Shown: piece by piece, positions 1 to 64,000 of the stretch
Numbering within the stretch: the stretch's first letter is position 1
How the letters are laid out: each line of letters begins with the position of its first letter
DNA from: a virus
Taxonomy: Duplodnaviria > Caudoviricetes
Length of the DNA: 64,000 nt
Direction: 5' to 3' (one strand)
IMG/VR virus record: IMGVR_UViG_3300033067_001757
Location: 1-64,000 of that record
Notes under the pieces: generated by a model
What the model saw: the letters and a program-made list of their open reading frames with translations, nothing else
What the model was told of the DNA's origin: nothing
Database searches by the model: none
Program-made: the position numbers and the translations under genes

Positions 1-64
1 GGAAGAAAAAAGAAAAGAAAAAGATTTAACGCAGAAAACTCTATTCGGAGATGGAATGTAGTAT

Positions 65-199
65 TACTGCTAACGTTTTCGGGCTTGGCGAAGTGGCTGA
101 ACCCGAACTTAAATATAATTACTAAACTTTAAAATTAAAAACGAATGATTGATAGAATTACTGAACAGCCATTTTGCCAAACCCGTGTTAGTGGCAGTA
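65..199. repeat. attC-like imperfect inverted repeat (TACTGCTAAC ... GTTAGTGGCAGTA) overlapping the MTase 5' end
   Basis: Outer arms TACTGCTAAC / GTTAGTGGCAGTA; inner arms CGGGCTTGGCGAAGTGGCTG / CAGCCATTTTGCCAAACCCG; complementary core GCCACTAAC at the gene end (932-940). Confidence 0.55.
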
Positions 200-939
200 C
201 TTTTGTGAACGCAGATTGCTTTGATGTTTTTCCTTTTATTGAGGATAAATCAATTGATGCGATTATTTGTGATTTACCTTATGGAACTACTAACTGCAAA
301 TGGGATTCTGTTTTAGATTTGAATAAACTTTGGGAACAATACAAACGAATACTAAAAGAAAATGGAGTAGTGATTTTATTTGCACAAACACCATTTGATA
401 AAGTGCTTGGTTGCTCAAATTTGGAATGGTTAAAATACGAATGGATTTGGGAGAAAACACAAGCAACTGGATATTTTAATGCAAAGAAAATGCCTATGAA
501 AGCACACGAAAACATTTTAGTATTTTACAACAAAACACCAAAGTTTAATCCACAAAAAACAGAAGGACATAAGCCTGTAAATACCTATACCAAGAAAGCC
601 GAAGTTTGTAACAAAACAGAAGTGTATGGTAAAGTAAAACAAGACGTAAGTGGTGGTGGCGAAACTGACAGATACCCAAGAAGCATACAAGTTTATGCTT
701 CAGATAAGCAGAAAACAAAACTTGATGGAACAATACACCCGACACAAAAACCTCTTGCTTTACTTGAAATGCTTGTGAAATCATATACAGACGAAGGCGA
801 TATGGTGTTAGATAACACAATGGGTTCAGGTACAACAAATTTGGCTTGCATTAAATTAAATCGCAAATCAATTGGAATAGAAAAGGAAAAACAATATTAC
901 GATATTGCTGTTCGGAGGGCTTCGGAGTATTGCCACTAA
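145..939 (+). CDS. DNA N6-adenine/N4-cytosine methyltransferase (beta class)
   Basis: DLPY catalytic motif, HPTQKP, VLDNTMGSGTT SAM-binding motif, SIGIE. Confidence 0.93.
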   Translation: MIDRITEQPFCQTRVSGSTFVNADCFDVFPFIEDKSIDAIICDLPYGTTNCKWDSVLDLNKLWEQYKRILKENGVVILFAQTPFDKVLGCSNLEWLKYEWIWEKTQATGYFNAKKMPMKAHENILVFYNKTPKFNPQKTEGHKPVNTYTKKAEVCNKTEVYGKVKQDVSGGGETDRYPRSIQVYASDKQKTKLDGTIHPTQKPLALLEMLVKSYTDEGDMVLDNTMGSGTTNLACIKLNRKSIGIEKEKQYYDIAVRRASEYCH

Positions 940-969
940 CTCGTATATTGACGCAATTCAATAAATTGA

Positions 970-1197
970 ACTACAATATTAGTAAATAAAATAGAAGAAC
1001 ATTTAAGTAAGAGAATTGAAAATAATGAGTTGACAAATGACGAACTGGTTCAACTTATTGAACATATAGGTATGTACTTAAATTTGCAGACGATACCGGA
1101 CTATGCTAAAGAAAATAATATGAGTTATAACGGTGTAAAAAAGCATAGAGTGATCAGAAGAATATTCAAAGTGAAATTTGTTATTGATAATAATTAA
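970..1197 (+). pseudogene. 75-codon open frame lacking an upstream start codon (remnant or non-canonical start)
   Basis: Open from just after TGA 967-969 to TAA 1195-1197; protein-like sequence LQTIPDYAKENNMSYNGVKK. Confidence 0.35.
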
Positions 1198-1206
1198 AAA
1201 TAAATT

Positions 1207-1764
1207 ATGATTACACAAGCGTCTATAGAAGAAATAATCTACGACGACAAGTACAGGATATCAATTCCAAAACTGTTATTCTCCAACAGGATAAATTCCA
1301 GGAAAGAAATGCAGGACTTGCTGAATGATAACGGGTATTATGGCCGGGCTGTCGTATTCTCCAAAAGAGAGTATGGTCATCCTACCAATAAGCTCTATGT
1401 GAAGATTGATCTCATAGAAAGTAACTACATATACAAGTGGCCATTCAATTCTTATTATGACACAAGAGAGAAAAAGGTTGACTTCGTTAAGCCGAAGATT
1501 AAAGTGACACCTCAGTTACGTTCTGGTATGAGAACCATTGTGATGGCTAAAGCTCAAAACAAGCTGTATAACATTAACGATGATAGTATCAGTTTTGACA
1601 GTATGCTACATGTTTATGGTAATATGGCAGCGGCTACGAGATCGCTTGTTATTAAGCAGTTAATGCAGCTCAGACTACTGAATGAAGAGAAACTAATACT
1701 GAAGAGCCTGGATGATGTGGATGAGCTTTATTATAATCAATTTGATCAAACTTATAGTATATGA
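1207..1764 (+). CDS. hypothetical protein
   Basis: 185 aa ORF, ATGA overlap with the next gene. Confidence 0.75.
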   Translation: MITQASIEEIIYDDKYRISIPKLLFSNRINSRKEMQDLLNDNGYYGRAVVFSKREYGHPTNKLYVKIDLIESNYIYKWPFNSYYDTREKKVDFVKPKIKVTPQLRSGMRTIVMAKAQNKLYNINDDSISFDSMLHVYGNMAAATRSLVIKQLMQLRLLNEEKLILKSLDDVDELYYNQFDQTYSI

Positions 1765-2234
1765 ATAAACTTACGAACGAAGAAATATCAAGAGTATTTG
1801 GGATGTATTTGGATTGTGAAATTTTCAAATTTTATACAAAATTAATAGCGGTAAATACCGAAGATATAGAATATGTTATACTCGAAGATGAAGGATTTAA
1901 TAGCAGAATCTTATCTTTCACGAATACATCACCAAAACTTCTTCTTACACCATTATCATCAATATCAGATGAACATGCTATTGAGGTAGCAAAAGTTTTT
2001 GGTGGTATAGATCATCTTAGCGACGAGAGTAAAATAGCTCAGGTAAAGGAGTTGATCTGTACAAATCAATTGTACACCAAACAAACGAATATCACCGGTA
2101 GCAGATGGGGATATGTTTTCCAACACCTAATCAAAAAAGGTTACGCGGTACCACTATGGTTTGATATTGATCACTGGGCTAACGGAATGACAGCGATTGA
2201 GATGGAAATCGCTTTTGATAAAAATAAAATATAA
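1761..2234 (+). CDS. hypothetical phage protein
   Basis: 157 aa ORF in a tightly packed + strand run; KLLLTPLSSISDEHA segment. Confidence 0.75.
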   Translation: MNKLTNEEISRVFGMYLDCEIFKFYTKLIAVNTEDIEYVILEDEGFNSRILSFTNTSPKLLLTPLSSISDEHAIEVAKVFGGIDHLSDESKIAQVKELICTNQLYTKQTNITGSRWGYVFQHLIKKGYAVPLWFDIDHWANGMTAIEMEIAFDKNKI

Positions 2235-2245
2235 ATAGAAAAACT

Positions 2246-2431
2246 ATGCAACACTGGACATCTGTAGAAGAAAAATTACCCGATACCGAAGGGTACTATA
2301 AAGTGAAATTTGAGGACGGTAGTACAGACGAAAAACCATTCAGAATAAGACCTAAACAACATATCCACGGTTTCATGACAATGGATAATGTTACGCATTG
2401 GGCTCCAATGGATAATGATCATGAATATTAA
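2246..2431 (+). CDS. DUF551-like small phage protein
   Basis: WTSVEEKLP ... VTHWAPM motif pair. Confidence 0.7.
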   Translation: MQHWTSVEEKLPDTEGYYKVKFEDGSTDEKPFRIRPKQHIHGFMTMDNVTHWAPMDNDHEY

Positions 2432-2443
2432 AATTAGTAAAAT

Positions 2444-2671
2444 ATGACATTAAAAAACTTCGTCAAAATCTTATTGATATTATCGGTATTATACGGTATG
2501 ATTGTAACATATGAACCGATGAATGCTCCTGTATCTGATAGTATAGTAATTCATGGATGGGATTGTTTGTTTATTATACCAGGTATAATCGGATGGTGTA
2601 TATTAATGATTGCGAGTGTTTTGATACCTGTAGCTATAATACAAAAGTTCTTCTTATGGTTATCTAGTTAA
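2444..2671 (+). CDS. small membrane protein
   Basis: Two hydrophobic stretches; operon packing. Confidence 0.6.
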   Translation: MTLKNFVKILLILSVLYGMIVTYEPMNAPVSDSIVIHGWDCLFIIPGIIGWCILMIASVLIPVAIIQKFFLWLSS

Positions 2672-2681
2672 ACTATTATAA

Positions 2682-2951
2682 ATGATCCTATCACTCATAC
2701 ACAAAGACCGGAAACTTTTTTATATTATTGGCACCTGTGGTAACGGAGATTACATTACACAGTTTGCAAGTAACATTACAGTCACCAATAAAAGGAAGTA
2801 TATTTTCTTTGGTGAAGAAACAGAAACGATAAAGCTCTCGGGATACACCAAGATATATTTTGGTAAGTATGGTAGCCAGCTATACTTTAAAGGTTATTGG
2901 GAGGCCAACCTGGATGACTTTGTTTCTAAGATGGATATCTTTGAGGAATAA
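2682..2951 (+). CDS. hypothetical protein
   Basis: 89 aa ORF, operon packing. Confidence 0.6.
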   Translation: MILSLIHKDRKLFYIIGTCGNGDYITQFASNITVTNKRKYIFFGEETETIKLSGYTKIYFGKYGSQLYFKGYWEANLDDFVSKMDIFEE

Positions 2952-2964
2952 TTAAATAAATATT

Positions 2965-3225
2965 ATGAATATACAATACATCGAACTCAATGAAGAAATG
3001 GATATGCCTTGTTTATGTGACTGCGGTACCTGGTTTGATCTGAATAAGGGATACCGAGGTTACAATAATAAGATCGTATGTGAGAGATGTCATGTGAAAA
3101 TACTTGCGATCAATGAACTCGAAATAGACATAGCCGACCTGGAGATGCAGGAGAATAAGAAGCGTAAGATTAAAGTATTACGCAAAAACCTTGAAATATT
3201 AAAATCAGAATTACCATGCTTGTAG
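2965..3225 (+). CDS. small Zn-finger protein
   Basis: CxCxC and CxxC motifs followed by a coiled coil. Confidence 0.6.
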   Translation: MNIQYIELNEEMDMPCLCDCGTWFDLNKGYRGYNNKIVCERCHVKILAINELEIDIADLEMQENKKRKIKVLRKNLEILKSELPCL

Positions 3226-3431
3226 AATTAAATAAACAAGATTTGATATCATTGGTAGTTGGTAAACCACCATACTATTCTGTATTCGAAAATATATTGG
3301 TTAAGAAATGTGGGTATTACAGAGGTGGACAAAATGATGAATGGAGATGGGATGGTAATGAACTGGAAAAATTATCGGAAAAACAATTGTATAATTTATA
3401 TTTAGTATGTCGCAATAGTTGGAAATACTAA
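3216..3431 (+). CDS. hypothetical protein
   Basis: 71 aa; last gene before the convergent strand switch. Confidence 0.6.
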   Translation: MLVELNKQDLISLVVGKPPYYSVFENILVKKCGYYRGGQNDEWRWDGNELEKLSEKQLYNLYLVCRNSWKY

Positions 3432-3817
3432 AACAATATCAACTCCACGCCGGTAGTACATATCCTCAGCAAATTCTGCAGTTGGTGGAAATGATACAAC
3501 GTTATATCCTTAAACGTCCAGATACCTTTATTCTCATACAGATGGCCCTGCAAAAAGAATTGACTTGTTGCACTTAGCGAATATATCACCTTCGTATGTA
3601 GTGGATAGTTGAAAGTTTTCAGAAGTACCATACCTGCTTTTTGTAGTGCATCGTTACTGATTGGTAATGGCTTTAATGCGTGGTACGGACATTCTGCTAT
3701 TATTCTTTTCTCAGACATGACTATACTATTCTGTGAGATATCATTAAGCGCTCTGATCCGGATAATCTCTCGGTCGCGGATGGTAGCGTAGTTGCCGGTC
3801 TCGTAGTGATCAGTCAT
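3428..3817 (-). CDS. hypothetical protein
   Basis: 129 aa; C-terminal YHFHQLQNL motif typical of small phage proteins. Confidence 0.65.
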   Translation of the reverse strand: MTDHYETGNYATIRDREIIRIRALNDISQNSIVMSEKRIIAECPYHALKPLPISNDALQKAGMVLLKTFNYPLHTKVIYSLSATSQFFLQGHLYENKGIWTFKDITLYHFHQLQNLLRICTTGVELILF

Positions 3818-4276
3818 CTTGTCCTTCGGTGAATATGAGGTCGGTGATTTACCTGGGTTGAAATATTATATCGGCTATTTTGCGTAGGATCCGCAAAAGT
3901 TTACGACCTGAAAAATACATGCGTGTTTGATCTGTTGTCATAAATAACATGTTTAGGATGTCCGGGTGGAACAGATTATCGGGACAAAGGCCCAGGATGT
4001 GGAGGAATGGTTCGAGCATTAATATTTGTTTGGAATATATTTAGATTTCTTATACTTGGAATCATCTTCTGCTAATTTTATGATTCTATATAATATATCG
4101 TAGTCAATTATTTTAGCTGTATATGCTGCACAGGGATATTCATCATCTTTTACCATCTCACTTATTTCATTCTCTTCCTGTTTAATTTCTTCATCTGTCA
4201 TTTTATTATAACGTTCTGACCATTAGTCATTTCGGATGATGGTTCGTGATATTAATTCTTGTATTGAAAGCATATA

Positions 4277-5656
4277 CTATCCAGCTATTATCTTTTTGAA
4301 ATCAAAGAAGTAATCTGTATGACTGATCTCATTTACATATTTAGGAATCACCTGAACAGAGTAGCCGGCATATGATATTCCGTAATTATGCTGTACGTGT
4401 GCGGATGGAGGAGCGAAGCTCATGAAGTTTCTATAATCGAATTTCTTAGCACGTTTGTATCCTATCTGATGCAGATCACCTTTCTCCAAATGGATGTATG
4501 GAGTATTGATATTATAATGATCAATATAATCATTGATGAATGTAATGGTCTTATCGTTAAGATCTAACGGTAAGCCTCTGAACATATGCTTTTTATCTTT
4601 ACCGTGGGTGAGGATGAATGTGTGATTACCGTAACGGAAGTGTTCCATGAACTTGGTCAGTATATAGAATTCTACACAAGATTTGTCATATGATCTTTCA
4701 AGGATCATCTGAATAGTCATGTTGGCTATATGTGAGAAATCCCCGCTATGATTATCGTTCGATATGTTTCGTATCAGTATCCTATTGGCCACTTCTGCTT
4801 TAATACAGTTCTCGATTAACCTCAGTTTACCGGTAACGAATGTTTTAAACGACTGGACATTATCCATGTTCTGGTCCAGAGAATGACCACCTCTTACAGT
4901 CTGACCATTAAACCCGTCTAACGCATCACCGAGGTCGTCGATTATCAACAGATCGAATTTGCCGTGGGTATTGAACTCTTTGATGATAGAAGCGTATACC
5001 TTATCAAGATTGTTGTTGAATATTTCTGCACTGTATTCATATTCAAATAACCCGAGTCCACCTGGATCGGGGTCCAATCCTACGTGCATATCTGTGACTG
5101 TGGCTTTAATAGCTTTTACCAGGTTTGGTGTCTGTGGTATTATCACAGGGGAACCAACAGTAACAAACTTCTCAATTATCTCCCGGATAACATCCGTATC
5201 AATCTTGTTCAGCTTAGGTTTCAACCATAGCTTGATCTGGAATAATGGAGTGACTACAATTACGTTATCGGAGTTCTTAGCTCCTACTTCCCATTTATTA
5301 CATATCCACCGTTCAATATCCCAATACGTCAGATCGATATCACAAGCTTCAATCAGTTCTTCTTTAGTCTTGATTTGCTTAACAGTATTGAATGTGTATT
5401 CTGCCTTGTCACCTTTCTCACCGTATGATGTATTACCCTTACCTGTGGTTTCTTGTCGATCATTTTGATTATTCCGAGGATCCAGCTCCGGATGCTTCTT
5501 GCGGAAGCGTCTGCAGATATGTTCAACACTCGAAGTGGTAGTTTCAAATTTATCAGCTACATATTTGTAATTATCGTAACCTCGTAAATATTGTGGATTG
5601 CTCTTAATGAATTCTCTGATCTGTTGATTCTTAGATTCGTCTTGGACTGATGCCAT
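4277..5656 (-). CDS. calcineurin-like metallophosphoesterase with N-terminal helical/HTH domain
   Basis: DMHVG, LGDALDG, NDNH, THG and GDLH motifs. Confidence 0.8.
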   Translation of the reverse strand: MASVQDESKNQQIREFIKSNPQYLRGYDNYKYVADKFETTTSSVEHICRRFRKKHPELDPRNNQNDRQETTGKGNTSYGEKGDKAEYTFNTVKQIKTKEELIEACDIDLTYWDIERWICNKWEVGAKNSDNVIVVTPLFQIKLWLKPKLNKIDTDVIREIIEKFVTVGSPVIIPQTPNLVKAIKATVTDMHVGLDPDPGGLGLFEYEYSAEIFNNNLDKVYASIIKEFNTHGKFDLLIIDDLGDALDGFNGQTVRGGHSLDQNMDNVQSFKTFVTGKLRLIENCIKAEVANRILIRNISNDNHSGDFSHIANMTIQMILERSYDKSCVEFYILTKFMEHFRYGNHTFILTHGKDKKHMFRGLPLDLNDKTITFINDYIDHYNINTPYIHLEKGDLHQIGYKRAKKFDYRNFMSFAPPSAHVQHNYGISYAGYSVQVIPKYVNEISHTDYFFDFKKIIAG

Positions 5657-5719
5657 TCTTGTGGTTTTCGTGAAGGATATAAGTATATATAAATATACCG
5701 GACGGACTATTGGATTAGA

Positions 5720-6412
5720 CTATATTTTGATGGTAGTGATGATTGGTTTGTTTACTGGTCTGTACGCATCATTACAAATTGAAGCGTTGATGTAAGTTAT
5801 CCCATATTGTTCACCAATACAGTATCCATCGTGCGTATGACCGAATGTGTGTATCTTAGGCTTTAACTCTGCTATTCTGACCTTCAAATCCCCACATCCT
5901 ACCGATACATCCTGATCAGGAATATAGTCTCCTATACCAGCAGGTGGCCCGTGAGTAACGATAATATCCTGACCATACGGAATCATATTCCATATCCTGC
6001 GTATTTTTTCACCTCTGGGAGCATTATAAGCCCAGTGCTCGGGATAGAAATCCGGAGTGTACGGTGAGCCCCAAATATTCAGACCACAGATAGAAACGCC
6101 TGTATTGAGCAAATGGAACATAGTGCTGTCTGGCTGATTGACATGATAATCTTTCAACATGGTTTCCCACCAGATATCAGCGCCTGTCTCTATGTCGAAT
6201 TTTGAATCACCGTTCAGATCATGGTTACCATTGATAAATACTTTAAACAATGCGTTGTCCTGTGCTGAGAACCATTTAAGAAATGATTCCACATCTTCTT
6301 TGCTACCACGGTTGGTATAGTCCCCGGCATGGATAAGTATATCGCATTCTGGGATGGTGACTTTTTTGTGATAACCGTGGGTATCTGAGATGCAGCAAAT
6401 CTTCAACTGCAT
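5720..6412 (-). CDS. metallophosphoesterase (239FB/MPPED-like)
   Basis: ISDTH, HAGD, GNHD, THGPP and FGHTH motifs. Confidence 0.92.
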   Translation of the reverse strand: MQLKICCISDTHGYHKKVTIPECDILIHAGDYTNRGSKEDVESFLKWFSAQDNALFKVFINGNHDLNGDSKFDIETGADIWWETMLKDYHVNQPDSTMFHLLNTGVSICGLNIWGSPYTPDFYPEHWAYNAPRGEKIRRIWNMIPYGQDIIVTHGPPAGIGDYIPDQDVSVGCGDLKVRIAELKPKIHTFGHTHDGYCIGEQYGITYINASICNDAYRPVNKPIITTIKI

Positions 6413-6414
6413 TT

Positions 6415-6777
6415 CTACCCGAATGAATTGATCTGAGTGAAAGACACCGTTCTCAACGGTTGACGTTTAGTTTCCTTACGTAGGTCCTTCTTCACCTGGC
6501 GCTCGTCAATCTTCTCTTCTTTAGACTTGCGCCTGGGATTGAATATGTCTGGCTGATTGGCACGAATGTTTAATTCGTATACTGTTACACCATCACGAAA
6601 AACACCAATGTAGTATGGCTCTCTGCCGCCACTGTACGCAATCTGTTGTGCTCTGTCTGAAACGGATACATCTGATATCCACGGCATCTTACGAGTGATC
6701 TCGTTTGTTGCGAAAAAGTACGGATGTAGATTGATCTTGCGACCTTCACCGGATTTGTATTTGATTTGTATTTGCAT
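6415..6777 (-). CDS. hypothetical protein
   Basis: 120 aa ORF, operon packing. Confidence 0.65.
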   Translation of the reverse strand: MQIQIKYKSGEGRKINLHPYFFATNEITRKMPWISDVSVSDRAQQIAYSGGREPYYIGVFRDGVTVYELNIRANQPDIFNPRRKSKEEKIDERQVKKDLRKETKRQPLRTVSFTQINSFG

Positions 6778-6795
6778 AACTTTTATTTTATTGGA

Positions 6796-7095
6796 TTATA
6801 CAAGACGAGCTAACTTATTAACATGATAAGAAAGTATTTTATTATAATTATCAAATGAGTTGAGAAGTTTTGTTATGTCAAATAACAAACCATTATTTAA
6901 TGAACTGTCTTTAGTATATCCTTCTTCAGCTTTTATGGGCTCAGATACTTCTAATTTCTCAGTGATTCTAATAAGTTCAATCAAGAGATTGTAGTATCGT
7001 TCATTTGAATCGATAAGTTTAATTCCGATGGATTCGAGTTCTGTTAGTGAAGCATGTTCTGTCTCTGCCATATTACTTTGTTTTTGATTATACAT
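6796..7095 (-). CDS. hypothetical protein
   Basis: 99 aa ORF, operon packing. Confidence 0.6.
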   Translation of the reverse strand: MYNQKQSNMAETEHASLTELESIGIKLIDSNERYYNLLIELIRITEKLEVSEPIKAEEGYTKDSSLNNGLLFDITKLLNSFDNYNKILSYHVNKLARLV

Positions 7096-7111
7096 TGTAT
7101 TGGATTTTAAT

Positions 7112-8236
7112 TTATCTGTTTGAGAAGCCTATTACTCTACGTTCTTCCTGTACACGCATATTGTCTTCATCAATATTGTAGATGTCAGTGAGTGTCATTG
7201 GAACGTTTGTTATGAAATCTTTACCGAGGTGCTTGAGTAATGCATTTGAATCATCTGCACTAAGCTGATCAAATTTCCACTCACTCAAAAGACGTCCTTT
7301 TCGCAATAATGCTGAATCAATCTTGTCCCTACTCGTATTAAACGTAGCGATGATCTGTATCGATAAGCAGTCTGAGAGTATACCGTCTGTCAGATTGAGT
7401 ATGTTTGATACTCCTTGGTCGTTACCCGAACCAGTCTCTCTATCCAGTATCACCTTCTCAGCATCTTCAATTACTACAATAGAATTGCTATGTGACATCA
7501 GGAACGTAATGAATGAAGGATCACTGATTTGGTGGGCCAATGATGGTGGAAGAAACAATACTTCTTTCTTTACCTGACAGGCCAGATGTCTTATAAAAGA
7601 CGTTTTACCTGATCCGGGAATTCCATGAAGTAATACCAGCCCTTTACCGCGATCCATATTCAACTTCTCAATAATCTTGTTGTATACCGGCATGAATTTC
7701 TTACCGTAGTTCAACTCAACGTTCAGATCGTTCTGTCTGATCGGATAAGTGATTGTTGTCAGACCGTTGGTGGCAGATTTTATCAATGATATATTCCCCC
7801 CATATTCAACTTTAAAACGATACCTTGGCATCTTTTTAATGATAGGTTCAATCAGAGATATATCTGAATAGAATATATCAAGAGTGATACCATCAGTGAT
7901 TGATTTATCGTCGGCATCATTATCAATGTATTGATACGTAACTTTAATGAAAGCATCTTCTTTATTGTAGACCAGGTTTAAAGGATGATCCTGTCCTTTA
8001 TCCACGGTCCTGGATGACCATATCAATTCGAAGCCAGCTTTGATTATATTCTTAACGAAGGTTGGGCGTAACTTATCATTGTGTAAATAATTCTGCGGTA
8101 TTCTTCCGAATGTATTCAAATAGTAATTTCCCATGGGGAAAGCTCCATCATAATCCAAGTCGTAGAATACTTTACTGGTACTTTGAGATGGTGTAAATGA
8201 ATTCTTTTTTAATAAATCCGTTGGTATATATTCCAT
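7112..8236 (-). CDS. AAA+ ATPase
   Basis: Walker A GIPGSGKT, Walker B VVIEDAE, DSALLRKGR second region of homology. Confidence 0.92.
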   Translation of the reverse strand: MEYIPTDLLKKNSFTPSQSTSKVFYDLDYDGAFPMGNYYLNTFGRIPQNYLHNDKLRPTFVKNIIKAGFELIWSSRTVDKGQDHPLNLVYNKEDAFIKVTYQYIDNDADDKSITDGITLDIFYSDISLIEPIIKKMPRYRFKVEYGGNISLIKSATNGLTTITYPIRQNDLNVELNYGKKFMPVYNKIIEKLNMDRGKGLVLLHGIPGSGKTSFIRHLACQVKKEVLFLPPSLAHQISDPSFITFLMSHSNSIVVIEDAEKVILDRETGSGNDQGVSNILNLTDGILSDCLSIQIIATFNTSRDKIDSALLRKGRLLSEWKFDQLSADDSNALLKHLGKDFITNVPMTLTDIYNIDEDNMRVQEERRVIGFSNR

Positions 8237-8237
8237 A

Positions 8238-8501
8238 TTATTTTACTCCAAATATTTTCAATATCCATTTAGGTACTCTGGATAGTTTATCTTCTACCTT
8301 ATGTATGTCTTCAAGCTTATACCCGAGTGAAGCATTCATATCTTCTATGCGCTGAGTCTCTTCACTTAAGATATCAAACAGAGATTTTATTACAGGGTCC
8401 TGTATAACATTTTCGACAGTGACGTCTATTGTTGAAATTTGGTAACGGGTATCTTTTAAGGATACACCATGTTTAAAAATATGTACTTGGAGTGTAGGCA
8501 T
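8238..8501 (-). CDS. hypothetical protein
   Basis: 87 aa ORF directly downstream of a promoter. Confidence 0.6.
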   Translation of the reverse strand: MPTLQVHIFKHGVSLKDTRYQISTIDVTVENVIQDPVIKSLFDILSEETQRIEDMNASLGYKLEDIHKVEDKLSRVPKWILKIFGVK

Positions 8502-8518
8502 ACTGGATTATTAGAGAG

Positions 8519-8550
8519 CAAAGATATGTAGAACTTATGAGATGACCAAA
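8519..8550 (-). promoter_or_regulatory. Bacteroidota sigma-A type promoter
   Basis: TTTG-N20-TATCTTTG on the minus strand. Confidence 0.75.
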
Positions 8551-8572
8551 TATAATTAGAGAACTAAGGTGT

Positions 8573-9685
8573 CTATTTTATAAGTCCTGTAGACAGTGTT
8601 GCTTTGATTGATGGTTGAGGGTTATAGTCATTCAGCTTGATGAATCTTTCCCAGCCGGCATAATATATCTCAGCTAATATTTCGTCTATGTCGGAATGCC
8701 AACTGAGATCATCTGTGAATTCTAATGTTGGAAGCTGACCTGGAGTACGGGTTAATTGTTCGTTTACTTGATCCCGGTGGTTATCATAAATGTGAACGTC
8801 ACCGAAGCTGTGGATAAAAGTTCCAGGCACCATATTACACATCTTTGCGATGATATGAGTGAGCAGAGAGTATGATGCTATATTGTAGCTCGCGCCCAAA
8901 AAAACATCACATGATCTTTGATAGAGATGACAATCGAGGTAGTATTTTGGAATATTATTATCGTCTAAAATATTTGTTGCAATATTTATCAAAGTATCAG
9001 TGTCGGGTACGGTAGTACCTGATTCACAATTTTTAGTATCATACAAAGATATTCTTTGCTCCAACGTCAGCGGCCTGCAATTAAACTGGAACATACTATG
9101 GCACCAGTATAACGCAAGATCGTTATCGTGTGCGGGATCCACCGCTGAAACAATATGCCTACGTGATTCCGGATTGTTACGGAGTGAGTTGATTACGTTG
9201 GAGATTTGGTCTACTACCCCATCATTATATCCGGTCCATTGTTGTCTATCCCATTTTCTCCACACTTTACCGTACTGATATCCACAGTCACCCAGCTTAT
9301 AGTTGACGCTTTCTACTCTGCTTTCTCCTTTTGGATTCTTCACTCTATCCACAAATTGTTCAAAAGACATAGGTTCGATATCATACTTACCGTCTTTCTT
9401 CCCTATCTGTTTCAGGTAAAAATTATAGGCATCTTCATTCCAAATATTGCAGCCCCGATCCACGAGGTATTTAATATTCGTATCACCACGTAAGAACCAT
9501 AACAGTTCAACAACGATATTCTTGAATGATATTTTCTTTGTTGTTAATAGTGGAAATCCATCAGCCAGATTATGTCTGAATTGATAACCGAATAGTGATT
9601 GGGTGCCAGGCATGTTTTCTCTGGCTGCAGGTTTGTATGTTCCCTTGTCTTTGATTGCTTTGAGCAAGTCTAAGTATTGTTGCAA
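8573..9685 (-). CDS. thyA: thymidylate synthase
   Basis: FPLLTTKK, ELLWFLRG, SRRHIV, LYWCH, YQRSCDVFLG and GDVHIY motifs. Confidence 0.97.
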   Translation of the reverse strand: MQQYLDLLKAIKDKGTYKPAARENMPGTQSLFGYQFRHNLADGFPLLTTKKISFKNIVVELLWFLRGDTNIKYLVDRGCNIWNEDAYNFYLKQIGKKDGKYDIEPMSFEQFVDRVKNPKGESRVESVNYKLGDCGYQYGKVWRKWDRQQWTGYNDGVVDQISNVINSLRNNPESRRHIVSAVDPAHDNDLALYWCHSMFQFNCRPLTLEQRISLYDTKNCESGTTVPDTDTLINIATNILDDNNIPKYYLDCHLYQRSCDVFLGASYNIASYSLLTHIIAKMCNMVPGTFIHSFGDVHIYDNHRDQVNEQLTRTPGQLPTLEFTDDLSWHSDIDEILAEIYYAGWERFIKLNDYNPQPSIKATLSTGLIK

Positions 9686-9921
9686 TGTTTTTGTTTTAAT
9701 TTGTTACTCGCATATGAAGCGAAGCTTACGAAGTTGCGTTGGATAAATGCTGTAGCACCTTCTTTCGTTTTAAACGTTTGATTCTTTGATGCACAGTAAT
9801 CATTGATAATCTCAGTAGCGTTTGCACCGGTACAGTTATGCTTTGTTTTCAACCAGTGTGTAACTCCGTATACATTATGAATGTTCTGAGGTGAATACCG
9901 GTTAGGTGGACGTCTGCTCAT
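9670..9921 (-). CDS. hypothetical protein
   Basis: 83 aa ORF, operon packing. Confidence 0.55.
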   Translation of the reverse strand: MSRRPPNRYSPQNIHNVYGVTHWLKTKHNCTGANATEIINDYCASKNQTFKTKEGATAFIQRNFVSFASYASNKLKQKHCNNT

Positions 9922-9932
9922 TAATTAGTTTT

Positions 9933-10211
9933 TTAGTTATCAGCTACTGACTTTCTTGTTCTGAAGAAGCCTGTGTGTTCAGGATGTTCTTTCATAAATA
10001 GTCTTCCATAGAACGCCGAGTAATTGTTATTGATCTTGAATATATCATTGCCACCAACATTTGTTTCCCATCTCACTATGTGTAAGATGAAATCGGATGA
10101 AGTATTCTTATATCCATTCACGATTGCCTGGAAAGAAGTCTCTTTGAATTTATCGTAGACTTGAGGGTTCTCATTATGGTACTGGTCGAATTTGGTTTGC
10201 AGGTTACTCAT
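9933..10211 (-). CDS. conserved phage hypothetical protein
   Basis: FDQYHNENPQVY ... FKINNNYSAFYGRLF ... FFRTR pattern. Confidence 0.75.
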   Translation of the reverse strand: MSNLQTKFDQYHNENPQVYDKFKETSFQAIVNGYKNTSSDFILHIVRWETNVGGNDIFKINNNYSAFYGRLFMKEHPEHTGFFRTRKSVADN

Positions 10212-10569
10212 TCTTCTTCCATTTGATAATCAAATTCTTCTGCAGACTGATATTCATCACCATCACAATCGTCATCATCTTTATATTCAAAGAGATGTTG
10301 ATTCTGAGTTGGTATAAGTGAATTGAAATCACTGTCTGAGTAAGTATTACCTTGATAACCGTACAGCGGATGTTTACGTTTTAATATGTACATATGTGAT
10401 GGATTTTAGTTTTACTCTCCTGTTGCTAATCTGTATATTCCGTAGAGTATCCAGAGTATTATAGAAAATGACTGTCCGTTTGTATCCACCCACGGACAAT
10501 ATTGTTTTTAGAGACTTTTATTTGCTGCAATATACATAGTTTGTATATTGTTGTTTAAAACTATAAATT

Positions 10570-10776
10570 ATGGATGAGCGCAGCCCAGAACACGCAATTA
10601 TCGCATTGACCATTGTTCATTTAGAACTGAGAGTGAAAGCATTAGTTGAATATATATCCACAAAATTGGATGGATTTGATGAAGCTCAATTTGAATTATT
10701 TGCAAAAGAATTTCGTGAAAAACATAATGATGAATTGGTCAATAAAGTAATGGCTATGAGTAAGATTAATCCATAA
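10570..10776 (+). CDS. IS passenger, hypothetical protein
   Basis: 68 aa helical ORF inside the IS ends. Confidence 0.55.
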   Translation: MDERSPEHAIIALTIVHLELRVKALVEYISTKLDGFDEAQFELFAKEFREKHNDELVNKVMAMSKINP

Positions 10777-10961
10777 ATGCTTCTCTAATTATTTGATAAG
10801 CTTGATCAAAGCTGTTGTTATCTAAATATGATGCGGCTTGTAATATTGACGATTTTAATCGTTCAATTTTTTCATCTTTGATGATGACTGTACTTTTGTT
10901 TGTTGTCATTTGAATTGGATTTTTGTATAAATATATAAAGGTGGCATTTAAAACATAAATC

Positions 10962-11153
10962 ATGTTTTACGTAATAGGTTTTATTTTACTTGTAATGATA
11001 TTCATGTTTGTATCTGTGAAGGATGCTTTCATAAATATTGTTCGATCAATTGATGGAAAAGAAAAGATTAAAAGAGAAAGCATAGCATGGATGATAGGTT
11101 TAATATATCTGATCATTTTTCCTTTTTATGTTTACTATCTGGCTACTAAATAA
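10962..11153 (+). CDS. IS passenger, two-TM small membrane protein (paralog of 24295-24492)
   Basis: SVKDAFINIVRSIDGKEKIKRESI resembles SLKEALKNTRNAISGKEKMKEKSI. Confidence 0.6.
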   Translation: MFYVIGFILLVMIFMFVSVKDAFINIVRSIDGKEKIKRESIAWMIGLIYLIIFPFYVYYLATK

Positions 11154-12074
11154 TCAATACCATGTATCTGCTGCTCCGGCTACAATCATTCTATCGAATA
11201 AGTCTGTAGTGAAGTTTCTTCTGTTGAGTTTATAAGTGAACTCATTGAGGTAGTTCTGTAAATAATCCTTTCCGATTGAATGATGTACACCTAAGAACAA
11301 TCTTTTAGCATTTGAAATTACTGTATGCACCCAAGGTAACTTCTTATGTGCTTCTTTAGATGGTACTATCATTGAAGTATGTTTGTCTACTACTTCATTA
11401 ATTTTTGAGAATGAACTGTATCCGTCTGTAAGTATATCTGATTCTTTACTTACCGCTTTCTTTACTTCGTAGTTGATTCCTATTGAGGTAAAATCATCCA
11501 TTGTAACCATCTTTACATATCCCATCATTCTGTTCTTCTTGTTAGGATTCTTCTGATTTGGATTAGGTGTTGATTCTACCATAACCAAAACCTTTTGCTG
11601 TTTCTTGCTACCACGGCCACGTTTCTGTTCATCTTCTGATTCGTCCTCTAAGTCTACTATTTCAAAGAAAGCATCGTCCATTTCTATGTTACCTTTTAAG
11701 TTGTATTTGCTGTCACGCTTTCCCATCGACTTTCTAACTTTTTGCATCATTAACCAAACAGGCTCATACCGTTTAACTCCTAACTGGCGTTGCATTTCAA
11801 GTGCAGAGAAAGCCTTCTTTGTAGAAGTCATTAAGTGTATACACATAAACCAGGTTCTCACAGGCATATGTGATTTTTCCATAATGGTACCTGCTCTAAG
11901 ATTAGTCCATGAACCACAATCAGCGCATTTCCAAAGTTCTTTACCGGCTAACCAGTAATGTTTCTTACCTGAACACTTTTTACATGTTATTCCTTCTGCT
12001 TCTCTTTTCTCTTTAAGATAAGTTCTGCAAGATTGTTCGTCGGGAAACCGCTCGTTGAAATTTAGTAGATTCAT
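11154..12074 (-). CDS. IS1595 (ISXO2-like) DDE transposase
   Basis: N-terminal CxxC...CxxC Zn ribbon, IEMDDAFF, ILTDG, YLQNYLNEFTYKLNRR. Confidence 0.95.
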   Translation of the reverse strand: MNLLNFNERFPDEQSCRTYLKEKREAEGITCKKCSGKKHYWLAGKELWKCADCGSWTNLRAGTIMEKSHMPVRTWFMCIHLMTSTKKAFSALEMQRQLGVKRYEPVWLMMQKVRKSMGKRDSKYNLKGNIEMDDAFFEIVDLEDESEDEQKRGRGSKKQQKVLVMVESTPNPNQKNPNKKNRMMGYVKMVTMDDFTSIGINYEVKKAVSKESDILTDGYSSFSKINEVVDKHTSMIVPSKEAHKKLPWVHTVISNAKRLFLGVHHSIGKDYLQNYLNEFTYKLNRRNFTTDLFDRMIVAGAADTWY

Positions 12075-12199
12075 CTTTGTTGTTTGAAGAACAAAGATAG
12101 AACTTAGGTGGATACAAGCGGATAACTTTTAACCTGTTTGTGAATAGTTTAACATGTCTGTGTTTTTAGGTATATTGGATGTCTAAAACTTAAAGAACT

Positions 12200-12523
12200 A
12201 TGCCTCAAATCCTTCCAAACGCCGATCCCGGAACAAAGAAAGGTTTACTTAATCTAACTAATGGTCAATGGGCAGTATTAATACCTTTACTGTTAGCATT
12301 TACTTACGGGGGATATTTTTTCGGTAATCTTAAATCCGATTTCAACAATGCTGATTTAAAAAAAGCGAACAAAATACTAACAGATTCAGTAAAATCACTC
12401 AACGATAGTATCAGTATCCTTCGATTTCAAAGCGTCCAGTTGACCAAGCAGGTAACCCTTTTGAGCACCAAAGCTGTGGCCGAGAGCAAAGGCGCAAGCT
12501 CCGCCGATAGAAATAAAAAGTAA
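12200..12523 (+). CDS. IS passenger, membrane-anchored coiled-coil protein
   Basis: One TM helix followed by a heptad pattern. Confidence 0.6.
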   Translation: MPQILPNADPGTKKGLLNLTNGQWAVLIPLLLAFTYGGYFFGNLKSDFNNADLKKANKILTDSVKSLNDSISILRFQSVQLTKQVTLLSTKAVAESKGASSADRNKK

Positions 12524-12595
12524 GAAAAATAAAATGTCCATAAAATATTGGTTTTTAATGTTTTATATGTATGTAAATAATTGATAATCAATCTT

Positions 12596-12970
12596 TTATA
12601 TATTGGGTGGATACAAACGGATAGTCATTTTATTTTTTAAAGTCTCTAAATACTGATTAATCTGATAGCAAAGTTTGTATTCCTCGTATGTGATTAACTT
12701 ATCTAATGTAGACTTTAATGTATCCGGATATAAGAATGCTGAGTAACCTATACGTAGAATATGTTGGTTCTTTACGTATACATCGACAACTTCTACCCTG
12801 GGTAGGTCCTTGTCTATTCCTTCAAAGATTTTATTGGCTGTGGTAACATGAATGAACCTGTCGTATGGTTGAAGCTGTATATTCAATGAAATATATTTAT
12901 CATGCACATCTATACGCGCAATATTATCCTTACGTGCTTTCTTGAATATATCGAGTAACCAGTTTCTCAT
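12596..12970 (-). CDS. hypothetical protein whose C-terminus is supplied by the IS end
   Basis: Last residues MTIRLYPPNI are read from the inverted repeat. Confidence 0.6.
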   Translation of the reverse strand: MRNWLLDIFKKARKDNIARIDVHDKYISLNIQLQPYDRFIHVTTANKIFEGIDKDLPRVEVVDVYVKNQHILRIGYSAFLYPDTLKSTLDKLITYEEYKLCYQINQYLETLKNKMTIRLYPPNI

Positions 12971-12972
12971 AA

Positions 12973-13686
12973 TTAAAATTTTCTATAGCTGATCAAATCG
13001 TCACCATAGTTATCGCCTTTCGGAGACTCAACAATAAATTGAGTCTTGGTACTCTCAAGACCAATAGATTTTAACACGGCTTCTTTCTGTGCCAACGGTA
13101 ATTCGAAATCTATCGTCTTCTTTTTAAGCATTGTAAATTCTTCCATGGCCCGGAGCTGAGTCTCCTGAAATATCTCACCGACCATTACAAAATAATGATT
13201 ATAACAGAGAAACTCCAGGTTATCAAGTAACCAGTTCTTCTTATCATTATCTTTAAAATGTAGAATGATAGGTACTTTAAAGTCAAGTTGACGTCGTTCA
13301 TCGAAGCCACATTTGGCACACTTCTCAGGAAGATATCCTTCTTTAATTAATCGTCTTTTCAATTCTCTCAGTGATACAAACTTCTTCCGCATATCACCAC
13401 AGAGAATATCCATAAGACCGGTCTGCTTTGTGATGCTTATAGTTCCTTTAGAGATACCTCGCCCACCTATGTTTTTATGTTTTTCATATAAAGAGACACC
13501 ATGTTCATCTTTATACATCGAAGCATATTTTTTGTATGTGTCGAGATGTACACTGCAATACCTGGCCGCTCCTCTGTTAGAGGTCGTCTCGGACATAGCC
13601 TTTTCAATCTGTCTCTTGTCAAGGGTTTTATATACAATACCTTTATTGGTTTTCCTGGGTTTCACAGGTTTTCTTTCTTCAGCCAT
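12973..13686 (-). CDS. HTH plus degenerate HNH-like protein
   Basis: SNRGAARYCSV HTH; CAKCG ... ILHFKDNDKKN ... NLEFLCYNH. Confidence 0.75.
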   Translation of the reverse strand: MAEERKPVKPRKTNKGIVYKTLDKRQIEKAMSETTSNRGAARYCSVHLDTYKKYASMYKDEHGVSLYEKHKNIGGRGISKGTISITKQTGLMDILCGDMRKKFVSLRELKRRLIKEGYLPEKCAKCGFDERRQLDFKVPIILHFKDNDKKNWLLDNLEFLCYNHYFVMVGEIFQETQLRAMEEFTMLKKKTIDFELPLAQKEAVLKSIGLESTKTQFIVESPKGDNYGDDLISYRKF

Positions 13687-14081
13687 TATTTAATATGTTT
13701 TATAAAATCATACAAATCATCGGGAGTATCAAGTGGTATGATGTCATTGAATTCATCAACAAACTGTTCAGGTATACCATCAATGGTAACTCTGTCATAC
13801 ATAAACCAGTATATCAGATTAACCTGCTTTGGATTAAAATGCAATTCCAATAAACCTTCAATAGCTTCCTGAAATGGTAAATTGTAATTGATCAGATCAA
13901 TACCTGTTAACATTTCAATCTGTAAAGTCTTTTCTTCAGCTGCGGCTATGGAATTTATTATTTTCGAAAACAACACCTTCTGTTTGTCTTCCGGCGTCTT
14001 TTTAGTCTTCCTTAATTTAATCTTTCGGCCAAGCACCTCTTCAATACTCCTTTGTACATTATCTTCGTGTTTATCAGACAT
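13686..14081 (-). CDS. hypothetical protein
   Basis: 131 aa ORF, TAATG coupling. Confidence 0.75.
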   Translation of the reverse strand: MSDKHEDNVQRSIEEVLGRKIKLRKTKKTPEDKQKVLFSKIINSIAAAEEKTLQIEMLTGIDLINYNLPFQEAIEGLLELHFNPKQVNLIYWFMYDRVTIDGIPEQFVDEFNDIIPLDTPDDLYDFIKHIK

Positions 14082-14082
14082 A

Positions 14083-14418
14083 TTATTGTTTTTCTATTTT
14101 AGCTATCAGGTCTCTGCAGGTGCTGGCTTTTTTATACTGTTCCATATCAGCGTAATATTTCATAGCTTTGATAAGTATTCCAGACCAGTTAATCTTTTCC
14201 AAAGATATGAATGTGGAAGTTCCATGCATTTTATATATATCAACCTCAGTTTTTTTATTATCGATACCATAAATAATAGCGTCAACAGCATTGTCGAAAA
14301 TGTCTTGTCTAACCTCTGGTAATGTTACGATTGTTCTGCATTCAATACCCATATCCAATATAGGTACTCTCCTTCTTCTTCTTTTCTTCTTCTGTGTAGC
14401 GATGATTTTTGCTGACAT
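14083..14418 (-). CDS. hypothetical protein with UVR-like C-terminal helix
   Basis: EQYKKASTCRDLI. Confidence 0.65.
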   Translation of the reverse strand: MSAKIIATQKKKRRRRRVPILDMGIECRTIVTLPEVRQDIFDNAVDAIIYGIDNKKTEVDIYKMHGTSTFISLEKINWSGILIKAMKYYADMEQYKKASTCRDLIAKIEKQ

Positions 14419-14429
14419 GTTAGTAGGTT

Positions 14430-15230
14430 TTAATCGTTGATGAAGTCTTTTATAATGTTAGTTATGATATCTCCAAAGTTCTCTCTTACTGTTATAACAG
14501 GTTTACCGTTCCTAACTTTTACAACCGGTTTACCATTACGGTATTTTACAACAGGCTTTGGTGTTCTGGTAGAAGAATAATGTTGAGTCGGTTCTGGCTT
14601 ATTTTCAATATCATCTTCTGGTTCTTCTTTATCGGGTGTGGATAATGAAGGAGTTAATGGTACTGGTTTCTCAGGTTTCTTATCTTTATTATCGGGTTTC
14701 TTGTCATTCGGTGATTTTGGCTTTTTGGGTACACCTTTCCTGAGATCATCAGGAGCATCTGATTTGCCGGGAGTGAAATCTGCTATAGCTATTATCGTGG
14801 CAATATTTCCATCACCGCCTGAATTAAAATTGGATGCGGGTGGTTGAGTGAAATTCTTCTGACTCGATAAATTCCAGTTCTTAATTCTGTCAAGGTGAAA
14901 CATCCTCCAACCAGGTTTGGCGCGGTGAGCTCGTCCTGTTTTCTTTGCTGAAGCTGATTTACTATTCACACCTATCCAGGCCCTGATATATTCATCATTA
15001 TTTAAAACTTTTCCGGAATGGCTATCACGATAACCGCGACCATAACATACTACTTGTACGTCTGTACGCCAGCCTTTTTCTTCATGACCGGGATCACCTT
15101 CCTCATCACCTTCGTAGTAGAAGGCACAGAAGCGCTTATCTTTTACCAGGTCTATAATTGCCTGTTTGTTGACCTGAAAGCCCTCGTTGAGGCTTATTTC
15201 GAGTAATACGTCGGTTATTGTTTCTACCAC
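14430..15230 (-). CDS. WYL-like domain protein with Pro/Lys-rich linker
   Basis: FYYEG ... YIRAW ... GWRMFHLDRI. Confidence 0.65.
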   Translation of the reverse strand: MVETITDVLLEISLNEGFQVNKQAIIDLVKDKRFCAFYYEGDEEGDPGHEEKGWRTDVQVVCYGRGYRDSHSGKVLNNDEYIRAWIGVNSKSASAKKTGRAHRAKPGWRMFHLDRIKNWNLSSQKNFTQPPASNFNSGGDGNIATIIAIADFTPGKSDAPDDLRKGVPKKPKSPNDKKPDNKDKKPEKPVPLTPSLSTPDKEEPEDDIENKPEPTQHYSSTRTPKPVVKYRNGKPVVKVRNGKPVITVRENFGDIITNIIKDFIND

Positions 15231-15312
15231 AGATTAATAATTTATCTGTATATAAATATGCTGACATGATAACGATAAGATGATTCGTATATAACCGTTT
15301 GCGGTTATGTTA

Positions 15313-16152
15313 TTAGATTACGTAGACATCTTTGGTGTATTCGTGGAAATGACAAAGACCTAGCTCTTCGAATAAAATATTCTTATGCGATGGATCTTGT
15401 ACCCCACTTGTGTAGACAAAATTACACAGATTTATCAAACATTCATCAGATAGTAATAAATATTTACTTAAATCTTTAGTAGATATAGAGAGAAGCGTTT
15501 CCATATCAAACTTTATACCATCATCATATTTAATTTCCCATGGTTTTATATTAGCATGTTTCTCAACGAGTTCTCTATATATTTGTTGTTTAGCTCTAAC
15601 AGTACTCCCATAAAGGGAATCAACCTTATTCAAATTAAGAACATAGAAATTAGTTTGAGGTAATGCTGGCTTTCTATGTAATATTAAGTTTTCTTTAATA
15701 CTTCTAAGCCCACCTGATAGTTCTATTGTCTCCAAAGATATACTCGGCAGGTAATAAAAATCAGCACGTTGAAGCGGGACTGATAGCATTTTTTCGTCGA
15801 GTAACACATCATCGGCACTCTTGAACAGAAATGGATACTGAGGAAAATTATGCTTACTGTATTTTAGAAGTGATTCGTCCAGATCAATGGTACCGAACAT
15901 GTGTCCGCGATTCTTATTGATGCTCCAGCAAGTGGCCTGTGGAAACATATCTGTCCAAAGATTTTTATATTCTTTTACCAGATCTTTAGAAATCCCTTCA
16001 ACTTTGTTTAAGGCCACTGCGATGCGTGGGAAATGATCCAGGAATGGTTTATTATGTTTCAGGAAGCCGTATGTTTTGTTTAGAGATTCTTCATCTTTAA
16101 CGAGTCCTATACTACCGAACACTGAATGATCAACTAATTGTTGGAGAGTCAT
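15313..16152 (-). CDS. glycosyltransferase-like (GT-A) protein
   Basis: NRGHMFG and LFKSADDV (DD) motifs. Confidence 0.5.
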   Translation of the reverse strand: MTLQQLVDHSVFGSIGLVKDEESLNKTYGFLKHNKPFLDHFPRIAVALNKVEGISKDLVKEYKNLWTDMFPQATCWSINKNRGHMFGTIDLDESLLKYSKHNFPQYPFLFKSADDVLLDEKMLSVPLQRADFYYLPSISLETIELSGGLRSIKENLILHRKPALPQTNFYVLNLNKVDSLYGSTVRAKQQIYRELVEKHANIKPWEIKYDDGIKFDMETLLSISTKDLSKYLLLSDECLINLCNFVYTSGVQDPSHKNILFEELGLCHFHEYTKDVYVI

Positions 16153-16175
16153 ATATCATAACCTTTATTGGATAG

Positions 16176-16206
16176 CAAAGGTAGTGAAAGTTCTACATAT
16201 AACAAA
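16176..16206 (-). promoter_or_regulatory. Bacteroidota sigma-A type promoter
   Basis: TTTG-N19-TACCTTTG. Confidence 0.7.
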
Positions 16207-16224
16207 ATAAAGTTAGAGAGGTAG

Positions 16225-16310
16225 CGGAGGTAACAGGAGTTCAACCTGTACGACTTTTTAGGGTCCTGGCGATTTTCAAGATCGTGTACCTCTGTCAACT
16301 GGGTACCTCC
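16225..16310 (-). tRNA. tRNA-Ser(TGA)
   Basis: Acceptor GGAGGTA/TACCTCC, G73, anticodon arm CGAT-CT TGA AA-ATCG, long variable arm; atypical D arm. Confidence 0.8.
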
Positions 16311-16316
16311 GTATAA

Positions 16317-16817
16317 TTATTTATCTTTATTTGCCGAATGTGAATGAAGTATAATAAAGGCTACTGAACCTTTAGAAGAAATATTAAATTTTTCCATTAT
16401 CTGTCGATAGGTATGACCTTCTTGACGATATTTAATAATATTATCATGGTCATGTACCTTTATGTAAGAGGTAGCTAACATAGCAGCCTGAAATCTTAAC
16501 TCCTTACTTTTATCCATCATATTATCTTGATGTGTTCCAATTCCAATATTCCAATCATAATTACATAAACTATCGCAATTCAAATGCCTTATCTCCATAT
16601 CTGCTTCAAAAATCTTATCTCCATATTTTTGATATCCAACCAATCTATGGATTGGAATCGCATATGTACTTCCATTCATTCTAATACTAAATTTCCTATA
16701 ACCTCTATTTGTTACAGTTCCTTTAATAATCTTTCCCTTTGGTGAATATGTAACATTTTCAATCACTCTGTAACCTCTATTATAGACAAATAATAATGAT
16801 TCTTTTTGTTTACTCAT
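16317..16817 (-). CDS. HNH homing endonuclease
   Basis: IHRLV ... IRHLNCDSLCN ... NIGIGTHQDN; C-terminal HTH. Confidence 0.88.
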   Translation of the reverse strand: MSKQKESLLFVYNRGYRVIENVTYSPKGKIIKGTVTNRGYRKFSIRMNGSTYAIPIHRLVGYQKYGDKIFEADMEIRHLNCDSLCNYDWNIGIGTHQDNMMDKSKELRFQAAMLATSYIKVHDHDNIIKYRQEGHTYRQIMEKFNISSKGSVAFIILHSHSANKDK

Positions 16818-16898
16818 TTAGTTCTTTATTAGTACATATATAAATATGTACCAATGCGGTTCAAAACGATTCGAACCAGAACTTTTTTATAGAACTTG

Positions 16899-16986
16899 CG
16901 GAGAACAGAGTAATCGAAACTCACCCAACTGAATGGGTTCTCGTTTAGCAAACGAGCGGGGATACCACTTCCCTCCTTTACTCTCC
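16899..16986 (-). tRNA. tRNA-Ser(GCT), probable 8/4 fold
   Basis: CTCGT-TT GCT AA-ACGAG, long variable arm, G73, acceptor GGAGAGTA/TGTTCTCC, T stem GAGT/ACTC. Confidence 0.85.
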
Positions 16987-16992
16987 AAATTG

Positions 16993-17076
16993 TAACCCAG
17001 GTAGTATTCGAAACTACTCACCCAAATGGGATGTGATTTACAGTCACACGCACCTCTCCTACTGTGCCGCTGAATT
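16993..17076 (-). tRNA. tRNA-Tyr(GTA)
   Basis: TGTGA-CT GTA AA-TCACA, long variable arm, TTCGAAT T loop. Confidence 0.88.
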
Positions 17077-17082
17077 ATACTG

Positions 17083-17169
17083 TAGCGGTAACCGGCTTCG
17101 AACCGGTACGGACATTGCTGTCCAAGAGTGTTTAAGACTCTCATGTGCTTCCAATTTCATCATACCGCT
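17083..17169 (-). tRNA. tRNA-Leu(TAA)
   Basis: AGCGGTA/TACCGCT, AGAGT-CT TAA AC-ACTCT, long variable arm, GGTTCGAAGCC. Confidence 0.92.
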
Positions 17170-17174
17170 ATTAG

Positions 17175-17251
17175 TAGCCCGAGTCGGAGTCGAACCGACA
17201 GACGATCAATACATCCTAAGTGTATCCGCTTTCCCGTTTGCGTACCAGGCC
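17175..17251 (-). tRNA. tRNA-Leu(TAG), short variable arm
   Basis: ATACA-CT TAG GA-TGTAT, GTCGGTTCGACTCCGAC. Confidence 0.9.
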
Positions 17252-17253
17252 AT

Positions 17254-17288
17254 AAAAACAAAAAACCCTCACCGGTTAAATGAGGGCT
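17254..17288 (-). terminator. attenuator terminator A
   Basis: AGCCCTCA-TTTAACCGG-TGAGGGTT then TTTTGTTTTT, ending 2 nt before tRNA-Leu. Confidence 0.85.
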
Positions 17289-17322
17289 AAAAAAAAAAAT
17301 ATCTCTTAGTTTAGTACATACC

Positions 17323-17391
17323 TCATCCCCAATTATCGTCCAGATAACTTAACGAACTCAAGGAGAGATATAGATTAATATTGTGTTTCAT
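17323..17391 (-). CDS. leader peptide A, MKHNINLYLSLSSLSYLDDNWG (Leu/Ser/Tyr sensor)
   Basis: ATG..TGA, 22 aa, 11 consecutive L/S/Y codons; lies between promoter and terminator. Confidence 0.85.
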   Translation of the reverse strand: MKHNINLYLSLSSLSYLDDNWG

Positions 17392-17395
17392 AATG

Positions 17396-17427
17396 CGAAG
17401 GTAGCTATAATTATTGAGACTACCAAA
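17396..17427 (-). promoter_or_regulatory. Bacteroidota sigma-A type promoter of tRNA array A
   Basis: TTTG-N20-TACCTTCG, 4 nt before the leader ATG. Confidence 0.7.
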
Positions 17428-17499
17428 TATAAATATACAGAGGTCTACAAAAACGATTAAAATAATTACCATTGTTCATCCCAGTTTTTATTTGCATGT

Positions 17500-17931
17500 T
17501 TGTATAATTTATGTGATAATAAATATTGGAGATGTACAGAAAATATCTATTTTTGTAAAATGAAATTATTTATAATTATAATAATCACTATTCTCGTGTT
17601 GATGGTATTACCCATTATTATCCATGAACAGTATTATGGAGAACCGGTTTCATATGGTCATTATTATCTACAGAAGAACTATAAAGACGCTTCTGCGTTG
17701 TTTACTATATTGACAAAAAAAGATACCGATATATTTCTATGGTGCTGTGATTGTATTTTATTCTATGCAAAAAAACTAAATGTATCATATGAAGAATTGA
17801 ACATATATGTTTTCATCATATGGCAACCATATCTGATAATTTTATTTGGATACTTGTATATATCAGTATTGATTAAAAACATCAAACTTCGACGAAAGTT
17901 GCATCAAACAATTCCAGTAACAAATCCGTAA
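17500..17931 (+). CDS. membrane protein (true start may be the later Met, MKLFIII)
   Basis: Two TM segments, SYEELNIYVF motif. Confidence 0.6.
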   Translation: MYNLCDNKYWRCTENIYFCKMKLFIIIIITILVLMVLPIIIHEQYYGEPVSYGHYYLQKNYKDASALFTILTKKDTDIFLWCCDCILFYAKKLNVSYEELNIYVFIIWQPYLIILFGYLYISVLIKNIKLRRKLHQTIPVTNP

Positions 17932-19288
17932 GATTTTCTCGTATTCTTACAACTGGTTTACCATTTTTCATTTTAACTACAATTTTACCGTCTGCACCAA
18001 CGGTATAAACAGGTTTAGCTACATGTGATCCATGTTTAGCCGACTTGTCATCATCGTCTTCTTTAGATTTAATATTAGAAACAGTATCTACTTTTTTCGA
18101 TACATCTGGTGTAGGAGAAGATCCTGTAGTTGTGACTGATTTATTTTTGTCTGGTTTAGATTGTTTACTGGTAGCTATATCTCCAAAAGAATCTTTTGAT
18201 TTTTTGTGTTTAGTACCTTCTTTACCAGCCATCATATTAGACGAAAGAGTGATAGTGATCTTTTTTCCTTTAGATGAGGTGTCTGGATTTTCAAGATAAG
18301 CAATATGTCTTACGGCCTGATATGGTGTAGCATTATCTTTTTTCATAACATACACAATTTTCTCCATATAATTCATATCTTTTAGATCATCTGATGTCAC
18401 TGTCTTAGAAGCACCTTTTGAAAAATCATATGTATCTGTAATTGTGTATGAACTATCTGCGTTTTTTTGATACGTAAACCTTCCCAATGTAGTTGCTACA
18501 CCGAATGCATCATTTGATGTAAGAGTTTTAAATGCTGTTGTGAGTGTACTTGGTCCGACATTATTTGCATATATATTCGCAACATCTCCACCATAATCTT
18601 TATATTCGGTAGCACCACGATTAACTTTACCTGTACGCTTAATGGCATTATTTATAACATCTGCCATTATTTTCTTCTGAGCCTTACTAAAATCTTTACC
18701 TGATAAGTCTTTAGTCAAATATAACTGTGCAACGTTTGGAAAAGCCTTTCTGATATACGAAGAAACACCGGAAGCTATTTTATCACCTATACCAGAATTA
18801 GCTTTATTTGTAGAATCAAATTCAGCTTTACCGGCTTTGCCAGTACTATCTATAGTTATTTTATTACCCGTGGTTGAAAATACATCTCCATTACTGATGC
18901 GGCAATTAAAAATGGCCAATTTTTTAGCAGCGGTAGCAGCTTTTTTAAAGTCTGTAGGATTAGATTTTTTAGCAATATTCTTCTTTACCGTTATATGAAA
19001 ATCTTTCTTTTTATCAACTTTCTGTTCCATATCCTTGTAAAGAGAATCGATATCCTGTGGACTCATTGAATTAAGCTTGTTACCAAAATTAGTCTTGCTT
19101 ATATTTTCTATGTCCTGTTTGTGTGAATTATCCATCTGAGATAACTTCACTCCTCCTATAGATAAAGAACTTAAAAACAAGCTTAGTCCGGAAAAAATAT
19201 TTAAAAATAATCCTTCCTCAATATTTTCTTCATTTTCCGGTATTTTTAGTAAATCTAATTCTTCAAGTAATTTAGTAAATGTTTGCAT
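17882..19288 (-). CDS. Lys/Ser/Asp-rich protein, possible virion internal protein
   Basis: 468 aa ORF; N-terminal LLEE motif; C-terminal motif shared with 14430-15230. Confidence 0.75.
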   Translation of the reverse strand: MQTFTKLLEELDLLKIPENEENIEEGLFLNIFSGLSLFLSSLSIGGVKLSQMDNSHKQDIENISKTNFGNKLNSMSPQDIDSLYKDMEQKVDKKKDFHITVKKNIAKKSNPTDFKKAATAAKKLAIFNCRISNGDVFSTTGNKITIDSTGKAGKAEFDSTNKANSGIGDKIASGVSSYIRKAFPNVAQLYLTKDLSGKDFSKAQKKIMADVINNAIKRTGKVNRGATEYKDYGGDVANIYANNVGPSTLTTAFKTLTSNDAFGVATTLGRFTYQKNADSSYTITDTYDFSKGASKTVTSDDLKDMNYMEKIVYVMKKDNATPYQAVRHIAYLENPDTSSKGKKITITLSSNMMAGKEGTKHKKSKDSFGDIATSKQSKPDKNKSVTTTGSSPTPDVSKKVDTVSNIKSKEDDDDKSAKHGSHVAKPVYTVGADGKIVVKMKNGKPVVRIRENLTDLLLELFDATFVEV

Positions 19289-19327
19289 ATATAATATAAA
19301 TATAAGAAATATCCCAAATTAATTCGG

Positions 19328-19399
19328 GGTATAAGGTCGGTAACGGTCCGACTTCTTCTCCTTCACAGGGAGACGCTTCACTTTAAAGCTTCAAACACC
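19328..19399 (-). tRNA. tRNA-His(GTG)
   Basis: TCTCC-CT GTG AA-GGAGA, G-1:C73; two T-T mismatches in the acceptor; T loop ACCGTTA. Confidence 0.8.
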
Positions 19400-19409
19400 A
19401 TGTTTCAGA

Positions 19410-20090
19410 TTATTTCCTTTTGAAACGTTGCCAATAACCTTTAGGTGGTTTATCAACGTTTAATTTATGATATCTTCTTCGAACAGTATTCGCTGAAACC
19501 TTATACATCTTTGCAATATTATTTAATGAAAACTCCCATATTAATTTACTCAATTCTTCATCTGAAATGATAAATTTTGGTTCATATATTCGCTTACTCT
19601 TATTATCAACCTTGATCTTTTTATTATTTCGTCCGGCGAAAGTATTAGTTTGTCTGTGGCAGTTAGGGCAAAGAAATCTCAAATTTTCAATTTCACAATT
19701 AGTCCAATCCCCATCTATATGATCAATATCTAAAGTTATATATTCATCTAACCATTTTGACAAAGTACATACACCACACTTATATTCAAAACCTTTCTCC
19801 AGCAAAGCTCGTTTTAATGTTTTATGGTTCACTCTATATTCCTTATTCCTTGTGAGAATATCATCCGCTTGTATCCTTTTTTGATAATTAGGATTTCTTT
19901 TTCCGGCATATACACTTTGTCCTAAAAAATGTGAAACATCTATATCATATTCTTTTATACGATTTCTAATTAATTCATAACTACCACCAGATGCTCTGGC
20001 TCCCAATCTTCTGCAAACATCGGCATATGTTATAGATTCTTTCACAACCGATTCTATAAGTTCTCTTGTATAAGTCCTCTTAGTTGACAT
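19410..20090 (-). CDS. HNH homing endonuclease
   Basis: CGVC ... LDIDHIDGDWTN ... NLRFLCPNCH. Confidence 0.92.
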   Translation of the reverse strand: MSTKRTYTRELIESVVKESITYADVCRRLGARASGGSYELIRNRIKEYDIDVSHFLGQSVYAGKRNPNYQKRIQADDILTRNKEYRVNHKTLKRALLEKGFEYKCGVCTLSKWLDEYITLDIDHIDGDWTNCEIENLRFLCPNCHRQTNTFAGRNNKKIKVDNKSKRIYEPKFIISDEELSKLIWEFSLNNIAKMYKVSANTVRRRYHKLNVDKPPKGYWQRFKRK

Positions 20091-20159
20091 TATTATATTT
20101 ATAATAAATATCAGAGAGGTATAAGCGAAATTTAAAAAGAATGCACTTATACATTATAG

Positions 20160-20230
20160 ATGTCCCGCTTCGAATTGAACGAAGATCACAAGATTCAAAT
20201 TCTTGTATAATACCATTATACCACAAGACA
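20160..20230 (-). tRNA. tRNA-Gln(TTG)
   Basis: TGTCTTG/CGGGACA, CAAGA-AT TTG AA-TCTTG. Confidence 0.85.
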
Positions 20231-20236
20231 ATTTTG

Positions 20237-20308
20237 AGCCCAGTACCGGTCTCAAACCGATCTCTTCTGATTACAGGTCAGTTGCTTCATCAACAAAGCT
20301 TACCAGGC
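20237..20308 (-). tRNA. tRNA-Thr(TGT)
   Basis: GCCTGGT/ACTGGGC with C2-G71; CTGA-CC TGT AA-TCAG (C33). Confidence 0.78.
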
Positions 20309-20314
20309 TAAAAG

Positions 20315-20386
20315 TAGTACCACTTGGAGTCGAACCAAAACCTTCTGTTCTTCAGACAGACGCGCAGACCACTACGCCATAGCACC
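20315..20386 (-). tRNA. tRNA-Phe(GAA)
   Basis: TCTGT-CT GAA GA-ACAGA, GGTTCGACTCC. Confidence 0.9.
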
Positions 20387-20392
20387 ATATAG

Positions 20393-20465
20393 AAGTGGAA
20401 GAGGAACTCGAAGCCTCGCGTACCGGGGTTGCAATCCGGAGCATTACCATCTTTGCTATTCCACT
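20393..20465 (-). tRNA. tRNA-Cys(GCA)
   Basis: AGTGGAA/TTCCACT, U73, CCGGA-TT GCA AC-CCCGG. Confidence 0.87.
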
Positions 20466-20471
20466 ATGTTG

Positions 20472-20542
20472 CAAGGGATACCCGAATCAAACAGGTACCA
20501 ACTGGGTTGGAAGCAGTTGTACTATCATTATACTAATCCCCC
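20472..20542 (-). tRNA. tRNA-Trp(CCA)
   Basis: GGGGGAT/ATCCCTT, G73, ACTGC-TT CCA AC-CCAGT. Confidence 0.82.
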
Positions 20543-20550
20543 GTAAAAAT

Positions 20551-20643
20551 AACACACAAGGCCAACGACTCTCTCGTTGTGGATTCGGTAGAGCTTAGTA
20601 ACCTCATGCTTACATAAGTCGTATGCTCTCACCTTGTATGTCC
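20551..20643 (-). ncRNA. unidentified three-way-junction RNA inside tRNA array B
   Basis: Closing stem ACATACAAGG/CCTTGTGTGT; inner stems AGAGC/GCTCT and CAACGA/TCGTTG. Confidence 0.5.
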
Positions 20644-20646
20644 TCG

Positions 20647-20720
20647 TCGAGATTTAAGGCATCGAACCTTACTGATATCTTGGTCCCAAACCAAGTGACC
20701 CACCTTGAGTCCGAATCTCG
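20647..20720 (-). tRNA. tRNA-Pro(TGG)
   Basis: CGAGATT/AATCTCG, CTTGG-TT TGG GA-CCAAG. Confidence 0.9.
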
Positions 20721-20727
20721 ATATAAT

Positions 20728-20757
20728 AAAAAACCCCGAAACATTTCTGTCGGGGCT
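20728..20757 (-). terminator. attenuator terminator B
   Basis: AGCCCCGA-CAGAAATGTT-TCGGGG then TTTTTT, 7 nt before tRNA-Pro. Confidence 0.85.
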
Positions 20758-20785
20758 ATTAAACTTATGTTAGATTATAGATGTT

Positions 20786-20881
20786 TTACCATCCCATTCC
20801 ATCATACATATGTTTGTCCCCACCGAACGGTTGTGTCGGCCAGAAGGTAAATTGACATGTATGTGTAAATGTGTTGTTCAT
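20786..20881 (-). CDS. leader peptide B, MNNTFTHTCQFTFWPTQPFGGDKHMYDGMGW (Thr/Phe/His/Cys/Gln/Trp/Pro sensor)
   Basis: ATG..TAA, 31 aa, A-rich upstream context, 16 consecutive codons from the seven amino acids of array B. Confidence 0.88.
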   Translation of the reverse strand: MNNTFTHTCQFTFWPTQPFGGDKHMYDGMGW

Positions 20882-20896
20882 TGTTTTGTTTTTTAA

Positions 20897-21105
20897 AAGA
20901 TAAACAGCCGTCAAATCCCGCTGAAGTTATCTATTGTTAAAGTGTAACAGGGATCGCTTCTTTCAGCGTCAGACATACAAGATGTTCTGTTACAAAGAGT
21001 AATCGTGATTCGTGGTACACTTTTAAGTGCCTTCGCTCAAACGTCCTGGACGTACAATTACTAAAATTTAGATAATCACCAATACGTTACCGGTGAGGTT
21101 ATCTG
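20897..21105 (-). ncRNA. unidentified multi-domain structured RNA upstream of leader B
   Basis: Four consecutive stems: AGATAA..TCACC/GGTGA..TTATCT, AGTAATTG/CGATTACT, TGTAACAG/CTGTTACA, AGATAA/TTATCT; no ORF in the track. Confidence 0.45.
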
Positions 21106-21122
21106 TTAATAAATATCAAAGA

Positions 21123-21362
21123 CTATTGTAAAACGGTTATTGCTCTTGCGTACCTACCATAATTATCGTTTACAGAACCGGTTCGGAATGCTATATTCTT
21201 TTCACCGAGTCCAACCTCGTATTCTTTTAAAGACATTGTCAGTTCTTCAAATATCCGTTTCTGTCTCTCAGGATTTAAATACATAAAAACATAATATGTT
21301 TTACAATGATCACACTGTTCTGGACACTTACTATTTCCTTCGATATCACGCTGGCATTTCAT
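21123..21362 (-). CDS. hypothetical Cys-rich protein
   Basis: 79 aa, directly after the promoter at 21372-21403. Confidence 0.55.
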   Translation of the reverse strand: MKCQRDIEGNSKCPEQCDHCKTYYVFMYLNPERQKRIFEELTMSLKEYEVGLGEKNIAFRTGSVNDNYGRYARAITVLQ

Positions 21363-21371
21363 AATATGAAG

Positions 21372-21403
21372 CGAAGGTAGTATTTAATTAGAGAACTTCC
21401 AAA
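21372..21403 (-). promoter_or_regulatory. Bacteroidota sigma-A type promoter
   Basis: TTTG-N20-TACCTTCG. Confidence 0.65.
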
Positions 21404-21404
21404 T

Positions 21405-21695
21405 TTATTTTCCATTCATCTTGCCCAGATATACACCGAGACTATCCTTCAATTGCAGACTTTGTACCGTCAGGTCATTAATCTGGAGACTGTAGATCAG
21501 TACAGAATCAATCTTCTGCGCTTTACCGGCATCGATCATCAGCTTCGTCTTATCAATAATTTGGAATGCGTTTTGAGTCAGAGCCAGGGAATAATAATTT
21601 ACCTGCTGCAGGTTGTATGCACCTTGTGTTGAGGATAGTACTGAGCATGACCCAAGGATGAATGGGATTACGAGTAATGTGATGAGTTTTTTCAT
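21405..21695 (-). CDS. lipoprotein
   Basis: MKK + hydrophobic stretch + LGSC lipobox. Confidence 0.75.
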   Translation of the reverse strand: MKKLITLLVIPFILGSCSVLSSTQGAYNLQQVNYYSLALTQNAFQIIDKTKLMIDAGKAQKIDSVLIYSLQINDLTVQSLQLKDSLGVYLGKMNGK

Positions 21696-21786
21696 AGATG
21701 AAAATTTGTATTAATATTTGTATATATAAATATCAAGGAGTCTATATTCTGGCAGCAGAATGGGATTTGTGTCGGAGATTAGTATG

Positions 21787-21859
21787 TGGAAAACAGTTGA
21801 TTCGAACAACATCTCCCGGTTTGCAAAACCAGTGCTTTTGCCAATTAAGCTATGCTCCC
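21787..21859 (-). tRNA. tRNA-Ala(TGC)
   Basis: G3:U70, CTGGT-TT TGC AA-ACCGG; bulged acceptor with a 4-bp T stem. Confidence 0.85.
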
Positions 21860-21865
21860 ATTATG

Positions 21866-21938
21866 TTGAAGAAGTGAATTATGCTATCACAACCTCTGAA
21901 GTATCAGTTCAGCGCTCTGACTGTTGAGCTATTCTTCA
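21866..21938 (-). tRNA. tRNA-Ile(GAT)
   Basis: TGAAGAA/TTCTTCA, CTGAA-CT GAT AC-TTCAG; atypical T loop. Confidence 0.85.
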
Positions 21939-21945
21939 ATGTATG

Positions 21946-22018
21946 TTGTCCCTACCGGTTATGATCCGGTTACCTAATGATTATGAGTCATTTGCTCTAC
22001 CGATTGAGCTAAGGGACT
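21946..22018 (-). tRNA. tRNA(CAT), Ile2 (lysidine) or elongator Met
   Basis: AATGA-CT CAT AA-TCATT; lacks the three initiator G-C pairs. Confidence 0.85.
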
Positions 22019-22068
22019 GTAAAACAGAATAAAGAGTTGCGCATCGTTGAGAGGTTCTTACTCTAATG

Positions 22069-22142
22069 CGGACTATACCGGTAACAATCCGGTCATCTCT
22101 CCCGTGACAGGGGAGCGTCTTCATCGTGCAGACTCATAGTCC
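22069..22142 (-). tRNA. tRNA-Asp(GTC)
   Basis: GGACTAT/ATAGTCC, G73, CTCCC-CT GTC AC-GGGAG. Confidence 0.88.
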
Positions 22143-22147
22143 TTATG

Positions 22148-22220
22148 TATCCCCAATGGAATTCGAATCCATATCATCTCATAGAAAGTGAGATATCCTA
22201 AGCCATTAGACGATGGGGAC
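22148..22220 (-). tRNA. tRNA-Glu(TTC)
   Basis: GTCCCCA/TGGGGAT, TCTCA-CT TTC TA-TGAGA. Confidence 0.88.
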
Positions 22221-22289
22221 TGGTTGGCATCCTAAACTCCCGTGCAAGGGATAAACCTGGCCATTTAGGTTTTGTTCTACCGGCAACCA
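22221..22289 (-). ncRNA. unidentified long hairpin abutting tRNA-Glu
   Basis: Nested stems TGGTTG/CAACCA, CCTAAA/TTTAGG, TCCC/GGGA. Confidence 0.35.
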
Positions 22290-22306
22290 CAAGTGTCTGG
22301 CACCAG

Positions 22307-22519
22307 CTACTTCCATTGTGTCTTTCTGTTATGCTTCCAGGACTTGTATTGTCTCACCTGGTACATCATAAGCTCTTTACGTTTCCATCTCCTTACTGGG
22401 CTGCTACGGTAGTAATTTACACCTTCGTCCCAGTATCTGTCCATGAACTTATCATTAGTCACAATCTTATATTCCTTTCTGCAGGTTGTGTGACTACTGA
22501 TACTTCTGTGTGGTTTCAT
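22307..22519 (-). CDS. small basic protein within the tRNA array
   Basis: 70 aa, Arg/Lys/Trp-rich, ends KSWKHNRKTQWK. Confidence 0.7.
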   Translation of the reverse strand: MKPHRSISSHTTCRKEYKIVTNDKFMDRYWDEGVNYYRSSPVRRWKRKELMMYQVRQYKSWKHNRKTQWK

Positions 22520-22537
22520 TGTTGTAGGTTTTAGTAC

Positions 22538-22564
22538 CTACAAGAAATCGTATGTTTTTTTCAT
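22538..22564 (-). CDS. 8-aa upstream ORF MKKTYDFL
   Basis: Its TAG lies in the 5' arm of hairpin TTGTAGGT-ACTAAA-ACCTACAA just upstream of the next ATG. Confidence 0.5.
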   Translation of the reverse strand: MKKTYDFL

Positions 22565-22627
22565 AACGTAAATAATGTTTTACATGGTATACCCATCTGT
22601 GTAAAAGATATTTTACAAACATATCCA

Positions 22628-22897
22628 TTATTCTAAATCTGGATACTCACTATAAAAACTAAGCTCATACATATTTTCACCGGTTTTTATCTGTCTGTAA
22701 TATAAATAATCAGGTGATATACCTTTATAATTAACCCTGTTAGCATAAACAGAATCCTTTACGAGACCTGTTTCGGTTATGTTCATATTTTCCAGATACT
22801 GTTTTTCATTACGAAATTTTTCAATCACATCAGGATTAGCACTCTTTAAAAAACTCGCATTGGCCAACGTTGAATCAATCTTTTCAAGTCTTGTCAT
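22628..22897 (-). CDS. hypothetical protein; N-terminus resembles the ValRS C-terminal tRNA-binding coiled coil
   Basis: LEKIDSTLANASFLKSANPDVIEKFRNE resembles the ValRS motif KLxNxxFxxxAPxxVVxKE. Confidence 0.5.
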   Translation of the reverse strand: MTRLEKIDSTLANASFLKSANPDVIEKFRNEKQYLENMNITETGLVKDSVYANRVNYKGISPDYLYYRQIKTGENMYELSFYSEYPDLE

Positions 22898-22980
22898 TGT
22901 GAAATAAATTTAAAAGAAGCTACCAGAGCTACGTGTTTCTTTTTGTTCCCGTTCCTGGTCTTCGCTAAAGCTTCTCTAAT

Positions 22981-23028
22981 TGGAGCCGAGGGGCAGTGTG
23001 CCCACTGTGCATTCCCTTTCAACTCGGC
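22981..23028 (-). ncRNA. tRNA-like minihelix ending in encoded CCA
   Basis: GCCGAG ... CTCGGC T CCA, 48 nt, no anticodon arm. Confidence 0.4.
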
Positions 23029-23608
23029 ATGTAAATTTTAGGATAAAGATAATCCTCTCGAACCCCTACCAAATCCAATATTTTTACCACAAAATGTATC
23101 CGTTTGTGTGTGACAATTTGGACATAATAATCGAACATTATCAGGAAAATTATTACCGGAATCACCATCTACATGATCAACCTGTAAAGTGATAGGCTTT
23201 TCATTCCATTCAAAAATTCCACAAGATTCACAGTTATATCCTCGTTCATAAGCAATTAGTTTCCGTAATGTATTCCGTTTATTAATCTGCCCATTTTTAT
23301 ATTTAACTAATGATACAGTTTCATGCATATGAATTTTATGACATTTAACACTGCAAAATTTATTGCTTTTATTTGACTGGGAGACACATGTTTTTCCGCA
23401 GATTATACAATCGAAAAATTTCTTTGGTTTCTTATTTTGTTTGCTCGCACAACTTCTTGAACAATGTTTTGGAAATTTACTCTTCTCTAACTGTGTTGGT
23501 GTTAAAGATACGCTATACTCTTTGTTACATCCTTTACAATGGCAACTATATACCCCTTTGCACAAACTTTTTAGAGAACTTATCAAATTTATCGTCTTTT
23601 AGTGTAGA

Positions 23609-23899
23609 TTGGTACTTTCAAAAAATAAATACTGCTATATGAAAGTTCTAAAGGAGTATATTACTTATGAAGGTAAAAACTTTGGTGAATCAATTAACGA
23701 TGGTATTGCACAAGTTGAGATTATTAAATTAAGTGAAAAGCTTTCAAGTTTTACCAAAGATATATTTAATTCAAAAACTGGTTTTATTGATATAAAATCA
23801 AATGGTGCAATTGAAATTGAAGACTTTCCCGATGATCTGCAAAATTCTATCATAGACTATCTTAAAATTTCCAAGGATAATCATTATACGAAACCTTGA
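23609..23899 (+). CDS. IS passenger, hypothetical protein
   Basis: ORF inside the TIRs; probable start at MKVLKE. Confidence 0.55.
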   Translation: MVLSKNKYCYMKVLKEYITYEGKNFGESINDGIAQVEIIKLSEKLSSFTKDIFNSKTGFIDIKSNGAIEIEDFPDDLQNSIIDYLKISKDNHYTKP

Positions 23900-24037
23900 G
23901 CCTTATATCTTTATCATATAAAATTCTAACAATCTCCCACAAAGACGTTTTTTGTTCTTTTGTTAAGTGACAAGTAACTTCAATGGGTATACCGATAACT
24001 TTGGTTACTTTGAATTCTTCGGTGTTTATCATGAATA

Positions 24038-24238
24038 CTAATTAAGTAAATTTACTCCACCGTTACGGTAAATAGAAGAATCAAATTCTTTAATACAATC
24101 TCTTATCATATTAATTTGAGCATAATCGGATGTTTCCATTGAAATAATCTGATTAATTAAAGAACAACACTTTTTTGATTTTGATTCCAAACTTTGCTTT
24201 ACCGAGACTATATCCTTTTTTACATTCTCTAATTCCAT
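24038..24238 (-). CDS. IS passenger, hypothetical protein
   Basis: 66 aa, preceded by the ATATTTATA motif. Confidence 0.5.
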   Translation of the reverse strand: MELENVKKDIVSVKQSLESKSKKCCSLINQIISMETSDYAQINMIRDCIKEFDSSIYRNGGVNLLN

Positions 24239-24294
24239 ATACTTTGTTTTAGTATATATAAATATATAGAGGTAGTGATTATCAAATTAAAATA

Positions 24295-24492
24295 TCAGAA
24301 AGCGTATATGTAAATAATTATAATCATACCGATTATAGTTGCAAAATTCATCCACACCATTATAGACTTCTCTTTCATCTTTTCTTTACCACTAATAGCA
24401 TTTCTGGTATTTTTTAAAGCTTCTTTCAAAGAGGTCATTCCGTAGAATATCAGACTTATTACTATTAATAAACCGATGAGAATATATGGCAT
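24295..24492 (-). CDS. IS passenger, two-TM small membrane protein (paralog of 10962-11153)
   Basis: Shared GKEK-containing loop between two TM helices. Confidence 0.6.
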   Translation of the reverse strand: MPYILIGLLIVISLIFYGMTSLKEALKNTRNAISGKEKMKEKSIMVWMNFATIIGMIIIIYIYAF

Positions 24493-24549
24493 GGTAAAGA
24501 ATTGGATAATTAAAATTGACGGTACTGATATTTATATGAAAGTACAAAT

Positions 24550-24750
24550 ATGATAACCTCTTTTGATGAATTAGAATCCCAAGGCGCTAAATTCTATTAT
24601 GACCCGCATCAAGATAAGGAAATTGACCCACCTCACTATTATGCAATTGATAATAAATGTTGGACACTTATTAATATAGATGAAGATGGAACTCCGGAAT
24701 ACATGGGAATACAATTTGAATTGATCGCGTATCCAGAATTATTTACTTAG
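24550..24750 (+). CDS. IS passenger, small acidic protein
   Basis: 66 aa, preceded by GATATTTATAT. Confidence 0.55.
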   Translation: MITSFDELESQGAKFYYDPHQDKEIDPPHYYAIDNKCWTLINIDEDGTPEYMGIQFELIAYPELFT

Positions 24751-24973
24751 TTTTTTCAACTTCACTCATTGAGTATTCGACAAATTCGTTTTTAGTATTT
24801 TTAAATACATGTTTGTATACTTTTTGAAATTGCTTTTTGGATTGGTCTACATAAATTAAAATTTCACCTGTTTCTTTAAGTTTAAATTTATCACCTGCTT
24901 TAATAACAGTCTCTGTAGATTTTACAATGTTTACTTTCTTGCCAGCCCTAATACGTATTTTAAATGTTTAAGA

Positions 24974-25714
24974 TTAATCCTTAACGCAACGAACAGAAAA
25001 GCCCCAGGTCTTTTGAATCTCGTCCGCGTAGATGGTGCCACCGCCATAGTTTATGTAGTGGTACCAGGCGTAGTTAAGCAAGGTATACTCCGTAGTACTC
25101 CACCAGAAACCTGTGATACCAGCACCGTAGAAAGATTCGATGTAATAATCATTGAAGTGATGGTAGCCACCCGGAAGCGCTGTGAATCCGCTGCTGTTAG
25201 TAGCATCGGCGTTAGGGGCATACCATAAACCGGTCCCAGCTTCTATGGTTCCGGTTGATTTCATCTTGCCACCCGCTACTGCATAGCCGCCTAAATAAGT
25301 AGATAATGTTGTCCATTCTGCCTCACTTGGTACATGCCAACCTTCAGGGGCTAGTCCCCTTGGATCATGTACAGCATACCAGTTGTATAACTTGCCATAA
25401 ACAGCACCCGTGGCAGAATCGTTATTGTACCAGCACCATGCACCGGTAGTTAAGGAAGCCCATTTGTGACGGTCTTTTACCTGTGGTATCTTGTCCCCAT
25501 TTCTGTAACGGGTTACGTCAAGGTTCTTTTTCATCCAAACTTGAGTACCTATTCTAACAGTGTTACCAGCAAGAACTTTATTATCGTTAAGTACATCTTG
25601 GCTTATACTTTCACTTGTAATACCTGAAGTTTGAACGGTGCTGTTTTCTTTTTTACAGGAGATTGATAGTGATATCAGCAAAGCTGAAATACTTATTGTG
25701 ATTATTGTTTTCAT
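24974..25714 (-). CDS. FISUMP (Fibrobacter succinogenes major paralogous) domain lipoprotein
   Basis: SISC lipobox; IGTQVWMKKNL, YGKLYNWYA, PEGWHVPS..EW, SGFTALPGG, GFSVRCVKD. Confidence 0.92.
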   Translation of the reverse strand: MKTIITISISALLISLSISCKKENSTVQTSGITSESISQDVLNDNKVLAGNTVRIGTQVWMKKNLDVTRYRNGDKIPQVKDRHKWASLTTGAWCWYNNDSATGAVYGKLYNWYAVHDPRGLAPEGWHVPSEAEWTTLSTYLGGYAVAGGKMKSTGTIEAGTGLWYAPNADATNSSGFTALPGGYHHFNDYYIESFYGAGITGFWWSTTEYTLLNYAWYHYINYGGGTIYADEIQKTWGFSVRCVKD

Positions 25715-25744
25715 TGTAGGTGATATTTATATAAAATAAAGTTT

Positions 25745-25948
25745 ATGATAAAAATAAAGTTTAATGTAGACAAGAAAAAAGAGGGGGATTTAAATGAGAA
25801 AGTTACAATGTCCGTAGAAACTAATGAAATAGAAAATTCTTCTGATACGGCATTGATTGAAAGTATAATACAATGGTCAGCAGAACACCTTGAATATTTA
25901 CAGAAAAAAATAAGTCAATGGAATGATGTTTTAAATCAACCTCGTTAA
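25745..25948 (+). CDS. IS passenger, hypothetical protein
   Basis: 67 aa, preceded by GATATTTATATA. Confidence 0.55.
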   Translation: MIKIKFNVDKKKEGDLNEKVTMSVETNEIENSSDTALIESIIQWSAEHLEYLQKKISQWNDVLNQPR

Positions 25949-26247
25949 ATTGTAGGCAGCATAATACCATTTTCAGACAAGAAATCTGTAAATTTTTTGA
26001 TATGGAAAAAGCCACCACTGACATATAAAAAGTAAACATCCAAGTCGTCTTTGGAAAATCTATCCGAGGTTACTTTTTCATCTTTCAAATTCAATAAAGC
26101 GAGTTCATCAATGTACTTTGCGAACAAATCACTTCTGGACGGAGCTATTATTAGTCTTGCAATCACTAAATTTTTGTTTACACCAACTCTAGTTGAAACC
26201 AGACTTCTTAATTTTTCTTTTATTGATTTTGCTTGTTCTAAGTTCAT
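25945..26247 (-). CDS. IS passenger, hypothetical protein
   Basis: 100 aa, convergent 4-nt overlap. Confidence 0.55.
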   Translation of the reverse strand: MNLEQAKSIKEKLRSLVSTRVGVNKNLVIARLIIAPSRSDLFAKYIDELALLNLKDEKVTSDRFSKDDLDVYFLYVSGGFFHIKKFTDFLSENGIMLPTI

Positions 26248-26359
26248 TTTAAAGGATTTAGTAGCACAAGATACAAAAATCTATTAGACATACTTTAACA
26301 ATATTAGGTAGTACTTTGAACAAAACATGTCTATCTTTGTGTAACAAATAAAGAGATAT

Positions 26360-27286
26360 ATGTTCAACTCATTTAAGAATCTTACAGAAGTTATACTCCA
26401 CTTTTCTACTGATAAAGTTTGCAGGGAATTCTTAGAGACCAAGAGATGGAACGGTACTCCGACCTGTCCTCATTGTGGTTGTGATAAGTGGTATAAGTTG
26501 AATGATGGTAAAACATACAAGTGCGGTAACAAAGAGTGTTACAAGAAATATACCGTTACGGTAGGAACGATCTATGAGAATACAAACGTTCCTCTTACTA
26601 AATGGTTTGCTGCTGTTTATATAATCACCGCTCATAAGAAAGGAATAAGCAGTATCCAGTTGTCTAAAGACATTGGTGTTACTCAAAAGACTGCCTGGTA
26701 TATGAATCATAGAATCAGACAGATGGTTGGAGAAAGGCATCCAGAAGCATTAGAGAACACTGTAGAAGTGGATGAAACCTATGTAGGTGGGAAGATGAAG
26801 AACAAACACAAGAAGGTTAGAGCGGAAGCACATGCTAACAATATAAGCCATACAGATAACAAGACAGGTGTAATGGGTTTCTTGGAAAGAGGAGCAGGTG
26901 TACGGTTAAATGTTATTGATAAAACCAAGACATTTAAAGAAATGGTTAAGGGTAATATTGCTTTAGAAGCTATTGTAATTACAGATAGCCTAAATGCTTA
27001 TACCGGCCTTGCTAAGGAGTTTAAAGGTCATGAGGTGGTTAACCATAGCGAAGATGAATATGTACGTGGTGAGTTCCATACAAACACTATAGAGGGCTTC
27101 TTTTCATTCCTAAAGAGAAGTATCTACGGTTGTTACCACAATGTAAGTCCTAAGCATTTACAGAGATATTGTAATGAGAATAGCTACCGGTACAATACAA
27201 GAGATTTGAAAGATGGTCAGAGATTTGAGATAACTTTGTCTAACATTGAAGGAAGACTTCCATATAAAACTCTAATCGGTAAATAA
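26360..27286 (+). CDS. IS1595 (ISXO2-like) DDE transposase
   Basis: CPHCG..C Zn ribbon, KKGISSIQL, VEVDETYVGG, ITD, HTNTIEGFF, HLQRYCNE..YRYN. Confidence 0.96.
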   Translation: MFNSFKNLTEVILHFSTDKVCREFLETKRWNGTPTCPHCGCDKWYKLNDGKTYKCGNKECYKKYTVTVGTIYENTNVPLTKWFAAVYIITAHKKGISSIQLSKDIGVTQKTAWYMNHRIRQMVGERHPEALENTVEVDETYVGGKMKNKHKKVRAEAHANNISHTDNKTGVMGFLERGAGVRLNVIDKTKTFKEMVKGNIALEAIVITDSLNAYTGLAKEFKGHEVVNHSEDEYVRGEFHTNTIEGFFSFLKRSIYGCYHNVSPKHLQRYCNENSYRYNTRDLKDGQRFEITLSNIEGRLPYKTLIGK

Positions 27287-27460
27287 TGGCAAAGGCAAAG
27301 AAGGCAACAAAGCCTAAAAAGATAAGACAGGAGAACTATGAAACTAAGTTAAAGGTGAATGCATCTTTTGAAGATGTGATAGGATGGAGTGTAGAAGGTA
27401 ATCCTAAGCCAAAGACTAAGCCATTGAAGAAGTAGACTGTAGATATGTTTAAGAGATCAT

Positions 27461-27486
27461 TCCCGCTTTATGAGCGGGTTTTTTTG
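27461..27486 (+). terminator. intrinsic terminator after the transposase operon
   Basis: CCCGCT-TTATG-AGCGGG followed by a T run. Confidence 0.75.
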
Positions 27487-27531
27487 TTTCCTGCAGTGTA
27501 GATGTTGTGAATTTAGTTATATTTTAGATTC

Positions 27532-28020
27532 ATGAATACTAAACGAATAATTGCTATTAGAAAATTAGACAATGTTTTAAAAATTCTATCAGATTCAACC
27601 GAAGCCGAAATTCAAAATAATGTTCCGATTGCCATACTTGACGTTTTTGAAATTAGTGAATTTTATAAAAACGCTCATAAAACTGAATTGAAAAATCATG
27701 AATTTAATCTTATTATAGATAAGTTATTAAAGGATGACTATATATTCAAGGAACAAATTGATAAATCACAACCACCACGATTTGGTATTAACTATATTGG
27801 TTATATATTTAACTCTGAAGGTGGTTATGAACAAAAAATGATTAATGACGACGACGAAAATACGCGGATGGATAAGATAGAAGAGAATCAAAAATTCCAT
27901 AGGCGTGCCCTGACTTGGCTAACATCTCTCGTCGCTGTCGGGACGTTAATAGCTGCGATTTATTATTCAGTAGAACTCTTGAAATATTTTCATGTTTTAC
28001 CTGATCCTTTTCATTGCTGA
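27532..28020 (+). CDS. IS passenger, protein with a C-terminal TM helix
   Basis: 162 aa, possible winged-helix N-part, hydrophobic C-terminus. Confidence 0.65.
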   Translation: MNTKRIIAIRKLDNVLKILSDSTEAEIQNNVPIAILDVFEISEFYKNAHKTELKNHEFNLIIDKLLKDDYIFKEQIDKSQPPRFGINYIGYIFNSEGGYEQKMINDDDENTRMDKIEENQKFHRRALTWLTSLVAVGTLIAAIYYSVELLKYFHVLPDPFHC

Positions 28021-28343
28021 GTTCTATATCTCTTTTCTTAAATAAATTTATAAGCCATTTCATAGTATATTGATTTTTAAAAAGTTGCGAATTCTTGTCC
28101 TAAGCTGTATATAGTTGCCTTTACAATTGAGTGTAATATCTAATCTCTTAACTGTAAACTTCCCATTATTGAATCTTGTTTTATTAAATTCAAAATTCGG
28201 ATTACTGGTACACCTACTAACATGATATGCAAACTGTTGATGTTTATCATAATTTATTATCTCCAAACAATACTTACATCTCTTTTCCATTTATTGCTGC
28301 TTTATAATAAATATCAGCAATGAGTAAAAATGAAAATATTATG

Positions 28344-28415
28344 AGCGATAATGCAGTAACAATCTGCATACCCCGATTTGGAAGACCGGTATGTATTCAT
28401 CAACACCTTTATCGC
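28344..28415 (-). tRNA. tRNA-Gly(TCC)
   Basis: GCGATAA/TTATCGC, U73, CCGGT-CT TCC AA-ATCGG. Confidence 0.87.
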
Positions 28416-28516
28416 ATATACATTTGGCTAACTTTAAAATCTTATACTCAGCCAAAACTATCTTCCAACGTTACCCGGACCAGACGACCGACTGCCTGGA
28501 TCCGGGGTTTCGTTTG

Positions 28517-28593
28517 TGGTTGCGAAGATCGGGTACGATCCGATAGTCTCAGGGATATGAGCCCCGTGTGTTCTCCATTTACACCACCTCACA
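28517..28593 (-). tRNA. tRNA-Met(CAT), initiator-like
   Basis: CGGGG-CT CAT AT-CCCTG (three G-C pairs), T1-A72, encoded CCA. Confidence 0.85.
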
Positions 28594-29134
28594 ATTTTAT
28601 TAAACCATTATCAAACTCCCAATGACAATTAGGACATAATCCTATTAAATTATCTATATGATTGATTATAGAAATCAGTGTATAATCATCAAAATCAGAT
28701 ACAGCTTTAATGTGTGCTATTTCAAAATGCTTATCATACCCACATAAATAACAACATTTAGATTTATCACTGCGATAGTAAGTCGCTTCGGCATGACTAC
28801 GTATTGACGATCGAGCACTCTGCCAATTTTTCTGTGTTTCAAATATGTTACCTTTTGTTCTATATATTAAAAGATCGGCTCTCTCTTTTTTAGGTGGCTT
28901 TTCTTTTACTTTTATAACTCTCACTCTCTTTTTATTATTAAATATTGCTGCACAAGATCTTGAACAGAATTTTTTTACTTTGGTTTCGGCGGGTTTTCTA
29001 TTATCTGGAATCATAATCATTTCATTACAATTCAAACAATAATTAGGATTCGCATAATATTCATCTACCCTTTTCTTTCTAATAATCGGTGCCATTTTCT
29101 GACCACCCATTGCGTGTGCGTGTTTCGGTAACAT
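28589..29134 (-). CDS. HNH homing endonuclease
   Basis: FCSRSCA, CYLCG..EIAHIK..NHIDNLIGLCPNCHWEFD. Confidence 0.92.
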   Translation of the reverse strand: MLPKHAHAMGGQKMAPIIRKKRVDEYYANPNYCLNCNEMIMIPDNRKPAETKVKKFCSRSCAAIFNNKKRVRVIKVKEKPPKKERADLLIYRTKGNIFETQKNWQSARSSIRSHAEATYYRSDKSKCCYLCGYDKHFEIAHIKAVSDFDDYTLISIINHIDNLIGLCPNCHWEFDNGLIKL

Positions 29135-29244
29135 ATAGTTCTTCTATATAAATATCAGATACCTACAATTTCGAATACATTATCCGCAATTATTTTCAAA
29201 GAACTCTAAACTACCTCTCCAGTCCACCCCTGGAATATTTAAAG

Positions 29245-29320
29245 AGGGAAATCTCAGATTCGAACTGAGGATCTTTTGATTAACAGTCAAATGCATTGAG
29301 CCGGACTATGCTAACTTCCC
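29245..29320 (-). tRNA. tRNA-Asn(GTT)
   Basis: GGGAAGT/ATTTCCC, TTTGA-CT GTT AA-TCAAA, CTCAGTTCGAATCTGAG. Confidence 0.9.
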
Positions 29321-29321
29321 T

Positions 29322-29520
29322 TGCGGCTAAGCTTTTAATTACGAGTCTGGCTGTTAAGCCCTCTACGAAGGAGACCATCTACTGATGCTGCTCGACCCCT
29401 ATACGACAGATTTAAACAGGATTGTTAATCCTTTCGGACTGAAAACCGTTTCCCTTTTTAACTACACGCAGAAGAGTAACTGACCTATCTTTGATCACGA
29501 TTCGTGAACTGATAATAATT
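29322..29520 (-). ncRNA. unidentified ~200 nt non-coding spacer, candidate structured RNA
   Basis: No ORF in the track, higher GC than the flanking genes, AGTCC-GAAA-GGATT tetraloop hairpin, CGAG/CTCG stem. Confidence 0.35.
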
Positions 29521-29523
29521 GTG

Positions 29524-29594
29524 AACAGCAATCCGGATTTGAACCGAAACTAAGAAGTTAGAACCATCTTGTGCTTCCATTACACCATAGCTGC
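29524..29594 (-). tRNA. tRNA-Arg(TCT)
   Basis: D stem GTGT/GCAC fixes the register AGATG-GT TCT AA-CTTCT; A20 present. Confidence 0.8.
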
Positions 29595-29604
29595 TTATAC
29601 TTAG

Positions 29605-29676
29605 AAGGCCCTGGGAGAGTCGAACTCACCGTCTCGACGTTCGTAGCGCCGGATCCTTCCATTGAACGAAAGGCCC
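29605..29676 (-). tRNA. tRNA-Arg(ACG)
   Basis: GGGCCTT/AGGGCCT, CGGCG-CT ACG AA-CGTCG, A20. Confidence 0.9.
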
Positions 29677-29680
29677 TTGT

Positions 29681-29728
29681 TTAATCAAGAGTCCTTCGTC
29701 TTCGGTATATAAGCACTGTGTTGTTCAT
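29681..29728 (-). CDS. internal mini leader peptide MNNTVLIYRRRRTLD (Arg sensor)
   Basis: ATG..TAA fills the Val-Arg spacer; CGA AGA CGA AGG; stop 4 nt before tRNA-Arg. Confidence 0.72.
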   Translation of the reverse strand: MNNTVLIYRRRRTLD

Positions 29729-29741
29729 AATATTTTTGTTG

Positions 29742-29813
29742 TAGTCTCCAGGGATTCGAACCCTACCTCTAACTTTGTAAGAATTAGTTTCTGCCCGAGT
29801 GAATTATGAGACT
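29742..29813 (-). tRNA. tRNA-Val(TAC)
   Basis: AGTCTC/GAGACT, TAATT-CT TAC AA-AGTTA, AGGGTTCGAATCCCT; acceptor/T junction 1 nt short. Confidence 0.82.
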
Positions 29814-29821
29814 GTATTTCG

Positions 29822-29896
29822 TGACCCCGGTGAGGCTTGAACTCACAACCTTTCGGTTAAAAGCCGAAAGCTCTTATCCATTTGAGCTACAAGGTC
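29822..29896 (-). tRNA. tRNA-Lys(TTT)
   Basis: GACCTTG/CGGGGTC, TTCGG-CT TTT AA-CCGAA. Confidence 0.92.
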
Positions 29897-29897
29897 T

Positions 29898-29943
29898 AAA
29901 AAGAAAAAACCCGGTAAGCTCATTTTGGTTTGGCCTCCGGGTT
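29898..29943 (-). terminator. attenuator terminator C
   Basis: AACCCGGAGGC ... GCTTACCGGGTT then TTTTCTTTTT, directly before tRNA-Lys. Confidence 0.85.
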
Positions 29944-29965
29944 CGTATTAGTATCGTGTTATTAG

Positions 29966-30085
29966 TTACTTGCAATCATCTTCTTCACACAATATTTCAG
30001 AACCACAGAGGCGCTTAATGACATTATCATTGCCGCGTTCCGCTTCCATTGATCTTCCAACTATTATGTCTAAACTGTGTTGCAC
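29966..30085 (-). CDS. leader peptide C, (M)QHSLDIIVGRSMEAERGNDNVIKRLCGSEILCEEDDCK (Asp/Ile/Val/Gly/Arg/Met/Glu/Ala/Asn/Lys sensor)
   Basis: GTG..TAA, 39 aa, A-rich upstream; 19 of 20 consecutive codons from the ten amino acids of array C. Confidence 0.8.
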   Translation of the reverse strand: MQHSLDIIVGRSMEAERGNDNVIKRLCGSEILCEEDDCK

Positions 30086-30125
30086 TGAATTTGAATTGTA
30101 TTTGTTTGTTATTAATAAATATACG

Positions 30126-30157
30126 CAAAGCTACAAAAAGATTAGATAACTTCCAAA
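30126..30157 (-). promoter_or_regulatory. Bacteroidota sigma-A type promoter of tRNA array C
   Basis: TTTG-N20-TAGCTTTG, followed by an ATATTTAT motif. Confidence 0.75.
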
Positions 30158-30173
30158 TTTATTTTTAGAGACC

Positions 30174-30392
30174 TCATTTTTCACTTAAACATTTCAGTGC
30201 TGATTCTCTATGATGTTTAATTTCTTTAAATAACTGATTGATATGTTGATACGTTAGAATAACGCTTTGGTTACCTTGATCCAGAGATATACCATCATTA
30301 TAGTATTGTACATTGATTGGTGATTCCCAAACATCGTCTCCTGGATCACCCTGGTAGAATATGAAATTAGGTACTGTGGTTAGTGTTGTCAT
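30174..30392 (-). CDS. hypothetical protein
   Basis: 72 aa ORF, operon packing. Confidence 0.55.
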   Translation of the reverse strand: MTTLTTVPNFIFYQGDPGDDVWESPINVQYYNDGISLDQGNQSVILTYQHINQLFKEIKHHRESALKCLSEK

Positions 30393-30394
30393 GA

Positions 30395-31225
30395 TTATAT
30401 CTGTTTAACAAATTGAGGATACTCCAGCATCAGCTTCTGCAGGTACTCCGGATAATCTGAGATTGGATGAAATTTATAAGACACTCCAGGTCGGTTGAAA
30501 ACATCCTTACCTTTTTCCATGGCCTCTGTGATATTATGTTCGCTGGTGATATCAGGACGATTGAATTCTGTGTGTGCGAAGGATTGTATCTTGGCTTTAA
30601 TGGCTTCTACTGAGCCGCAGTAACTGAAATGCCATCCACCATTCTGAATACGATTGAAATGATTACGGTTGTCACGGAAGTATTGTGGTCCCTTTTCCTT
30701 GAATACTTTACCGGTAGTGATTACAGTACCGTTCCACAAAACGTCGTTACCTGTCTCACACCTGCAATTAAGGAAATAATAGTGAAACTGTTGAACTAAT
30801 GACAACGCTTCTACCTGAGATAGTGCTTGTAATATTTGCTCCTTCTGAGTAATAATGTCTGGTGATGGATATTCATCAAGGTCTGAGATTAGAGTGATTG
30901 CGTCATCGGGGATGATATCCTGTGCTAAGAGTAATCCCATGCGTTGCTGCTGCTCCAAGTACCATGATGAGTTTTCAGGGGAATATGTATCAACCTTATT
31001 GAATACGAGCGTATCATCTGTTTGATCTAACTGCAGATATACAATCTTATTCTTCCACTTGCTGAACCGTTCAATATTCTTTTCGAAGATATACTCTTTG
31101 TAGCCACCAGAATGTCGTCTATTCGATTCACAGACTATAAACAAGTCAACATATTCATCCAATAGTTTGAACCGCATCTCAGCCAAATCAACCTCTTGAA
31201 AAAAGCAAAATGTGTCTATCAGCAT
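30395..31225 (-). CDS. GT17 (MGAT3-like) N-acetylglucosaminyltransferase
   Basis: DTFCFFQEVDL, FIVCES, ISDLDE and GGWHFSY motifs. Confidence 0.88.
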   Translation of the reverse strand: MLIDTFCFFQEVDLAEMRFKLLDEYVDLFIVCESNRRHSGGYKEYIFEKNIERFSKWKNKIVYLQLDQTDDTLVFNKVDTYSPENSSWYLEQQQRMGLLLAQDIIPDDAITLISDLDEYPSPDIITQKEQILQALSQVEALSLVQQFHYYFLNCRCETGNDVLWNGTVITTGKVFKEKGPQYFRDNRNHFNRIQNGGWHFSYCGSVEAIKAKIQSFAHTEFNRPDITSEHNITEAMEKGKDVFNRPGVSYKFHPISDYPEYLQKLMLEYPQFVKQI

Positions 31226-31593
31226 ATCATAGTCGGTATTTGAGGTTTCTTAACTGCCATCTCCCATAGTTCGAAAGGATCCAATGAGTAGTGGTTTGAT
31301 ATCTGGTATATTGCCAGAGCGATATTGCTCTCCTTAGACAAACCATATATCCATTCGATACCTTCAACCAGACCACCATTGAATTTATCTTCCAGGTCCC
31401 ATTGTTCTCCATCTATGTATCCGGGGCCTAATGTCCACCAGAATGAAATATTATACATGTCCATTACTTCTTCTACCAGGTCGAATTCATCATGTACTTC
31501 TGCCAGACAACGGGTTACTCCTCCATAATGAATCGTCGAACTTTGTCTGATTGGTTTGATCTTACTGATCTCGGGTGTTGTGAATATTATCAT
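31219..31593 (-). CDS. hypothetical protein
   Basis: 124 aa ORF, operon packing. Confidence 0.6.
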   Translation of the reverse strand: MIIFTTPEISKIKPIRQSSTIHYGGVTRCLAEVHDEFDLVEEVMDMYNISFWWTLGPGYIDGEQWDLEDKFNGGLVEGIEWIYGLSKESNIALAIYQISNHYSLDPFELWEMAVKKPQIPTMIC

Positions 31594-31755
31594 TGTTGAA
31601 TATCGATTATAGTATTTATGTTAATCATTGTAGGTATCTCATTATGCATCTTCATCAAAGTATTATACCTATCGTCTCCTTCAATGAAATCCACTGTCCA
31701 TTCTGTCTTTATACCATTCTCATATATTGGAATTGAATATTCTTTCATACTTATA

Positions 31756-32010
31756 TTATTTCTGTTGTGGATTAAAGCCTTGTTCGATTGCTTTGATGAG
31801 CATTTTGTTGAGATCGATATTGTTCATGACTATTTGTTCTATGAGATTGAATACCGCTTCTTCTGAAGGATTGTATTCTAACATATCAATCATTACATGT
31901 ACAGTCGGATCAATGTTATATACTTCAGCCAGCTTCGGCATGAGTTCAAATAATTCTCTCCGACGATTACCACCACACTGCCTGGCTTTTAGGAATATGT
32001 AATTTGTCAT
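31756..32010 (-). CDS. hypothetical protein
   Basis: 84 aa, ATAAAGGTCATG start context. Confidence 0.6.
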   Translation of the reverse strand: MTNYIFLKARQCGGNRRRELFELMPKLAEVYNIDPTVHVMIDMLEYNPSEEAVFNLIEQIVMNNIDLNKMLIKAIEQGFNPQQK

Positions 32011-32019
32011 GACCTTTAT

Positions 32020-32289
32020 TTATTTGTTATCAAAATAGCTCTTGAATAGCTTCTTGTCTTCTTTGCTCAACCTTGCTTTGTATTCAGTAAAGACATCAAC
32101 CAGTGCATTCTCAGCCTGCTCAATAGCATCTTCATGATCGTTAGCGATACCATATTTCATTCCTTGAACCAGTAAGCACTTATAGAATAACTTCCACATC
32201 AGATCATCATATACTATCGTGATACTGCAGGATGAACCGTCCTGGAAACATGGTTCACCGTATGTGTGGTTGCGGAGTGTTGTGTACAT
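32020..32289 (-). CDS. hypothetical protein
   Basis: 89 aa ORF, operon packing. Confidence 0.55.
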   Translation of the reverse strand: MYTTLRNHTYGEPCFQDGSSCSITIVYDDLMWKLFYKCLLVQGMKYGIANDHEDAIEQAENALVDVFTEYKARLSKEDKKLFKSYFDNK

Positions 32290-32292
32290 CGG

Positions 32293-33012
32293 TTATCGAT
32301 CCAACCTCCGGTGCTCAAACAAACCTTCACCCATAGCGACATTGAAGTTTCCTTCCTTCCAGTATGTCTCAATTTTTCCTTCTAAATCTATGAGATTTCC
32401 TGAAAATTGTGACACATTGTCGAGATAGAAATCCCTGACATATAGCGTAGGATTATTCGTAAAATTGGCATACCTGGAATTCGCCGTATAGAATCCTGTA
32501 GCACTATCCTTCTGTATGTATTCAGGAAAATCTGTATCAGGGTGCTCTCTCCAATGTGCGCATTCCAAAATATGCATAAGAGAATCTTTCTCACGACCCA
32601 TGTAGGTCTTAGTATAAAGGGGTTCCCCTGGAAACCTTCGGCTGCGATATCTAACTGCGTCTGCTATACCGTAGTGTAGAAGATGTATACCGGCTGAAAT
32701 CCGTGACATCGTAATGTATGGATCATAGATATTTTGCCAGTCATTTTCCAACCCCATCCAATATTTATTCTTCGCCTGTTGACACAGTGTTGTCAACGCC
32801 TTACCAATGCCAATGTTACCACTGCTTGATATAACAGAAGTGATATTGTACTCACTGGCTATATTCAAATCTTCTTCAGTAACGTTCTGAAAGAATATAC
32901 TCACATCATCAGTAAGATCAAAAAGCTTTGAATCGACGTATGACTGAAGTGTATTTTTCAAAGTCAACGGGCTACCCATTGACAATATTCCAAAACTTAT
33001 AGGTAGTTGCAT
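32293..33012 (-). CDS. GT-A fold glycosyltransferase
   Basis: NIGIG, LENDW and FTNNP motifs. Confidence 0.7.
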   Translation of the reverse strand: MQLPISFGILSMGSPLTLKNTLQSYVDSKLFDLTDDVSIFFQNVTEEDLNIASEYNITSVISSSGNIGIGKALTTLCQQAKNKYWMGLENDWQNIYDPYITMSRISAGIHLLHYGIADAVRYRSRRFPGEPLYTKTYMGREKDSLMHILECAHWREHPDTDFPEYIQKDSATGFYTANSRYANFTNNPTLYVRDFYLDNVSQFSGNLIDLEGKIETYWKEGNFNVAMGEGLFEHRRLDR

Positions 33013-33014
33013 AT

Positions 33015-33623
33015 TTATATTTTTTGTTTTAACAATACATCCTTATCCAGTCTTACTACCTCATAATCATATTCTCTCACCAACAGATCAAACATCACAG
33101 CTTCGTCTTCCAAATGCCATCCAACTTCTGATAGTATCACCGGCCTGTGTATAGTACTGTCAAGGAACCTCATCATACCACGTAGTACCTGGCATTCGTG
33201 TCCTTCTACATCAATCTTAATGAAATCAATATGTTTAATCATACTATTCCAGCAATATGTTGACAGCGTTTGTGTCATGATCTCAGAATGTTCTACTGGT
33301 TCAATCTGGTTAAAACCCAGGTTACTTCCATTCATATTCACTTTACACCACCCGTTCACATCTGAGAGCGCTTTATTCTCCACAATCACATTTGAATTAT
33401 TACTGAATTTATCTTTACAGAAGTCAGAAAACTCCTTTACGGGCTCAAAGAGGTAGGCTTTTACGTTTGGCTTACTTCGTATCACATAATCAGTTATAAC
33501 ACCTGTATTGGCCCCGATATCGAATAGAACGCCGTTGTCTGGAATGTGTTCCAGGATCACATTGATATTTTCGATCAGTGATGGATATAAATTGTTTGAC
33601 CAGTCAATTAGGTGTTGGGACAT
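33015..33623 (-). CDS. FkbM family methyltransferase
   Basis: FDIGANTG, LFEP, IDFIKIDVEGHE. Confidence 0.92.
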   Translation of the reverse strand: MSQHLIDWSNNLYPSLIENINVILEHIPDNGVLFDIGANTGVITDYVIRSKPNVKAYLFEPVKEFSDFCKDKFSNNSNVIVENKALSDVNGWCKVNMNGSNLGFNQIEPVEHSEIMTQTLSTYCWNSMIKHIDFIKIDVEGHECQVLRGMMRFLDSTIHRPVILSEVGWHLEDEAVMFDLLVREYDYEVVRLDKDVLLKQKI

Positions 33624-33883
33624 TAAGTGGATTGTATGTATTCAATGATCTGATTAATCTTCTCGTTATACGCATCAAAACCACAGTCACATTTTGTAAG
33701 ATGATGATTGAGTGATGCTCCGGATTCCGGACAGCTATACCACGCGTCTTCGGGGCAGATGTAGTGCTCTGTTCTGATCAGGCTGTGGGCTGTGGATAGT
33801 ATGTTGTCTTTCCATTTCATTTGATCGATTTGTTTTATCATAGCATCAGATGTTGCTTTTGATATATATCCATTTAAGCTCAT
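33623..33883 (-). CDS. hypothetical protein
   Basis: 86 aa, Cys/His-rich. Confidence 0.6.
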   Translation of the reverse strand: MSLNGYISKATSDAMIKQIDQMKWKDNILSTAHSLIRTEHYICPEDAWYSCPESGASLNHHLTKCDCGFDAYNEKINQIIEYIQST

Positions 33884-34467
33884 ATATTTTCAATTTCGCT
33901 GACAGGTACTACGTTTAGCATTTCGTTTCGATGTTCAGTATAATATTTCCAGTCCAGTACCGGTGGAATCTGTCCGTTATTATAGAGTTGCTGGCTACCA
34001 CGTTTGATGATGCCACAACCCCAATCCGTATCGAGTACACACATGAATAGGTCTGGTCGAGTACAGCGGAGTTTGGCCCAGGCTTTCCACACAGTTCCTA
34101 CCCAAGCTCCCTGTGGAATATGTTCAGTTTGTTGATCTTCTGCTGTGGGTATACAATCGTGTACCATTATGATACCACCATCTGAAAGATGATTGAGACA
34201 ATTGATTACATCACGATATGCAAATGCTTCCAGGTGGTAACCATCCACAAAACAAAAATCGTACTTCTTATCAGTAGGTAATTGCGCAAAGAATTCATCT
34301 GATGTCATCGTGTAATCACACTTATTTCGCGGAGCGGGATCCACTGATGTTTTGTCATCGACTTGTATCTTATCGCAATTACAATAATAGTCTTGAACTC
34401 CTATTTCCAAATAGGATTTGAAACCGTATTTATTGATGATCTGATTGATCACATTCCATCGCATCAT
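33880..34467 (-). CDS. class I SAM methyltransferase (Methyltransf_24-like)
   Basis: YLEIGV, SVDP, FVDGYH, GGIIMVHD. Confidence 0.88.
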   Translation of the reverse strand: MMRWNVINQIINKYGFKSYLEIGVQDYYCNCDKIQVDDKTSVDPAPRNKCDYTMTSDEFFAQLPTDKKYDFCFVDGYHLEAFAYRDVINCLNHLSDGGIIMVHDCIPTAEDQQTEHIPQGAWVGTVWKAWAKLRCTRPDLFMCVLDTDWGCGIIKRGSQQLYNNGQIPPVLDWKYYTEHRNEMLNVVPVSEIENI

Positions 34468-34471
34468 TATT

Positions 34472-35305
34472 TTATGTTTTTGTTGTTATGTATTCCCATT
34501 TATACCCACCTGCAGTGGAATTAGTCCAAGATTTAGAGGGATCTTTTTTACTATAAAACAACGTCTTATTCAAAGCAGAACTTAACGATGCTCGTGTTAT
34601 ATTATTTTTAGTCGCAGCTTCGTAAACAGATGAATATTTTTCAATTATAATATTGGAATTTTTATCAATCTTAGCCACTATTCTGTTTAACTCTGGATTT
34701 TTTTCTTGATCGGATAATTTTAAATATTTTGATTTATATATCCATCTATACCCCTCTGCAACATGTGTAATACCCTTATAAATACAATTATAAATACCAC
34801 TCATGTTTTTATACCCAATTTCTGGGACACCATTCCATTCTTTTATCACATTATAATCCAAATCAAGCTGAAGAATAGTTTTGCTTCTACTCTTATTTGT
34901 TTTACGAATAATTTCTTTAGTAGATTCAGTTGGCGGTGCTCCCAGGCCAGATTCTTCCACTAAATTTGCCCAGGTATCATTATTAACAACGTCAAATAAT
35001 TTACTATAATAACTACCCAATATTTTGATTTCATCAAAATCATATGATTCATATAAAATTATAGTTTGAATATCAGTGTTCTTAACAGAATGCTTTTTTA
35101 AATGTCGATTCCACCTATAACCACTTCCTTTATATGTATAAACAGTAAGATCTTTTCTTTTCCTACTTTGAAATCTCCCTAAATAAAATAGTCCTTTAGG
35201 GCTGATCTTGATGTATAAGTAAATTTTTTGTTTACCTCTAACACTAATCTCCTTGTGTCTTGCTCTTATCCTTTCGTCTGCGGTAGTTATTGCGTACTCT
35301 TTCAT
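34472..35305 (-). CDS. GIY-YIG homing endonuclease with NUMOD1 repeats
   Basis: YLYIK..GLFYLG, YKGSG..W..HLKKH, two AxGYxWxY NUMOD1 motifs. Confidence 0.85.
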   Translation of the reverse strand: MKEYAITTADERIRARHKEISVRGKQKIYLYIKISPKGLFYLGRFQSRKRKDLTVYTYKGSGYRWNRHLKKHSVKNTDIQTIILYESYDFDEIKILGSYYSKLFDVVNNDTWANLVEESGLGAPPTESTKEIIRKTNKSRSKTILQLDLDYNVIKEWNGVPEIGYKNMSGIYNCIYKGITHVAEGYRWIYKSKYLKLSDQEKNPELNRIVAKIDKNSNIIIEKYSSVYEAATKNNITRASLSSALNKTLFYSKKDPSKSWTNSTAGGYKWEYITTKT

Positions 35306-35462
35306 CTATTCTTTCTTTGTTTTTCCAATAGTATGTACGACTATATTCACGCTGCTTTGCAGCGAGTTGTTCAGGTGATGTCTGCTTTTTTAATCTGCCC
35401 ATAATAGTCTGTATATAAATATCAAAGACCTAAGAAAAAAATATAAGAAAGAGGAATTATTT

Positions 35463-36143
35463 TTAGATACCGTATCGTTTTTTTACTTCTTCATAAATGA
35501 ACTCATCGTTTGCTTTTATAGAATCGAATATCGGATCACTTGACGTGGCGCTCATCTGAGTTTTTATTGGAAATTTAAGCATACCATTACGCTTTCCTTC
35601 AAGTCGTAATATGTGAAAAATGCTATCGTCGCCACAAAATATTTTCATACGATCATCTATAACCCGGTAGTTGCTCTTATGCATTACCATGAATATTCCG
35701 AATGCATTCCACCTGGTATCCACTGGTATAAAATCAATTCTATCTGCATAGAATGGTTCCAGGTTGTCAATTGGGAGAACATTTGGTTCATATGCACCGA
35801 GTATACCTAACTGATCGATAGGCCCCTGAGCGATTGCTGACACTATACCTTCAGGTAAAAGAATATCATCATTTGCCAGAATAATGTAATCAAAAGATGA
35901 CTTACGCACTCCATAGTTCCAGCTTGGATTAACATACATGTTATAATCCATCTGAACTGGCTTGAGCTTATCAATCCATTTGTTATCACCGAATGGGAAT
36001 GAGTATGCTTCCATTGTTTCACTGTTGTCAATGAGTATTATCTCACCGACTGCGGGATCGTTGTATAAATTTTCGAGGAGCCTGAGAGTAATATTCCAAC
36101 AGCGCTTCATTGTGGGTATTACTACGCTAAACTTTTTTTCCAT
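35463..36143 (-). CDS. GT2 glycosyltransferase
   Basis: FSVVIPT, IILIDN, VNPSWNYG, ANDDI. Confidence 0.87.
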   Translation of the reverse strand: MEKKFSVVIPTMKRCWNITLRLLENLYNDPAVGEIILIDNSETMEAYSFPFGDNKWIDKLKPVQMDYNMYVNPSWNYGVRKSSFDYIILANDDILLPEGIVSAIAQGPIDQLGILGAYEPNVLPIDNLEPFYADRIDFIPVDTRWNAFGIFMVMHKSNYRVIDDRMKIFCGDDSIFHILRLEGKRNGMLKFPIKTQMSATSSDPIFDSIKANDEFIYEEVKKRYGI

Positions 36144-36324
36144 GTATGATATTGTGTTAATAATATAGAAGTTTCGTCTGAATGTTTTGTATAATCCTCG
36201 TTAAGCAATCTCTCCATCCTTTCAACAGTATCCGGTTCGTAGAATGGTGATTTGGGATTACATATAGCATCCAGGTCTTGTTGAATGTCCGGTGTCCATT
36301 TAACGTTGAGTTTCTTAAACTCGG

Positions 36325-36705
36325 TCATATAATCTTTTCCTCTTTAGGTTTACCAAACACGTCATCCAGGCTGATACCGAATAAGCCGGCCATCTTTTTC
36401 AAGAGATCAACTTTCTGTTCCATCTCACAGTGTGGTTCGTTATTTCGCTTATCGTATTCTGCAGCTAACGTGAGAATCTTTTTCATCTCCTCTACTTCTT
36501 TCTTAAGGTCATCGAACTCTTGCCTGGTTACTTCACGTTGAAATAACTTACTGAGGATTAATTCGTCGGTCTTTTTTGGATCGGGAATATAAGGCTGCTG
36601 ATTTGGAATGACCGGATTTGTATATGGACTATCCGGTTTTAGAAATGGGGCTAAGTCTTTCCACCTATCTGTATAATGGTCACCCATATAGGAAACAACA
36701 CACAT
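36325..36705 (-). CDS. hypothetical protein
   Basis: 126 aa ORF. Confidence 0.7.
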   Translation of the reverse strand: MCVVSYMGDHYTDRWKDLAPFLKPDSPYTNPVIPNQQPYIPDPKKTDELILSKLFQREVTRQEFDDLKKEVEEMKKILTLAAEYDKRNNEPHCEMEQKVDLLKKMAGLFGISLDDVFGKPKEEKII

Positions 36706-36711
36706 ATGCTT

Positions 36712-37599
36712 TTATATTTTATTGTTTAAAAATTCTTTGTATTTTGAAATGATAGTATCTACCCTCTGAACCTGTGTATGATCGGCGAGGACTTTTCTGT
36801 AACCATTCTCAGCAATCCTTTTACGATCATCATCATTTCTGAGATAGTAATTGATCTTTGAGATACACTCAGATGGTCCGTCATAGTAAACAATATCTTC
36901 GTCTTCGGTAAAGAGCGAATCGATATTGGTATACTCCGGGAGCCGATCAGTAAGCACCATACTACCGCAAGCCATACCTTCAAAAATTCGACGACTGAGT
37001 TCATGATGCCTACTATTTTGTATCGTTATTGATCCTCTGGCTAAAAAATTTCCATAAACGTTACCAGACATACCGTTCTTATTGATAAATTTTTTTGGCA
37101 TAATGTTTTGGAGAACATCTAAAAACTGTGAACCACCTATTCCACGCGTTGATCTTACCGGGGGTAATCCATCACTATTAATATTAAACCATACAGGATA
37201 TTGTGTTCGAGTATCGGCAAAGTGAGTCCACCATATACAATCATAACCAAGTGCTTTGAACTTCTCGGTAGAATCGTAGGCCGGACATAACAATGTATGA
37301 TATCTGTCAGCAAGCACCTGGTGCTTATCGAAATTTTGCGGACAATCGGCTGTCTCACTCGCAACCCACAAACCCTTTGGTAAATATTGTTTATCGAGTC
37401 CGGTGAAGTTCAATCCCTTCCAGTCCATCACCAATAATATATCCCATATAACATCACTTGATAAGAACTGAGATATACCAGCTTCAGACAGATGGAATCT
37501 TTCTACATGGTGGCTTCTGGACTGCATCTCCGCAATTAGTGATCCGGGAGTACTCCAGGTTTCTTCTCCGAATTCGTACATCACTGCAACTTTAAGCAT
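36712..37599 (-). CDS. glycosyltransferase (CgeB/Glyco_trans_1_2-like)
   Basis: RRIFEGMACG..LTD, RKRIAENGY..V...HT..QR. Confidence 0.87.
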   Translation of the reverse strand: MLKVAVMYEFGEETWSTPGSLIAEMQSRSHHVERFHLSEAGISQFLSSDVIWDILLVMDWKGLNFTGLDKQYLPKGLWVASETADCPQNFDKHQVLADRYHTLLCPAYDSTEKFKALGYDCIWWTHFADTRTQYPVWFNINSDGLPPVRSTRGIGGSQFLDVLQNIMPKKFINKNGMSGNVYGNFLARGSITIQNSRHHELSRRIFEGMACGSMVLTDRLPEYTNIDSLFTEDEDIVYYDGPSECISKINYYLRNDDDRKRIAENGYRKVLADHTQVQRVDTIISKYKEFLNNKI

Positions 37600-38490
37600 C
37601 TTGTGTATCAGGTTGAGTATATTGTGAAAGCTTCCAGGTAGCGTTTGTTATGGCGTGATCGAAATCAATTGCGACTTGGCTATATCCTACAGATTCCTTG
37701 TGTCCCTTTAGTACGAACTGTCGTAACTCTTTCCACTGTCCCGCTGTCATAGTAGCCTGAATAGTTACCGGTATATCGTCTGGGTTCTGGTAGAATGCTT
37801 TTATTTCCATGACTATACTAATTCAGAGGTTACTACATCACTAATACCTTCCAAAGATTTCCTGGCATTGATCCTACGCTGAGCTTCTACTATCTGACAC
37901 TGCAGATAGGCCATATGTTGGTATAATTCTGATGCTCCATATCTCTCAATATAATCTTCAAGTGTATCCGGATCGAAGGATCCTTCAACTTCTCCGAGTT
38001 GGTATATCGGTGTTTCAAAATCTGTGATATAGCGTATTGACGCTAATGGTTTTGTTTCTGGCATATTGAATTATTTTATTTATAAATAAGACCGGTTGTA
38101 TTACAATTTTACCACCAGTATATCCCACCGTATATAATGGTTGAGATGATCATTCCGAATACATATAAAGTTCTACTTACATTGATATCTCCAAAATAAC
38201 CACCTATAGGTTTTGACCTAACTGCATGTTCGAGAAGATATAATTCGATTAAAATGAAAATGATTAAGTGTATGCTCATATTTATTAGTTATTAAAGTCA
38301 AACTCTTCTACTTCAGGATCAACATTATAATCACCTGATAAATGGTGACCTCTTATACATTCTTCACAAAGCAATCTTCCCTCTTTATCATAAGATGCAG
38401 CAGCTTCATTACATTCATCGCATGTGCCGAGATCATATCCGAAATTGAGATATACAAAGTCCTCTATTGATAATTCTTCTGTGTTGTCTG

Positions 38491-39420
38491 TCATTGTAAA
38501 AATGTTTGGTTGAACTGTTGCATAACTTTTTCAGCGGAAAACTCTGCTACCAGGCTCTTATAATCAAAATCTTTATTCTGAAAGTTTGTGAGGATACTAA
38601 ACAGTTCATTGGGACTTTCATAATAATACCCGCGACTCTTAAGCATCTCCAGATGATTCTTGTCTCGGCCATCTGAGTTAGTGATGACTGGAAGATTACA
38701 AAAACATGCTTCTGCGATGCTGAGTCCGAAACTTTCGCCATCAGTACGGCCTGTAAGGAAGACGTCACACGTATTGAGGAACCCAGCTTTCTGATATTCA
38801 TCTGTAGTAGCATCGATGTATATAATTCTATCATGAACGAATCCCAGGTTCTTTGTGTTCATCAGAATGACATATGCATCTTTACGTTGTTCCAAAAAGG
38901 CTTTCAGTACCTCGGGTATGTATGGAATATTTAGTTGGTCGTAACCCCCGTAACGCCCTATAACAAATGCGTTATCGGGAATCGATAAGAATGGTCTGTA
39001 ATCTTCTGTACATTCGGGTAAGCTCACAATATGCGGACAACATTTGCTACCAGGATGTTGATCTCGTAACCATGTTGAAACATATGCAGTGATCTCAGGA
39101 TTCTTTACATTGAATACAGCGTGATATACGTTTTTAGTATTTTTAAGCTTCTTGCTGGTATCTTCTCCTGAAATGATCTGATATACTACGTCGATTCCTT
39201 CGTTGTCTACAACATTCTGCAAGTCATTGAAATCCTCATATAAGAATACTCTGTCTGGGAATCGTTCTTCAAACTTTGGCCAGGATCTTAAATCACTGTT
39301 CTTTGGTGCTGCTATGAATGACATGTTACCGAGGATATCTTCGTTACCGACTGCGTAGTCAAACAATGCTACACTTGTGCCCCGGTATCCGAGTTGATTT
39401 TCACAGAATAATACTTTCAT
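38491..39420 (-). CDS. GT4-like (GT-B) glycosyltransferase
   Basis: GESFGLSIAEA, RGTSVALFDYA. Confidence 0.88.
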   Translation of the reverse strand: MKVLFCENQLGYRGTSVALFDYAVGNEDILGNMSFIAAPKNSDLRSWPKFEERFPDRVFLYEDFNDLQNVVDNEGIDVVYQIISGEDTSKKLKNTKNVYHAVFNVKNPEITAYVSTWLRDQHPGSKCCPHIVSLPECTEDYRPFLSIPDNAFVIGRYGGYDQLNIPYIPEVLKAFLEQRKDAYVILMNTKNLGFVHDRIIYIDATTDEYQKAGFLNTCDVFLTGRTDGESFGLSIAEACFCNLPVITNSDGRDKNHLEMLKSRGYYYESPNELFSILTNFQNKDFDYKSLVAEFSAEKVMQQFNQTFLQ

Positions 39421-39827
39421 TTTGTTACCATGTTATCATAATGTAAGGACCCTCTCGCTGATCACCGGGAGTGTGATAAACGTCATATCCTTCCATTTTT
39501 AATTTATTTATCACATCTTGATGTATCATTTTGTAATAAGACATTTCATACTTACCCTTTTTAGACAACGATGTGATTGATGTTTTTATCTCAACGTACT
39601 GAATATTATCAGTTGAAGTATTATAATTTAGCGCTGTCTCTCTTGCTTCTTTTGCTGTCATGATATTTTATTTAAAGCTTCCTCCGACGTCTTCATCTTT
39701 CCACTGGTTTATAAGTTTACGTACTTCGTATCCGAGTTCCTGGTCGTTTGAGAAGAGAACTTTTAACGCCTCTATTTGGGATAGTTTGTCTGTGGAACTA
39801 TCTTCGGTGTTAAATCCGGTGAAGTGT

Positions 39828-40481
39828 TCAAATAGACCTGGGTATTCTTTCATAGTAATCGTTTTGTTTGATTTGTTTCTCAAGAGATTTTACATGTATG
39901 ATACTATAGTCATCGACGATAGGTAATAAAGAATGATGATTGTGCCCGGTGATCCTTTCGTGTACAGCTCCAGTCCAACGGATACCTGGCCTATTTTTAA
40001 ATATTCTTCCCTGGTAGTCAGGTGAGTTTACCCTGTTATCGGTGTCGGATAATACCCAGCCCCATTTCTGTATCAGATCGGGACGTTCTGTTATATTTGA
40101 AACGATATTGATACGAGGTAGACGATATAATTCAACTTCGGGATTATTATATAAAATCTCTTTAAGTACAGTCAAGAGTGTATCATGTGGCAACTCGTCT
40201 GCATCAAGCTGGAATTGCCATTCCTTCGTACAATGAGCAATCAGATTATTCTTGAAAGCTGCAAAATCATTGTTCAGCGGGAACTCAATGATCCTAATAT
40301 TCACCCCATCTTTCTCCAGCATCTTACAATACTGATATACTTCATCAGAGCGTGATGTATCAAGCTGAATGATTATCTCGTCCTCTGCCGGTACATAATA
40401 TTTTATGAGCCTGGGCATCAGACGTTTCAATTCTTGCAACTCTGTGCAGGCTGTTACGCAGTAAGAAATTGATGGATTCAT
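39828..40481 (-). CDS. GT2 glycosyltransferase
   Basis: FAAFKN, QLDADE, DYQGRIF, WTGAVHE. Confidence 0.88.
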   Translation of the reverse strand: MNPSISYCVTACTELQELKRLMPRLIKYYVPAEDEIIIQLDTSRSDEVYQYCKMLEKDGVNIRIIEFPLNNDFAAFKNNLIAHCTKEWQFQLDADELPHDTLLTVLKEILYNNPEVELYRLPRINIVSNITERPDLIQKWGWVLSDTDNRVNSPDYQGRIFKNRPGIRWTGAVHERITGHNHHSLLPIVDDYSIIHVKSLEKQIKQNDYYERIPRSI

Positions 40482-40641
40482 TCACTGGTCTTTTTGAGTG
40501 ATAAATAATATTGTAATTCTGATACCAGACAACATATCCAACCGAATACCGCTTGCATGTTACCTTCTTTCATATTATACAGAATAAATGATATTGTCAG
40601 ACACATGCCTATTACATAAAATGGATTTTTCATATGGTATA

Positions 40642-41082
40642 TTATTCAAAGATTTCCTCGAATACGTATGACTGATCAATGTGTTTAGAATCGGGTAGTG
40701 GTAATCTAGCTCTGATCACATGAGACTTAGCCCGGTGATGATTATACACAACTTCATCCATGGCCATTACCATTATATAATCTTTCTTCCAGTATGTCTC
40801 ATTCACATGATTGAAGAATCTACGCTTATAGAAAGCAGGATCTTCCAACGGAAGATGAAATACTCTGGGGTGATATCCAGCTTCAATGACCGGTTGCAGA
40901 TCGGGGAATGTGCTCAGATACATTTCATAAACATTCCTGGCAGTCTGCTTGACAAAGGAGTCGTCTTCATGACACTGCAGGATGAATATCTCCAGTTGAT
41001 TGTTGTAGACGGGGCGACCAAATATCGCTAAGCGACGGCCCTGACGGTCACATGACCTGAATGTTACTACGTAGTTTTGCAT
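40642..41082 (-). CDS. hypothetical protein
   Basis: 146 aa, ATAAAGGTCATG start context. Confidence 0.65.
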   Translation of the reverse strand: MQNYVVTFRSCDRQGRRLAIFGRPVYNNQLEIFILQCHEDDSFVKQTARNVYEMYLSTFPDLQPVIEAGYHPRVFHLPLEDPAFYKRRFFNHVNETYWKKDYIMVMAMDEVVYNHHRAKSHVIRARLPLPDSKHIDQSYVFEEIFE

Positions 41083-41087
41083 GACCT

Positions 41088-41624
41088 TTATTTTTTGTTT
41101 AGTATTTTGAATGCTTCTGTGAAAGCGGCATCAGTACACTTTTTTCTTGTTTTATACCATTCTTTAGAATAGTTACCATAGCTTCCAGCCATTATATCTG
41201 TTCCCACAATTCTATATACCGCATGATAATTATCTATTCTGTAATGAAACTTATTGGTATCGGATGCTGCGTATTCTATTGATATTACGATTCCACATTT
41301 ATCAAACCAGTCGTGTAATTGCTGGTAGGTTGGTGCTGCTACATATTCATCAGGAGCACATGTGTTTGAACCGGAATTTTTAATCCAATAACATTCTGTT
41401 ATTTTAACGGACTCCTGAAATTGAATGTTGGGTATGGTGGGTGAATCCTCTATGAATAAGTTATAGAATGCTAAACAAGGTTCATCAAAATAATGCTCCT
41501 TGGCCATCAATGCAAATTCATATGGGACAAACAAATGATTCATGTTAAATGAGAATATTTTAAAGCGCCATAAACAGAGAATGCATAAAATGGAGTATTG
41601 ATGCACACACCAATCATTCCCCAA
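41088..41624 (-). CDS. hypothetical phage protein (true start probably MNHLFV)
   Basis: FVPYEFAL..KE..FDEPC ... APTYQQ..DWF. Confidence 0.65.
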   Translation of the reverse strand: MGNDWCVHQYSILCILCLWRFKIFSFNMNHLFVPYEFALMAKEHYFDEPCLAFYNLFIEDSPTIPNIQFQESVKITECYWIKNSGSNTCAPDEYVAAPTYQQLHDWFDKCGIVISIEYAASDTNKFHYRIDNYHAVYRIVGTDIMAGSYGNYSKEWYKTRKKCTDAAFTEAFKILNKK

Positions 41625-41712
41625 TGTTCACCGCTCTGCCAGGCCATACAAAATGTTACCTGAATAAAAGTTAATATCCACATAGCAGCGTAACAATGTT
41701 TATATATCTTTC

Positions 41713-42156
41713 TCACGCTGAAGCATTATTTAAAAGTCCACAGGCTTGTAATGCAAGAGGAAATTGATCCTGGTTAAACTGCAATGCTGCATTTACATTG
41801 ATCTTATACTTGGCATCTTTAAAACGTTCCTTCTCATGTTCTTCCACAGCGATATGAGGAAAGAAGGCCCAGAACCAGTTGTCTTTTGAAGTACCATCAA
41901 CAGTGAGGACTCCTACACCTTCATTAGCGATATATTGAGGATACCATACCAGGCCATCTTCATCTTCGTGTTTCAGATCAATGTATAGCCGAGGAATGTT
42001 TTCTTCAAAGGATAAGAGTGTATCGGTACCTTTCATCAGATAGGTACTTGTTTCGAAACCACAAACCAGACATTTCCATGCCACGACATGATCATTCATG
42101 ATTTGGTAACAAACGGAGGCACCGCATTTTCGACATTTGCAAATTGAATCGGTCAT
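41713..42156 (-). CDS. Zn-ribbon protein
   Basis: CRKCG and CLVCG motifs. Confidence 0.7.
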   Translation of the reverse strand: MTDSICKCRKCGASVCYQIMNDHVVAWKCLVCGFETSTYLMKGTDTLLSFEENIPRLYIDLKHEDEDGLVWYPQYIANEGVGVLTVDGTSKDNWFWAFFPHIAVEEHEKERFKDAKYKINVNAALQFNQDQFPLALQACGLLNNASA

Positions 42157-42159
42157 ATA

Positions 42160-42405
42160 TTATTTGATGGTTTTTACTGAATCGATTATTGAGAAATGAT
42201 CTACATCATAAGAGAAGGCATTCTCATTACCATCTCGTAAACACTGTCCATGTAAATGGAGATTCTGATAATATTCAATTTTGATAGTATCATTTTTATA
42301 CTTCGTCGATGTAATGACTACAATTGCTGTTTTATTAGGATCTGAATCCGGTGGTAAACACGATGATAACAATAAGAATGAAAATAGAATGAGGAGTAGT
42401 TTCAT
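42160..42405 (-). CDS. lipoprotein
   Basis: LSSC lipobox. Confidence 0.65.
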   Translation of the reverse strand: MKLLLILFSFLLLSSCLPPDSDPNKTAIVVITSTKYKNDTIKIEYYQNLHLHGQCLRDGNENAFSYDVDHFSIIDSVKTIK

Positions 42406-42414
42406 GGCTGAGAT

Positions 42415-42875
42415 TTAATCGTGATCGTATTCTTCAATATCGATAGTACCGTTCTTGGATACTGTTATCCTTACATGATCTCCGAATAACTCTTCGTAGA
42501 ATTCTTCTGGGATATCACTTAATACTTCTTTAAACTCTCCCAGAATTTTAACCTCATCCCAATCAATCACCTTTCCTTCAGTCGCAAGCTTTTCAAGATC
42601 ATCTGGATACTTTGTTCTCCAAGAATACCAATCCAGTTCATCCACATCAACACCATTCACATCAACATAATCGACATTTGTCCTGAACGTACATAAGTCA
42701 CCATCATTGAAATATGGTGTGTACTGTGTCCAGCTTATCGATTCTATCTTTTTAGATTTATCGAACAGTGGTTGTAACAAAGATGGAAACTCTGTTCTTA
42801 ACTGCTCAACTAATTGCTTCTTTTTTCATTGAATGCTGCAAGCTCAGCTTTGATTTTGTTTACTGTGTCTGACAT
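42415..42875 (-). CDS. conserved phage protein with an apparent 1-nt frameshift near 42825
   Basis: WTQYTPYFNDGD..F ... EEYDHD; upstream MSDTVNK frame joins if the A6 run were A7. Confidence 0.6.
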
Positions 42876-43119
42876 ATTATTCTTCGATTGAGATTACTTT
42901 GTAAGGTTGTATAGGTTCATCGCTACCTTCTTCGCGGAACCATTTGTCATCTGCGCATTCTTTATTATTAGCATCTGCTACTACCTGGGCCTCTGCAGCG
43001 GTATCAAATAGTTTAGACTGAATAGTATACCCTTCGTCATCTGACTGACAATAGAAACAGTCATCATACTCCCAGCCTTCTTTTACGACTACGTATTTCA
43101 TTATGTTGTATTTTATTGA

Positions 43120-43539
43120 TTAATCGAGTACTATATCGCGAGGATTTGTATACGCAATACTTTGTTCTTTTTTCTTGTACAATAACTCAGATGATGTCGG
43201 AGTACCCGACCGGGCATTCTGCATCCAGTCTTTCATCTCCATATGTTGGATGAAATCTTGTGGAGTCGGGATAAACTTCTGTCGGTAGTCTTCCAGGATA
43301 TGTTGTTCACATATATCTTTAACCGATACGATTTTACCATCACTGTTAGTCATCGTAACTCCGTAAATGGGAGTCATTACTTCCTGTATCCAAAACATCG
43401 TATGAGTGAGAACACGATGCCGGTTGTCTGGAAAATATCCTTTGCTGCAATCCATCTTTACATGGAGATGCAAGTAGTCTTCCATTTTACCACCGAACCT
43501 TTTTGCAGAAGAAATTGCGTGAATGTGGGGAGCGCTCAT
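43120..43539 (-). CDS. DUF6915-like protein
   Basis: HAISSAKRFGG, HRVLTH, EQHILED. Confidence 0.7.
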   Translation of the reverse strand: MSAPHIHAISSAKRFGGKMEDYLHLHVKMDCSKGYFPDNRHRVLTHTMFWIQEVMTPIYGVTMTNSDGKIVSVKDICEQHILEDYRQKFIPTPQDFIQHMEMKDWMQNARSGTPTSSELLYKKKEQSIAYTNPRDIVLD

Positions 43540-43564
43540 GACCTTTATTTTAATTTGTAGACCA

Positions 43565-43596
43565 CAAAATTAAGAGAACTTATTGAGTTCTCCAAA
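43565..43596 (-). promoter_or_regulatory. Bacteroidota sigma-A type promoter
   Basis: TTTG-N20-TAATTTTG. Confidence 0.65.
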
Positions 43597-43601
43597 TATA
43601 T

Positions 43602-43919
43602 TTAGAGAAATCTGATAAATTTATTTGTGAGTGGCAGTTTAGGTCCATCTATCAGTTCTACGAGAACATCACCGTGGCAGGACTTGGGATGACAAAAACA
43701 TGCAAGCGTTTTATCTTTTAGTTCATATAAACTATTCATCAATTCTGGTTGGGTCACTATCCATTCACGGTACCTGGAGATAGCTTCTTCACGAGTACCT
43801 ACGATGAATTCTGCTAATGTTTCTTCGTCCTTAATATGAGAAAAGGGATTCCCCCACTTGGAAGGTCTCCCTATGTATACATCGTATCTGTCTTTCTTAA
43901 CGTGGACTACTTTAGTCAT
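43602..43919 (-). CDS. DUF4326 protein
   Basis: VYIGRPSKWGNPF ... LACFCHPKSCHGDVL. Confidence 0.88.
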   Translation of the reverse strand: MTKVVHVKKDRYDVYIGRPSKWGNPFSHIKDEETLAEFIVGTREEAISRYREWIVTQPELMNSLYELKDKTLACFCHPKSCHGDVLVELIDGPKLPLTNKFIRFL

Positions 43920-44097
43920 CTGCGTTTTGGAAATTTATATCTACCTGATTCTAAACCGTGTAGTATTCTTTTTGCAGTACTAAGACAAGTTTTTAACTCT
44001 GATCTCAGTTCCAGTGGTGAATCCTTTATCCAACTCTTTATGCGTTTGACCTCGTTCCTTACAAAATCTATTTCTTCTTGTGCGTTATTTGCCATGA

Positions 44098-45405
44098 TTA
44101 TGTTGTTGGTAAAGAAATTGGCCGGGCCAACTTCGGAAGTTGTATTGATACCGGTCTGCTGATCACCGGAGTATACTTCTTTAATATAGTGTCAAGTTTC
44201 TCAGTCATCTTGTCAAGAGAGAAGTCTGTACGACAGCGATAACCCTGACGCTTTCCACGATCAATATAGTTCTTATAGTTCTCGTATACATCTTTCAATG
44301 CAATGCTGAGTTGATGAGGATCTGGTTTAAACCATTGAGCTTCTTTCAGTAAGAATTGGTTTGCTGCAGATGGGTGTACATTATGTAAAGCCCCACCGAC
44401 AAACACAGAAAAGTCTGGGAATAAGAAGTCTGTATGTCCTGACCAAGGACTACATATTATAATTTTCCCGGTAGCGGCGCTGAATTCAAGGAATGGTCTG
44501 CCGAATCCTTCTGATCCAACCAGTGCAAACGCTTTTACTTTGGGATGATTGTACAGCGAATTCATTTCCTCATCGGACAATTCTCCATGAATAAGATAAA
44601 TATTTGGAAGATCTCCGGTAACCTGCTTGCGAATCTTATCAATGCGATCAAGTAGTTGCTCTTCTTCTGTGATAGAATAACCACCGATACTTGTTTTGAG
44701 TATCAGCGCTGGTCGTACCTTTTTGTTCTTAAACGTTTCAAGAAACACTTTTATCAACGTAGTCAGTTGCTTTCTGTCTTCACCCTGATCACCAGGAAGT
44801 AAATGTCCAACTGAAAGGAAACAAAACTCTTCTTTTATAAAATCGATTGCTGGGAACAATGCTTCAGCATTATCAATTTTATGATAAACACTCGTGTCAA
44901 TTCCCTCAAACAGTACTTCGCAAGGTTTCGTTAGCTTCAGGTCAGCAACCTTCTGTTGAGTCCTGTTGTCTATCTGTTCAAACGTAGATGATTCGAATAC
45001 CTTCTTAGCATGTTCACTGGATACGATTACCAGGTCTGCGTTATTGGCACCCTGGATCAGTTCCGCTGGCATTATGGACGTTTCCACGCCGGCAGTAACG
45101 ATCAAATTTAGGTACTTTCCAACACGTTGCTGAGGCATCTCATTTGGTACTGAACACATGATGAAGATGTCTGGTTGCTCTGTGAGTTGAGGAATAGTCC
45201 TATCGATGATTGCTTTGTCTGCAGGGTTGGCCGGGTTGAGTGATCCAAATGGTGTTTGGCCCCAGCGCTGGCTCAAAACCTTGATGTCGTATTCTTCACC
45301 TTTGAGTTTGATCAACGATTTTAGAAAATCTTTCGAGCGAAATCCATACCCTGAAAATGTATCTTGACATCCCGAGAAAACCAATTTTACCTTGTTGTTA
45401 GTCAT
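44098..45405 (-). CDS. GT4-like (GT-B) glycosyltransferase
   Basis: SGYG, DRK, EGFGRPFLE, WSGHTDF. Confidence 0.9.
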   Translation of the reverse strand: MTNNKVKLVFSGCQDTFSGYGFRSKDFLKSLIKLKGEEYDIKVLSQRWGQTPFGSLNPANPADKAIIDRTIPQLTEQPDIFIMCSVPNEMPQQRVGKYLNLIVTAGVETSIMPAELIQGANNADLVIVSSEHAKKVFESSTFEQIDNRTQQKVADLKLTKPCEVLFEGIDTSVYHKIDNAEALFPAIDFIKEEFCFLSVGHLLPGDQGEDRKQLTTLIKVFLETFKNKKVRPALILKTSIGGYSITEEEQLLDRIDKIRKQVTGDLPNIYLIHGELSDEEMNSLYNHPKVKAFALVGSEGFGRPFLEFSAATGKIIICSPWSGHTDFLFPDFSVFVGGALHNVHPSAANQFLLKEAQWFKPDPHQLSIALKDVYENYKNYIDRGKRQGYRCRTDFSLDKMTEKLDTILKKYTPVISRPVSIQLPKLARPISLPTT

Positions 45406-45415
45406 GTTATAATTA

Positions 45416-46219
45416 TCAATAATTAATGAAATAATCGTCTATCACTTTAATATACTTTGGTGGTATATTGTTATAAGTCCACACGGCTTTCGGATGATTA
45501 GGATCGTCGAAAAGTTTTATCTTATCACGTAGTGATTTATAATCTATCTGAAGAATTTTATATTCCTTTATTCTCTCTTGTACCGCAGGTGCTTCCTTAT
45601 CATAAAGTGATTCAATCTCCGAATTCAAATCTTGGTTATCTACAAATAGATAAATACGTCCTGGATGAGCAGCAATTTTAGAAGCACTCTTAGGCGTCAA
45701 GCCTTTTAGACCAATTCTTGTAAATCTCAAGTCGGGAGATACATGATATAAATAATCTCCTTTAAAATCTATCTCAACATCATATTTAGCCTCATACTTT
45801 AATTCAATGTCTTTCCCGGATACAACATTCTTTTTAAGATTCTCAGCATTGTATTTATTGAAATCTTTTATATACGCAGGGTACCATCCAAAAGAATCCA
45901 TGTACTTGTTAATATCGGATATATTAGTCTGCTGTAAATTATCAAAAACTATACTGAGCGCATTTACATTAGGATCACCTTCAAACGCTTTTTTATAATC
46001 TCCGTTAAATCTCTTCTTCAATTCTGATAGAGTTTTGTCTTTGGATATGGTTTGTGTTACAAACTCCAATAACATTTGCTCATCACAGTATCCTCTATAA
46101 TATTCGTATATAAAATTTTCAGATAAACCTTTCAGCTTAGGGTATTCATCTACTATAGTATCAATGTCTACCAGGTAGGCCGGGTGAACCGTTTCTTCTA
46201 AAATTTTATTTAGACTCAT
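45416..46219 (-). CDS. ADP-ribosyltransferase/KptA-like fold protein
   Basis: LYHVS..I..KGLTP, RIYL, ILQID, NIPPKYI. Confidence 0.55.
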   Translation of the reverse strand: MSLNKILEETVHPAYLVDIDTIVDEYPKLKGLSENFIYEYYRGYCDEQMLLEFVTQTISKDKTLSELKKRFNGDYKKAFEGDPNVNALSIVFDNLQQTNISDINKYMDSFGWYPAYIKDFNKYNAENLKKNVVSGKDIELKYEAKYDVEIDFKGDYLYHVSPDLRFTRIGLKGLTPKSASKIAAHPGRIYLFVDNQDLNSEIESLYDKEAPAVQERIKEYKILQIDYKSLRDKIKLFDDPNHPKAVWTYNNIPPKYIKVIDDYFINY

Positions 46220-46742
46220 ATGATATTGTAAATTCTACGTTATAGGGATATGAGGATGTTGTTACCGTTCCACTATGATATTTATTGTCTTTCATTTCGA
46301 CCCGGTTCATTTGACTTATGATATCTTCACTCAATCTTTCACATATTTGTTCTTCAACTGAGATACCCCCATACCACTCTTCTCTCCTGTTCGTCGCTTT
46401 ATTAAAAGCTTTCAGTGTATCAGTCAGATATTTGGCCAGAATGAAATCCGGGGTATCACTATCATTCTCTTTGCTGTACTGATTGATGAGTGTGGTCAGT
46501 GCTTGTTTGAATGGTGGTCTTGGTTGAATGTCTTCCTCACATTTTTGTTCTTTGACTGATATAGTATTCAAAATATTCACACCTTCTTTCCAAAATCTAT
46601 CAATAGCTTTTTGACATTCTATTTCTACACCAGATTGTTTTTCCGGTAACGGTAAATACTTCTGATTGCAAAGACAATTAAGCAGATGCTCAAAGTTGCC
46701 CTTTGAAATAATAACGTCGTTTCCTTCAATTCTTCCTTTCAT
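46206..46742 (-). CDS. hypothetical protein
   Basis: 178 aa; LINQYSKENDSDTPDFILAKYL motif. Confidence 0.7.
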   Translation of the reverse strand: MKGRIEGNDVIISKGNFEHLLNCLCNQKYLPLPEKQSGVEIECQKAIDRFWKEGVNILNTISVKEQKCEEDIQPRPPFKQALTTLINQYSKENDSDTPDFILAKYLTDTLKAFNKATNRREEWYGGISVEEQICERLSEDIISQMNRVEMKDNKYHSGTVTTSSYPYNVEFTISYESK

Positions 46743-47029
46743 AATTATTCCTTTACAGTTTTAAGTTTAAACACTACCGGTATCTGTCCGCCGGTTACCA
46801 GGTCGTACTCTGGAAAATGTTTCGGTTTGATCTGTCTCAGTTCCATATTACCTGAAACCTTCATCAACATTTTACTATTGAATGGTGATTTGAAAGCATA
46901 ATCTGGAAGATCATAGTCTTCGTCCAATTCGTCATCGTGAAGCTTTATCATTTCGAGTGCGTACACGAAAGATCGATTTGGTTTACGACGTGATAATTGT
47001 TCTGTGAAATCTTGTATTGTGATCATAAA

Positions 47030-48493
47030 TTAATAGCTTATTGGATGTGATAAATATTTTAGGGACCTGGGCTCTATTTTACGAACTGTGTATCGTTCTC
47101 TTACTGATGTGTCTGATAGAATATCTTCGATGCTTTCCACTACGTTCTTACACATAGCTTCTTCACTCATCATTGATTCATCGGACATTACCCAGTCTCG
47201 TCCGGATTGCCCTCTGTTTTCACGTTGTTCTTGTGTCATAGAGTAAACTTCATATATCTTCACTGCGGCTTCTGAGAAACTTGCTCGGTCATCTGTGATA
47301 TATGGTGTTGGAACGCTTCCCTGAATGCTTATGTTGGAAGGGAATACAGGTAAGAACCATTCACCACACTTCCTGTATCGGCCCAAATGATTGGTTGAAA
47401 ACTTCTCGTTGAAGGTTATCCAGCGACCGTTATGATCTTCAAACCTGGCCTGGTCTTGTATACCACCGGTTACATTTCCTACAACGGGAGTTCCCGCCAT
47501 GATTGATTCTAATATACTGAGGCCAAACCCTTCATTGCTGCTTAAAAGTATCGTGGCGTCGAACATGTTGTATAAGAAATTCATGTACTCTACCGGAGCC
47601 CGTAGATCAGAGAAGATGATCTGGTCTTGTTTATCACCGAATAACATCTCCCGTACCGCATATAAATCGGTGCCGTTATCATCTACTGGTTGAGTATGCA
47701 GAACGAATGCACATCGTGCGGTCTGTTCCGGGGTCAGCATATCGAGAAACGTTTTAAAAGCAAGTAATGTATCGGGAATACTCTTGCGTCGAATGTTGCG
47801 GCTATTAAAGCCCAAAACAAAGTCATACTCTTTTCCCTTTAGTATATCGTGACGGAATTTTAGTAAGTCCGGATACTGAGGATGATTAGAGTTTATCGGA
47901 TAGAATTGGTTAGGGTTTACACCGTGTGGTATGTACCGGATATATTTAGAATCCGCGTACTTACCAAGCGCAATTTTTACCAAAGATTCAGTTTGACGGG
48001 AAATACATAACAGTCCATCACATGATCTGTAGGCCGGAGTATTGTATAATGGTGCCGGTTCATCATCCCAAATTGTAAGGTACACAAGCTTCACAGGATT
48101 ACGTCCAGGGCCACCAGTTCTCAATTCATGTTCCGATCTAAATAACCAATCGTAATACCTGGGATCAGTAATGAAGAATATTGCTTCTATCTTCTCATGT
48201 TTAACGATCTCTCTGACAAATTCTATATTACCATAACCGTTGAATGGGAACATAACCACGTTAGCATCTGTCATGTTCAATAACTTATTCGTATCACCAC
48301 ACATATCGAGTCGTTTACCGGCATCGGGATGGTTTACACCACCACCAATTATCGTCCAGTTAAATCTGTGTGCTGATCCTAATACGATAGTGCGACCCAT
48401 AAAGCCAACCCCCGTACTGAACCTTATATCGTCACATATAAGCAATACATTTTTCCTTTGCTCTTTTGGCAAATATCCTTCCTGTTGATTCAT
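47030..48493 (-). CDS. GT4-like (GT-B) glycosyltransferase
   Basis: RNIRRK, NEGFGLSILES, TGGIQDQ. Confidence 0.92.
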   Translation of the reverse strand: MNQQEGYLPKEQRKNVLLICDDIRFSTGVGFMGRTIVLGSAHRFNWTIIGGGVNHPDAGKRLDMCGDTNKLLNMTDANVVMFPFNGYGNIEFVREIVKHEKIEAIFFITDPRYYDWLFRSEHELRTGGPGRNPVKLVYLTIWDDEPAPLYNTPAYRSCDGLLCISRQTESLVKIALGKYADSKYIRYIPHGVNPNQFYPINSNHPQYPDLLKFRHDILKGKEYDFVLGFNSRNIRRKSIPDTLLAFKTFLDMLTPEQTARCAFVLHTQPVDDNGTDLYAVREMLFGDKQDQIIFSDLRAPVEYMNFLYNMFDATILLSSNEGFGLSILESIMAGTPVVGNVTGGIQDQARFEDHNGRWITFNEKFSTNHLGRYRKCGEWFLPVFPSNISIQGSVPTPYITDDRASFSEAAVKIYEVYSMTQEQRENRGQSGRDWVMSDESMMSEEAMCKNVVESIEDILSDTSVRERYTVRKIEPRSLKYLSHPISY

Positions 48494-48771
48494 ATATTTA
48501 TTCTATTGTGTCTGAGATTATTTCCTACTGAATATATTGTCAAGTATCAGATATATCCATACGACAATTAATCCGGTATTAACCAGTGGTGCCAGACATA
48601 TGATGTTGATCATTTTATCGGCGCTGATACCGGTACCTTCCATTGATTCCATAAACTCGATCTTCATTGCCGGGTTACTATTAAACCCGAGTTTAGTAAC
48701 ACCTTTGCATATTAATGCGCTTGCGAGATATATAAGTAGAAATATCATAACCTTTATTTTGTTGATAGATG

Positions 48772-48996
48772 TTATAGTGAGCCGCTGCTCATAAGTACGT
48801 TGTAGCCGAGTATCTGATCTCTGAAATCAGGGTTGTTTACGAACAGATGCATACTGCGATTTACCAATTGCTGTAACGTGAATTTTCGTATCAATGCATC
48901 CATTTTGAAATGTTCCTGGATATCTGGATGTAATTTTACGCTGGTGAGTCTAAGGTCTGAATTCATAATGATTATATATGTATATATAAATATCAT
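48772..48996 (-). CDS. ribbon-helix-helix-like small protein
   Basis: LTSVKL ... FTLQQLVNRSMHLF; probable start MNSD. Confidence 0.55.
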   Translation of the reverse strand: MIFIYTYIIIMNSDLRLTSVKLHPDIQEHFKMDALIRKFTLQQLVNRSMHLFVNNPDFRDQILGYNVLMSSGSL

Positions 48997-49017
48997 GATG
49001 GAGACTAAAACGATAAA

Positions 49018-49950
49018 TTATTTTCTCTTGTTACAGTTTACGGGGTCCAGATCGTATGGACAGAATTTACATACCTTACCAGGGTTCTTTGGATAATCTT
49101 TGTGGATTATTTTTCCATCCCATTCATGTGTAGCATGAATAAACTTTGTAAGCATGTTAGTAGCCTGAAGCATCTTATTCTTACCCTGAGCCGGTATGTG
49201 TGTATTGACTCTGGACTGTTTATATTGAGAGTTCTCCCATAGCTTCCTTTTCAGTATCATGAAAGATACTTCGATATCGTCTTCGGGTATATCAAACTGT
49301 TTGGACAGATATTTCTTGTATAAAAGACCCTGGGCCATCTTTACCTCATCTTTCTTTTGATAATCACCCCAACCCTTACCACTCGTTTTGAAATCGGGAA
49401 CACGTATGGTCTTGCTTACTTTATCCCGAAATGCTATGTCGATGAATCCTTTAAAATAAAATGTATCGTTACCTTCCAGCGCCGGTACCATCAATGGGAT
49501 TTCAATACCCAGCAGTTCTTCGTTTACATGGTCAAACAGATATTTTCTATTCTGCTTTATATACTTCATGATCTCACAACCATCCAGGTAGTATTCATTG
49601 AGTAACTCAGCAGTACTGAAGTCCTGGTTATCATTCTTTTCAAATTCAATATTGTAGTTGGCCAGCAAACGTTCCTTTAGGAATTCATATACTTTAAATT
49701 CCTCGGATGCTTTGACTGAATCGTTGAACAACAGTTCTAAATATTTCTGCAGAGTCTCATGCATAGCTGTGCCGAATACGGTATCGATTGTACTGGTAAA
49801 TGGAAAGAGTTCTTTACCATAAGTCAGGTACCATCTGTGTGGACACTGTTCATATACGCTAAGCTGAGTGAATGATATCTTCTTAGCTTTTTCGGGTGCT
49901 TCGCGTACAAAAGATTGAATATGCTGAGATAGACTTGAATGATTCTTCAT
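49018..49950 (-). CDS. PD-(D/E)XK nuclease (RecB/Cas4-like)
   Basis: SFTQL..YEQCP, FGTAMHE, GFID..PDFKT, Q..LY, CKFCPY..C. Confidence 0.9.
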   Translation of the reverse strand: MKNHSSLSQHIQSFVREAPEKAKKISFTQLSVYEQCPHRWYLTYGKELFPFTSTIDTVFGTAMHETLQKYLELLFNDSVKASEEFKVYEFLKERLLANYNIEFEKNDNQDFSTAELLNEYYLDGCEIMKYIKQNRKYLFDHVNEELLGIEIPLMVPALEGNDTFYFKGFIDIAFRDKVSKTIRVPDFKTSGKGWGDYQKKDEVKMAQGLLYKKYLSKQFDIPEDDIEVSFMILKRKLWENSQYKQSRVNTHIPAQGKNKMLQATNMLTKFIHATHEWDGKIIHKDYPKNPGKVCKFCPYDLDPVNCNKRK

Positions 49951-50209
49951 TATATGATTTTATCCTTCGGTGGATTGTTTACTTCGTTACGGATGATACT
50001 GGTGAGTTCTTTCTTTTGTTCGTAGGTAAATGAAGATTCTTCCTTGGGACGAAGACGTTTCAGTTGAAATAATATTACTATAACAAAGATCATCATTGAA
50101 TCTTCAAATCCTAAGAAATGAACGCATACCCAAAGTGTAAAAAAGCCTTGGATACAATCCCATATGAATGACCAGTCATCCCTGCGTATACCGAATATTT
50201 TTCTTCTCA

Positions 50210-50586
50210 TTAATAATCATTGTTAGAACCTATTTCCACGAAATCGACAGACTCGGAATAGTATCCATTTGATTCCCCCTAACCAGCGTATGGTAACATA
50301 GCCTTTAACAGTGGCCAGTTTATAAAATGTCCAGGTAAAACTGTCGCTATATTCATTTGGCTTATCAATACCATTAGTACTTTCTTCCGCCTGAGTTATC
50401 GGTGAACCAATCAAGTCTTGTAAGTCACCATCGATGTCTTCAATAGAAACAGATTCACAGCAATCTTGACTATGATACATTCGATATTGAACCCCCTGAC
50501 TGTAAAGTAAAAATCAGTTCATCATTATTAACCTTATCAATGTTTGTTATGATCTCATTTAAGAGAACGGAAATTTGTGTATTCAT
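50210..50586 (-). pseudogene. conserved phage protein with two apparent +1 G frameshifts
   Basis: [21 protein letters not shown]; the expected [10 protein letters not shown] and the N-terminus are each one frame off at G5 runs (about 50277 and 50494). Confidence 0.6.
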
Positions 50587-50790
50587 AAAATATGGATTAG
50601 TCAATTGAATTTAATATAGACTCAAGCTCACCGGACAACATATCGATCTTCATTAACAGATGATCACATTGCTGTGCAGCAGTTTCATCGTCGTAAACGT
50701 TAGTCGTTTCGATTAGTATAGATAACGCCTGCTCAGCTTGTTCAAGCTCTACCTGGCAGTCCTTCAGCCGTATGTTTATAGCATCATCAA

Positions 50791-51201
50791 TCATTTCATC
50801 AGTTTTTTGATTTCTTTCTCATTGTATCCATATGCTGATAGAATATTACTGATAGCATCGGGAGATAGAATGCTGCAATATTGAATTGCTTCACGTTGAG
50901 AAACAGAATAATGTTTGGAGATTATTGCGTGTAGATCCTGTCTGGCATCTTTCTTGCTCGCTTTGAGATACTGTGAGAAGTAGTTTCCTTTTGGAAGAAT
51001 ACTGAAGTAGATCGAATATAGTTGTTCAGGAGGAAGTTTAGAATGCTTCTGAACGTGATTAACCAACTCGATCCACTCCGGATTCATAGAAAGTATACGA
51101 TTAGTCATGTAAGGACTAAAAGACTTCCGTTCCGCAGGCGTAAAAGATGCCCATGGAATTTTGTGAGAAGTGAGACTTTTGACGAATTCAAAAGGACTCA
51201 T
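50791..51201 (-). CDS. clamp loader small subunit (T4 gp62-like)
   Basis: FSPYMTNRILSM, HYSVSQREAIQY; near the gp44-like gene. Confidence 0.75.
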   Translation of the reverse strand: MSPFEFVKSLTSHKIPWASFTPAERKSFSPYMTNRILSMNPEWIELVNHVQKHSKLPPEQLYSIYFSILPKGNYFSQYLKASKKDARQDLHAIISKHYSVSQREAIQYCSILSPDAISNILSAYGYNEKEIKKLMK

Positions 51202-51437
51202 TACTCGATTACCTCCGCGTAAGTTGTACGTAGTTCAATTGGTATGAACTCTGCGTTTACGTGGTTACATTTCAGACAGGGAAATACCGGTATTGGCATT
51301 AACCCGTCCTGGCTGTCGCCGGTAATGAACTTCGACACTTTACGAAGCAGTGCTGCTGATGTAAAAGTATCATTTCCACATTCTTCACACACTACTCCGG
51401 ATGTCTTGTCCAGAGGGACATTAATTTGCTGACTCAT
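51201..51437 (-). CDS. Zn-ribbon protein
   Basis: CEECG and CLKC motifs. Confidence 0.7.
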   Translation of the reverse strand: MSQQINVPLDKTSGVVCEECGNDTFTSAALLRKVSKFITGDSQDGLMPIPVFPCLKCNHVNAEFIPIELRTTYAEVIE

Positions 51438-51948
51438 GACCTTTATTGGTTTATTGGATTTTAAAAACGAGACCTTTATTTAACATGACCTTTATTGCTT
51501 AGCCTAACAGTTGCCTCGGTTGAGGTGAATTATATTCATGAATGACCTCTTTGGAACCACCCTTATTTAGTTTAGCGGTGATAACATCAGCGGCTTTCTT
51601 ATATGATGACTTTGGCTCTGAAATATTTACCCAGTTATCTCCTTCTCCTTTTTGAGCAAAATATTGTGACGGAGACTTAGGATATTGTTTTTCGAGTACG
51701 CGATATTCTGGCATAGGTATTAGTAATTAAATTCGTGAATGATGTCGGTTGGTGACACGCTGTAAAGGGCTATCTCCCGAGCAATATTCTTCTTCATAGC
51801 TTCTTCACAAGATTCTTTATTTTCGTATTCAGAATAGAGATATTTTCTCCATCCCTTATTAAAACGATTCTCATCAAGCTTCTCTGCTACAAATAATGGC
51901 TTTCCATTAAGATGTGTTTCTCTGATTCGGTATTTTTCTGCCATACAA

Positions 51949-52878
51949 TTACTTTATGATTTTTAATATTGATAATAAAAGACTTGCGACGTTTATTTCC
52001 CTATCAGGTACCGTAGGATGCCAGCGCTGGGCCTCTGCTATCGCAAGAACGATTTCTTCTGGCTTACCTTTGGAGTATTCGTCTACGCTATTGTAAAGAA
52101 AGCTGAACACACCTGAATAATCTGTATCACAATCAATCATTATCTGTCTCATCTTATTCCAGGCATCCTTGCCGGGGGACTTTAAAATCTCTAATAGAGA
52201 ACAAAGGTATGAAGTATTACTGAGATTATCAAATTTAAGTTCTATATTATTGGAACTATTTACAGATTCTTGTAGAACTAGCAGAGAGCTTCTGATGTCA
52301 GGATGGAATTTATTGACAACAGCAGTGATGTCTTTAGGGTCGAAGGTCACACCTTCCTTTTCAAGGATTGTAGCAAGCTGGATCTTGACATCTTTCTTTG
52401 ATGGTGGTAGTACTTCGAATGTACCGCTTTTACAGCGAGAACGCAATGGCTCAATAAGACGGTCCAGATGGTTGGTTGTAAATATGAAGCGAGTCTTGGC
52501 TGAGTATTGCTCTATTAACGGTAAAAGAGCATTTTGTGCATCAACAGTTAGATTCTGATTACAGTCATCATAGATGATTATTTTTAGCGGTGCGAAACCT
52601 GCTGCTGAAGCAAAATCTTTGATCTTAGTTCTTACTATTTCTATTCCGTTATCTGATGCAGCATTTAGATATAATGATTCACATCTTAAATTAGCAGCGA
52701 TCAGTTTAGCCAATGTTGTCTTACCAGTTCCTGTGGGGCCGTGTAGTATAATATTAGGAATATCGTTCTTTACAATGTATTTTTCAACCTGAGATTTTAT
52801 GATATCATTACCTATATAATTATCCAACCCAATCGGTCTATATTTTTCCACCCAAAGACTATTGTGATTATTGATCAT
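51949..52878 (-). CDS. clamp loader large subunit (T4 gp44/RFC-like)
   Basis: LWVEKYRP, GPTGTGKT, LRSRC. Confidence 0.95.
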   Translation of the reverse strand: MINNHNSLWVEKYRPIGLDNYIGNDIIKSQVEKYIVKNDIPNIILHGPTGTGKTTLAKLIAANLRCESLYLNAASDNGIEIVRTKIKDFASAAGFAPLKIIIYDDCNQNLTVDAQNALLPLIEQYSAKTRFIFTTNHLDRLIEPLRSRCKSGTFEVLPPSKKDVKIQLATILEKEGVTFDPKDITAVVNKFHPDIRSSLLVLQESVNSSNNIELKFDNLSNTSYLCSLLEILKSPGKDAWNKMRQIMIDCDTDYSGVFSFLYNSVDEYSKGKPEEIVLAIAEAQRWHPTVPDREINVASLLLSILKIIK

Positions 52879-52951
52879 TTTTTGTTTTTATAATATTGAA
52901 TAAGATTTTCAGCAGTATTATAACATTTTGGGTCTGTAATTTTATCTATCT

Positions 52952-53455
52952 TCAAAACTTGTACATCGGACATAACATCCGATTGATATTAATCTCCAGT
53001 TTCTTCATTGCCTTGATATATTTCTTACCGGCACCAGGTTGCAGATATCCAATCGTTAAATGTGGGTGATACGTAGGATAATCATTGGTATATGGTAATT
53101 CAGTCAACGCTTTGTTGACCTGTTTGAGCTCAGGTGATTTAATATCAAATTTCAGTACATCATAATCTTCCTTTTCGAATACTGAGATATTATATGCTTT
53201 GATCTTTGAGAAGGTGAATTTACTTATGATGTCTTTCACATCTGATACCGGTACACCATCATGGATACCGTACAGCAGTGTAATATGTGGATCCGTCTCC
53301 AGACCATACGTTTGATCTCCGGTCTCCTCATAAAGGTCCTCCGGAGCGATGACATCATGAATCTTCTTCATGACAGGAAATTTTACATTAAGTAGTACAC
53401 ATCCATATTCGTGTGTATCACTGTGTTTTTCAGTAAGAAGTCTTATCAGGCTCAT
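52952..53455 (-). CDS. 2H phosphoesterase (T4 gp57B/Acb1-like)
   Basis: PHITLLYG and YHPHLTIGY HxT motifs. Confidence 0.78.
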   Translation of the reverse strand: MSLIRLLTEKHSDTHEYGCVLLNVKFPVMKKIHDVIAPEDLYEETGDQTYGLETDPHITLLYGIHDGVPVSDVKDIISKFTFSKIKAYNISVFEKEDYDVLKFDIKSPELKQVNKALTELPYTNDYPTYHPHLTIGYLQPGAGKKYIKAMKKLEININRMLCPMYKF

Positions 53456-53667
53456 TTAATAATGTTTCAAGTTTAGCTTTGAGTGAATTGAAATCTATCT
53501 GAGGATAACCCTGGACGTTGAATACTTCAAATTCAATGCGGTCTACTGAATTGTCACGGAGTATTATATGGTTGTAACCTTTAACTGATTCTTGAACATA
53601 ATCATTATATCTAACCAGATATTCAGGCTCAATTACATGCGGAATCTCGTGACCAATATTGGTTTAC

Positions 53668-54006
53668 TCATAGACATATTTTCATGTAAAATTGAATGGC
53701 TTCATATTCCTTATTCTGTAGCCACTGGTTATATGATAGGTAACAGTCAGCACATCCATCGACATTATTAGCATAGTCATACCGGTACCGTTTCTCAGCT
53801 TCTTCGTGGTCGATCTCAAGTTTCACTTTAATGAATTTGGTCTTCTCCCATTCAGCGTCGAGTTCTTTGTTTTCCTGGTCCCGGTATTCACGTTCCTCAT
53901 CTGATATTGAATGGATAGGTGGTGTAGTGGTCAAAGGAATATATGGAGCATACACAAGTTCCGCTGGAACGCATTCTTGAAATAAATGTGCTTTCTTATA
54001 ATCCAT
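53668..54006 (-). CDS. hypothetical protein
   Basis: 112 aa ORF. Confidence 0.55.
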   Translation of the reverse strand: MDYKKAHLFQECVPAELVYAPYIPLTTTPPIHSISDEEREYRDQENKELDAEWEKTKFIKVKLEIDHEEAEKRYRYDYANNVDGCADCYLSYNQWLQNKEYEAIQFYMKICL

Positions 54007-54251
54007 ATTATTCCGATTTTATTTCATCAACAATCAAATAAGGTGGGAGGATGTCAACCTTACCATCATCAATCCAATGAAATCCATTGAATCGTAGATC
54101 AGGATACCTTTTTTTAACATGTAAAAAGAATCGTACTGATAAACATAGGTTTGCCAATATTGCATCTACATTGTTTTCATTGAGTATCTTATCTAAATCT
54201 TCAAATGAGTTTATATTGTATTCAGGAAAATCATTTTGTATTGGCATTATG

Positions 54252-55934
54252 TTACCATCCAAACTGTGACATATCATATTGCTCTGCAGCTTTGCTGTCT
54301 TCCTCAACTGGAAACACACATGAATCACTTGTAAGAAATACACCGGCCATACTTGCTGCATTTTCAATGGCTGTGCGAGTGACTTTGGTAGGATCGATAA
54401 CACCGTCTTTTAAGAGGTCGACGTATTGGGATGTCTTGACGTTGTATCCTTGCCATAATTGACCTTTATCATAGTCTGTGTCTGAACCTATTGTTCGTAT
54501 TCCACCCATATTAGATTGAATCTTGCTAAGTATCTCGTAATAGTTTTCTACGCCGGCATTCTTGAGTATTGTGATAAATGGAGAGTACAGTGCTTTCTTA
54601 ACGATCTCCATACCGAGTAACTCGTCACGATTGGTATAATCAGCCTCATTAAGAGCATCTATGCAATTTATGAGTGCCATACCTGCACCAGGAACGATAC
54701 CCTGTTCAATAGCCGCTTTGGTGGCATGGAGTGCATCGTCAACCCGGTCTTTCCGTTCGTTCATTTCTACCTCAGACAATCCACCCACTTTCACAATGGC
54801 TACACCACCGGTAAGCTTGGATAATCTGTCTTGCAGATTCTGTGTCTCAAAGTTTGACGCAGCGTTATCAATCTGCTTCTTAATCTCAAGCATCTTCGCT
54901 TCGATATCTTCTTTCTTTCCTTTACCGTCAACGATTGTTGTATCTGCGGCTGTAATGGTTGAAAGACGACATTCACCGAAATGGGTCTTCAACTCTTCCA
55001 CAGACATCTTCTCGAGCTTGTGACCTTTTGCATTACTGAGTACAGTGCCACCAGTTAACACAGCGATATCTTCCAGCAGCGCTGTCTTACGATCACCGAA
55101 GTCCGGTGCCTTTACAGCACATACTTTTACACTACCGCGTGATTTATTTACTACCAGGATACTCAGTACCTGGGATGAGAAATCTTCTGCGATAAGGAGT
55201 AATGGTTTATTCTGAGCATTTGAATATTGTAGTGCATTGATCACTTGTTTATCTATACCGAGTACTCCGTCATATATTAGTACGATAGTTTCGTGTAGCA
55301 CAGCTTCCATACGTTCATGATCTGTAACGAAATATGGTGATTTGAATCCACGATTGAATAATAGTCCTTCGACAATTTCCAGTTCATCCACACCTGATTT
55401 ACTAGTCTCAATAGAAACTACTCCATCATTACCAACTTTATCAAGCGCCCTGGATATAATCAAGCCGATGGATGGATCATTGTTACCTGAAATGGATGCA
55501 ACATGTTTGATCTCTTCTTCAGTTACATCGAGAGAAATCTCTTTCAATTTCTTCACGACTGCGGCTGCAGCTTTATCAATACCTCGCTTCACATCAGATG
55601 GGTTACTGCCGGCCTGAATAGACTTCAGTCCTTCTTCGATAATAGCTTTAGCGAGAACTACAGATGTAGTGGTACCATCACCTACCTTATCACCACTCTT
55701 TATGGAAACATTACGTACCAGGTCGCTACCGATCGACATAATCGGATCTTCCAGTTTATTGATACTCTTAGCCACTGTTACACCATCCTTGGTTATCTGG
55801 ATAGTATCATCGTCTTTACGGATGATCACTGTCTTACCGCTTGGCCCCAGCGTTGAGCTTACTGCGTCGCTTAATATTTTTACTCCTTCGAAAAGCTTAT
55901 TCTTTAGTGCTAATCCTGTCTGTGTTTTTATCAT
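54252..55934 (-). CDS. groEL: chaperonin GroEL
   Basis: TLGPSG, ITKDGVTVAK, GDGTTT, KAPDFGDR, GVIDPTKVTR. Confidence 0.97.
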   Translation of the reverse strand: MIKTQTGLALKNKLFEGVKILSDAVSSTLGPSGKTVIIRKDDDTIQITKDGVTVAKSINKLEDPIMSIGSDLVRNVSIKSGDKVGDGTTTSVVLAKAIIEEGLKSIQAGSNPSDVKRGIDKAAAAVVKKLKEISLDVTEEEIKHVASISGNNDPSIGLIISRALDKVGNDGVVSIETSKSGVDELEIVEGLLFNRGFKSPYFVTDHERMEAVLHETIVLIYDGVLGIDKQVINALQYSNAQNKPLLLIAEDFSSQVLSILVVNKSRGSVKVCAVKAPDFGDRKTALLEDIAVLTGGTVLSNAKGHKLEKMSVEELKTHFGECRLSTITAADTTIVDGKGKKEDIEAKMLEIKKQIDNAASNFETQNLQDRLSKLTGGVAIVKVGGLSEVEMNERKDRVDDALHATKAAIEQGIVPGAGMALINCIDALNEADYTNRDELLGMEIVKKALYSPFITILKNAGVENYYEILSKIQSNMGGIRTIGSDTDYDKGQLWQGYNVKTSQYVDLLKDGVIDPTKVTRTAIENAASMAGVFLTSDSCVFPVEEDSKAAEQYDMSQFGW

Positions 55935-55941
55935 CTTTTAA

Positions 55942-56265
55942 TTATTGTTTTTCTTCGGTTTCATCGTCTGTATACCCAGCTTCTAATTCCACTTCACGGC
56001 ATATACCGTATTCCTGACCGTCTATTTCTACTGTAGTAACAACGGCCTTCTTAACTGATACTATTTCTCCAACAGTACATTCCATTGGAATACGAGCCAT
56101 AGTGGGTGATAATTCGCTTACGCGGCCAGGGCCTACATCGATTACTTCGTATAAGTTGGACTTCTCTTTACCGGTATCCGGTATAATAATACCACCGTGT
56201 ATCTCTTCTTTGTCAACCGGTTTTAAAATGATTTTGTCGTGCTTTGCACGTAGCCTTTTAGCCAT
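55942..56265 (-). CDS. groES: co-chaperonin GroES
   Basis: GGIIIPDTGKEK mobile loop, VIDVGPG; adjacent to groEL. Confidence 0.93.
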   Translation of the reverse strand: MAKRLRAKHDKIILKPVDKEEIHGGIIIPDTGKEKSNLYEVIDVGPGRVSELSPTMARIPMECTVGEIVSVKKAVVTTVEIDGQEYGICREVELEAGYTDDETEEKQ

Positions 56266-56302
56266 AGAATAGGATATTGGATTTTAAATTATTGTAGAAC
56301 TG

Positions 56303-56334
56303 CAAAGGTATGCTAAGTTCTCTATATAAACAAA
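56303..56334 (-). promoter_or_regulatory. Bacteroidota sigma-A type promoter of groES-groEL
   Basis: TTTG-N20-TACCTTTG. Confidence 0.75.
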
Positions 56335-56347
56335 TTTAGTTTGTAGA

Positions 56348-57088
56348 TTAATCTATACATTCACAAGGTGTCTGAAACAACTCTACGTCTTCAAACTGAG
56401 GATTATCTTTTTCATGAGTATTTATTAAATCGGTCCAGGCATATTGTCTACCAAGCCCTTTCAACTCAACCTTGTTTTTAGCATTGGATTCGATGAACTT
56501 CACTCTTTCTTTCTCATCGTCTGATAATGTAAGTATCTCGGGTTTCTTCATACTCGGACAAAAGAAGCAACTGCTCTTACCGGGTAAACATAGTTTAGAT
56601 AATAATATTTCTTCAACACATCTTGGCCTATCCCATCCCCATTCTATTAATGGGTAGAGATTGGTATGATTCTTTAAAGGGTTATCCTTCACGCGTCGAG
56701 ATTCACCAATATCATAGCCTATGTAATGCACAATTTCATCACCTTTATAACGTTCGTTTATGAATTTTGACTGTGGTCTTATCTTGAATTTATCGCTGCA
56801 ACTTTTAAATCCAAAAGCTATAGCCGGTAATGTATTGTTATTGATAATATCCTGTTCGAGAGTGAGTTCAATACCATCTTTTGTTTTGTACTTCACTATC
56901 TCGATCTCAGGCATCCCGTTTTGTTTAAGCCATTTACTGAAATATGATATGTAAGAATAAGTTGCTTGTCTCTCACCACCGGTATCAGCGAATAAAATAT
57001 GATCCGGAACCATCCCTTGCTTTTGTAAACCTATGATCATAGCGGTAGAATTAGTTCCACCACCATAGCTTATTATTTTTCTCACCAT
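56348..57088 (-). CDS. PAPS reductase-family (PP-loop) protein
   Basis: SYGGGTNS, FADTG, KSSCFFCP. Confidence 0.85.
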   Translation of the reverse strand: MVRKIISYGGGTNSTAMIIGLQKQGMVPDHILFADTGGERQATYSYISYFSKWLKQNGMPEIEIVKYKTKDGIELTLEQDIINNNTLPAIAFGFKSCSDKFKIRPQSKFINERYKGDEIVHYIGYDIGESRRVKDNPLKNHTNLYPLIEWGWDRPRCVEEILLSKLCLPGKSSCFFCPSMKKPEILTLSDDEKERVKFIESNAKNKVELKGLGRQYAWTDLINTHEKDNPQFEDVELFQTPCECID

Positions 57089-57204
57089 TGTTAGAGTTCT
57101 CTACTATTTTTTACGTATACGTAATCTTGCTGCGAGTATTAAAATGATCAGTGCAATAAAATATGTGGTGCCTGGATATTCGCTGATTAAATTGAAGAAT
57201 TGAA

Positions 57205-57549
57205 TCACACTTTGTGAAATAGATGTCCGTGTTTTTTTAAGAATGCATTGAATACTTTTTTACTTCCAATGCTAAACCAAAAATCATCACCCGGTATATC
57301 AATATTTTCCTTATTAGTAAAGTCTTTTTCGAGAGCAAGAACAAGTTCGATGAATTGTTCTTGTTTACAGTTATTGCCAACTTGAAATACCAGGTGATCA
57401 TCAACATATATTTCAGTCCATGCTAATCCTTCATCATAATTCCAGTCATGACCGTATTCTATATTATTGTCTTTACAGAAGTCATAAACCTTTGGAGTAG
57501 ATTTTACTGGTTCCGAGATAGATATGGAGCCTGTTACGTGGAATGTCAT
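57205..57549 (-). CDS. hypothetical protein
   Basis: 114 aa, ATGA overlap. Confidence 0.6.
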   Translation of the reverse strand: MTFHVTGSISISEPVKSTPKVYDFCKDNNIEYGHDWNYDEGLAWTEIYVDDHLVFQVGNNCKQEQFIELVLALEKDFTNKENIDIPGDDFWFSIGSKKVFNAFLKKHGHLFHKV

Positions 57550-58274
57550 AACTTATCAAGTGCGATTAAGAAGTATGTAACTTCCGGTGTGAATAAACCT
57601 ATAGTCTCTTTGAAATATATCTTCATGAGTCCATCTGAATGGATGAACATCCTGCCAGTGCAGTCTTTATTACGTTGAAATATTTCTTCAATGACGTCCG
57701 ATGAGAATGATATCTTTTTCATATCAAACATACCATCTTCTTCTACAAAGAACTTACTCTTGTTGGAATGTTTGTCACCCAGCTCAAATGTGGCTTTACG
57801 ATCTTTGATAGACACCGATACAACCTCAGAACCATTGGCCTTCTTTGCCTTCAGATACTTATTGACAAAATCGGTAGTAAGTTCTATTACCATGTCGTAT
57901 GACAGAGGTTCGTCGATTATCGGAGTTTGTACGTTGATGACAGTAGGATCACATAGAATGTAGTCCTGTTCAAATGATGCATCTTTTATTTGCATCTTAT
58001 GATCATGCTTCTTACTGAATTTCAACTGGAGTTCTTCTTCAGCGATGTTCAACAGATTGAGGAATGTTTTAGGATTACGAATTATCACATTGAGGTTGGC
58101 TAAATCCACACCTGGTAGTGATAGCTGACATACTGTAGAAGAACCGAATGCAATTACGTATGCACTGAAGCTTAGTTTACTGTCTTCGACGTGCCACTTG
58201 ATATAATAATCGTCAACACCTTTAAGTTCGAGAAAACAACGCTTTATGGACGAGAGGAGTACGGATTTTGTCAC
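57546..58274 (-). CDS. sliding clamp (T4 gp45-like)
   Basis: 242 aa, C-terminal GLMKIYF..VTYFL pattern; lies between polymerase and clamp loader. Confidence 0.7.
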   Translation of the reverse strand: MTKSVLLSSIKRCFLELKGVDDYYIKWHVEDSKLSFSAYVIAFGSSTVCQLSLPGVDLANLNVIIRNPKTFLNLLNIAEEELQLKFSKKHDHKMQIKDASFEQDYILCDPTVINVQTPIIDEPLSYDMVIELTTDFVNKYLKAKKANGSEVVSVSIKDRKATFELGDKHSNKSKFFVEEDGMFDMKKISFSSDVIEEIFQRNKDCTGRMFIHSDGLMKIYFKETIGLFTPEVTYFLIALDKL

Positions 58275-58517
58275 AGGTATTTAGTTATTAAAGAATATTT
58301 TTCAAAATATATTCAAGTTCTAATAATCTGGTTGGTATTGATTTATACCAAACATGAGCATCGTTTGAAAACGAACAAGATATCTTTCTCGGTTTTGAAT
58401 AATACGACCATTGACTTTGTAAGAACGTGATTCTTTCGTCTAACTTTTCATAGATATGTTGATATTCCGTCACTTCGAGATCATTACTCATTATTTTCAA
58501 TATTAAATAGTTCTATG

Positions 58518-58549
58518 CAAAGGTATGTATTTATTAGATACCTTCCAAA
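58518..58549 (-). promoter_or_regulatory. Bacteroidota sigma-A type promoter
   Basis: TTTG-N20-TACCTTTG. Confidence 0.75.
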
Positions 58550-58567
58550 TTTAATTCTCTATAAAGT

Positions 58568-61159
58568 CTACACAAACCTCATGAAACGCTTAACATTCTT
58601 GTTATATGAAATGGTACCCCAACCTAAATTGTCGTATATGCGCTGCAGTTTGTTCACAAGATTTTTATCAAACAGCATTTCTCTATTCATGTATTTTCGA
58701 ATGAATTTCATGATCTCTTCAGGTGGGTCAACTAAATTGAATCCAAGTACATCAATGTTATAAGGATTATTTGTATCCAGATACACCCACTTAAATTTTT
58801 CACCAGTTTGAATAGGGTAATGTTTATCGGCCAGTCCTTTAAAATTCAGCAGGTCATTATAATAGAAGGCCGCTTTAAAATGTGCCTGCGCTCCTTTCTT
58901 CGGTGTACTGAATATTGTACCTGCAGATGGTCCTCTTTGAATATAATCTTTTAAATTTTTATTCATACCGGTTGGCTTAGCCGCTTCTTCCAGTGGTAAT
59001 GTTTTGAACTTCTCACGGAAGTCCAATATGCATGTATCAATATACGATTTAGGTTTATCGAATAATATATCTTTCACCAATTGCTGAGTAAATTCTTTAT
59101 ATAACCTGGGGTAGGAGCTTTTTATGAAGTCAAGTCCAACAAAAGAAAATTCAGCTTTAACAATACCTTCTTTCTCCACCATGTATGCAGCATATTGTTT
59201 GGCACCTGATATGTATAATCTTTTATAAATAACCTCAGACTTAGTACGAAAATATTGCTCTCCTTTTCGGTTTAATTTGTTCCTGGAATAATCAAGGTAA
59301 TATTCATTAATTTCTTTAGGTAGTTCAATAGCAATGAGTCTTATTTTCTCCATTACTTTTTCATCATCTGACATATCAAGATCAGCATGTCTATGCAATA
59401 ATATATCTTCCAATTTGTAGAAGGCCGAGTCTGTATCAGCCATAACTGCATACTTATGGTTAGCACCAAGTTCCTTGTTGAATTTATCTTCTGCAAATTT
59501 GATAGAACCCTGGTTAACACTTCTACCAGTCATGGTTACTGAGATGGCCAAAAGTTTAGCTGGATCACCATAACGAAAACTTGTGAGCCCCAGGGATCCG
59601 TAAATCGCATTCAGACAAACTTTAATAGCAGCCTGCCATATATCATAGAATTTTTCCATCTTATGATCACCTGCTTTACCGGCAGATATCATCTTACCTT
59701 TATATGTCTTTCTAAGCGTAAACCATTCACTCACTACTGAGCATACCGCTGACATTTTATATGAATCAAACATAACTCCGTTTGGAGAGATAAGTATATC
59801 ATTTTCTTCTATTAGAGATATAAGTTTCCTTATAGTGACATACTTATATTTACCATCATTTGATTCTATCTGTATAGTCGATAATGGATCGCGATTTTTG
59901 ATATCATCAAGACCCCATGATATATCTTCATTGTCTTCTGTTACTATTCTTCCAAGGTAACTTTCTGTACCAATATTGAGGTTCTTAATTATACACGGAT
60001 ACAATGATTCCAGATCACAATCCAGTACCCAGCGCTCAAGTCCCGGGGTCGGAGCAAGTACCCATGCGCCCGGGAATTTTTCGTCATCTTCTGATTCCGA
60101 TTCAAACTTAAATTTCAGTTCCGGAAATGTGGTAGTAGGTTTGTTAACGCTTACAATATTTTGTTTTTTCAAAAAGCACATGATGGCCCCTTCACATATT
60201 CTCGATGTCTCATAAACATAATGATAAGGTACGTGTGCGATTGATGATACCATTATGGCCAGGTCAATAAATTTCTTCTTCTCATCTATCTCTACGATCA
60301 GTTGTACGTCATTGACGTTATAAGCAATGAATTTATCAATATCGGTTCTGAACAGATTGTCAAGCGTTCCTTCGTATTTGATTTTACCTTTACCGATTTC
60401 AACAGTAGCAATTGCATCAAGAGCATAACTCGGTTGTTGTTTGGGAATAAATTTGCGATAGAGTCTGAGATAATCAAGACTGTTCACACCGGCTATTTTA
60501 AAGGGGGCCTTGATGTCAAATTGATCTTCTTTGACTATACCTATCGGAGACAATTGATTGGCCTTATTCTGCCCTAAAACACGTCTCATGCGATTGTACA
60601 AATATGGAATATCAAAGCTATCTCCGTTCCATGTTACCAACACGGTGACGTCTAATTCGATCCATTTATCTAGGAATGACTGCAGTAATATTTTCTCAGT
60701 CTTACACGGAATAACATTTGTATTATTCTTGACTGATGATGATAGTATTCCGGCCTCATCTAACACATATACAAAATATTCCTTGCTATTATCATCATAT
60801 AAAGCAACAGCAGTAACCTTAACAGGAGCCTTAGCGCAGTAAGCATTGTTGATACCACCACCCATTTCTGTTTCTATGTCTAAGAATACCTTATTATGCC
60901 ACGCCGGGGGTTCGTCGAATTCCTTATAGATATCAAGAAGTACGCGAAGATTAATATCTACGTCTTTCTCATATAACTCAGGATCTTCTTTGTTGTACCT
61001 GGTAGTAGCGTTCGCTCTCTTTCCATCAAGAGTTGGAAACTCTCCGTTGGGATGAAGTTTATAATACGTTGGCTGATATGAAAAATGCTGCCACCCTTCA
61101 TTTGAGTCACGAAGATGGCAGACGCGGTTTTGGTAATCGTAGAAAATTGCTTGGTAAAT
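58568..61159 (-). CDS. family B DNA polymerase, 863 aa, ATT start
   Basis: Exo I FLDIETE lies upstream of the tracked Met; DLESLYP, KVCLNAIYG and ADTDS motifs; frame open to ATT at 61159. Confidence 0.93.
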   Translation of the reverse strand: MYQAIFYDYQNRVCHLRDSNEGWQHFSYQPTYYKLHPNGEFPTLDGKRANATTRYNKEDPELYEKDVDINLRVLLDIYKEFDEPPAWHNKVFLDIETEMGGGINNAYCAKAPVKVTAVALYDDNSKEYFVYVLDEAGILSSSVKNNTNVIPCKTEKILLQSFLDKWIELDVTVLVTWNGDSFDIPYLYNRMRRVLGQNKANQLSPIGIVKEDQFDIKAPFKIAGVNSLDYLRLYRKFIPKQQPSYALDAIATVEIGKGKIKYEGTLDNLFRTDIDKFIAYNVNDVQLIVEIDEKKKFIDLAIMVSSIAHVPYHYVYETSRICEGAIMCFLKKQNIVSVNKPTTTFPELKFKFESESEDDEKFPGAWVLAPTPGLERWVLDCDLESLYPCIIKNLNIGTESYLGRIVTEDNEDISWGLDDIKNRDPLSTIQIESNDGKYKYVTIRKLISLIEENDILISPNGVMFDSYKMSAVCSVVSEWFTLRKTYKGKMISAGKAGDHKMEKFYDIWQAAIKVCLNAIYGSLGLTSFRYGDPAKLLAISVTMTGRSVNQGSIKFAEDKFNKELGANHKYAVMADTDSAFYKLEDILLHRHADLDMSDDEKVMEKIRLIAIELPKEINEYYLDYSRNKLNRKGEQYFRTKSEVIYKRLYISGAKQYAAYMVEKEGIVKAEFSFVGLDFIKSSYPRLYKEFTQQLVKDILFDKPKSYIDTCILDFREKFKTLPLEEAAKPTGMNKNLKDYIQRGPSAGTIFSTPKKGAQAHFKAAFYYNDLLNFKGLADKHYPIQTGEKFKWVYLDTNNPYNIDVLGFNLVDPPEEIMKFIRKYMNREMLFDKNLVNKLQRIYDNLGWGTISYNKNVKRFMRFV

Positions 61160-61177
61160 GTTGTCCTCCTTTAATTA

Positions 61178-61609
61178 TTATTTCCCGGTACTCCCATAAC
61201 CACCGGTACCTCTTTCGGTTTCCGATAGTTCTTCAACAAGGTTCAGTGTAATATTCGGTATAGGAATGATCATCATCTGACCAATACGATCACCTTTATT
61301 ATATAAATTATATACATCTCCATTACCAATCTTTTTATAGCGAAATGTTATCTCACCTCTGTAATCTGAATCCACTACTCCAACAGAATTAGCCAAGATT
61401 AAAGTGGTCTTCGATACACTACTTCTTGGAAATAAAAGACCAACATATCCTTCAGGTATTTCTATAACAACACCGGTATTAAATTCCCAGTAATGATATT
61501 CATCATCCCACACAGGTTGCTCGGCAGCATACAGATCAAAACATGCAGCACCTTCAGTGGAGTATACCGGATCGGGTACCTCTCTTATCTTTTTATAATT
61601 TACAATCAT
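61178..61609 (-). CDS. dut: trimeric dUTPase
   Basis: AACFDL, PRSS, GVVDSDYRGE, RIGQ, RGTGGYGSTG. Confidence 0.96.
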   Translation of the reverse strand: MIVNYKKIREVPDPVYSTEGAACFDLYAAEQPVWDDEYHYWEFNTGVVIEIPEGYVGLLFPRSSVSKTTLILANSVGVVDSDYRGEITFRYKKIGNGDVYNLYNKGDRIGQMMIIPIPNITLNLVEELSETERGTGGYGSTGK

Positions 61610-61610
61610 A

Positions 61611-61853
61611 TTACTTTTGTTTAAACAAGTCTCTCAAAGACTTCTTGATATCGGGAAGCCATAGTAGCATCCGGTTGTTTGATTCAAACGGTATTTTATT
61701 CGCGGTAAGGAATGCTTTAAGTATTGGCATCAGATGTGTATCTTCTACCATACCACACACTCCGAAATTGTGTAGTGTGCGTACATGGCCAGCCATCCAG
61801 TTGTTCTCTTTCTTGGCTGCTACGATTAGTTCTTTACTGAGGTATTGGTTCAT
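61611..61853 (-). CDS. hypothetical protein
   Basis: 80 aa, ATGA overlap. Confidence 0.55.
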   Translation of the reverse strand: MNQYLSKELIVAAKKENNWMAGHVRTLHNFGVCGMVEDTHLMPILKAFLTANKIPFESNNRMLLWLPDIKKSLRDLFKQK

Positions 61854-62704
61854 ATCAATTCTTTTAAACTATATATTCTTTTGTAACCAACATCATATCG
61901 TTGATTGTGTGGAGCATCGAATAGGAAACAGCATATACCAGCTTTATTGATCTCAACGAAGTTGTCGAAACGATCATCAACAAATATTTCAACACCCGCT
62001 TCTTTTAGCACATCTATCTTAGAAGTCCCAACTGGTACAGTGATGACAGGTCTTGCAGGATATCCGTGTCTCTCCAACCATAATTCGGTTATAATGGTTG
62101 ATACTGGTCTGGATGTTACATAACAATGAGGTTCGAATGGTATGTCTTCAGGTTTAGTACGGGGCTTAAGATTGAGATAAAAAGAATCAAGCTTTCCATC
62201 CTTCTTCATCTTATCAAAACGCTTTACAATATCTCTGTCAAAGAACCATGATGATGGAGTTGGAATATCATAAAGTTTAACCCAATCGGTAACCCAATCA
62301 CATATTACTTCATCTATATCGAGCCCTATCTTTGGATGAGTTAAATATTGATGCCCCCGGTCATCACCTTGTGGATATATTTTGTAATAAGAAATTAATG
62401 ATAAACAGTTCCATGCAGCATGGGCCATGTGATATAACCCGGTATGATTGACACATGTACCAACTTTACATTGTGGACAGTCCGGATCATAATCAAAATC
62501 TTCACCGCTTTCAAATTGAGTAATATGACGTTTGAGTGACGCCAACATTTTACTCCACTTCATCCCTTTTTTCCAATTATTATCAGCATATTTCAGAGCA
62601 CCTTTTGTATAAACCTTGGCCACCTCATCGATAGCGAATGGTTCAAATAAATCATGACGTGCTTTACCTTGGTTTAATCTTAATCCTTTATCTGTATCAC
62701 TCAC
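61850..62704 (-). CDS. dATP/dGTP diphosphohydrolase (DUF5664-like) domain fused to a HAD 5'-nucleotidase-like domain
   Basis: GALKYADNNWKKG..RH..HMAHAAWN; IGLDIDEV, VTSR, FVDD. Confidence 0.82.
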   Translation of the reverse strand: MSDTDKGLRLNQGKARHDLFEPFAIDEVAKVYTKGALKYADNNWKKGMKWSKMLASLKRHITQFESGEDFDYDPDCPQCKVGTCVNHTGLYHMAHAAWNCLSLISYYKIYPQGDDRGHQYLTHPKIGLDIDEVICDWVTDWVKLYDIPTPSSWFFDRDIVKRFDKMKKDGKLDSFYLNLKPRTKPEDIPFEPHCYVTSRPVSTIITELWLERHGYPARPVITVPVGTSKIDVLKEAGVEIFVDDRFDNFVEINKAGICCFLFDAPHNQRYDVGYKRIYSLKELI

Positions 62705-64000
62705 TTCAATATATTTTTAGTTTCTTCATAATCATCAACCACTTTATTATCTTTCAGCAGTATAGTTGTCTTATCTTTTATCTTAGCCTTACCGACCATC
62801 TCGAATACGAGTTGGTATCCTTTACCGGTGAGGTATGCTTCAATCTCTTTGAGGTTATCTTCATCAAGCAGGTTTGCATCCTGGATGAATACATATTTGA
62901 GTTTTGGATTCTGAGAGGATATGAGTACTGGTATGGTCTTTAGTAACTCACCGGTGCTGAAGAACGGTTCTTTGATAAGCTTACCATCCATGAGTAGTTG
63001 ACCTTCATCATCTATGCTGAGATTATCGAATGGGAGCTTCAATGATTTGATGTAATCTATGCGATCCTGCTCCTTGGTTTTTTGTTTGTTGGTGTTAGTA
63101 TCGAGCTTCGCTTTCGTATCATCCTTCTGTTGCTTCTTCTCGATATATTTCTGGTATGCAACAGCCTTATCGTTTGTATCTGATGCGTTTTGTATCTGCA
63201 GGTTGATGTCATCGAGAGGCTTGATTGGTTCCGGTATGGGTAATTCAGCTAAAGCCGCTTCGGTAGACACGATGCTATCCCTAACAACAAGCAGTTTAGC
63301 TTTAAGACGAACGATTTCATCTACTATATCATCAGCTTCTGTTACTAAGGACGCAATCTGATCCTTAGCTGCAATAATAGCTTCCTGTTTCTTACCCTGT
63401 TCTGTATTAAACTCAATGATCTCATCCTTTTGCTTCGACAAGTCAGCAAAGTCTACCTTCTCAGCATAGTCCACCGGTGTCAGTTCGCCCAGATTACGGT
63501 AATCGCGGTTGATATTCGTATACTCTGTTTTAAGCTCTTTGATCTCATTATCTATGCCAGCAGTATCAATACCTATAGCCAGCGCCTGACCCTTCGGAGA
63601 GAGCTCCGTAAAGCGTTTTGGAGCTATTAAAAAAAGATTGAACAGATCGGTAAGCCACTGTTGATTCAGATTGGCTGTATCAGGTCCCTGGAACTTTAAT
63701 TCGGTACCAGTCTTGGTAAGCTTACGGAGCACCTTTACTTCCCACCCGGTCTTTTCATCGTATAGAGTCATCTCACCTTTACCGGTAACACCGTTAGGGC
63801 CTATGAAACGGAATCTTTCACTGATGATTGGTGATGTGCCTTTAGCTACTTTCTCGGATATACCTTCAAAGATGAATTGTACACCAGTGATACCGAGTGT
63901 GGATTTACCACCACCATTCTTACCGACCAGGTAGGTCACATTTTCATCGAAGGATACGGATACTGAAGCGTAATTAGCGAAATTGTTGAGGGATATGTCT
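62701..64000 (-). CDS. SMC/RecN-like P-loop ATPase with a long coiled coil (5' end outside the window)
   Basis: LVGKNGGGKST, STGE signature, VFIQD Walker B. Confidence 0.85.
   Translation of the reverse strand, partial: DISLNNFANYASVSVSFDENVTYLVGKNGGGKSTLGITGVQFIFEGISEKVAKGTSPIISERFRFIGPNGVTGKGEMTLYDEKTGWEVKVLRKLTKTGTELKFQGPDTANLNQQWLTDLFNLFLIAPKRFTELSPKGQALAIGIDTAGIDNEIKELKTEYTNINRDYRNLGELTPVDYAEKVDFADLSKQKDEIIEFNTEQGKKQEAIIAAKDQIASLVTEADDIVDEIVRLKAKLLVVRDSIVSTEAALAELPIPEPIKPLDDINLQIQNASDTNDKAVAYQKYIEKKQQKDDTKAKLDTNTNKQKTKEQDRIDYIKSLKLPFDNLSIDDEGQLLMDGKLIKEPFFSTGELLKTIPVLISSQNPKLKYVFIQDANLLDEDNLKEIEAYLTGKGYQLVFEMVGKAKIKDKTTILLKDNKVVDDYEETKNILK

Follow-up and report, generated by a model that had tools for sequence, protein, structure and literature searches.

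Three tRNA arrays in a large T4-like phage are likely controlled by trp-style, ribosome-mediated leader-peptide transcription attenuators, one per array, in which the regulated products are the tRNAs themselves. Judging from the sequence, the phage probably makes a block of tRNAs only when ribosomes read the codons of that block's leader slowly. An earlier note on this DNA had proposed attenuation at all three arrays. The layout, its conservation in relatives, and its recurrence elsewhere support that proposal, as does the antiterminator of element C; the antiterminator evidence is marginal for A and at chance level for B.

The tRNA arrays and the elements upstream of them

We analyzed a stretch of 64,000 nucleotides (the window, IMGVR_UViG_3300033067_001757:1-64000) of the 187-kb genome of an uncultured, T4-like phage. 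The nearest cultured matches of its PolB are T4-like cyanophages (29-35% identity). There are 24 tRNA genes in total, every one on the minus strand between 16.2 and 29.9 kb, grouped in three arrays (A, B, and C). ARAGORN called 17 of these by default and, when relaxed, added Ser-GCU, His, Thr, Asp, and Gly; Rfam added an Ile-GAU tRNA at 21866-21938. Infernal aligned 16226-16310 as a tRNA with a long variable arm, below the family cut-off, and its anticodon loop (CUUGAAA) reads as Ser-UGA. Seven of the 24 genes are non-canonical and were detected only at relaxed thresholds. A doubtful match to Ile-AAU at 123.5 kb (relaxed ARAGORN) was not accepted as a tRNA gene.

The arrays are as follows.

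16226..17251, minus strand: array A (Leu-UAG, Leu-UAA, Tyr, Ser-GCU, HNH endonuclease-like ORF at 16817-16317, Ser-UGA)
19326..20720, minus strand: array B (Pro, Trp, Cys, Phe, Thr, Gln, HNH ORF at 20090-19410, His)
28343..29896, minus strand: array C, proximal block (Lys, Val, Arg-ACG, Arg-UCU, Asn, HNH ORF at 29134-28589, Met-CAU, Gly)
29728-29681, minus strand: Arg mini-ORF in the proximal block of array C, listed between Val and Arg-ACG
22221..28342, genes on both strands: 6.1-kb insertion splitting array C
26360-27286, plus strand: ISXO2/IS1595-like transposase ORF inside the insertion
21788..22220, minus strand: array C, distal block (Glu, Asp, CAU, Ile-GAU, Ala)

The earlier note had claimed that the three arrays jointly cover all 20 amino acids and divide them without overlap. 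Both claims were borne out by the isotypes called with ARAGORN, Rfam, and Infernal: the amino acid sets of A, B, and C number 3, 7, and 10, add up to 20, and share none. Each array contains one HNH-type ORF (three in all, assigned to that family by eye from CxxC...HxxxH motifs), and the clustered tRNA genes are interrupted by homing-endonuclease-like ORFs, which fits a T4-like phage tRNA cluster. In this the arrays resemble the T4-type tRNA cluster, which carries the homing endonuclease SegB according to the title and abstract of PMC13096335.

All three arrays are preceded by the same elements. On the same strand upstream of each array there is a short ORF with a start and a stop codon and with codons that match the array, followed by an intrinsic terminator (a G+C-rich hairpin and a U-tract) whose end is 1-7 nt from the first tRNA. 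This is the layout that had been described from the sequence, and the leader ORFs were found at the coordinates given for them, with 46 of the 47 run codons specifying amino acids of the leader's own array.

17429..17453, minus strand: promoter-like motif, copy 1, 38 nt upstream of the start of leader A; largely conserved in the relative L091
17323..17391, minus strand: leader ORF A, 22 codons, MKHNIN-LYLSLSSLSYL-DDNWG-stop, run at 17373-17341
17253..17288, minus strand: terminator A, with its stem at 17288-17264 followed by a U-tract; 1-2 nt from tRNA-Leu
20786..20881, minus strand: leader ORF B, 31 codons from ATG, run TFTHTCQFTFWPTQPF at 20872-20825
20727..20757, minus strand: terminator B, AGCCCCGA / UCGGGGU followed by a U-tract; 6 nt from tRNA-Pro; pair probability 0.86
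30115..30139, minus strand: promoter-like motif, copy 2, 30 nt before the leader C GTG; conserved with one change in L088
29966..30085, minus strand: leader ORF C, 39 codons from GTG or 27 from ATG at 30049, run at 30070-30011
29897..29944, minus strand: terminator C, a long stem with interruptions followed by a U-tract; 1 nt from tRNA-Lys; pair probability 0.97

The start codon is ambiguous for leader B (TTG or ATG) and for leader C (GTG or the internal ATG). A consensus terminator scan by itself lists terminator A only, not B or C. Because the U-tracts end 1-7 nt from the first tRNA, a separate promoter does not fit between terminator and array, and the arrays appear to be reachable by read-through only. 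Upstream of leaders A and C there is a 19-base promoter-like motif, TTTTTGTAG-N6-GTATATTTAT, of which the 187-kb genome has exactly these two copies. Leader A would need a promoter of its own, since an ORF on the opposite strand separates it from the upstream gene. A cmscan search of 15000-32000 (E<=1) gave tRNA matches and one chance match only, with no T-box and none of the Rfam leader families such as the Trp, His, Leu, Thr, and Phe leaders.

Codon match within the genome and in other phages

The runs of array-matched codons are extremes for this genome. Run A (11 codons, L/Y/S) is the longest among ~374,000 six-frame positions, and the next longest has 9 codons. Run B (16 codons) is the longest of its set in all six frames, and the next has 11. 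For set C, only two 20-codon windows reach 19 or more in-set residues while including all ten amino acids. The core of run C, MEAERGNDNVIKR (30049-30011, 13 codons), begins with the internal ATG; no other 13-codon window in the genome is entirely in-set and contains all ten. As had been claimed, the amino acids of each array are represented in the run of its own leader, including all seven for B and all ten for C. When each leader was scored against each array, the matched pairs gave 21.2, 27.9, and 14.1 bits, and no other pair exceeded 5.9 bits. Synonymous codons were not enriched for those read by phage anticodons (41 of 47 run codons versus 37.5 expected). The matching of leader to array operates at the level of the amino acid, not of the synonymous codon.

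The match was also found in independent phages. We used three independently chosen IMG/VR records (G006, G007, and G009) of unrelated jumbo phages, with PolB 26-33% identical. In these, an upstream ORF with LRLKLLRKwLRR precedes an Arg/Leu/Lys array, one with HQHQPS..SRPS..QPRHSQ precedes a Ser/Gln/Ser/Pro/His/Arg array, one with QRiQQHPPCPRRnPRR precedes a Gln/Arg/Pro/Tyr/Cys/His array, and one with EErEE precedes three Glu genes. A permutation test over 23 arrays, with the window excluded, gave p=1e-4 (p=5e-4 with shuffling within genomes), and the reverse-complement control gave p=0.62. Clear leaders were present at ~6 of the 23 arrays, all with three or more tRNAs; no array leader was found in Xanthomonas phage XacN1. 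The earlier note had set out in advance that homologous arrays without the codon match would speak against attenuation; what we found is that the layout is conserved in near relatives, that the match recurs, and that leader and array co-vary, in unrelated jumbo phages.

These comparisons bear on whether the match could be due to chance. The limits of the runs were set after the runs had been seen, and set C makes up ~45% of six-frame residues, both of which would favor a chance match. Against this, the runs are genome-wide extremes and the match was reproduced in independent phages, with a significant permutation test and a clean reverse-complement control. We regard chance as effectively refuted.

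The elements are conserved in near relatives. In L088, leader C is 97-98% identical (2 of 120 nt differ, one a synonymous change and the other converting TAA to TAG), its spacer and terminator are 94% identical, and the neighboring protein gene is 90% identical. The L088 tRNAs behind leader C are 56-74% identical, in unchanged isotype order. In L091, leader A has a 3-nt, in-frame codon deletion that keeps the frame, and changes after the run are synonymous. Its antiterminator strand is 100% conserved and the stem of its terminator is conserved, with a changed loop. In array B of L091, no HNH ORF separates Gln from the sequence aligning with the window's tRNA-His region; the two are directly adjacent.

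The relatives also bear on the distal block of array C, which is not preceded by a separate leader or terminator. In L088, the Met tRNA and tRNA-Glu are ~1.1 kb apart, with only small same-strand ORFs between them. Control of the distal Glu-Ala block by leader C would be secure only for such an ancestral, uninterrupted arrangement; it is not secure here because 6.1 kb with plus-strand genes intervene.

We considered whether the small ORF and the terminator might be a separate mini-gene, or the end of an upstream unit, with the arrays transcribed independently and the peptide or its mRNA having another role (e.g., a decoy or a translation test that reports elsewhere). In the independent phages the hairpin is 36-51 nt from the tRNA, and the gap after the terminator contains a repeated TTCTTTGA...TATAAAT-like stretch that could be a promoter. 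There are also leaderless terminators adjoining tRNA arrays, in L002. However, the 1-7 nt between U-tract and tRNA in our phage leave no space for a promoter, the codon match and the antiterminators would be purposeless, and leader, terminator, and array remain together in L088 and L091. We find independent transcription of the arrays improbable.

Terminators and candidate antiterminators

Under attenuation, transcription would start at a promoter ~30-40 nt upstream of each leader ORF, and a ribosome would translate the leader while RNA polymerase nears the hairpin and U-tract adjoining the first tRNA. When the aminoacyl-tRNAs of the run are all plentiful, whether from host or phage, the ribosome would pass over or past the antiterminator strand, the terminator would form, and the array would not be transcribed. 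When any one of them is scarce, the ribosome would stall in the run and the downstream strand would stay free to pair with the 5' arm of the terminator, allowing polymerase to read into the array. RNase P, cutting a few nucleotides past the U-tract, would then release the first tRNA. In effect, decoding capacity would be maintained by negative feedback, separately for sets of 3, 7, and 10 amino acids. Here we infer translation of the leaders, termination at the hairpins, a dependence of read-through on stalling, and what depletes the tRNAs; anticodon nucleases or starvation, as the earlier note proposed, may be the triggers.

The candidate antiterminator strands are the following.

17320..17332, minus strand: candidate antiterminator strand A, including the TGA stop; pairs with 17286-17272
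20817..20828, minus strand: candidate region 2 of B, GUUCGGUGGGGA, nearly identical to the 3' arm of the terminator
29999..30013, minus strand: antiterminator strand C; pairs with 29944-29932, 12-13 bp with one bulge

A strand complementary to the terminator had been reported just after each run. This held with high significance for C; in A such a strand is present and of borderline significance, and B has one that pairs no better than shuffled sequence does. The C duplex (-21.2 kcal/mol) is stronger than the terminator C duplex (-17.7 kcal/mol) and far from shuffles (-7.9 +/- 1.9 kcal/mol; 0 of 1000 as good; p=0.0005 and 0.000 in further shuffle tests). The A duplex has -11.6 kcal/mol, versus -11.9 for terminator A, and p=0.05-0.19 against shuffles. 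The candidate pairing in B has -10.7 kcal/mol (p=0.52, 0.74, and 0.65), and region 2 of B has alternative partners, either 20839-20834 or the 5' arm of terminator B. Over eight leader/terminator pairs, antiterminator complementarity was significant in five and overall (Fisher p=1.5e-7), and the antiterminator strand starts -5 to +12 nt from the end of the run in seven of the eight.

We folded the RNAs with ribosomes masking different positions. In element A, the pairing probability of the 5' arm was 0.88 for stalls at codons 5-15 versus 0.47 for a ribosome at the stop codon. In this model, element A reproduces the trp logic, with its stop codon inside the antiterminator strand. A ribosome stalled in run C left the antiterminator strand free to pair (pairing probability 1.00). 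Antiterminator C was also predicted to form in untranslated RNA, so the default state of element C would be 'on', unlike that of trp. In B and C, where the leader stop codons are 30 and 22 nt upstream of the terminators, a ribosome parked at the stop leaves the antiterminator unmasked, and these two elements are therefore not strict copies of trp. In full-transcript equilibrium folding, which was tracked for B and C, the terminator won in most ribosome positions; the switch in these elements would therefore have to be kinetic.

The folding results could fit an inverted logic, in which smooth translation of the leader leads to read-through (a feed-forward check of decoding) and stalling leads to termination, given that antiterminators B and C can re-form once the ribosome reaches the last codons or the stop. 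However, a ribosome stalled in the run of A or C leaves the antiterminator paired, and it is movement past the run that breaks the pairing. The phage would also gain nothing by making tRNAs only when they are already plentiful. We think the inverted logic very unlikely.

It is also conceivable, though we judge it unlikely, that the leaders sense the same tRNAs after transcription, with the position of the ribosome setting the folding of the precursor, its stability, or the access of RNase P or RNase E. The hairpin would then be a processing or stability element, not a regulated terminator. Its contact with the RNase P site of the first tRNA, the lack of a convincing antiterminator in B, and the formation of hairpins B and C in most ribosome states at equilibrium are in line with this. 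On the other hand, all three hairpins have a canonical U-tract, C and five of the eight pairs tested show significant complementarity to the 5' arm, as controlled termination predicts, and the hairpins of the other phages, 36-51 nt from the tRNA, are too far away for a direct effect on RNase P.

Relation to known systems and meaning for the phages

Like the enterobacterial attenuators, the phage elements would have a short, translated leader with many regulatory codons, followed by an intrinsic terminator and an antiterminator, of which only one can form at a time. In enterobacteria, such attenuators include trpL, hisL, leuL, and pheL, and the multivalent ones of ilvGMEDA (Ile/Leu/Val) and thr (Thr/Ile), and a ribosome stalled for lack of charged tRNA favors read-through. 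The stop codon of leader A within the antiterminator strand is comparable to the trpL stop near region 2. Unlike the enterobacterial operons, the phage product is the tRNA itself and not a biosynthetic enzyme, so that the sensed molecule and the product are of the same class. The phage runs name 3, 7, or 10 amino acids, mostly one to five times each, whereas enterobacterial leaders repeat one to three. The elements are also phage-borne, with C by default 'on' in the folding model, and have no match to an Rfam leader family.

Two other systems are informative. The pheST attenuator of Escherichia coli, with its leader peptide pheM, controls phenylalanyl-tRNA synthetase. It too uses leader-peptide attenuation to serve the translation apparatus rather than amino acid synthesis, but it is chromosomal, responds to a single amino acid, and has a synthetase protein as its target, whereas the phage elements would regulate tRNA genes. 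The T-box recognizes uncharged tRNA by direct contact with its specifier codon and the T-box bulge, with no ribosome. As proposed for the phage elements, it involves a choice between terminator and antiterminator and read-through tied to the state of specific tRNAs; a T-box responds to one tRNA per element and controls synthetase or amino acid genes, whereas the phage elements have an in-frame ORF with start and stop codons.

In full-text literature searches we found no publication describing leader peptides that control tRNA genes. Phage tRNA clusters have been treated as codon supplements or as counter-defense (PMC10264068, PMC11555353). The titles and abstracts of these papers and of PMC13096335 concern the purpose of phage tRNAs and do not mention leader-peptide control. 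A near-complete tRNA set like the one here could replace host tRNAs cleaved by defense nucleases.

Based on the recurrence of leaders that match their arrays, we lean toward the view, with some reserve, that this is a general device in large phages of several lineages, in which a 'roster' leader lists the isotypes of an array and couples its transcription to the speed of decoding. If so, each array would be self-tuning: on when host tRNAs of its isotypes are depleted, for example by anticodon-nuclease defenses, host shut-off, or a mismatch in codon usage, and off once the phage tRNAs restore decoding.

The tRNA genes and their surroundings

The phage is represented by a single contig of 187,243 bp (G+C 36.7%), and the window covers its first 64 kb. 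The nearest cultured phages by family B DNA polymerase (PolB) are T4-like cyanophages (29-35% identity), and many uncultured contigs encode a PolB that is 50-59% identical. All accepted tRNA genes are minus-strand and fall between 16.2 and 29.9 kb. With default settings ARAGORN called 17, relaxed settings added Ser-GCU, His, Thr, Asp, and Gly, and Rfam added Ile-GAU. Infernal aligned one further gene (16226-16310, minus strand) to the long-variable-arm tRNA model with a score below the family cut-off; its anticodon loop, CUUGAAA, is read as Ser-UGA. The total is 24 tRNA genes in three arrays. An Ile-AAU call at 123.5 kb (relaxed ARAGORN) was doubtful and was not accepted. The earlier note had proposed that the three arrays partition the 20 amino acids, and the combined ARAGORN, Rfam, and Infernal calls gave exactly these sets: three in array A (Leu, Tyr, Ser), seven in array B (Pro, Trp, Cys, Phe, Thr, Gln, His), and ten in array C (Lys, Val, Arg, Asn, Met, Gly, Glu, Asp, Ile, Ala). 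Each array is preceded by a short minus-strand ORF, here leader A (17391-17323), leader B (20881-20786), or leader C (30085-29966), containing a run of codons for the amino acids of its own array.

Other features of the window
8573-9685, minus strand: thymidylate synthase (E=6.6e-83)
16317-16817, minus strand: HNH-type endonuclease ORF between tRNA genes of array A
19410-20090, minus strand: HNH-type endonuclease ORF between the Gln and His tRNA genes of array B
22221-28342, both strands: 6.1-kb insertion splitting array C
23586-23038: HNH-like ORF in the insertion
25714-24974: lipoprotein-like ORF in the insertion
26360-27286, plus strand: ISXO2/IS1595-like transposase ORF in the insertion
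28589-29134, minus strand: HNH-type endonuclease ORF in array C, its stop codon overlapping the start of tRNA-Met
29728-29681, minus strand: mini-ORF MNNTVLIYRRRRTLD in the Val-Arg spacer of array C
54252-55934, minus strand: GroEL-type chaperonin (Cpn60_TCP1, E=8.5e-68)

The insertion also holds several small ORFs. The HNH ORFs among the tRNA genes recall SegB, the homing endonuclease of the T4 tRNA cluster (PMC13096335); the one between Gln and His is absent from the near relative L091. Two minus-strand spacers without a tRNA call, 29321-29522 (200 nt, array C; first half kept in the relative L088) and 20543-20645 (100 nt, array B), may represent small RNAs or degenerate tRNAs.

Leader codons, conservation, and candidate promoters

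The match between each leader and its array exceeds chance. Among the six frames of the genome (approximately 374,000 positions), no uninterrupted stretch of Leu/Tyr/Ser codons is longer than the 11-mer of leader A (the next is 9), and the 16-mer of leader B is the longest run for its seven amino acids (the next is 11; six frames, whole genome). For set C, only two 20-codon windows genome-wide have at least 19 in-set codons and all ten residues, one of them leader C, and the 13 codons from its internal ATG, MEAERGNDNVIKR, form the only all-in-set window in the genome with all ten residues. Each region upstream of an array had a log-odds segment score of 14-28 bits for that array and no more than 5.9 bits for either of the others; the arrays in the window were defined by hand and scored apart from those of other genomes. 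The match is at the level of the amino acid (isotype), and synonymous codons are not fitted to the phage anticodons: 41 of the 47 run codons are strictly decodable by them, versus 37.5 expected, which is not significant.

Leader C is nearly unchanged in L088, a Logan contig with 82% identity to the window in the neighbouring glycosyltransferase-17. There were two changes in 120 nt, one synonymous and one from TAA to TAG, and the antiterminator (the strand after the run that pairs with the terminator 5' arm) and terminator stems read identically. The adjoining protein gene is 90% identical. The tRNAs of array C are only 56-74% identical (window 28343-29896 versus L088:11515-12405), with the isotype order kept (Lys, Val, Arg, Arg, Asn, Met, then Glu), reflecting either very fast divergence or replacement. 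Strong conservation of the leader beside fast-diverging tRNAs suggests that diversifying pressure acts on the tRNA sequences while their regulation stays fixed. L088 does not have the 6.1-kb insertion; approximately 1.1 kb with only small same-strand ORFs separates its Met tRNA from tRNA-Glu. Because leader C names Glu, Asp, Ile, and Ala and the L088 array is uninterrupted, we conclude that leader C describes the ancestral, unsplit operon.

Leader A was compared with that of L091, an ENA contig approximately 92% identical to the window. Exactly one codon (AGT) was lost from the run, and the other changes were non-synonymous before the run and synonymous after it. The antiterminator strand is invariant and the terminator stem is kept with an altered loop, a pattern that fits an ORF that is translated and tied to an RNA switch.

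The mini-ORF at 29728-29681 opens with ATGAACAACACA, as leader B does. Its Arg codons, CGA AGA CGA AGG, split evenly between the two downstream Arg tRNAs, two codons each. It is not followed by a U-tract terminator, and there is a hairpin that overlaps the start of tRNA-Arg. The mini-ORF is conserved in L088 (88% identity, RRRR intact) despite a lipoprotein ORF inserted just upstream; RRRR is found nine times when the genome is translated in six frames.

Two leaders have a candidate promoter motif. The 19-base TTTTTGTAG-N6-GTATATTTAT has exactly two copies in 187 kb, one upstream of leader A (38 nt from its ATG) and one upstream of leader C (30 nt from its GTG); leader B has, by eye, at most a weak variant. 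Leader A needs its own promoter, since an opposite-strand ORF separates it from the upstream gene. A sigma-70 scan gave 73 matches versus 65 +/- 7, the background level.

Recurrence in independent phages

The same device, with other content, is present in three independent jumbo phages (IMG/VR records of 285, 262, and 517 kb; PolB 26-33% identical). We collected IMG/VR records with a PolB profile and, for each array with at least two tRNAs, scored the upstream 300 nt.

Leaders in independent jumbo phages and the arrays they precede
LRLKLLRKwLRR: Arg/Leu/Lys array
HQHQPS..SRPS..QPRHSQ: Ser, Gln, Ser, Pro, His, Arg
QRiQQHPPCPRRnPRR: Gln, Gln, Arg, Pro, Tyr, Cys, His, His, Pro
EErEE: three Glu genes
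51-residue leader: 13-tRNA array; apart from one Ser and Met, Trp, and Cys, all leader residues belong to the array

The Met, Trp, and Cys foreign to the 13-tRNA array are the isotypes of the array that follows it after 1.2 kb. The earlier note would have taken a lack of the codon match in homologous arrays as refutation; in these phages the match is there: the sum of own-array scores exceeded that of permutations with p=1e-4 (23 arrays, window excluded) and with p=5e-4 when shuffling was confined within genomes, and the reverse-complement control over the same upstream regions gave p=0.62. Complementarity between the segment after the run and the terminator 5' arm was also enriched (Fisher p=1.5e-7, eight leader/terminator pairs), and in seven of the eight pairs the antiterminator strand starts -5 to +12 nt from the end of the run.

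The device is not universal among phage tRNA arrays. It was not found at small arrays in the jumbo-phage and other records, at the arrays of record L002, at five tRNAs directly after coding genes in G005, or in Xanthomonas phage XacN1, which has 56 tRNAs. The closer PolB relatives L084 (IMG/VR record G001) and L090 (52-55% identity; IMG/VR, ENA) have scattered odd tRNA-like genes and no leaders. Five or six such genes lie in L084:3600-5200 and L090:17400-19400 (PolB or GT17 52-55% identical), with a common 5' half, AGTCAGGTGGCGGAATTGGTAGACG, a common 3' half, CAGGTTCGAATCCTGTCCTGACTAC, and different 60-130-nt inserts between; they may be intron-bearing or otherwise interrupted tRNAs. The arrays had no match in GenBank phages (megablast and blastn), and IMG/VR searches with the 468-aa neighbour protein or with PolB as a single protein found no relatives. 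Contigs encoding homologues of the 468-aa protein (P0233, P0234) were set aside (other context, no arrays), as was L106, which is the same phage (99.9% identity).

Terminators, alternative pairings, and probable attenuation

Downstream of each of leaders A, B, and C lie a G+C-rich hairpin and a U-tract, the latter ending 1-7 nt before the first tRNA. This leaves no space for a promoter, and the arrays must therefore be reached by read-through; that leaders and arrays are independent transcription units seems unlikely. Bearing on that alternative are two 50-nt gaps between terminator and first tRNA in L094, one of the jumbo phages (G006), at L094:4276-4330 and L094:6083-6135. Both carry a GTTCTTTGA...TATAAAT-like stretch that might serve as a promoter or as a signal for processing.

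The earlier note had placed a complementary strand after each run. This was firm for leader C, weak for leader A, and nominal for leader B because of the results of folding and shuffling. We folded transcripts cut before the terminator 3' arm with a 30-nt ribosome footprint masked codon by codon; when full transcripts were folded at equilibrium with ribosome masks, the states could not be told apart. With the ribosome at codons 5-15 of leader A, the terminator 5' arm was paired to 17332-17320, the antiterminator strand that includes the stop codon (value 0.88), and with the ribosome at the stop this pairing fell to 0.47. The predicted folding of leader A thus behaves like that of trp. Antiterminator C (30013-29999 with 29944-29932; 12-13 bp, -21.2 kcal/mol) is stronger than the terminator duplex and than all of 1000 shuffles. 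It was predicted to form by default and at stalls at codons 1-20, and to be broken only while the ribosome covers codons 21-33. The duplicated arms of leader B are present as claimed, and their pairing is no stronger than in shuffled sequence (p=0.52, 0.74, 0.65). Back-translated patterns of leader B had no match in JGI metagenomes.

In leaders B and C, unlike trp, the ORF continues for 12-14 codons after the run, and the antiterminator is therefore not masked when a ribosome reaches the stop; leader C differs further in being predicted 'on' when untranslated. An inverted logic of the switch is quite improbable, more so than a post-transcriptional action of the same sensor, itself an unlikely reading.

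The anatomy, statistics, conservation, and recurrence of the leaders, as established from sequence, are most economically and probably explained by ribosome-mediated attenuation with the tRNAs as product. We infer that the leaders are translated, that the hairpins terminate transcription, and that the outcome responds to tRNA supply. Scarcity of any listed aminoacyl-tRNA would stall the ribosome in the run, leaving the antiterminator free and letting polymerase enter the array, and smooth translation would let the terminator form, giving negative feedback on decoding capacity, array by array. Depletion might, speculatively, come from host shut-off, codon mismatch, or defence nucleases of the kinds in PMC10264068 and PMC11555353.

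Rfam leader and T-box models had no match to the leader regions. The earlier note knew of no prior description, and our search of the full-text literature likewise found no account, for phages or for cells, of tRNA genes controlled by a leader peptide or an attenuator. Among known systems, the multivalent ilv and thr leaders and the pheST attenuator come closest. The mechanism is the one known from these; what is new is that it targets tRNA genes, that its leaders list many residues like a roster, and that it is found in a phage.

The reasons for phages to carry tRNAs, and the timing of their use, have been disputed for decades. Codon compensation is one main proposal, and another is that phage tRNAs replace those destroyed by host defences (PMC10264068, PMC11555353). 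If the leaders do spell out the isotypes of their arrays, the phage would gauge its decoding capacity for those tRNAs and make them on demand, and the question of phage tRNA use would become testable with simple reporters. tRNA genes would join amino-acid and synthetase genes as targets of classical attenuation, and the leader elements could act in synthetic biology as compact multi-input sensors of tRNA availability. The leaders would also be a sequence-readable annotation of the tRNAs that share one transcription unit, as in leader C, which records an operon later split by an insertion.

Follow-up and report, generated by a model that had tools for sequence, protein, structure and literature searches.

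We analysed the first 64 kb (hereafter the window) of a single 187,243-bp phage contig. All tRNA genes of this phage are on the minus strand at 16.2-29.9 kb, in arrays that are interrupted by HNH endonuclease genes. Its family-B DNA polymerase (PolB) has at most 35% identity to that of any GenBank phage, with the T4-like cyanophages nearest. The host itself is not known, and Bacteroidota-type promoters together with an IS1595 transposase point to a putative host in the Bacteroidota. The transposase is a 306-aa protein encoded at 11154-12074 that is 98% identical to copies in Bacteroidota-like contigs. This protein was also considered as a synteny anchor and was dropped, since it is a transposase with matches in bacterial contigs, and it was kept as a host clue only.

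Ahead of one of the tRNA arrays is a compact element, attenuator A, in which a putative promoter, a short ORF (leader A) and a terminator are placed inside 175 nt with no further gene in the unit. The neighbour upstream of leader A is on the opposite strand. Two distinct versions of leader A were found in the searched collections, the one in the window and the single version shared by the ENA contigs L013 and L022, which were found via a 468-aa neighbour protein that is 93% identical. The features of the window from the promoter to the end of the array are as follows.

17424..17427, minus strand: -33 element TTTG, part of TTTG-N20-TAnnTTTG; identical in L013
17396..17403, minus strand: -7 box TACCTTCG, one mismatch to the consensus TAnnTTTG; perfect TACTTTTG in L013
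17323..17391, minus strand: leader ORF of 22 codons plus TGA, MKHNINLYLSLSSLSYLDDNWG; ATG at 17391, TGA at 17325-17323; mRNA probably leaderless
17341..17373, minus strand: putative sensor run of 11 consecutive Leu/Ser/Tyr codons, LYLSLSSLSYL
17174..17251, minus strand: tRNA-Leu(TAG); ARAGORN default, Rfam 44.6 bits
17082..17169, minus strand: tRNA-Leu(TAA); ARAGORN default, Rfam 43.5 bits
16992..17076, minus strand: tRNA-Tyr(GTA); ARAGORN default
16898..16986, minus strand: tRNA-Ser(GCT) with an atypical D region; ARAGORN at relaxed threshold only
16317..16817, minus strand: HNH endonuclease gene (Pfam HNH_3) between the two Ser tRNA genes; not at this site in L013
16226..16310, minus strand: probable tRNA-Ser(TGA), the fifth class II tRNA, past the HNH gene; no ARAGORN call

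The array behind leader A comprises all class II tRNAs of the phage and no other types. The first-pass annotation had stated that it holds exactly the three class II tRNA types, and this remains true after the addition of a fifth gene, tRNA-Ser(TGA). The sequence at 16310-16226 has a perfect 7-bp acceptor stem, the anticodon loop CTTGAAA, a long variable arm and an unusual T loop (TTGAACT), and it matches the Rfam tRNA-Sec model with 21 bits (E 0.043). Both tRNA-Ser(GCU) and tRNA-Ser(UGA) are under the default thresholds of the tRNA finders. In L013, Ser(TGA) is called at -ps85 and follows Ser(GCT) after 12 nt without the HNH gene in between, which indicates that the native array is Leu(UAG), Leu(UAA), Tyr(GUA), Ser(GCU), Ser(UGA).

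The leader ORF is between a promoter-family match and the terminator, 5′ of the array, on a transcript that is predicted and for which there are no transcript data. The run consists of CTA TAT CTC TCC TTG AGT TCG TTA AGT TAT CTG, that is, five different Leu codons, three different Ser codons and two TAT codons, and its amino acids are exactly the three isotypes of the array behind it. The ORF, the run and the motifs described in the first-pass annotation were all found in place, including its count of five Leu and three Ser codon types in 11 positions. Across the 187,243-bp genome, read in all six frames, this was the longest run made only of Leu, Ser and Tyr, and the runner-up had 9 codons. 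Based on the six-frame frequency of these three amino acids (0.242), 0.046 runs of at least 11 are expected genome-wide and 1.7e-5 in a 140-nt leader. These values bear on a simpler explanation, in which the tRNAs are transcribed at a constant low level determined by an ordinary or leaky terminator, the ORF is untranslated or has no effect, and the run is a coincidence or a by-product of a pyrimidine-rich hairpin arm. Such an arrangement has a precedent in an unrelated phage contig (L002), where terminators are placed directly before tRNA arrays and leader ORFs are absent. However, the rarity of the run in a leader and its exact match to the isotypes of the array speak against this explanation, which we consider unlikely.

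The first-pass annotation had further proposed that the run monitors individual isoacceptor tRNAs. In its favour, all 11 run codons are readable by the five array tRNAs (UAG three times, and UAA, GUA, GCU and UGA twice each), a count that includes Ser(UGA) and infers that U34 decodes all four codons of a box. In contrast, the tests against phage codon usage gave no statistical support: p was 0.064 for five distinct Leu codons of five, 0.73 for at least three distinct Ser codons of four, and 0.16 for all four Leu/Ser anticodon classes being present at least twice. The leader codons are this rare with p = 0.062. Since p is only about 0.06, neither the diversity nor the rarity of the codons is taken as support, and two of the run codons are lost in L013. 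Sensing of individual isoacceptors by leader A is thus compatible with the codons present but not shown.

Upstream of leader A, TTTG-N20-TACCTTCG meets the criteria for a Bacteroidota sigma-A promoter with one mismatch in the -7 box. A genome-wide scan for the family TTTG-N19-21-TAnnTTTG found 20 perfect copies against 3.8 expected (an approximately five-fold excess), and the copies have common flanks (ATATTTGGT...TCTCA...) and common spacer words. The -7 box TACCTTCG ends 4 nt ahead of the ATG of leader A. In Flavobacterium psychrophilum, the sigma-A TAnnTTTG box is located at -12 to -5, leaderless mRNAs make up 5.5% of the total, and candidate leader-peptide attenuators of amino-acid operons have been reported (PMC9723704). 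Since the box-to-start rule is -12 to -5, the predicted +1 is A17391, the A of the ATG. A perfect box with the same 4-nt spacing precedes the divergent 123-codon gene at 17560 (plus strand), which shows that this spacing serves a real gene. The earlier suggestion that the mRNA may be leaderless, made from the 4-nt distance, is in this way supported by the promoter family and the box-to-start rule. A leaderless mRNA is the best prediction for leader A and is probably correct, with the start site predicted and not measured. The spacer between the terminator and the tRNAs, where the first tRNA begins 1-2 nt past the T tract, contains no match to the promoter family. Another motif, TTTTTGTAG-N6-GTATATTTAT, common to a further proposed attenuator of this phage (attenuator C), was considered as a promoter and was dropped after the TTTG-N20-TAnnTTTG family emerged; in attenuator A it looks like a decayed copy of the promoter C region together with the extended -33 context.

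Alternative helices and ribosome positions

The RNA from the leader ORF to the first tRNA contains four pairing regions and a T tract.

17358..17372, minus strand: region 1, TATATCTCTCCTTGA, 5′ arm of the anti-antiterminator hairpin, within the run (codons 8-12)
17317..17332, minus strand: region 2, TTGGGGATGAGGTATG, comprising the end of the ORF with its stop codon plus the bases that follow; able to pair with either region 1 or region 3
17279..17288, minus strand: region 3, AGCCCTCATT, terminator 5′ arm; CCTCATTT at 17285-17278 is the antiterminator partner
17264..17273, minus strand: region 4, GGTGAGGGTT, terminator 3′ arm, from the hairpin fold and the terminator scan
17253..17263, minus strand: T tract of the terminator, which stops 1-2 nt short of tRNA-Leu(TAG)

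When folded as a whole, from the AUG through the T tract, the leader RNA has an energy of -37.5 kcal/mol (z -3.81), and none of 200 shuffles was as good. The terminator hairpin (17288-17264) has 10 pairs and an energy of -12.6 kcal/mol (z -3.5), and together with its T tract it ranks second among the terminator-like sites in 15 kb in the terminator scan. In the minimum-energy fold, region 1 (17372-17358) is paired with region 2 (17332-17317), and this hairpin has an energy of -20.6 kcal/mol (z -3.45), again with none of 200 shuffles as good. The third helix joins region 2 to region 3. The first-pass annotation had noted that GGATGAGG (17328-17321), which contains the stop codon, can pair in the 5′ arm of the terminator, and this was confirmed with 8 pairs, including 2 G-U, between GGATGAGG and CCTCATTT (17285-17278). 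Within the terminator 5′ arm, CCUCAUUU is the segment that pairs with GGATGAGG of region 2 in the antiterminator, and GGAUGAGG has CCUCAUUU as its pairing partner. Taken alone, the 2:3 pairing of the window (8 bp, -11 kcal/mol, z -0.9) is not above shuffled sequences, 34 of 200 of which were as good, and this is in line with a terminator of fixed strength.

The strongest of these structures, the 1:2 hairpin, was absent from the first-pass annotation.

The first-pass annotation had called for folding with ribosome-footprint constraints, and this was carried out with an assumed footprint of 30 nt (-15 to +14 around the A site), the nascent RNA being folded until the 3′ arm emerges. Without a ribosome, the 1:2 hairpin formed and region 3 was free. 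Three positions within the run were folded, with codon 9, 11 or 14 in the A site, and in each of them region 2 paired with region 3. A ribosome that had the stop codon in its A site covered region 2, and region 3 was again free. Footprint arithmetic without folding indicates that codons 7-17 are the A-site positions at which a ribosome would mask region 1 but not the core of region 2. These modelled states agree with the earlier proposal that a ribosome at the stop codon would lead to termination and one stalled upstream to read-through. In full-length folds with a masked stalled ribosome, the terminator forms anyway, and because of this, read-through must rely on kinetic competition, as in trp. 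The models support the 1:2 hairpin as an anti-antiterminator that would give attenuator A a classic 1:2 / 2:3 / 3:4 layout, and with an anti-antiterminator of this kind termination is expected for untranslated RNA. The placement of the run and the stop codon relative to the three helices agrees with control by a ribosome, which argues further against a terminator that sets a fixed level.

Conservation in one relative

The version of attenuator A in L013 was compared with that of the window by segments. The promoter region is 93% identical. Leader codons 1-6 are 72% identical and their amino acids vary freely; the changes at codons 3-7 (H>Q, N>H, I>T and L>I) are unconstrained. The frame of the ORF is kept, with a 3-nt deletion as the sole indel. 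The run is the same except that its first codon is changed from CTA to ATA (Ile) and one AGT is lost in frame, which suggests that single run codons are dispensable. Codons 18-22 have 2 changes, both synonymous, so that the C-terminal DDNWG is kept. Regions 1 and 2 are identical, and region 2 is 100% conserved despite changed third codon positions next to it. The terminator arms are the same but for one base at the top of the stem, where U-G becomes C-G, while the spacer is only 50% identical. In addition, a change in the terminator loop of L013 lengthens the 2:3 pairing to 10 bp with an energy of -16.6 kcal/mol (z -2.9), which makes it stronger than the terminator of L013 (-15.0 kcal/mol).

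The tRNA-Leu(UAG) and tRNA-Leu(UAA) genes are only 51% and 64% identical between the window and L013, with both anticodons unchanged. The tRNA-Tyr(GTA) gene is 96% identical with a compensatory change in the variable arm, and in tRNA-Ser(GCT) the anticodon stem is changed on both sides with the pairs kept. As for the helices of the leader, none of 31 pairs was changed on both sides between the window and L013; there is no covariation because just two distinct sequences are available. The lack of covariation leaves room for a fixed terminator without a working leader, while the kept frame and the restriction to synonymous changes in L013 do not fit with an ORF that has no effect. Taken together, these identities and differences are consistent with selection acting on the reading frame, on the run and on all four pairing regions, as judged from one relative only.

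The same comparison bears on whether the ORF encodes a functional micropeptide, either of 22 aa or in a 49-aa in-frame form that starts at 17472 and has a hydrophobic N-terminus, with the hairpin serving as its own terminator and the tRNAs being produced either by read-through or from a different start. The 49-codon frame (17472-17323) has no interruption in the window or in L013, and the conserved C-terminal DDNWG with only synonymous changes is what a working peptide could leave. However, the upstream extension overlaps the promoter-family elements, and its changes are nearly all non-synonymous in our reading of the alignment of the window with L013 (8 amino-acid changes versus 1 synonymous change). 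Codons 3-7 of the short form vary freely, and the stretches that are conserved coincide with the RNA pairing regions. A separate start for the tRNAs also lacks a candidate, with no promoter-family match between the terminator and the tRNAs that begin just past the T tract. We regard a micropeptide as very unlikely.

Searches for further relatives were not productive. A DNA search of GenBank phages with the attenuator A region gave no match, and searches of IMG/VR with the 468-aa neighbour protein, PolB and a tRNA-Leu 24-mer retrieved no relatives. The tRNA regions of PolB-clade relatives in IMG/VR (52% identity for G001, 33% for G004 and G005) are organised differently and have no attenuator A homologue, and distant homologues of the 468-aa protein (40-45% identity) have no tRNAs nearby. 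The GT17 neighbour protein was rejected as a route to relatives after it led to distant phages only, L002 among them, and so was a 22-nt tRNA-Tyr pattern, which in viral and metagenome contigs matched unrelated phages only.

A second leader and the proposed mechanism

A second leader in the same genome provides a further instance of the match between a codon run and a tRNA array.

20881-20786: leader B, contains TFTHTCQFTFWPTQPF

Leader B has a 16-codon run made of T, F, H, C, Q, W and P only, which is the longest in the genome for this set (6e-5 expected), and it precedes a terminator and the tRNAs for Pro, Trp, Cys, Phe, Thr, Gln and His. In L013, His directly follows Gln, and the HNH-like gene at 19410-20090 is accordingly read as an insertion. 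As in leader A, a mini-ORF spells the isotypes of the tRNA array behind a terminator, and masked folds of leader B gave the same type of switch as in A. Unlike leader A, the stop codon of leader B is 30 nt past region 2, the leaderless promoter geometry is absent, and there is no sequence homology between the two. The amino-acid sets of runs A and B share no member, and each set equals the isotypes behind its own leader. Since two leaders with non-overlapping sets each match their own array, chance is very unlikely; a terminator that merely holds tRNA transcription at a fixed low level would need the same coincidence twice, the second time with seven other amino acids.

Sequence and computation show the ORF and its run, the three alternative helices, the membership in the promoter family and the conservation in one relative. 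On this basis, we propose that attenuator A controls transcription of the class II tRNA array by leader-peptide (ribosome-mediated) attenuation, a reading to which we assign a probability of roughly 0.7. The mechanism is inferred and there are no experimental data for it; the core of the first-pass annotation, a ribosome-mediated attenuator that senses the decoding of Leu, Ser and Tyr codons, has the support of the computational tests and of no experiment.

In the proposed mechanism, a host-type RNA polymerase would begin transcription at the A of the AUG (17391) or at an adjacent base and produce a leaderless mRNA, and a ribosome would translate the 22-codon leader while the polymerase advances; both the transcription start and the translation of the ORF are inferred. 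If Leu, Ser and Tyr codons are decoded fast, the ribosome would reach the UGA and cover region 2 (17332-17317), and if there is no ribosome, region 1 (17372-17358) would lock region 2. With region 2 covered or locked, the terminator hairpin (17288-17264) would form and transcription would stop 1-2 nt before tRNA-Leu(UAG). If decoding is slow at any of the 11 run codons, the stalled ribosome would cover region 1 and free region 2, whose GGATGAGG may then pair with CCUCAUUU in the terminator 5′ arm, so that no terminator forms and the polymerase could read into Leu(UAG), Leu(UAA), Tyr(GUA), Ser(GCU) and Ser(UGA). Stalling and the kinetic competition between the helices are likewise inferred, and so is any statement on whether the amount or the charging of the tRNAs is sensed. 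The predicted outcome is a negative feedback in which tRNAs would be supplied on demand. Since a 22-codon leader with its run and a terminator switch in the style of the trp operon precede five tRNA genes, the phage probably makes its Leu, Ser and Tyr tRNAs only when the ribosomes lack them.

Known systems and biological meaning

The leaders trpL, hisL, leuL and pheL of E. coli and Salmonella are leader-peptide attenuators of amino-acid operons, in which termination is the default and a stalled ribosome leads to read-through. Attenuator A resembles them in its short ORF with regulatory codons, in having region 1 inside this ORF, in a region 2 that is predicted to pair with 1 or 3, and in a 3:4 helix that is an intrinsic terminator. 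Unlike these leaders, attenuator A targets tRNA genes and not biosynthetic enzymes, is carried by a phage and is probably leaderless. Multivalent attenuators are known from ilvGMEDA (Ile/Val/Leu) and thr (Thr/Ile), where a shortage of any one amino acid relieves termination. The leader of attenuator A likewise mixes codons of several amino acids; in contrast to those operons, its Leu, Ser and Tyr have no metabolic link, and the set is that of the downstream class II tRNA isotypes. In the case of the pheM leader of pheST, the host-chromosome gene for phenylalanyl-tRNA synthetase is controlled by the sensing of one amino acid. Attenuator A is similar to pheM in that attenuation acts on a component of the translation machinery and not on biosynthesis, and it differs in that it would control the tRNAs themselves.

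A cmscan of 16000-31000 with E up to 1 gave tRNA-type matches only, with no T-box (RF00230) and no match to the Rfam amino-acid leader families for Leu, His, Thr and Trp. Attenuator A thus appears to work like the Rfam amino-acid leaders, yet by sequence it is a member of none. T-box RNAs bind uncharged tRNA directly and do not need translation. They share with attenuator A a choice between terminator and antiterminator that reports the tRNA status of one or more amino acids, and they differ in that the sensor of attenuator A is an ORF. A switch made of RNA only, in which the helices answer a protein, a small molecule or the direct binding of a tRNA as in a T-box and translation is irrelevant, could draw on the strong and conserved alternative helices and on the fact that T-box leaders are a known route of tRNA sensing. 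However, the cmscan of 16000-31000 (E up to 1) detected neither a T-box nor any other riboswitch or leader family, the sequence and the folds showed no sign of a specifier loop or a T-box motif, and the in-frame run, the kept frame and the stop codon within region 2 would be left unexplained. We give this possibility very little weight and retain the ribosome-mediated attenuator as our reading. Full-text literature searches turned up no account of leader-peptide attenuation of tRNA genes. Attenuator A is new in that its target is tRNA genes, in being carried by a phage, in an amino-acid set that corresponds to the class II tRNA isotypes, and in its probable leaderless start.

The role of tRNA genes in phages is debated, and the suggestions include codon compensation, a substitute for host tRNAs that have been degraded and a way to evade defences that cleave tRNAs. 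To our knowledge, the regulation of phage tRNA genes is essentially undescribed. A broader and more tentative idea, which we hold at less than even confidence, is that the phage runs a demand-driven supply of a near-complete tRNA set. The sets of leaders A and B do not overlap, and attenuator C, known only from the first-pass annotation, would add the other ten amino acids, so that all twenty would be covered. Attenuator A would act as a leaderless sensor able to tell isoacceptors apart, with two or more codons for each of its five anticodons, and would turn on the class II tRNA array once the host tRNAs have been depleted, for instance through host shut-off or anticodon-nuclease defences. If the proposed mechanism is true, the phage would gauge how fast defined sets of codons are decoded and replenish exactly the matching tRNAs, and ribosome-mediated attenuation would extend from amino-acid and synthetase genes to tRNA genes. 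In that case, a compact element of approximately 140 nt could report the availability of individual tRNAs in Bacteroidota-type hosts.

Control regions of leaders A and C and the divergent gene

The promoter family TTTG-N19-21-TAnnTTTG, which is of the Bacteroidota type, is represented by 20 perfect copies in the whole genome, where 3.8 copies are expected. The spacer words TCTCA and GTTCT are conserved among the copies, and many of the genes downstream start with AAAGGT(C/T)ATG.

Examples of promoter-family copies
8550-8519, minus strand
16206-16176, minus strand
30157-30126, minus strand
58549-58518, minus strand

Upstream of both leader A (the Leu/Ser/Tyr mini-ORF and terminator before the class II tRNA array) and leader C, another putative tRNA-array leader, lies a 25-nt motif, TTTTTGTAG-N6-GTATATTTAT.

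Copies of the motif
17451-17429, minus strand, upstream of leader A
30137-30115, minus strand, upstream of leader C

The leader C copy includes a functional-looking -7 box (TAGCTTTG), and that of the leader A copy has decayed. Since the motif is common to both leaders and its -7 box is decayed in A, the comparison suggests that the two control regions are products of duplication.

Divergent from leader A is a gene for a hydrophobic protein:
17560-17931, plus strand, 123-codon gene

Because a perfect -7 box sits 4 nt upstream of its ATG, the mRNA of this gene is predicted to be leaderless. This gene and the convergent 468-aa gene overlap at their 3′ ends, and the pair is kept even in relatives of 40% identity (contigs L014-L017).

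Variation within the tRNA arrays

The tRNA region of the window holds five dispersed HNH-type genes, with a Pfam or PHROG HNH match in 5/5.

HNH-type endonuclease genes
12973-13686, minus strand
16317-16817, minus strand, between Ser(GCT) and Ser(TGA)
19410-20090, minus strand, between Gln and His
23038-23586, minus strand
28589-29134, minus strand

Two of the five interrupt the native tRNA arrays, at the Ser(GCT)/Ser(TGA) and Gln/His junctions, and on comparison with the window the close relative L013 has no HNH gene at either site. Between these two near-identical phages, tRNA-Leu(TAG) is 51% and tRNA-Leu(TAA) 64% identical (L013 2341-2566 versus window 17251-17082), the flanks of both genes are 90-100% identical, and L013 has about 55 extra nt between them. 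It looks as if the tRNA-Leu genes have been swapped for others with the anticodon kept.

Array B (the tRNAs behind leader B) contains a gap in which no tRNA was called by any tool used:
20543-20645, minus strand, 103-nt gap between tRNA-Pro and tRNA-Trp

PolB and the tRNA-like genes of a relative

The ATG-started PolB ORF (58568-60865, minus strand) encodes 765 aa versus about 860 aa in clade homologues; a true start about 98 codons upstream, at a putative non-standard start codon, would fit the homologue length. A segment of a 52%-PolB relative (L105; IMGVR_UViG_3300032236_001391, 45800-49700) carries at least five tRNA-like genes at 1930-3400. These share a 5′ part (AGTCAGGTGGCGGAATTGGTAGACG) and a 3′ part (CAGGTTCGAATCCTGTCCTGACTAC), have long middle parts unlike one another, measure 90-135 nt overall, and may be tRNAs that contain introns or are expanded in some other way.

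IS1595 transposase and host

The phage genome contains a transposase gene:
11154-12074, minus strand, IS1595 family

Copies 98% identical to it occur on ENA and Logan contigs (L004-L007), where an integrase lies in the flanks together with a Gad2-like defence gene. As far as sequence alone can tell, the transposase hints that the host belongs to the Bacteroidota and that the element moved into the phage recently.

Follow-up and report, generated by a model that had tools for sequence, protein, structure and literature searches.

In enterobacteria, transcription attenuation by leader peptides is known from trpL, hisL, leuL and pheL, as well as from the ilvGMEDA leader, which senses Leu, Val and Ile, and the thr leader, which senses Thr and Ile. 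The locus described here (leader B) shares with the ilvGMEDA and thr leaders a short upstream ORF rich in regulatory codons, an intrinsic terminator and more than one amino acid per leader, and would share with the enterobacterial leaders in general the alternative 1:2 / 2:3 / 3:4 pairings selected by the ribosome position, as modelled here. Besides these similarities, there are differences: the regulated genes would be tRNAs instead of biosynthetic enzymes; seven isotypes would be sensed, and ten in a sister leader, compared to one to three amino acids; the leader runs 12 codons past its reporting codons and stops inside the predicted antiterminator loop; and leader B belongs to a phage with Shine-Dalgarno (SD)-less initiation that probably infects Bacteroidota. 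The Rfam scan over 16800-30300 gave only tRNA matches at E <= 5, and none to the leader families (Thr, Trp, His, Leu, Phe, IlvGEDA and others).

The pheM leader attenuator controls pheST, encoding phenylalanyl-tRNA synthetase, in Escherichia coli. Leader B would resemble it as a leader-peptide attenuation of a component of the translation apparatus through the decoding of its own codons; however, pheM controls a synthetase and senses a single amino acid. T-box riboswitches are likewise transcription attenuators answering to the tRNA status and controlling translation-related genes, but they bind the uncharged tRNA directly and need no translation, unlike the mechanism proposed for leader B, and the Rfam covariance-model scans gave no match to a T-box or specifier structure. 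Regarding phages, the tRNA genes of T4 and of the huge phage LR756511.1 are also clustered, as in large phages in general, and often broken by homing endonucleases; in LR756511.1, the tRNAs come directly after protein genes, unlike the leader and terminator cassettes found here, and to our knowledge no leader-peptide control is known in T4. No account of tRNA genes controlled by a leader peptide was found in a full-text literature search. The proposed mechanism is classical, and what would be new are the regulated genes, tRNAs, and the seven-to-tenfold multivalence.

The window, meaning the whole stretch of DNA that was analysed, corresponds to the initial 64 kb of one 187,243-bp contig (36.7% G+C) from an uncultured phage. 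Its large genome encodes GroEL and a family-B DNA polymerase, the latter being 35% identical to its best match in a cultured phage, Microcystis phage Mel-JY01. All tRNA genes of the phage are located on the minus strand, from 16.9 to 29.9 kb; when low-scoring calls and one gene read by hand are counted, there are 23, which cover all 20 amino acids. The host is probably a member of the Bacteroidota, because the promoter motif of this phylum (TTTG-N17-22-TAnnTTTG) is enriched, with 10 copies against 2.5 expected and as many in none of 100 shuffles, and because an SD-like motif is present in just 10% of the long ORFs. The coding (minus) strand has eight of the 10 promoter copies, and A makes up about 50% of positions -17 to -1 of the ORFs. 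No tmRNA was found by ARAGORN in this phage genome; relative L016 carries a tmRNA gene at 9528-10054 (Rfam 48.5 bits), with its tRNA arrays lying a few kb upstream of that gene. Two otherwise unrelated ORFs of the window, of 468 amino acids (17882-19288, minus) and 266 amino acids (14430-15230, minus), have in common a C-terminal motif, KPV..NGKPVV.(V/I)REN, followed by a short acidic/hydrophobic tail, which from its sequence may be a targeting or packaging signal.

Table 1. Coordinates of the leader B region, its tRNA array and related features of the window.
Feature	Position	Strand	Remarks
AU-rich hairpin AGAUAA..CAGC / GCUG..UUAUCU + UUUU	20898..20932	minus	-10.3 kcal/mol, z = -3.3
Leader ORF B	20786..20881	minus	31 codons + TAA; SD-less, A-rich start context AAAAAACAAAACA-ATG
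In-set run TFTHTCQFTFWPTQPF	20825..20872	minus	16 codons, only the seven isotypes of array B
Region 1	20855..20871	minus	5' half of the run; pairs with the tail as helix P1, putative anti-antiterminator
Region 2	20801..20827	minus	UUCGGUGGGG (20827-20818) + tail (20815-20801); pairs with region 1 or 3
Small stop-codon hairpin	20779..20794	minus	In the antiterminator loop; 4 of 5 pairs change on both sides across variants
Region 3	20748..20775	minus	Pre-terminator strand (20775-20761) + terminator 5' arm CCCCGACA (20755-20748)
Intrinsic terminator	20728..20755	minus	Stem CCCCGACA/UGUUUCGGGG 20755-20734, -11.8 kcal/mol; 3' arm UCGGGG 20739-20734; T6 20733-20728
tRNA array B, first part	20159..20720	minus	Pro to Gln, with a 103-nt insert after Pro
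tRNA-Pro(TGG)	20720-20646	minus	ARAGORN default
tRNA-Trp(CCA)	20542-20471	minus	ARAGORN default
tRNA-Cys(GCA)	20465-20392	minus	ARAGORN default
tRNA-Phe(GAA)	20386-20314	minus	ARAGORN default
tRNA-Thr(TGT)	20308-20236	minus	Rfam 36 bits; ARAGORN at relaxed threshold only
tRNA-Gln(TTG)	20230-20159	minus	ARAGORN default
HNH homing-endonuclease ORF	19410..20090	minus	phrog_10822, E = 2.7e-54; inserted in array B
tRNA-His(GTG)	19326..19398	minus	Last gene of array B; Rfam 32.6 bits; ARAGORN at relaxed threshold only
tRNA-Ile(GAU)	21938-21866	minus	Read by hand
Leader A	17391-17323 (attenuator 17391-17262)	minus	Run LYLSLSSLSYL before Leu, Leu, Tyr, Ser
Ten-residue leader	30085/30049-29966 (attenuator 30085-29901)	minus	Begins MEAERGNDNVIKR from ATG 30049
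Bacteroidota-type promoter motif, example copies	30157-30126, 58549-58518, 56334-56303	minus	

Leader B encodes the peptide MNNTFTHTCQFTFWPTQPFGGDKHMYDGMGW, in which ATG AAC AAC is followed by the 16-codon run, 12 further codons and TAA (20788-20786), and its start context fits the SD-less, A-rich initiation of the phage. The initial annotation had listed sixteen consecutive codons limited to T, F, H, C, Q, W and P, and the minus strand reads exactly so from 20872 to 20825, with all seven residues present and no other. No other in-set run in the six frames of the window is as long, the second longest having 9 codons, and it is the sole 16-mer there with all seven residues and none else. The initial annotation had also proposed to calculate the chance of such a run from genome codon usage: 2.3e-5 such runs are expected per window, and with the amino-acid usage of the phage's long ORFs the chance is 0.224^16 = 4e-11 per position. 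All 16 codons can be read by the anticodons of array B with standard wobble, ACC by UGU being the weakest, and they are common codons of the phage. Two other readings of the region were rejected: a TTG start at 20914, as the upstream in-frame sequence is not kept in relatives, and a plus-strand ORF at 20623-20850, which overlaps tRNA-Pro on the opposite strand.

Array B follows in the order Pro, Trp, Cys, Phe, Thr, Gln, the HNH insertion and His, i.e., exactly the seven isotypes of the run. The Thr and His calls have low scores, the Rfam tRNA cut-off being 29 bits, and the codon run helps to validate such low-scoring phage tRNA calls. The HNH ORF is missing in relative L006, where Gln comes directly before His, and is an insertion in the array; tRNA-His is conserved in L006, L016 and L018. 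Between Pro and Trp, the 103-nt insert (20645-20543, minus) is predicted to form a three-way fold of -33 kcal/mol (z = -4.35, 0/200 shuffles); it is not recognised as a tRNA and is not found in the relatives, whose Pro-Trp gap is 3-5 nt.

The leader and the array are separated by a terminator hairpin, which follows the TAA after a 30-nt AU-rich spacer and whose T-run ends 7 nt before tRNA-Pro; thus, every array B transcript needs terminator read-through. A simple consensus scan missed this terminator because its stem is bulged. In the relatives, it has -14 to -15.5 kcal/mol, and the stem is 100% paired in the five variants compared, with one pair being A-U in the window, G-C in L013 and L018 and G-U in L014 and L015, a compensatory change.

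Upstream of the terminator, the tail of region 2 (20821-20801) has two alternative partners, namely the 5' half of the run (20871-20855), or the pre-terminator strand 20775-20761 together with the CCCC of the terminator arm. The 12-bp antiterminator helix between 20815-20801 and 20775-20761 is 98.3% paired in the five variants, with six one-sided changes that all keep pairing, and GGGG at 20821-20818, or UUCGGUGGGG, pairs with CCCCGACAGAA. The whole antiterminator is 95% paired across the variants, a value reached by 3 of 500 shuffles. As a duplex partner for the terminator 5' arm, region 2 ranks first or second in each of the five variants (-10.7 to -19.3 kcal/mol), and in L014 the two form a perfect 8-bp duplex, GCUGGGGC:GCCCCGGC. 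Helix P1 is present in the minimum-free-energy fold of the free leader and is 90.7% paired in the five variants, its covariation being weak, as 70 of 500 shuffles reach the score. The stop codon of leader B sits in the loop of the antiterminator helix.

The initial annotation had drawn a switch of this kind from short pairings, where a CCGACA in the leader (20839-20834) and another in the terminator 5' arm compete for TTCGGTGGGG (20827-20818). The coordinates are correct and the CCGACA/TTCGG pairings exist, but they are a minor part of the switch: in the window genome, the TTCGGTGGGG:5'-arm duplex by itself is matched by 20 of 200 shuffles, and the larger tail/pre-terminator helix is conserved, for which the short pairings were rejected as the whole switch. 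The 1:2 / 2:3 / 3:4 layout proposed with them agrees with the model and with the comparison of variants as far as its logic is concerned, in a structure larger than the one drawn.

The effect of the ribosome position was modelled with the nascent RNA up to just before the terminator 3' arm and 30 nt masked around each A site. With the A site anywhere from the start codon to codon 16, the terminator 5' arm is sequestered with a probability of 0.66-1.0 in five of five variants, and with the A site at codons 17-20, of just 0.05-0.32, again in all five. The contrast between stalled and passed ribosomes is 0.56 in the window, and dinucleotide shuffles give 0.04 +/- 0.16, none of 100 reaching the observed value. 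With a ribosome at the stop codon and no steric penalty, the antiterminator is still allowed (probability 0.71 in the window model); adding a steric penalty, a heuristic for pairs that tightly enclose the ribosome, gives 0.15-0.38 in four of five variants and 0.70 in L015. Once the full terminator is present, its equilibrium probability is 0.4-0.6 in most stalled states. In these calculations, the B antiterminator is weak and thermodynamically below the terminator, and as the terminator is favoured or equalled at equilibrium in most stalled states, the switch would have to be kinetic.

The same calculations leave some room for a different logic, in which translation of the ORF is coupled to the terminator, and either a stall at the last run codons or tail promotes termination or translation licenses the array, so that tRNAs are produced only as long as ribosomes are active, with no feedback from shortage. 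In the model, the 5' arm is clearly freed only by a ribosome at codons 17-20, and untranslated RNA is not clearly terminator-prone, with the arm paired at 0.29-0.81 across variants and at 0.81 and 0.78 in L013 and L014. With this logic, however, there is no reason for a run made of exactly the array's isotypes. In addition, the classical polarity is clear in attenuator A of this genome, where the 5' arm is paired at 0.85 in the stalled state, compared to 0.12 in the free RNA and 0.16 when the ribosome is at the stop codon, so that in the model attenuator A is a textbook case. Such other logic is therefore considered improbable for leader B.

The layout of leader B is indeed found at two other tRNA arrays of the genome. 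The run of leader A is the longest L/Y/S run in the window (0.015 expected), and in relative L006 this leader has, beyond the run, synonymous changes and a 3-nt deletion that keeps the frame, as would be expected if the ORF is translated. The ten-residue leader, for which an in-frame GTG at 30085 has an A-rich start context, begins with the only 13-mer in the window that holds exactly the ten isotypes of its two arrays, Lys-Val-Arg-Arg-Asn-Met-Gly and Glu-Asp-Met-Ile-Ala. A copy of the Bacteroidota-type promoter motif (30157-30126) lies upstream of it, and its 12-bp antiterminator forms even in untranslated RNA according to the fold model. Taken together, the three leader sets comprise three, seven and ten amino acids without overlap, i.e., all 20.

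Some further features of the sister arrays were observed. Within the 16898-17391 region, the Ser codons of leader A are TCC and TCG, and no Ser(TGA) tRNA was found in the window genome by blastn and ARAGORN; relatives L015-L018 carry both Ser(TGA) and Ser(GCT) in a different gene order, and lack the 468-aa ORF between arrays B and A. The ten-set arrays lie together on one strand within approximately 3 kb in L013. In the window, approximately 6 kb (22221-28342) with genes on both strands are placed between the two halves, including an IS1595-like transposase ORF (26360-27286, plus) and an HNH-like ORF (23586-23038, minus).

The relatives are metagenome contigs (L006 and L013-L023) reached via homologues of the neighbouring 468-aa, 79-aa and 96-aa ORFs, and four of the five leader B variants come from such contigs, the fifth being that of the window. 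All five have an ATG, 31-32 codons and an in-set run no shorter than 14 codons in which all seven residues occur, around the common core H-(Q)-T-C-Q-F-T-F-W-P-T-Q. Replacements within the run stay within the seven-residue set, P->Q requiring two base changes and F->T three, and the tails that follow have diverged and use residues outside the set. Conservation is highest in the run core (85-97% identity) and the terminator region (89-91%), and the tail has 57-90%. When arrays A and B are compared with L013, L014, L016, L018 and L006, leaders and terminators are approximately 90% identical, and the tRNA genes of the same isotype mostly 53-69%, with isotypes and order (Pro, Trp, Cys, Phe, Thr, Gln, His behind leader B) kept. 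From these sequences, the tRNA cassettes appear as a mosaic, exchanged or diverged behind conserved leaders with the roster kept.

The correspondence between run and array is not perfect in all of them. As stated by the initial annotation, the run contains exactly the seven downstream isotypes, and this is true for the window genome and not for the variants: codon 5 is Tyr in four of five, the Phe of the window being the exception, and the leader of the L015 group begins with M-I-T-S-Y-S before the run, where the Ile, Ser and Tyr isotypes are not in array B. In L014, the leader is kept in front of a rearranged array, Pro, Trp, Cys, Phe, Ser, Tyr. As judged from the sequences, these three cases weaken a strict one-to-one reading of run and array. 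In addition, since the relatives are close, the isotype set of the array never varies informatively.

As for the region upstream of leader B, an AU-rich hairpin with its U-run ends approximately 14 nt before the ATG. There is a second copy within 21055-21110 (minus) and a single copy in L013 (about 6333-6367), and the inner stem covaries (CACC/GGUG, CAGC/GCUG and CAUC/GAUG); based on its sequence, this hairpin could be an upstream terminator or an operator. L015 and L018 have a different hairpin in its place, UGUAACAG...CUGUUACA followed by UUUU, which is also seen at 20940-21005 of the window. No exact promoter of the Bacteroidota type was found upstream of leader B, and a sigma-70 promoter scan gave values at background. 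Leader B may either have its own promoter or be supplied by read-through from the upstream arrays, with the attenuators in series.

This lack of a recognisable promoter, together with the conservation of the run core even at synonymous sites (85-97%), a possible constraint on RNA or peptide, would fit an explanation without regulation by decoding, where the hairpin and U-run are a constitutive leaky terminator or an element for pre-tRNA processing or stability, and the small ORF is a micro-protein or an untranslated conserved RNA. Nevertheless, it leaves unexplained why the composition equals the downstream isotypes three times in one genome, in sets that cover all 20 amino acids, and why the replacements in the run stay in the set; moreover, the three leader peptides (A, B and ten-residue) have no Pfam match at E <= 10, and the position-dependent pairing is above all 100 shuffles. 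There is thus only a small chance that this explanation is correct. Finally, a match due to chance or to an annotation artefact, to which the low-scoring Thr and His calls and the position of His 760 nt beyond Gln could point, is extremely improbable, as it was already very unlikely on the statistics of the run, the design occurs three times in the genome and is conserved in relatives, both calls are above the Rfam cut-off and present in relatives, and the HNH ORF is an insertion.

The leader B region is thus interpreted as a multivalent leader-peptide transcription attenuator for the feedback control of the phage tRNA supply, which from the sequence and the fold model is quite probable. Of the features that define attenuators of this class, a short same-strand ORF upstream, the enrichment of reporting codons and an intrinsic terminator before the genes in question are found at the locus, and the mutually exclusive antiterminator chosen by a ribosome stalled in the run is present in the model. 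The claim of the initial annotation as a whole, a translated leader matching seven tRNAs behind a conditional terminator, agrees with every in silico test applied, i.e., the run statistics, the sister leaders, the variants and the fold model.

According to the attenuation mechanism, a low decoding capacity for any of Thr, Phe, His, Cys, Gln, Trp or Pro would stall the ribosome in the run, covering its 5' half and breaking helix P1. This would free the tail to pair with the CCCC of the terminator 5' arm and with 20775-20761, which would prevent the terminator from forming, and the RNA polymerase would run into array B. When decoding is fast, the ribosome would pass the tail and stop at the UAA in the antiterminator loop, blocking both antiterminator strands, so that the terminator would form and transcription would end. 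If the leader is not translated, P1 would hold the tail and termination would be favoured. The net effect would be a negative feedback, where phage tRNAs are made until their codons are decoded quickly, and the demand could come from codon usage that differs between phage and host, or from the loss of host tRNAs in infection or defence. With leader A, leader B and the ten-residue leader, the phage would monitor all 20 amino acids.

The tRNA region compared with phage records by megablast and blastn, and the 468-aa ORF compared with them by tblastn, found no relatives; neither did PolB and HNH protein patterns in IMG/VR, and degenerate DNA patterns of the leader peptides had no matches in IMG/VR and the JGI metagenomes. 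A GT17-like neighbour used as a query found only distant phages, one of which (L002) has tRNA clusters straight after protein genes, without a leader. No independent example of the design was provided by Microcystis phage Mel-JY01, with one tRNA, or Tenacibaculum phage PTm1, with none, and the HNH region of Agrobacterium phage Atu_ph07 has no tRNAs. In LR756511.1 (595 kb), the 40.7-kb region examined contains 36 tRNA genes and no leader/terminator cassettes; as this huge phage is rich in tRNAs and lacks them, leader cassettes are not universal in phages.

A wider generalisation is somewhat favoured: that tRNA arrays of large phages are under leader-peptide attenuation, each behind a 'roster' ORF spelled in its own isotypes, and that three sensors in series split the 20 amino acids here, so that the phage tops up only the codon families that are short. 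It would represent a widespread, undescribed class of tRNA gene regulation, with the most multivalent attenuators known.

The reason for tRNA genes in phages and the control of their expression are still under debate. If the attenuation mechanism is true, this phage regulates its tRNA output through direct feedback from the decoding speed, and textbook attenuation, so far a matter of amino-acid and synthetase genes, would be extended to tRNA genes, with seven to ten isotypes per sensor. It also makes the supply-and-demand hypothesis testable, as the induction of an array is predicted when any one of its isotypes is depleted, and the leader elements offer compact, modular sensors of codon-specific translation speed. 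The virus would thus measure the decoding capacity codon family by codon family and supplement only the shortages, which may arise from codon-usage mismatch, host shutdown or the cleavage of host tRNAs by defence nucleases.

Follow-up and report, generated by a model that had tools for sequence, protein, structure and literature searches.

A conserved leader element of a phage tRNA-Arg pair and a possible ribosome-gated lock on tRNA maturation

The DNA analyzed here, which we call the window, is the first 64 kb (64,000 nucleotides) of an IMG/VR virus record of 187 kb with a G+C content of 36.7%. The family-B DNA polymerase of this phage has its nearest isolate counterpart in Microcystis phage Mel-JY01, at only 35% identity. 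Shine-Dalgarno sequences are near-absent from the phage genes (GGAG in 4%) and the regions upstream of the genes are A-rich, a combination typical for Bacteroidota and for some cyanobacteria. The phage also encodes a GroEL/Cpn60-type chaperonin (54252-55934, minus strand; PF00118, E 8.5e-68).

The minus strand carries a tRNA array in which tRNA-Lys(UUU) and a tRNA-Val(UAC)-like gene precede tRNA-Arg(ACG) and tRNA-Arg(UCU) (Table 1). In the window (29898-29950, minus strand), the sequence directly before tRNA-Lys forms a terminator-like hairpin with a T run after it, conserved in two of the relatives described below, L006 (~9480-9512) and L010 (~2050-2082); a third relative, L011, has a different hairpin and T run at the same place, suggesting that the array with the Arg unit begins behind a terminator. 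The comparison of positions 16000-31000 with Rfam at E <= 1 matched only the tRNA family, with no T-box and no aptamer. Three more tRNA genes that ARAGORN had missed were found with the Rfam tRNA model (19328-19398, 20237-20308 and 21866-21938, minus strand; 32.6-49.8 bits). The same model gave no match at E <= 1 to the tRNA-Val(UAC)-like gene of the window (29741-29814); an apparently degenerate copy sits at the same place in L006, L010 and L011 possess well-formed tRNA-Val genes, and the copy in the window may be in decay. In the tRNA-Arg(ACG) of the window, the pair G1-U72 is a wobble, the D stem is weak and the T stem contains one mismatch.

The tRNA region is broken up by mobile genes. 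An HNH endonuclease gene (PF13391; 28589-29134, minus strand) lies between tRNA-Asn and a tRNA-Met, and the opposite strand carries a zinc-ribbon ORF of 308 aa (26360-27286, plus strand); the latter is only a size-based candidate, its size resembling that of the IS1595-type transposase called in the related locus L122. On the 3' side of tRNA-Arg(UCU) we observed conserved non-coding islands in the window (29321-29522, minus strand), L010 (3029-3300), L123 (7577-7747) and L006 (10118-10251). They follow the order ACAATTATTATCAGTTCACG, a small hairpin whose stem sequences vary among the variants, and AAAGATAGGTC..CCTTC.GCGTGTAGTTAAAAAGG. The window and L010 share an additional conserved block ahead of tRNA-Asn, and none of these islands matched Rfam.

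Table 1. Positions of the features discussed in the text, numbered along the window.
Feature	Positions	Strand	Basis or remark
tRNA-Lys(UUU)	29896-29821	-	array member
tRNA-Val(UAC)-like gene	29741..29814	-	ARAGORN call; ends 12 nt upstream of the mini-ORF ATG
Mini-ORF encoding MNNTVLIYRRRRTLD	29681..29728, stop included	-	ATG 29728-29726, TAA 29683-29681
Predicted helix 0	UGAACA 29722..29727 (start-codon region) with UGUUCA 29527-29522 (tRNA-Arg(UCU) 3' end)	-	five MFE folds
Invariant 24-nt core GTGCTTATATACCGAAGACGAAGG (codons 5-12)	29693..29716	-	alignment of five variants
Predicted helix A, 5' strand UGCUUAUAU (codons 5-8)	29707..29715	-	fold and alignment
Four Arg codons CGA AGA CGA AGG (codons 9-12)	29693..29704	-	sequence reading
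Predicted helix B	GAA 29701..29703 with UUC 29606-29604 (tRNA-Arg(ACG) 3' end)	-	MFE folds
Predicted hairpin C	29665..29700	-	GACGAAGGACTCTTG (29700-29686) pairs with CAAGGGCCTTTCGTT (29679-29665); 14/15 positions, three G-U, 6-nt loop
tRNA-Arg(ACG)	29604..29676	-	ARAGORN; Rfam tRNA 33.8 bits, threshold 29
Predicted helix A, 3' strand GUAUAAGCA (Arg-Arg spacer and nt 1-3 of tRNA-Arg(UCU))	29592..29600	-	fold, shuffle test
tRNA-Arg(UCU)	29523..29594	-	ARAGORN; Rfam tRNA 46.3 bits; 9 nt after tRNA-Arg(ACG)
Leader B, ~31-codon ORF (MNNTFTHTCQFTFWPTQPF...), then terminator hairpin before tRNA-Pro	20786-20881	-	L010 6383-6478; L122 and L123 upstream of tRNA-Pro

The 64-nt spacer between the tRNA-Val-like gene and tRNA-Arg(ACG) houses a mini-ORF. 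An initial annotation of this DNA had drawn attention to it and to the run CGA AGA CGA AGG that it contains before tRNA-Arg(ACG) and tRNA-Arg(TCT), and we confirmed both the coordinates and the codons. By standard wobble rules, tRNA-Arg(ACG), as ICG (A34 converted to inosine), reads CGA via a weak I-A wobble, and tRNA-Arg(UCU) reads AGA and AGG by standard decoding. By these rules, the four codons are those of both downstream tRNAs, sampled alternately. CGA, AGG and AGA make up 9%, 15% and 41%, respectively, of the Arg codons in the phage.

The initial annotation had also described a hairpin in which the leader takes up tRNA nucleotides 1-12, and the pairing was found as described. In this hairpin C, the 5' arm consists of the last Arg codons and the tail of the leader (the stretch from AGG to the tRNA), the loop (29685-29680) includes the stop codon, and the 3' arm consists of three leader nucleotides followed by nt 1-12 of tRNA-Arg(ACG). 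The further statement that the spacer holds no terminator is essentially right: a terminator scan at the locus flagged nothing but the six innermost base pairs of hairpin C, together with a poor and interrupted T tract inside the tRNA, and L006 lacks such a tract.

We located relatives of this locus through the neighbouring GT17 glycosyltransferase gene and an adjacent 72-aa gene, and one of them (L011) through a metagenome scan with a 20-mer of the core. The resulting set holds five variants from four independent lineages, all metagenomic: the window, L123 (identical to L124, L127 and L128), L006, L010 (identical to L140) and L011 (identical to L185). In the four variants other than the window, tRNA-Arg(ACG) is followed 7 nt later by tRNA-Arg(UCU). 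The initial annotation had made its proposal depend on conservation of the ORF and of the pairing, and both are kept in these four variants. The GT17 homologues in L001-L003, L008, L012, L013 and L133-L139 have no Arg unit beside the gene. The scan of JGI metagenomes with the core 20-mer returned one genuine relative, L011, and another scan with a core 20-mer returned no match. BLASTN of the region against isolate phages gave generic tRNA matches only, and the tRNA 5' sequence, scanned against IMG/VR, produced one chance match in a coding region. Scans with combined motifs were equally unproductive: the Arg box with TATAAGCA gave a single chance coding match, TGCTTATATA with TATAAGCA gave 107 AT-rich chance matches of which none had the core, and the Arg box with an anticodon loop gave 44 matches, none with a tRNA. 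A scan of GTDB genomes found no relative of the Arg unit, and beyond the variants listed no further relatives were found in IMG/VR, JGI or GTDB.

The 24-nt core of the leader is identical in all five variants, and the first 36 nt of the leader show 86-100% identity between lineages, compared with 62-74% for tRNA-Arg(ACG) and 56-82% for tRNA-Arg(UCU). The core occurs only where the Arg tRNA pair occurs and is absent from two related loci without the pair, L009 and L122. Upstream of the leader the neighbours are unrelated: the window and L123 have the tRNA-Val-like gene there, and the other variants have ORFs of 80 aa (L006, lipoprotein-like), 123 aa (L010) and 76 aa (L011). Short ORFs and hairpins are common, and an initial fold that excluded the Arg-Arg spacer gave a z score of only -1.3, both as would be expected of a chance ORF with chance complementarity in an AT-rich spacer. 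The comparative data contradict this explanation, which we regard as scarcely credible: the core is invariant although the tRNAs of the lineages differ by 26-44%, the position of the stop codon is fixed, and the energy and shuffle controls described below are consistent with one another. We conclude that a real, conserved and unusual leader element accompanies the tRNA-Arg pair.

The region is also mosaic. In L123 (7424-7576) a joint lies at the Arg-Arg spacer: its tRNA-Arg(ACG) is 100% identical to that of the window, whereas its tRNA-Arg(UCU) is 99% identical to that of L010 and 82% identical to that of the window, a pattern that suggests recombination inside the conserved AATATAAGCA junction. 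This mosaic structure and the different genes inserted upstream would fit an element that acts as DNA, namely a promoter, a protein-binding site or a junction for recombinational exchange of tRNA cassettes, with the RNA pairing as a by-product; the core and the spacer do form a 9-10 bp inverted repeat that flanks tRNA-Arg(ACG). Such a role leaves unexplained the constraints on frame and stop codon and the adaptation of each tail to its own tRNA. We also rejected a sigma-70 promoter at the core, where no sigma-70-like match was found, and the core occurs once in the 187-kb genome, which argues against a recurring promoter or cassette motif. We consider a DNA-level element quite improbable.

The predicted RNA structure of the locus comprises hairpin C, helices A and B and a tentative helix 0. 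Every variant had hairpin C in both its MFE and its centroid fold. The duplex of the leader with the tRNA 5' strand had energies of -8.8 to -12.5 kcal/mol in the five variants, compared with a mean of -6.4 in 51 control tRNAs of the same arrays, at the extreme of which it lay, and the leader pairing covered 9-12 of tRNA nt 1-12, compared with a control mean of 4.9. When only the tail was shuffled, the native hairpin energy was reached with p = 0.015 in the window (1.5% of trials) and with p = 0.037, 0.076, 0.095 and 0.12 in the other variants. The tail of each variant pairs with its own tRNA 5' strand; in L006, where the tRNA 5' sequence is different, a different tail restores an 8-bp helix with its own tRNA. 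A matrix of cognate and non-cognate pairings between tails and tRNAs showed a clear preference for L006 only.

Helix A joins codons 5-8 of the mini-ORF to the Arg-Arg spacer and the first nucleotides of tRNA-Arg(UCU), and its 3' partner across the variants is (A/G)UAUAAGCA. Its duplex had energies of -10 to -12 kcal/mol (shuffle p <= 0.001), and in 12 other adjacent tRNA pairs, where helix A is absent, the values were -2 to -8. Helix B was found in the MFE folds of three of the five variants (window, L123 and L006) and extends to GAAGAC/GUCUUC in L006. Helix 0 appeared in all five MFE folds but was weak, with -6 to -7 kcal/mol and shuffle p values of 0.04-0.15; L011 keeps it by changed bases, and we only tentatively take it as a real element. 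With the sequence from the leader through nt 3 of tRNA-Arg(UCU), the z scores of the folds were -2.4 to -3.7, with hairpin C and helix A in both the MFE and the centroid structures of the five variants. In this default predicted fold, the flanks of the RNase P cleavage sites of both tRNAs lie in helices, those of tRNA-Arg(ACG) through hairpin C and those of tRNA-Arg(UCU) through helix A.

In the alignment, 95.8% of helix cells formed standard pairs, compared with 35-46% when the partners were slid. Two one-sided changes were seen (U-A to U-G and G-U to G-C). The covariation in related phages that the initial annotation had looked to did not appear, there being no double compensatory changes in the five-variant alignment. 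The 5' strand never varies, which accounts for the lack of compensatory covariation, and the helices therefore rest on complementarity, on the one-sided changes and on the energy controls.

The same annotation had set the hairpin against the tRNA cloverleaf, and in our folds the hairpin prevailed: the leader-paired fold was 9-20 kcal/mol more stable than the cloverleaf, far above the controls. In terms of nearest-neighbour energies, which ignore the tertiary structure and the modifications of tRNA, the cost of forcing the cloverleaf relative to the MFE fold was 19.7, 16.9, 9.6, 9.0 and 9.9 kcal/mol in the five variants. The same cost, calculated under the same restriction, was 2.9 +/- 3.3 kcal/mol in the 51 control tRNAs, of which only two reached 9 or more. 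The window's tRNA-Arg(ACG) alone, without flanks, was a poor cloverleaf in silico (13.5 kcal/mol). The tRNA of L006 alone folded as a perfect cloverleaf, indicating that its entire cost of 9.0 kcal/mol is due to the flanks. The leader-paired fold and the cloverleaf are mutually exclusive in silico.

These folds could also describe an element that works as RNA only, in which the helices formed by leader, spacer and trailer are a scaffold that orders or times nuclease cleavage, or protects a dimeric tRNA-Arg precursor, as the leader-trailer stems of rRNA do, and in which the ORF is incidental. Helix A bracketed tRNA-Arg(ACG) in every fold and remained even when the cloverleaf was enforced. In addition, codons 5-12 show zero third-position variation across the five variants, suggesting selection on the RNA or DNA sequence itself; an element that is RNA only would explain this total invariance of the core too. 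We give this explanation a real, though clearly minor, chance. An RNase III-type stem extends over about two helical turns, whereas the bracketing helix of the phage consists of 9-10 bp and, beyond an internal loop, another 3-6 bp, which is short for RNase III. The features of the reading frame described next, and the match of the four codons to the two downstream anticodons, are also left unexplained by an RNA-only element.

The mini-ORF has 13-15 codons and is present directly upstream of the tRNA-Arg pair in all five variants. Four of the peptides consist of MNNTVLIYRRRR with the endings TLD, FLD, LS and KT, and the fifth of MNILVLIYRRRR with a final T. No variant has lost the ATG. Conservation begins at the A of the ATG in the window, L006 and L010, and in L011, where five of the nine nucleotides after the ATG are changed, the ATG and its distance to the core are nevertheless the same. 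The tails are 16, 16, 13, 13 and 10 nt long, differing only by multiples of 3, so that the reading frame is kept. The first in-frame stop, a TGA in L010 and a TAA in the other variants, always leaves exactly 4 nt between its end and nt +1 of the tRNA, a position for which the chance was 0.019 per independent random tail of the same composition. The TGA of L010 is out of frame within the homologous CTTGATT of the window, and the tail of L006 is unrelated to that of the window, indicating at least three independent tail configurations that arrive at this position. In L006 and L010 the stop codon TGA of the upstream ORF shares nucleotides with the start codon of the mini-ORF (ATGA), and L011 has the arrangement TAG-TT-ATG. 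The alignment thus supports a constraint on the reading frame of the leader, drawn from the tail steps of 3, the fixed stop, the conservation from the ATG and the ATGA overlaps.

The start context of the mini-ORF, without a Shine-Dalgarno sequence, is typical for the genes of this phage, and because these genes rarely have one, its absence is not evidence against translation. The first 13 nt of the leader were unpaired in folds of the unit of leader and first tRNA. In two variants the ATG lies just 12 nt past the tRNA-Val-like gene, leaving little room for binding of the 30S subunit in the window unless that RNA is processed first.

Translation of the mini-ORF need not involve the sensing of tRNA-Arg. 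Any ribosome might act as a helicase that unlocks the precursor, so that tRNA release would follow general translation capacity or the translation of the gene upstream; alternatively, the mini-ORF might serve to make its short basic peptide. The constraints on frame and stop position would hold here as well, the ATGA overlaps in L006 and L010 suggest translational coupling with the upstream genes, and a ribosome at the stop codon would unwind the entire 5' arm of the hairpin. Since every translating ribosome, whether it stalls or not, would open the hairpin, sensing specific to Arg has to be assumed in addition. However, without such sensing the fit of the alternating run CGA, AGA, CGA and AGG to the two tRNAs would be a matter of chance, and the invariance of precisely these codons would be left unexplained, while a functional peptide is argued against by the freely varying C-terminus (TLD, FLD, LS, KT or T). 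We therefore think it unlikely that the mini-ORF is translated without sensing Arg-tRNA.

We propose, at roughly an even chance, that the element is a lock through which ribosomes would gate the maturation of the two tRNA-Arg of the phage; the control by translation and processing is deduced from sequence and folds. During transcription, the leader would pair first: hairpin C would form, and helices A and B would then close. The precursor would be trapped, with the RNase P sites of both tRNAs buried in helices. A ribosome would initiate on the mini-ORF and pause at CGA, AGA, CGA or AGG when the decoding capacity for those codons is low. From the size of the ribosome footprint, a ribosome with its A site at one of codons 9-12 protects approximately codons 4-13. 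A ribosome paused there would cover the whole invariant core, so that all partner strands would be freed together, and the geometry of the footprint fits the mutually exclusive folds. The freed tRNA strands would fold into cloverleaves and then be processed. With quick read-through, the ribosome would terminate 4 nt before the tRNA and depart, and the local hairpin would form again. The net outcome would be a codon-specific feedback on the supply of tRNA-Arg through RNA folding and processing and not through termination of transcription, and the tRNA-Arg pair may mature only when arginine decoding is slow. The interpretation offered by the initial annotation is thus partly supported, by the conservation in silico and by the dominance of the leader-paired fold; what it had missed is helix A to the Arg-Arg spacer, which ties in tRNA-Arg(UCU). 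Searches of the literature found no description of tRNA maturation control of this kind.

The proposed lock shares features with several known systems. As in the leader-peptide attenuators trpL, hisL, leuL, thrL and pheM/pheST, a short ORF with a run of cognate regulatory codons lies upstream of the regulated gene, and a paused ribosome, as proposed likewise for the phage leader, masks one strand of mutually exclusive RNA structures. Unlike these attenuators, the phage leader lacks an intrinsic terminator with its hairpin and U tract; here it is the tRNA cloverleaf that competes as the productive structure, and control would fall on a tRNA, with folding and processing by RNase P as the proposed output in place of transcription termination. 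The translational attenuation leaders of ermC and cat are post-transcriptional, with a ribosome stalled in the leader ORF opening a hairpin that hides a downstream site, as we propose here. In the phage, however, the hairpin hides tRNA nt 1-12 and the RNase P site instead of a ribosome-binding site, no ORF follows, and the presumed stall signal is a scarce cognate tRNA and not a drug with the nascent peptide. No T-box was matched in the phage leader by Rfam, in difference from the T-box riboswitches. Leader-trailer stems of rRNA operons and dimeric tRNA precursors of phage T4 are known arrangements for precursor processing. Helix A is like the former in that a long-range helix of the 5' leader with the 3' flank brackets a stable RNA, but it is short (9-10 bp), invades the acceptor stem of the neighbouring tRNA and overlaps an ORF. 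The Arg pair is like the latter in that its two members lie close together, have no encoded CCA and probably share one precursor. Experiments with a synthetic riboswitch showed that RNase P is blocked when the leader adjoining a tRNA is tied up in a hairpin (PMC7897497). Opening of that hairpin permits maturation, and we propose a parallel for the phage leader; the riboswitch is engineered and opened by a theophylline aptamer, whereas the phage element is natural, has no recognisable aptamer and would have the ribosome as its effector.

A second small leader, leader B, precedes the Pro/Trp/Cys/Phe array together with its terminator. Its changes in L010, L122 and L123 are synonymous and conservative, that is, coding-like, which makes small translated leaders in these arrays plausible. 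The initial annotation had linked leader B to the Arg mini-ORF through their identical first 12 nt. This identity is real, but leader B in the relatives begins with ATGAACACTACA or ATGATTACTTCA and the identity is lost, suggesting that the shared 12 nt are probably incidental and leaving a link by way of them unsupported. A wider scheme is conceivable, and we advance it with some reserve, as somewhat doubtful: the supply of tRNA could be metered codon by codon at two levels, by leader-peptide terminators at the heads of the arrays and by a double lock within the array, where one translated leader would sample both tRNA-Arg species twice and hold the acceptor-strand ends of both, and only a ribosome starved for these tRNAs would release them for RNase P. 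Such a scheme would amount to tRNA maturation that is placed under the control of translation in nature.

tRNA genes are generally taken to undergo constitutive processing, and the element bears on the way in which phages regulate their tRNA sets. Our preferred reading is a variant of leader-peptide control in which the folding and maturation of tRNA would be the target, a reading that is coherent as a model. It is directly testable, because the element is only about 140 nt long and makes clear mutational predictions. If the model is true, the ribosome would report the codon-specific decoding capacity of the cell and decide on the folding and maturation of the matching tRNAs. This would add a new output to leader-peptide control and be the first case in nature to match the engineered RNase P riboswitch, and it would supply a rule for spotting similar locks in other phage tRNA arrays.
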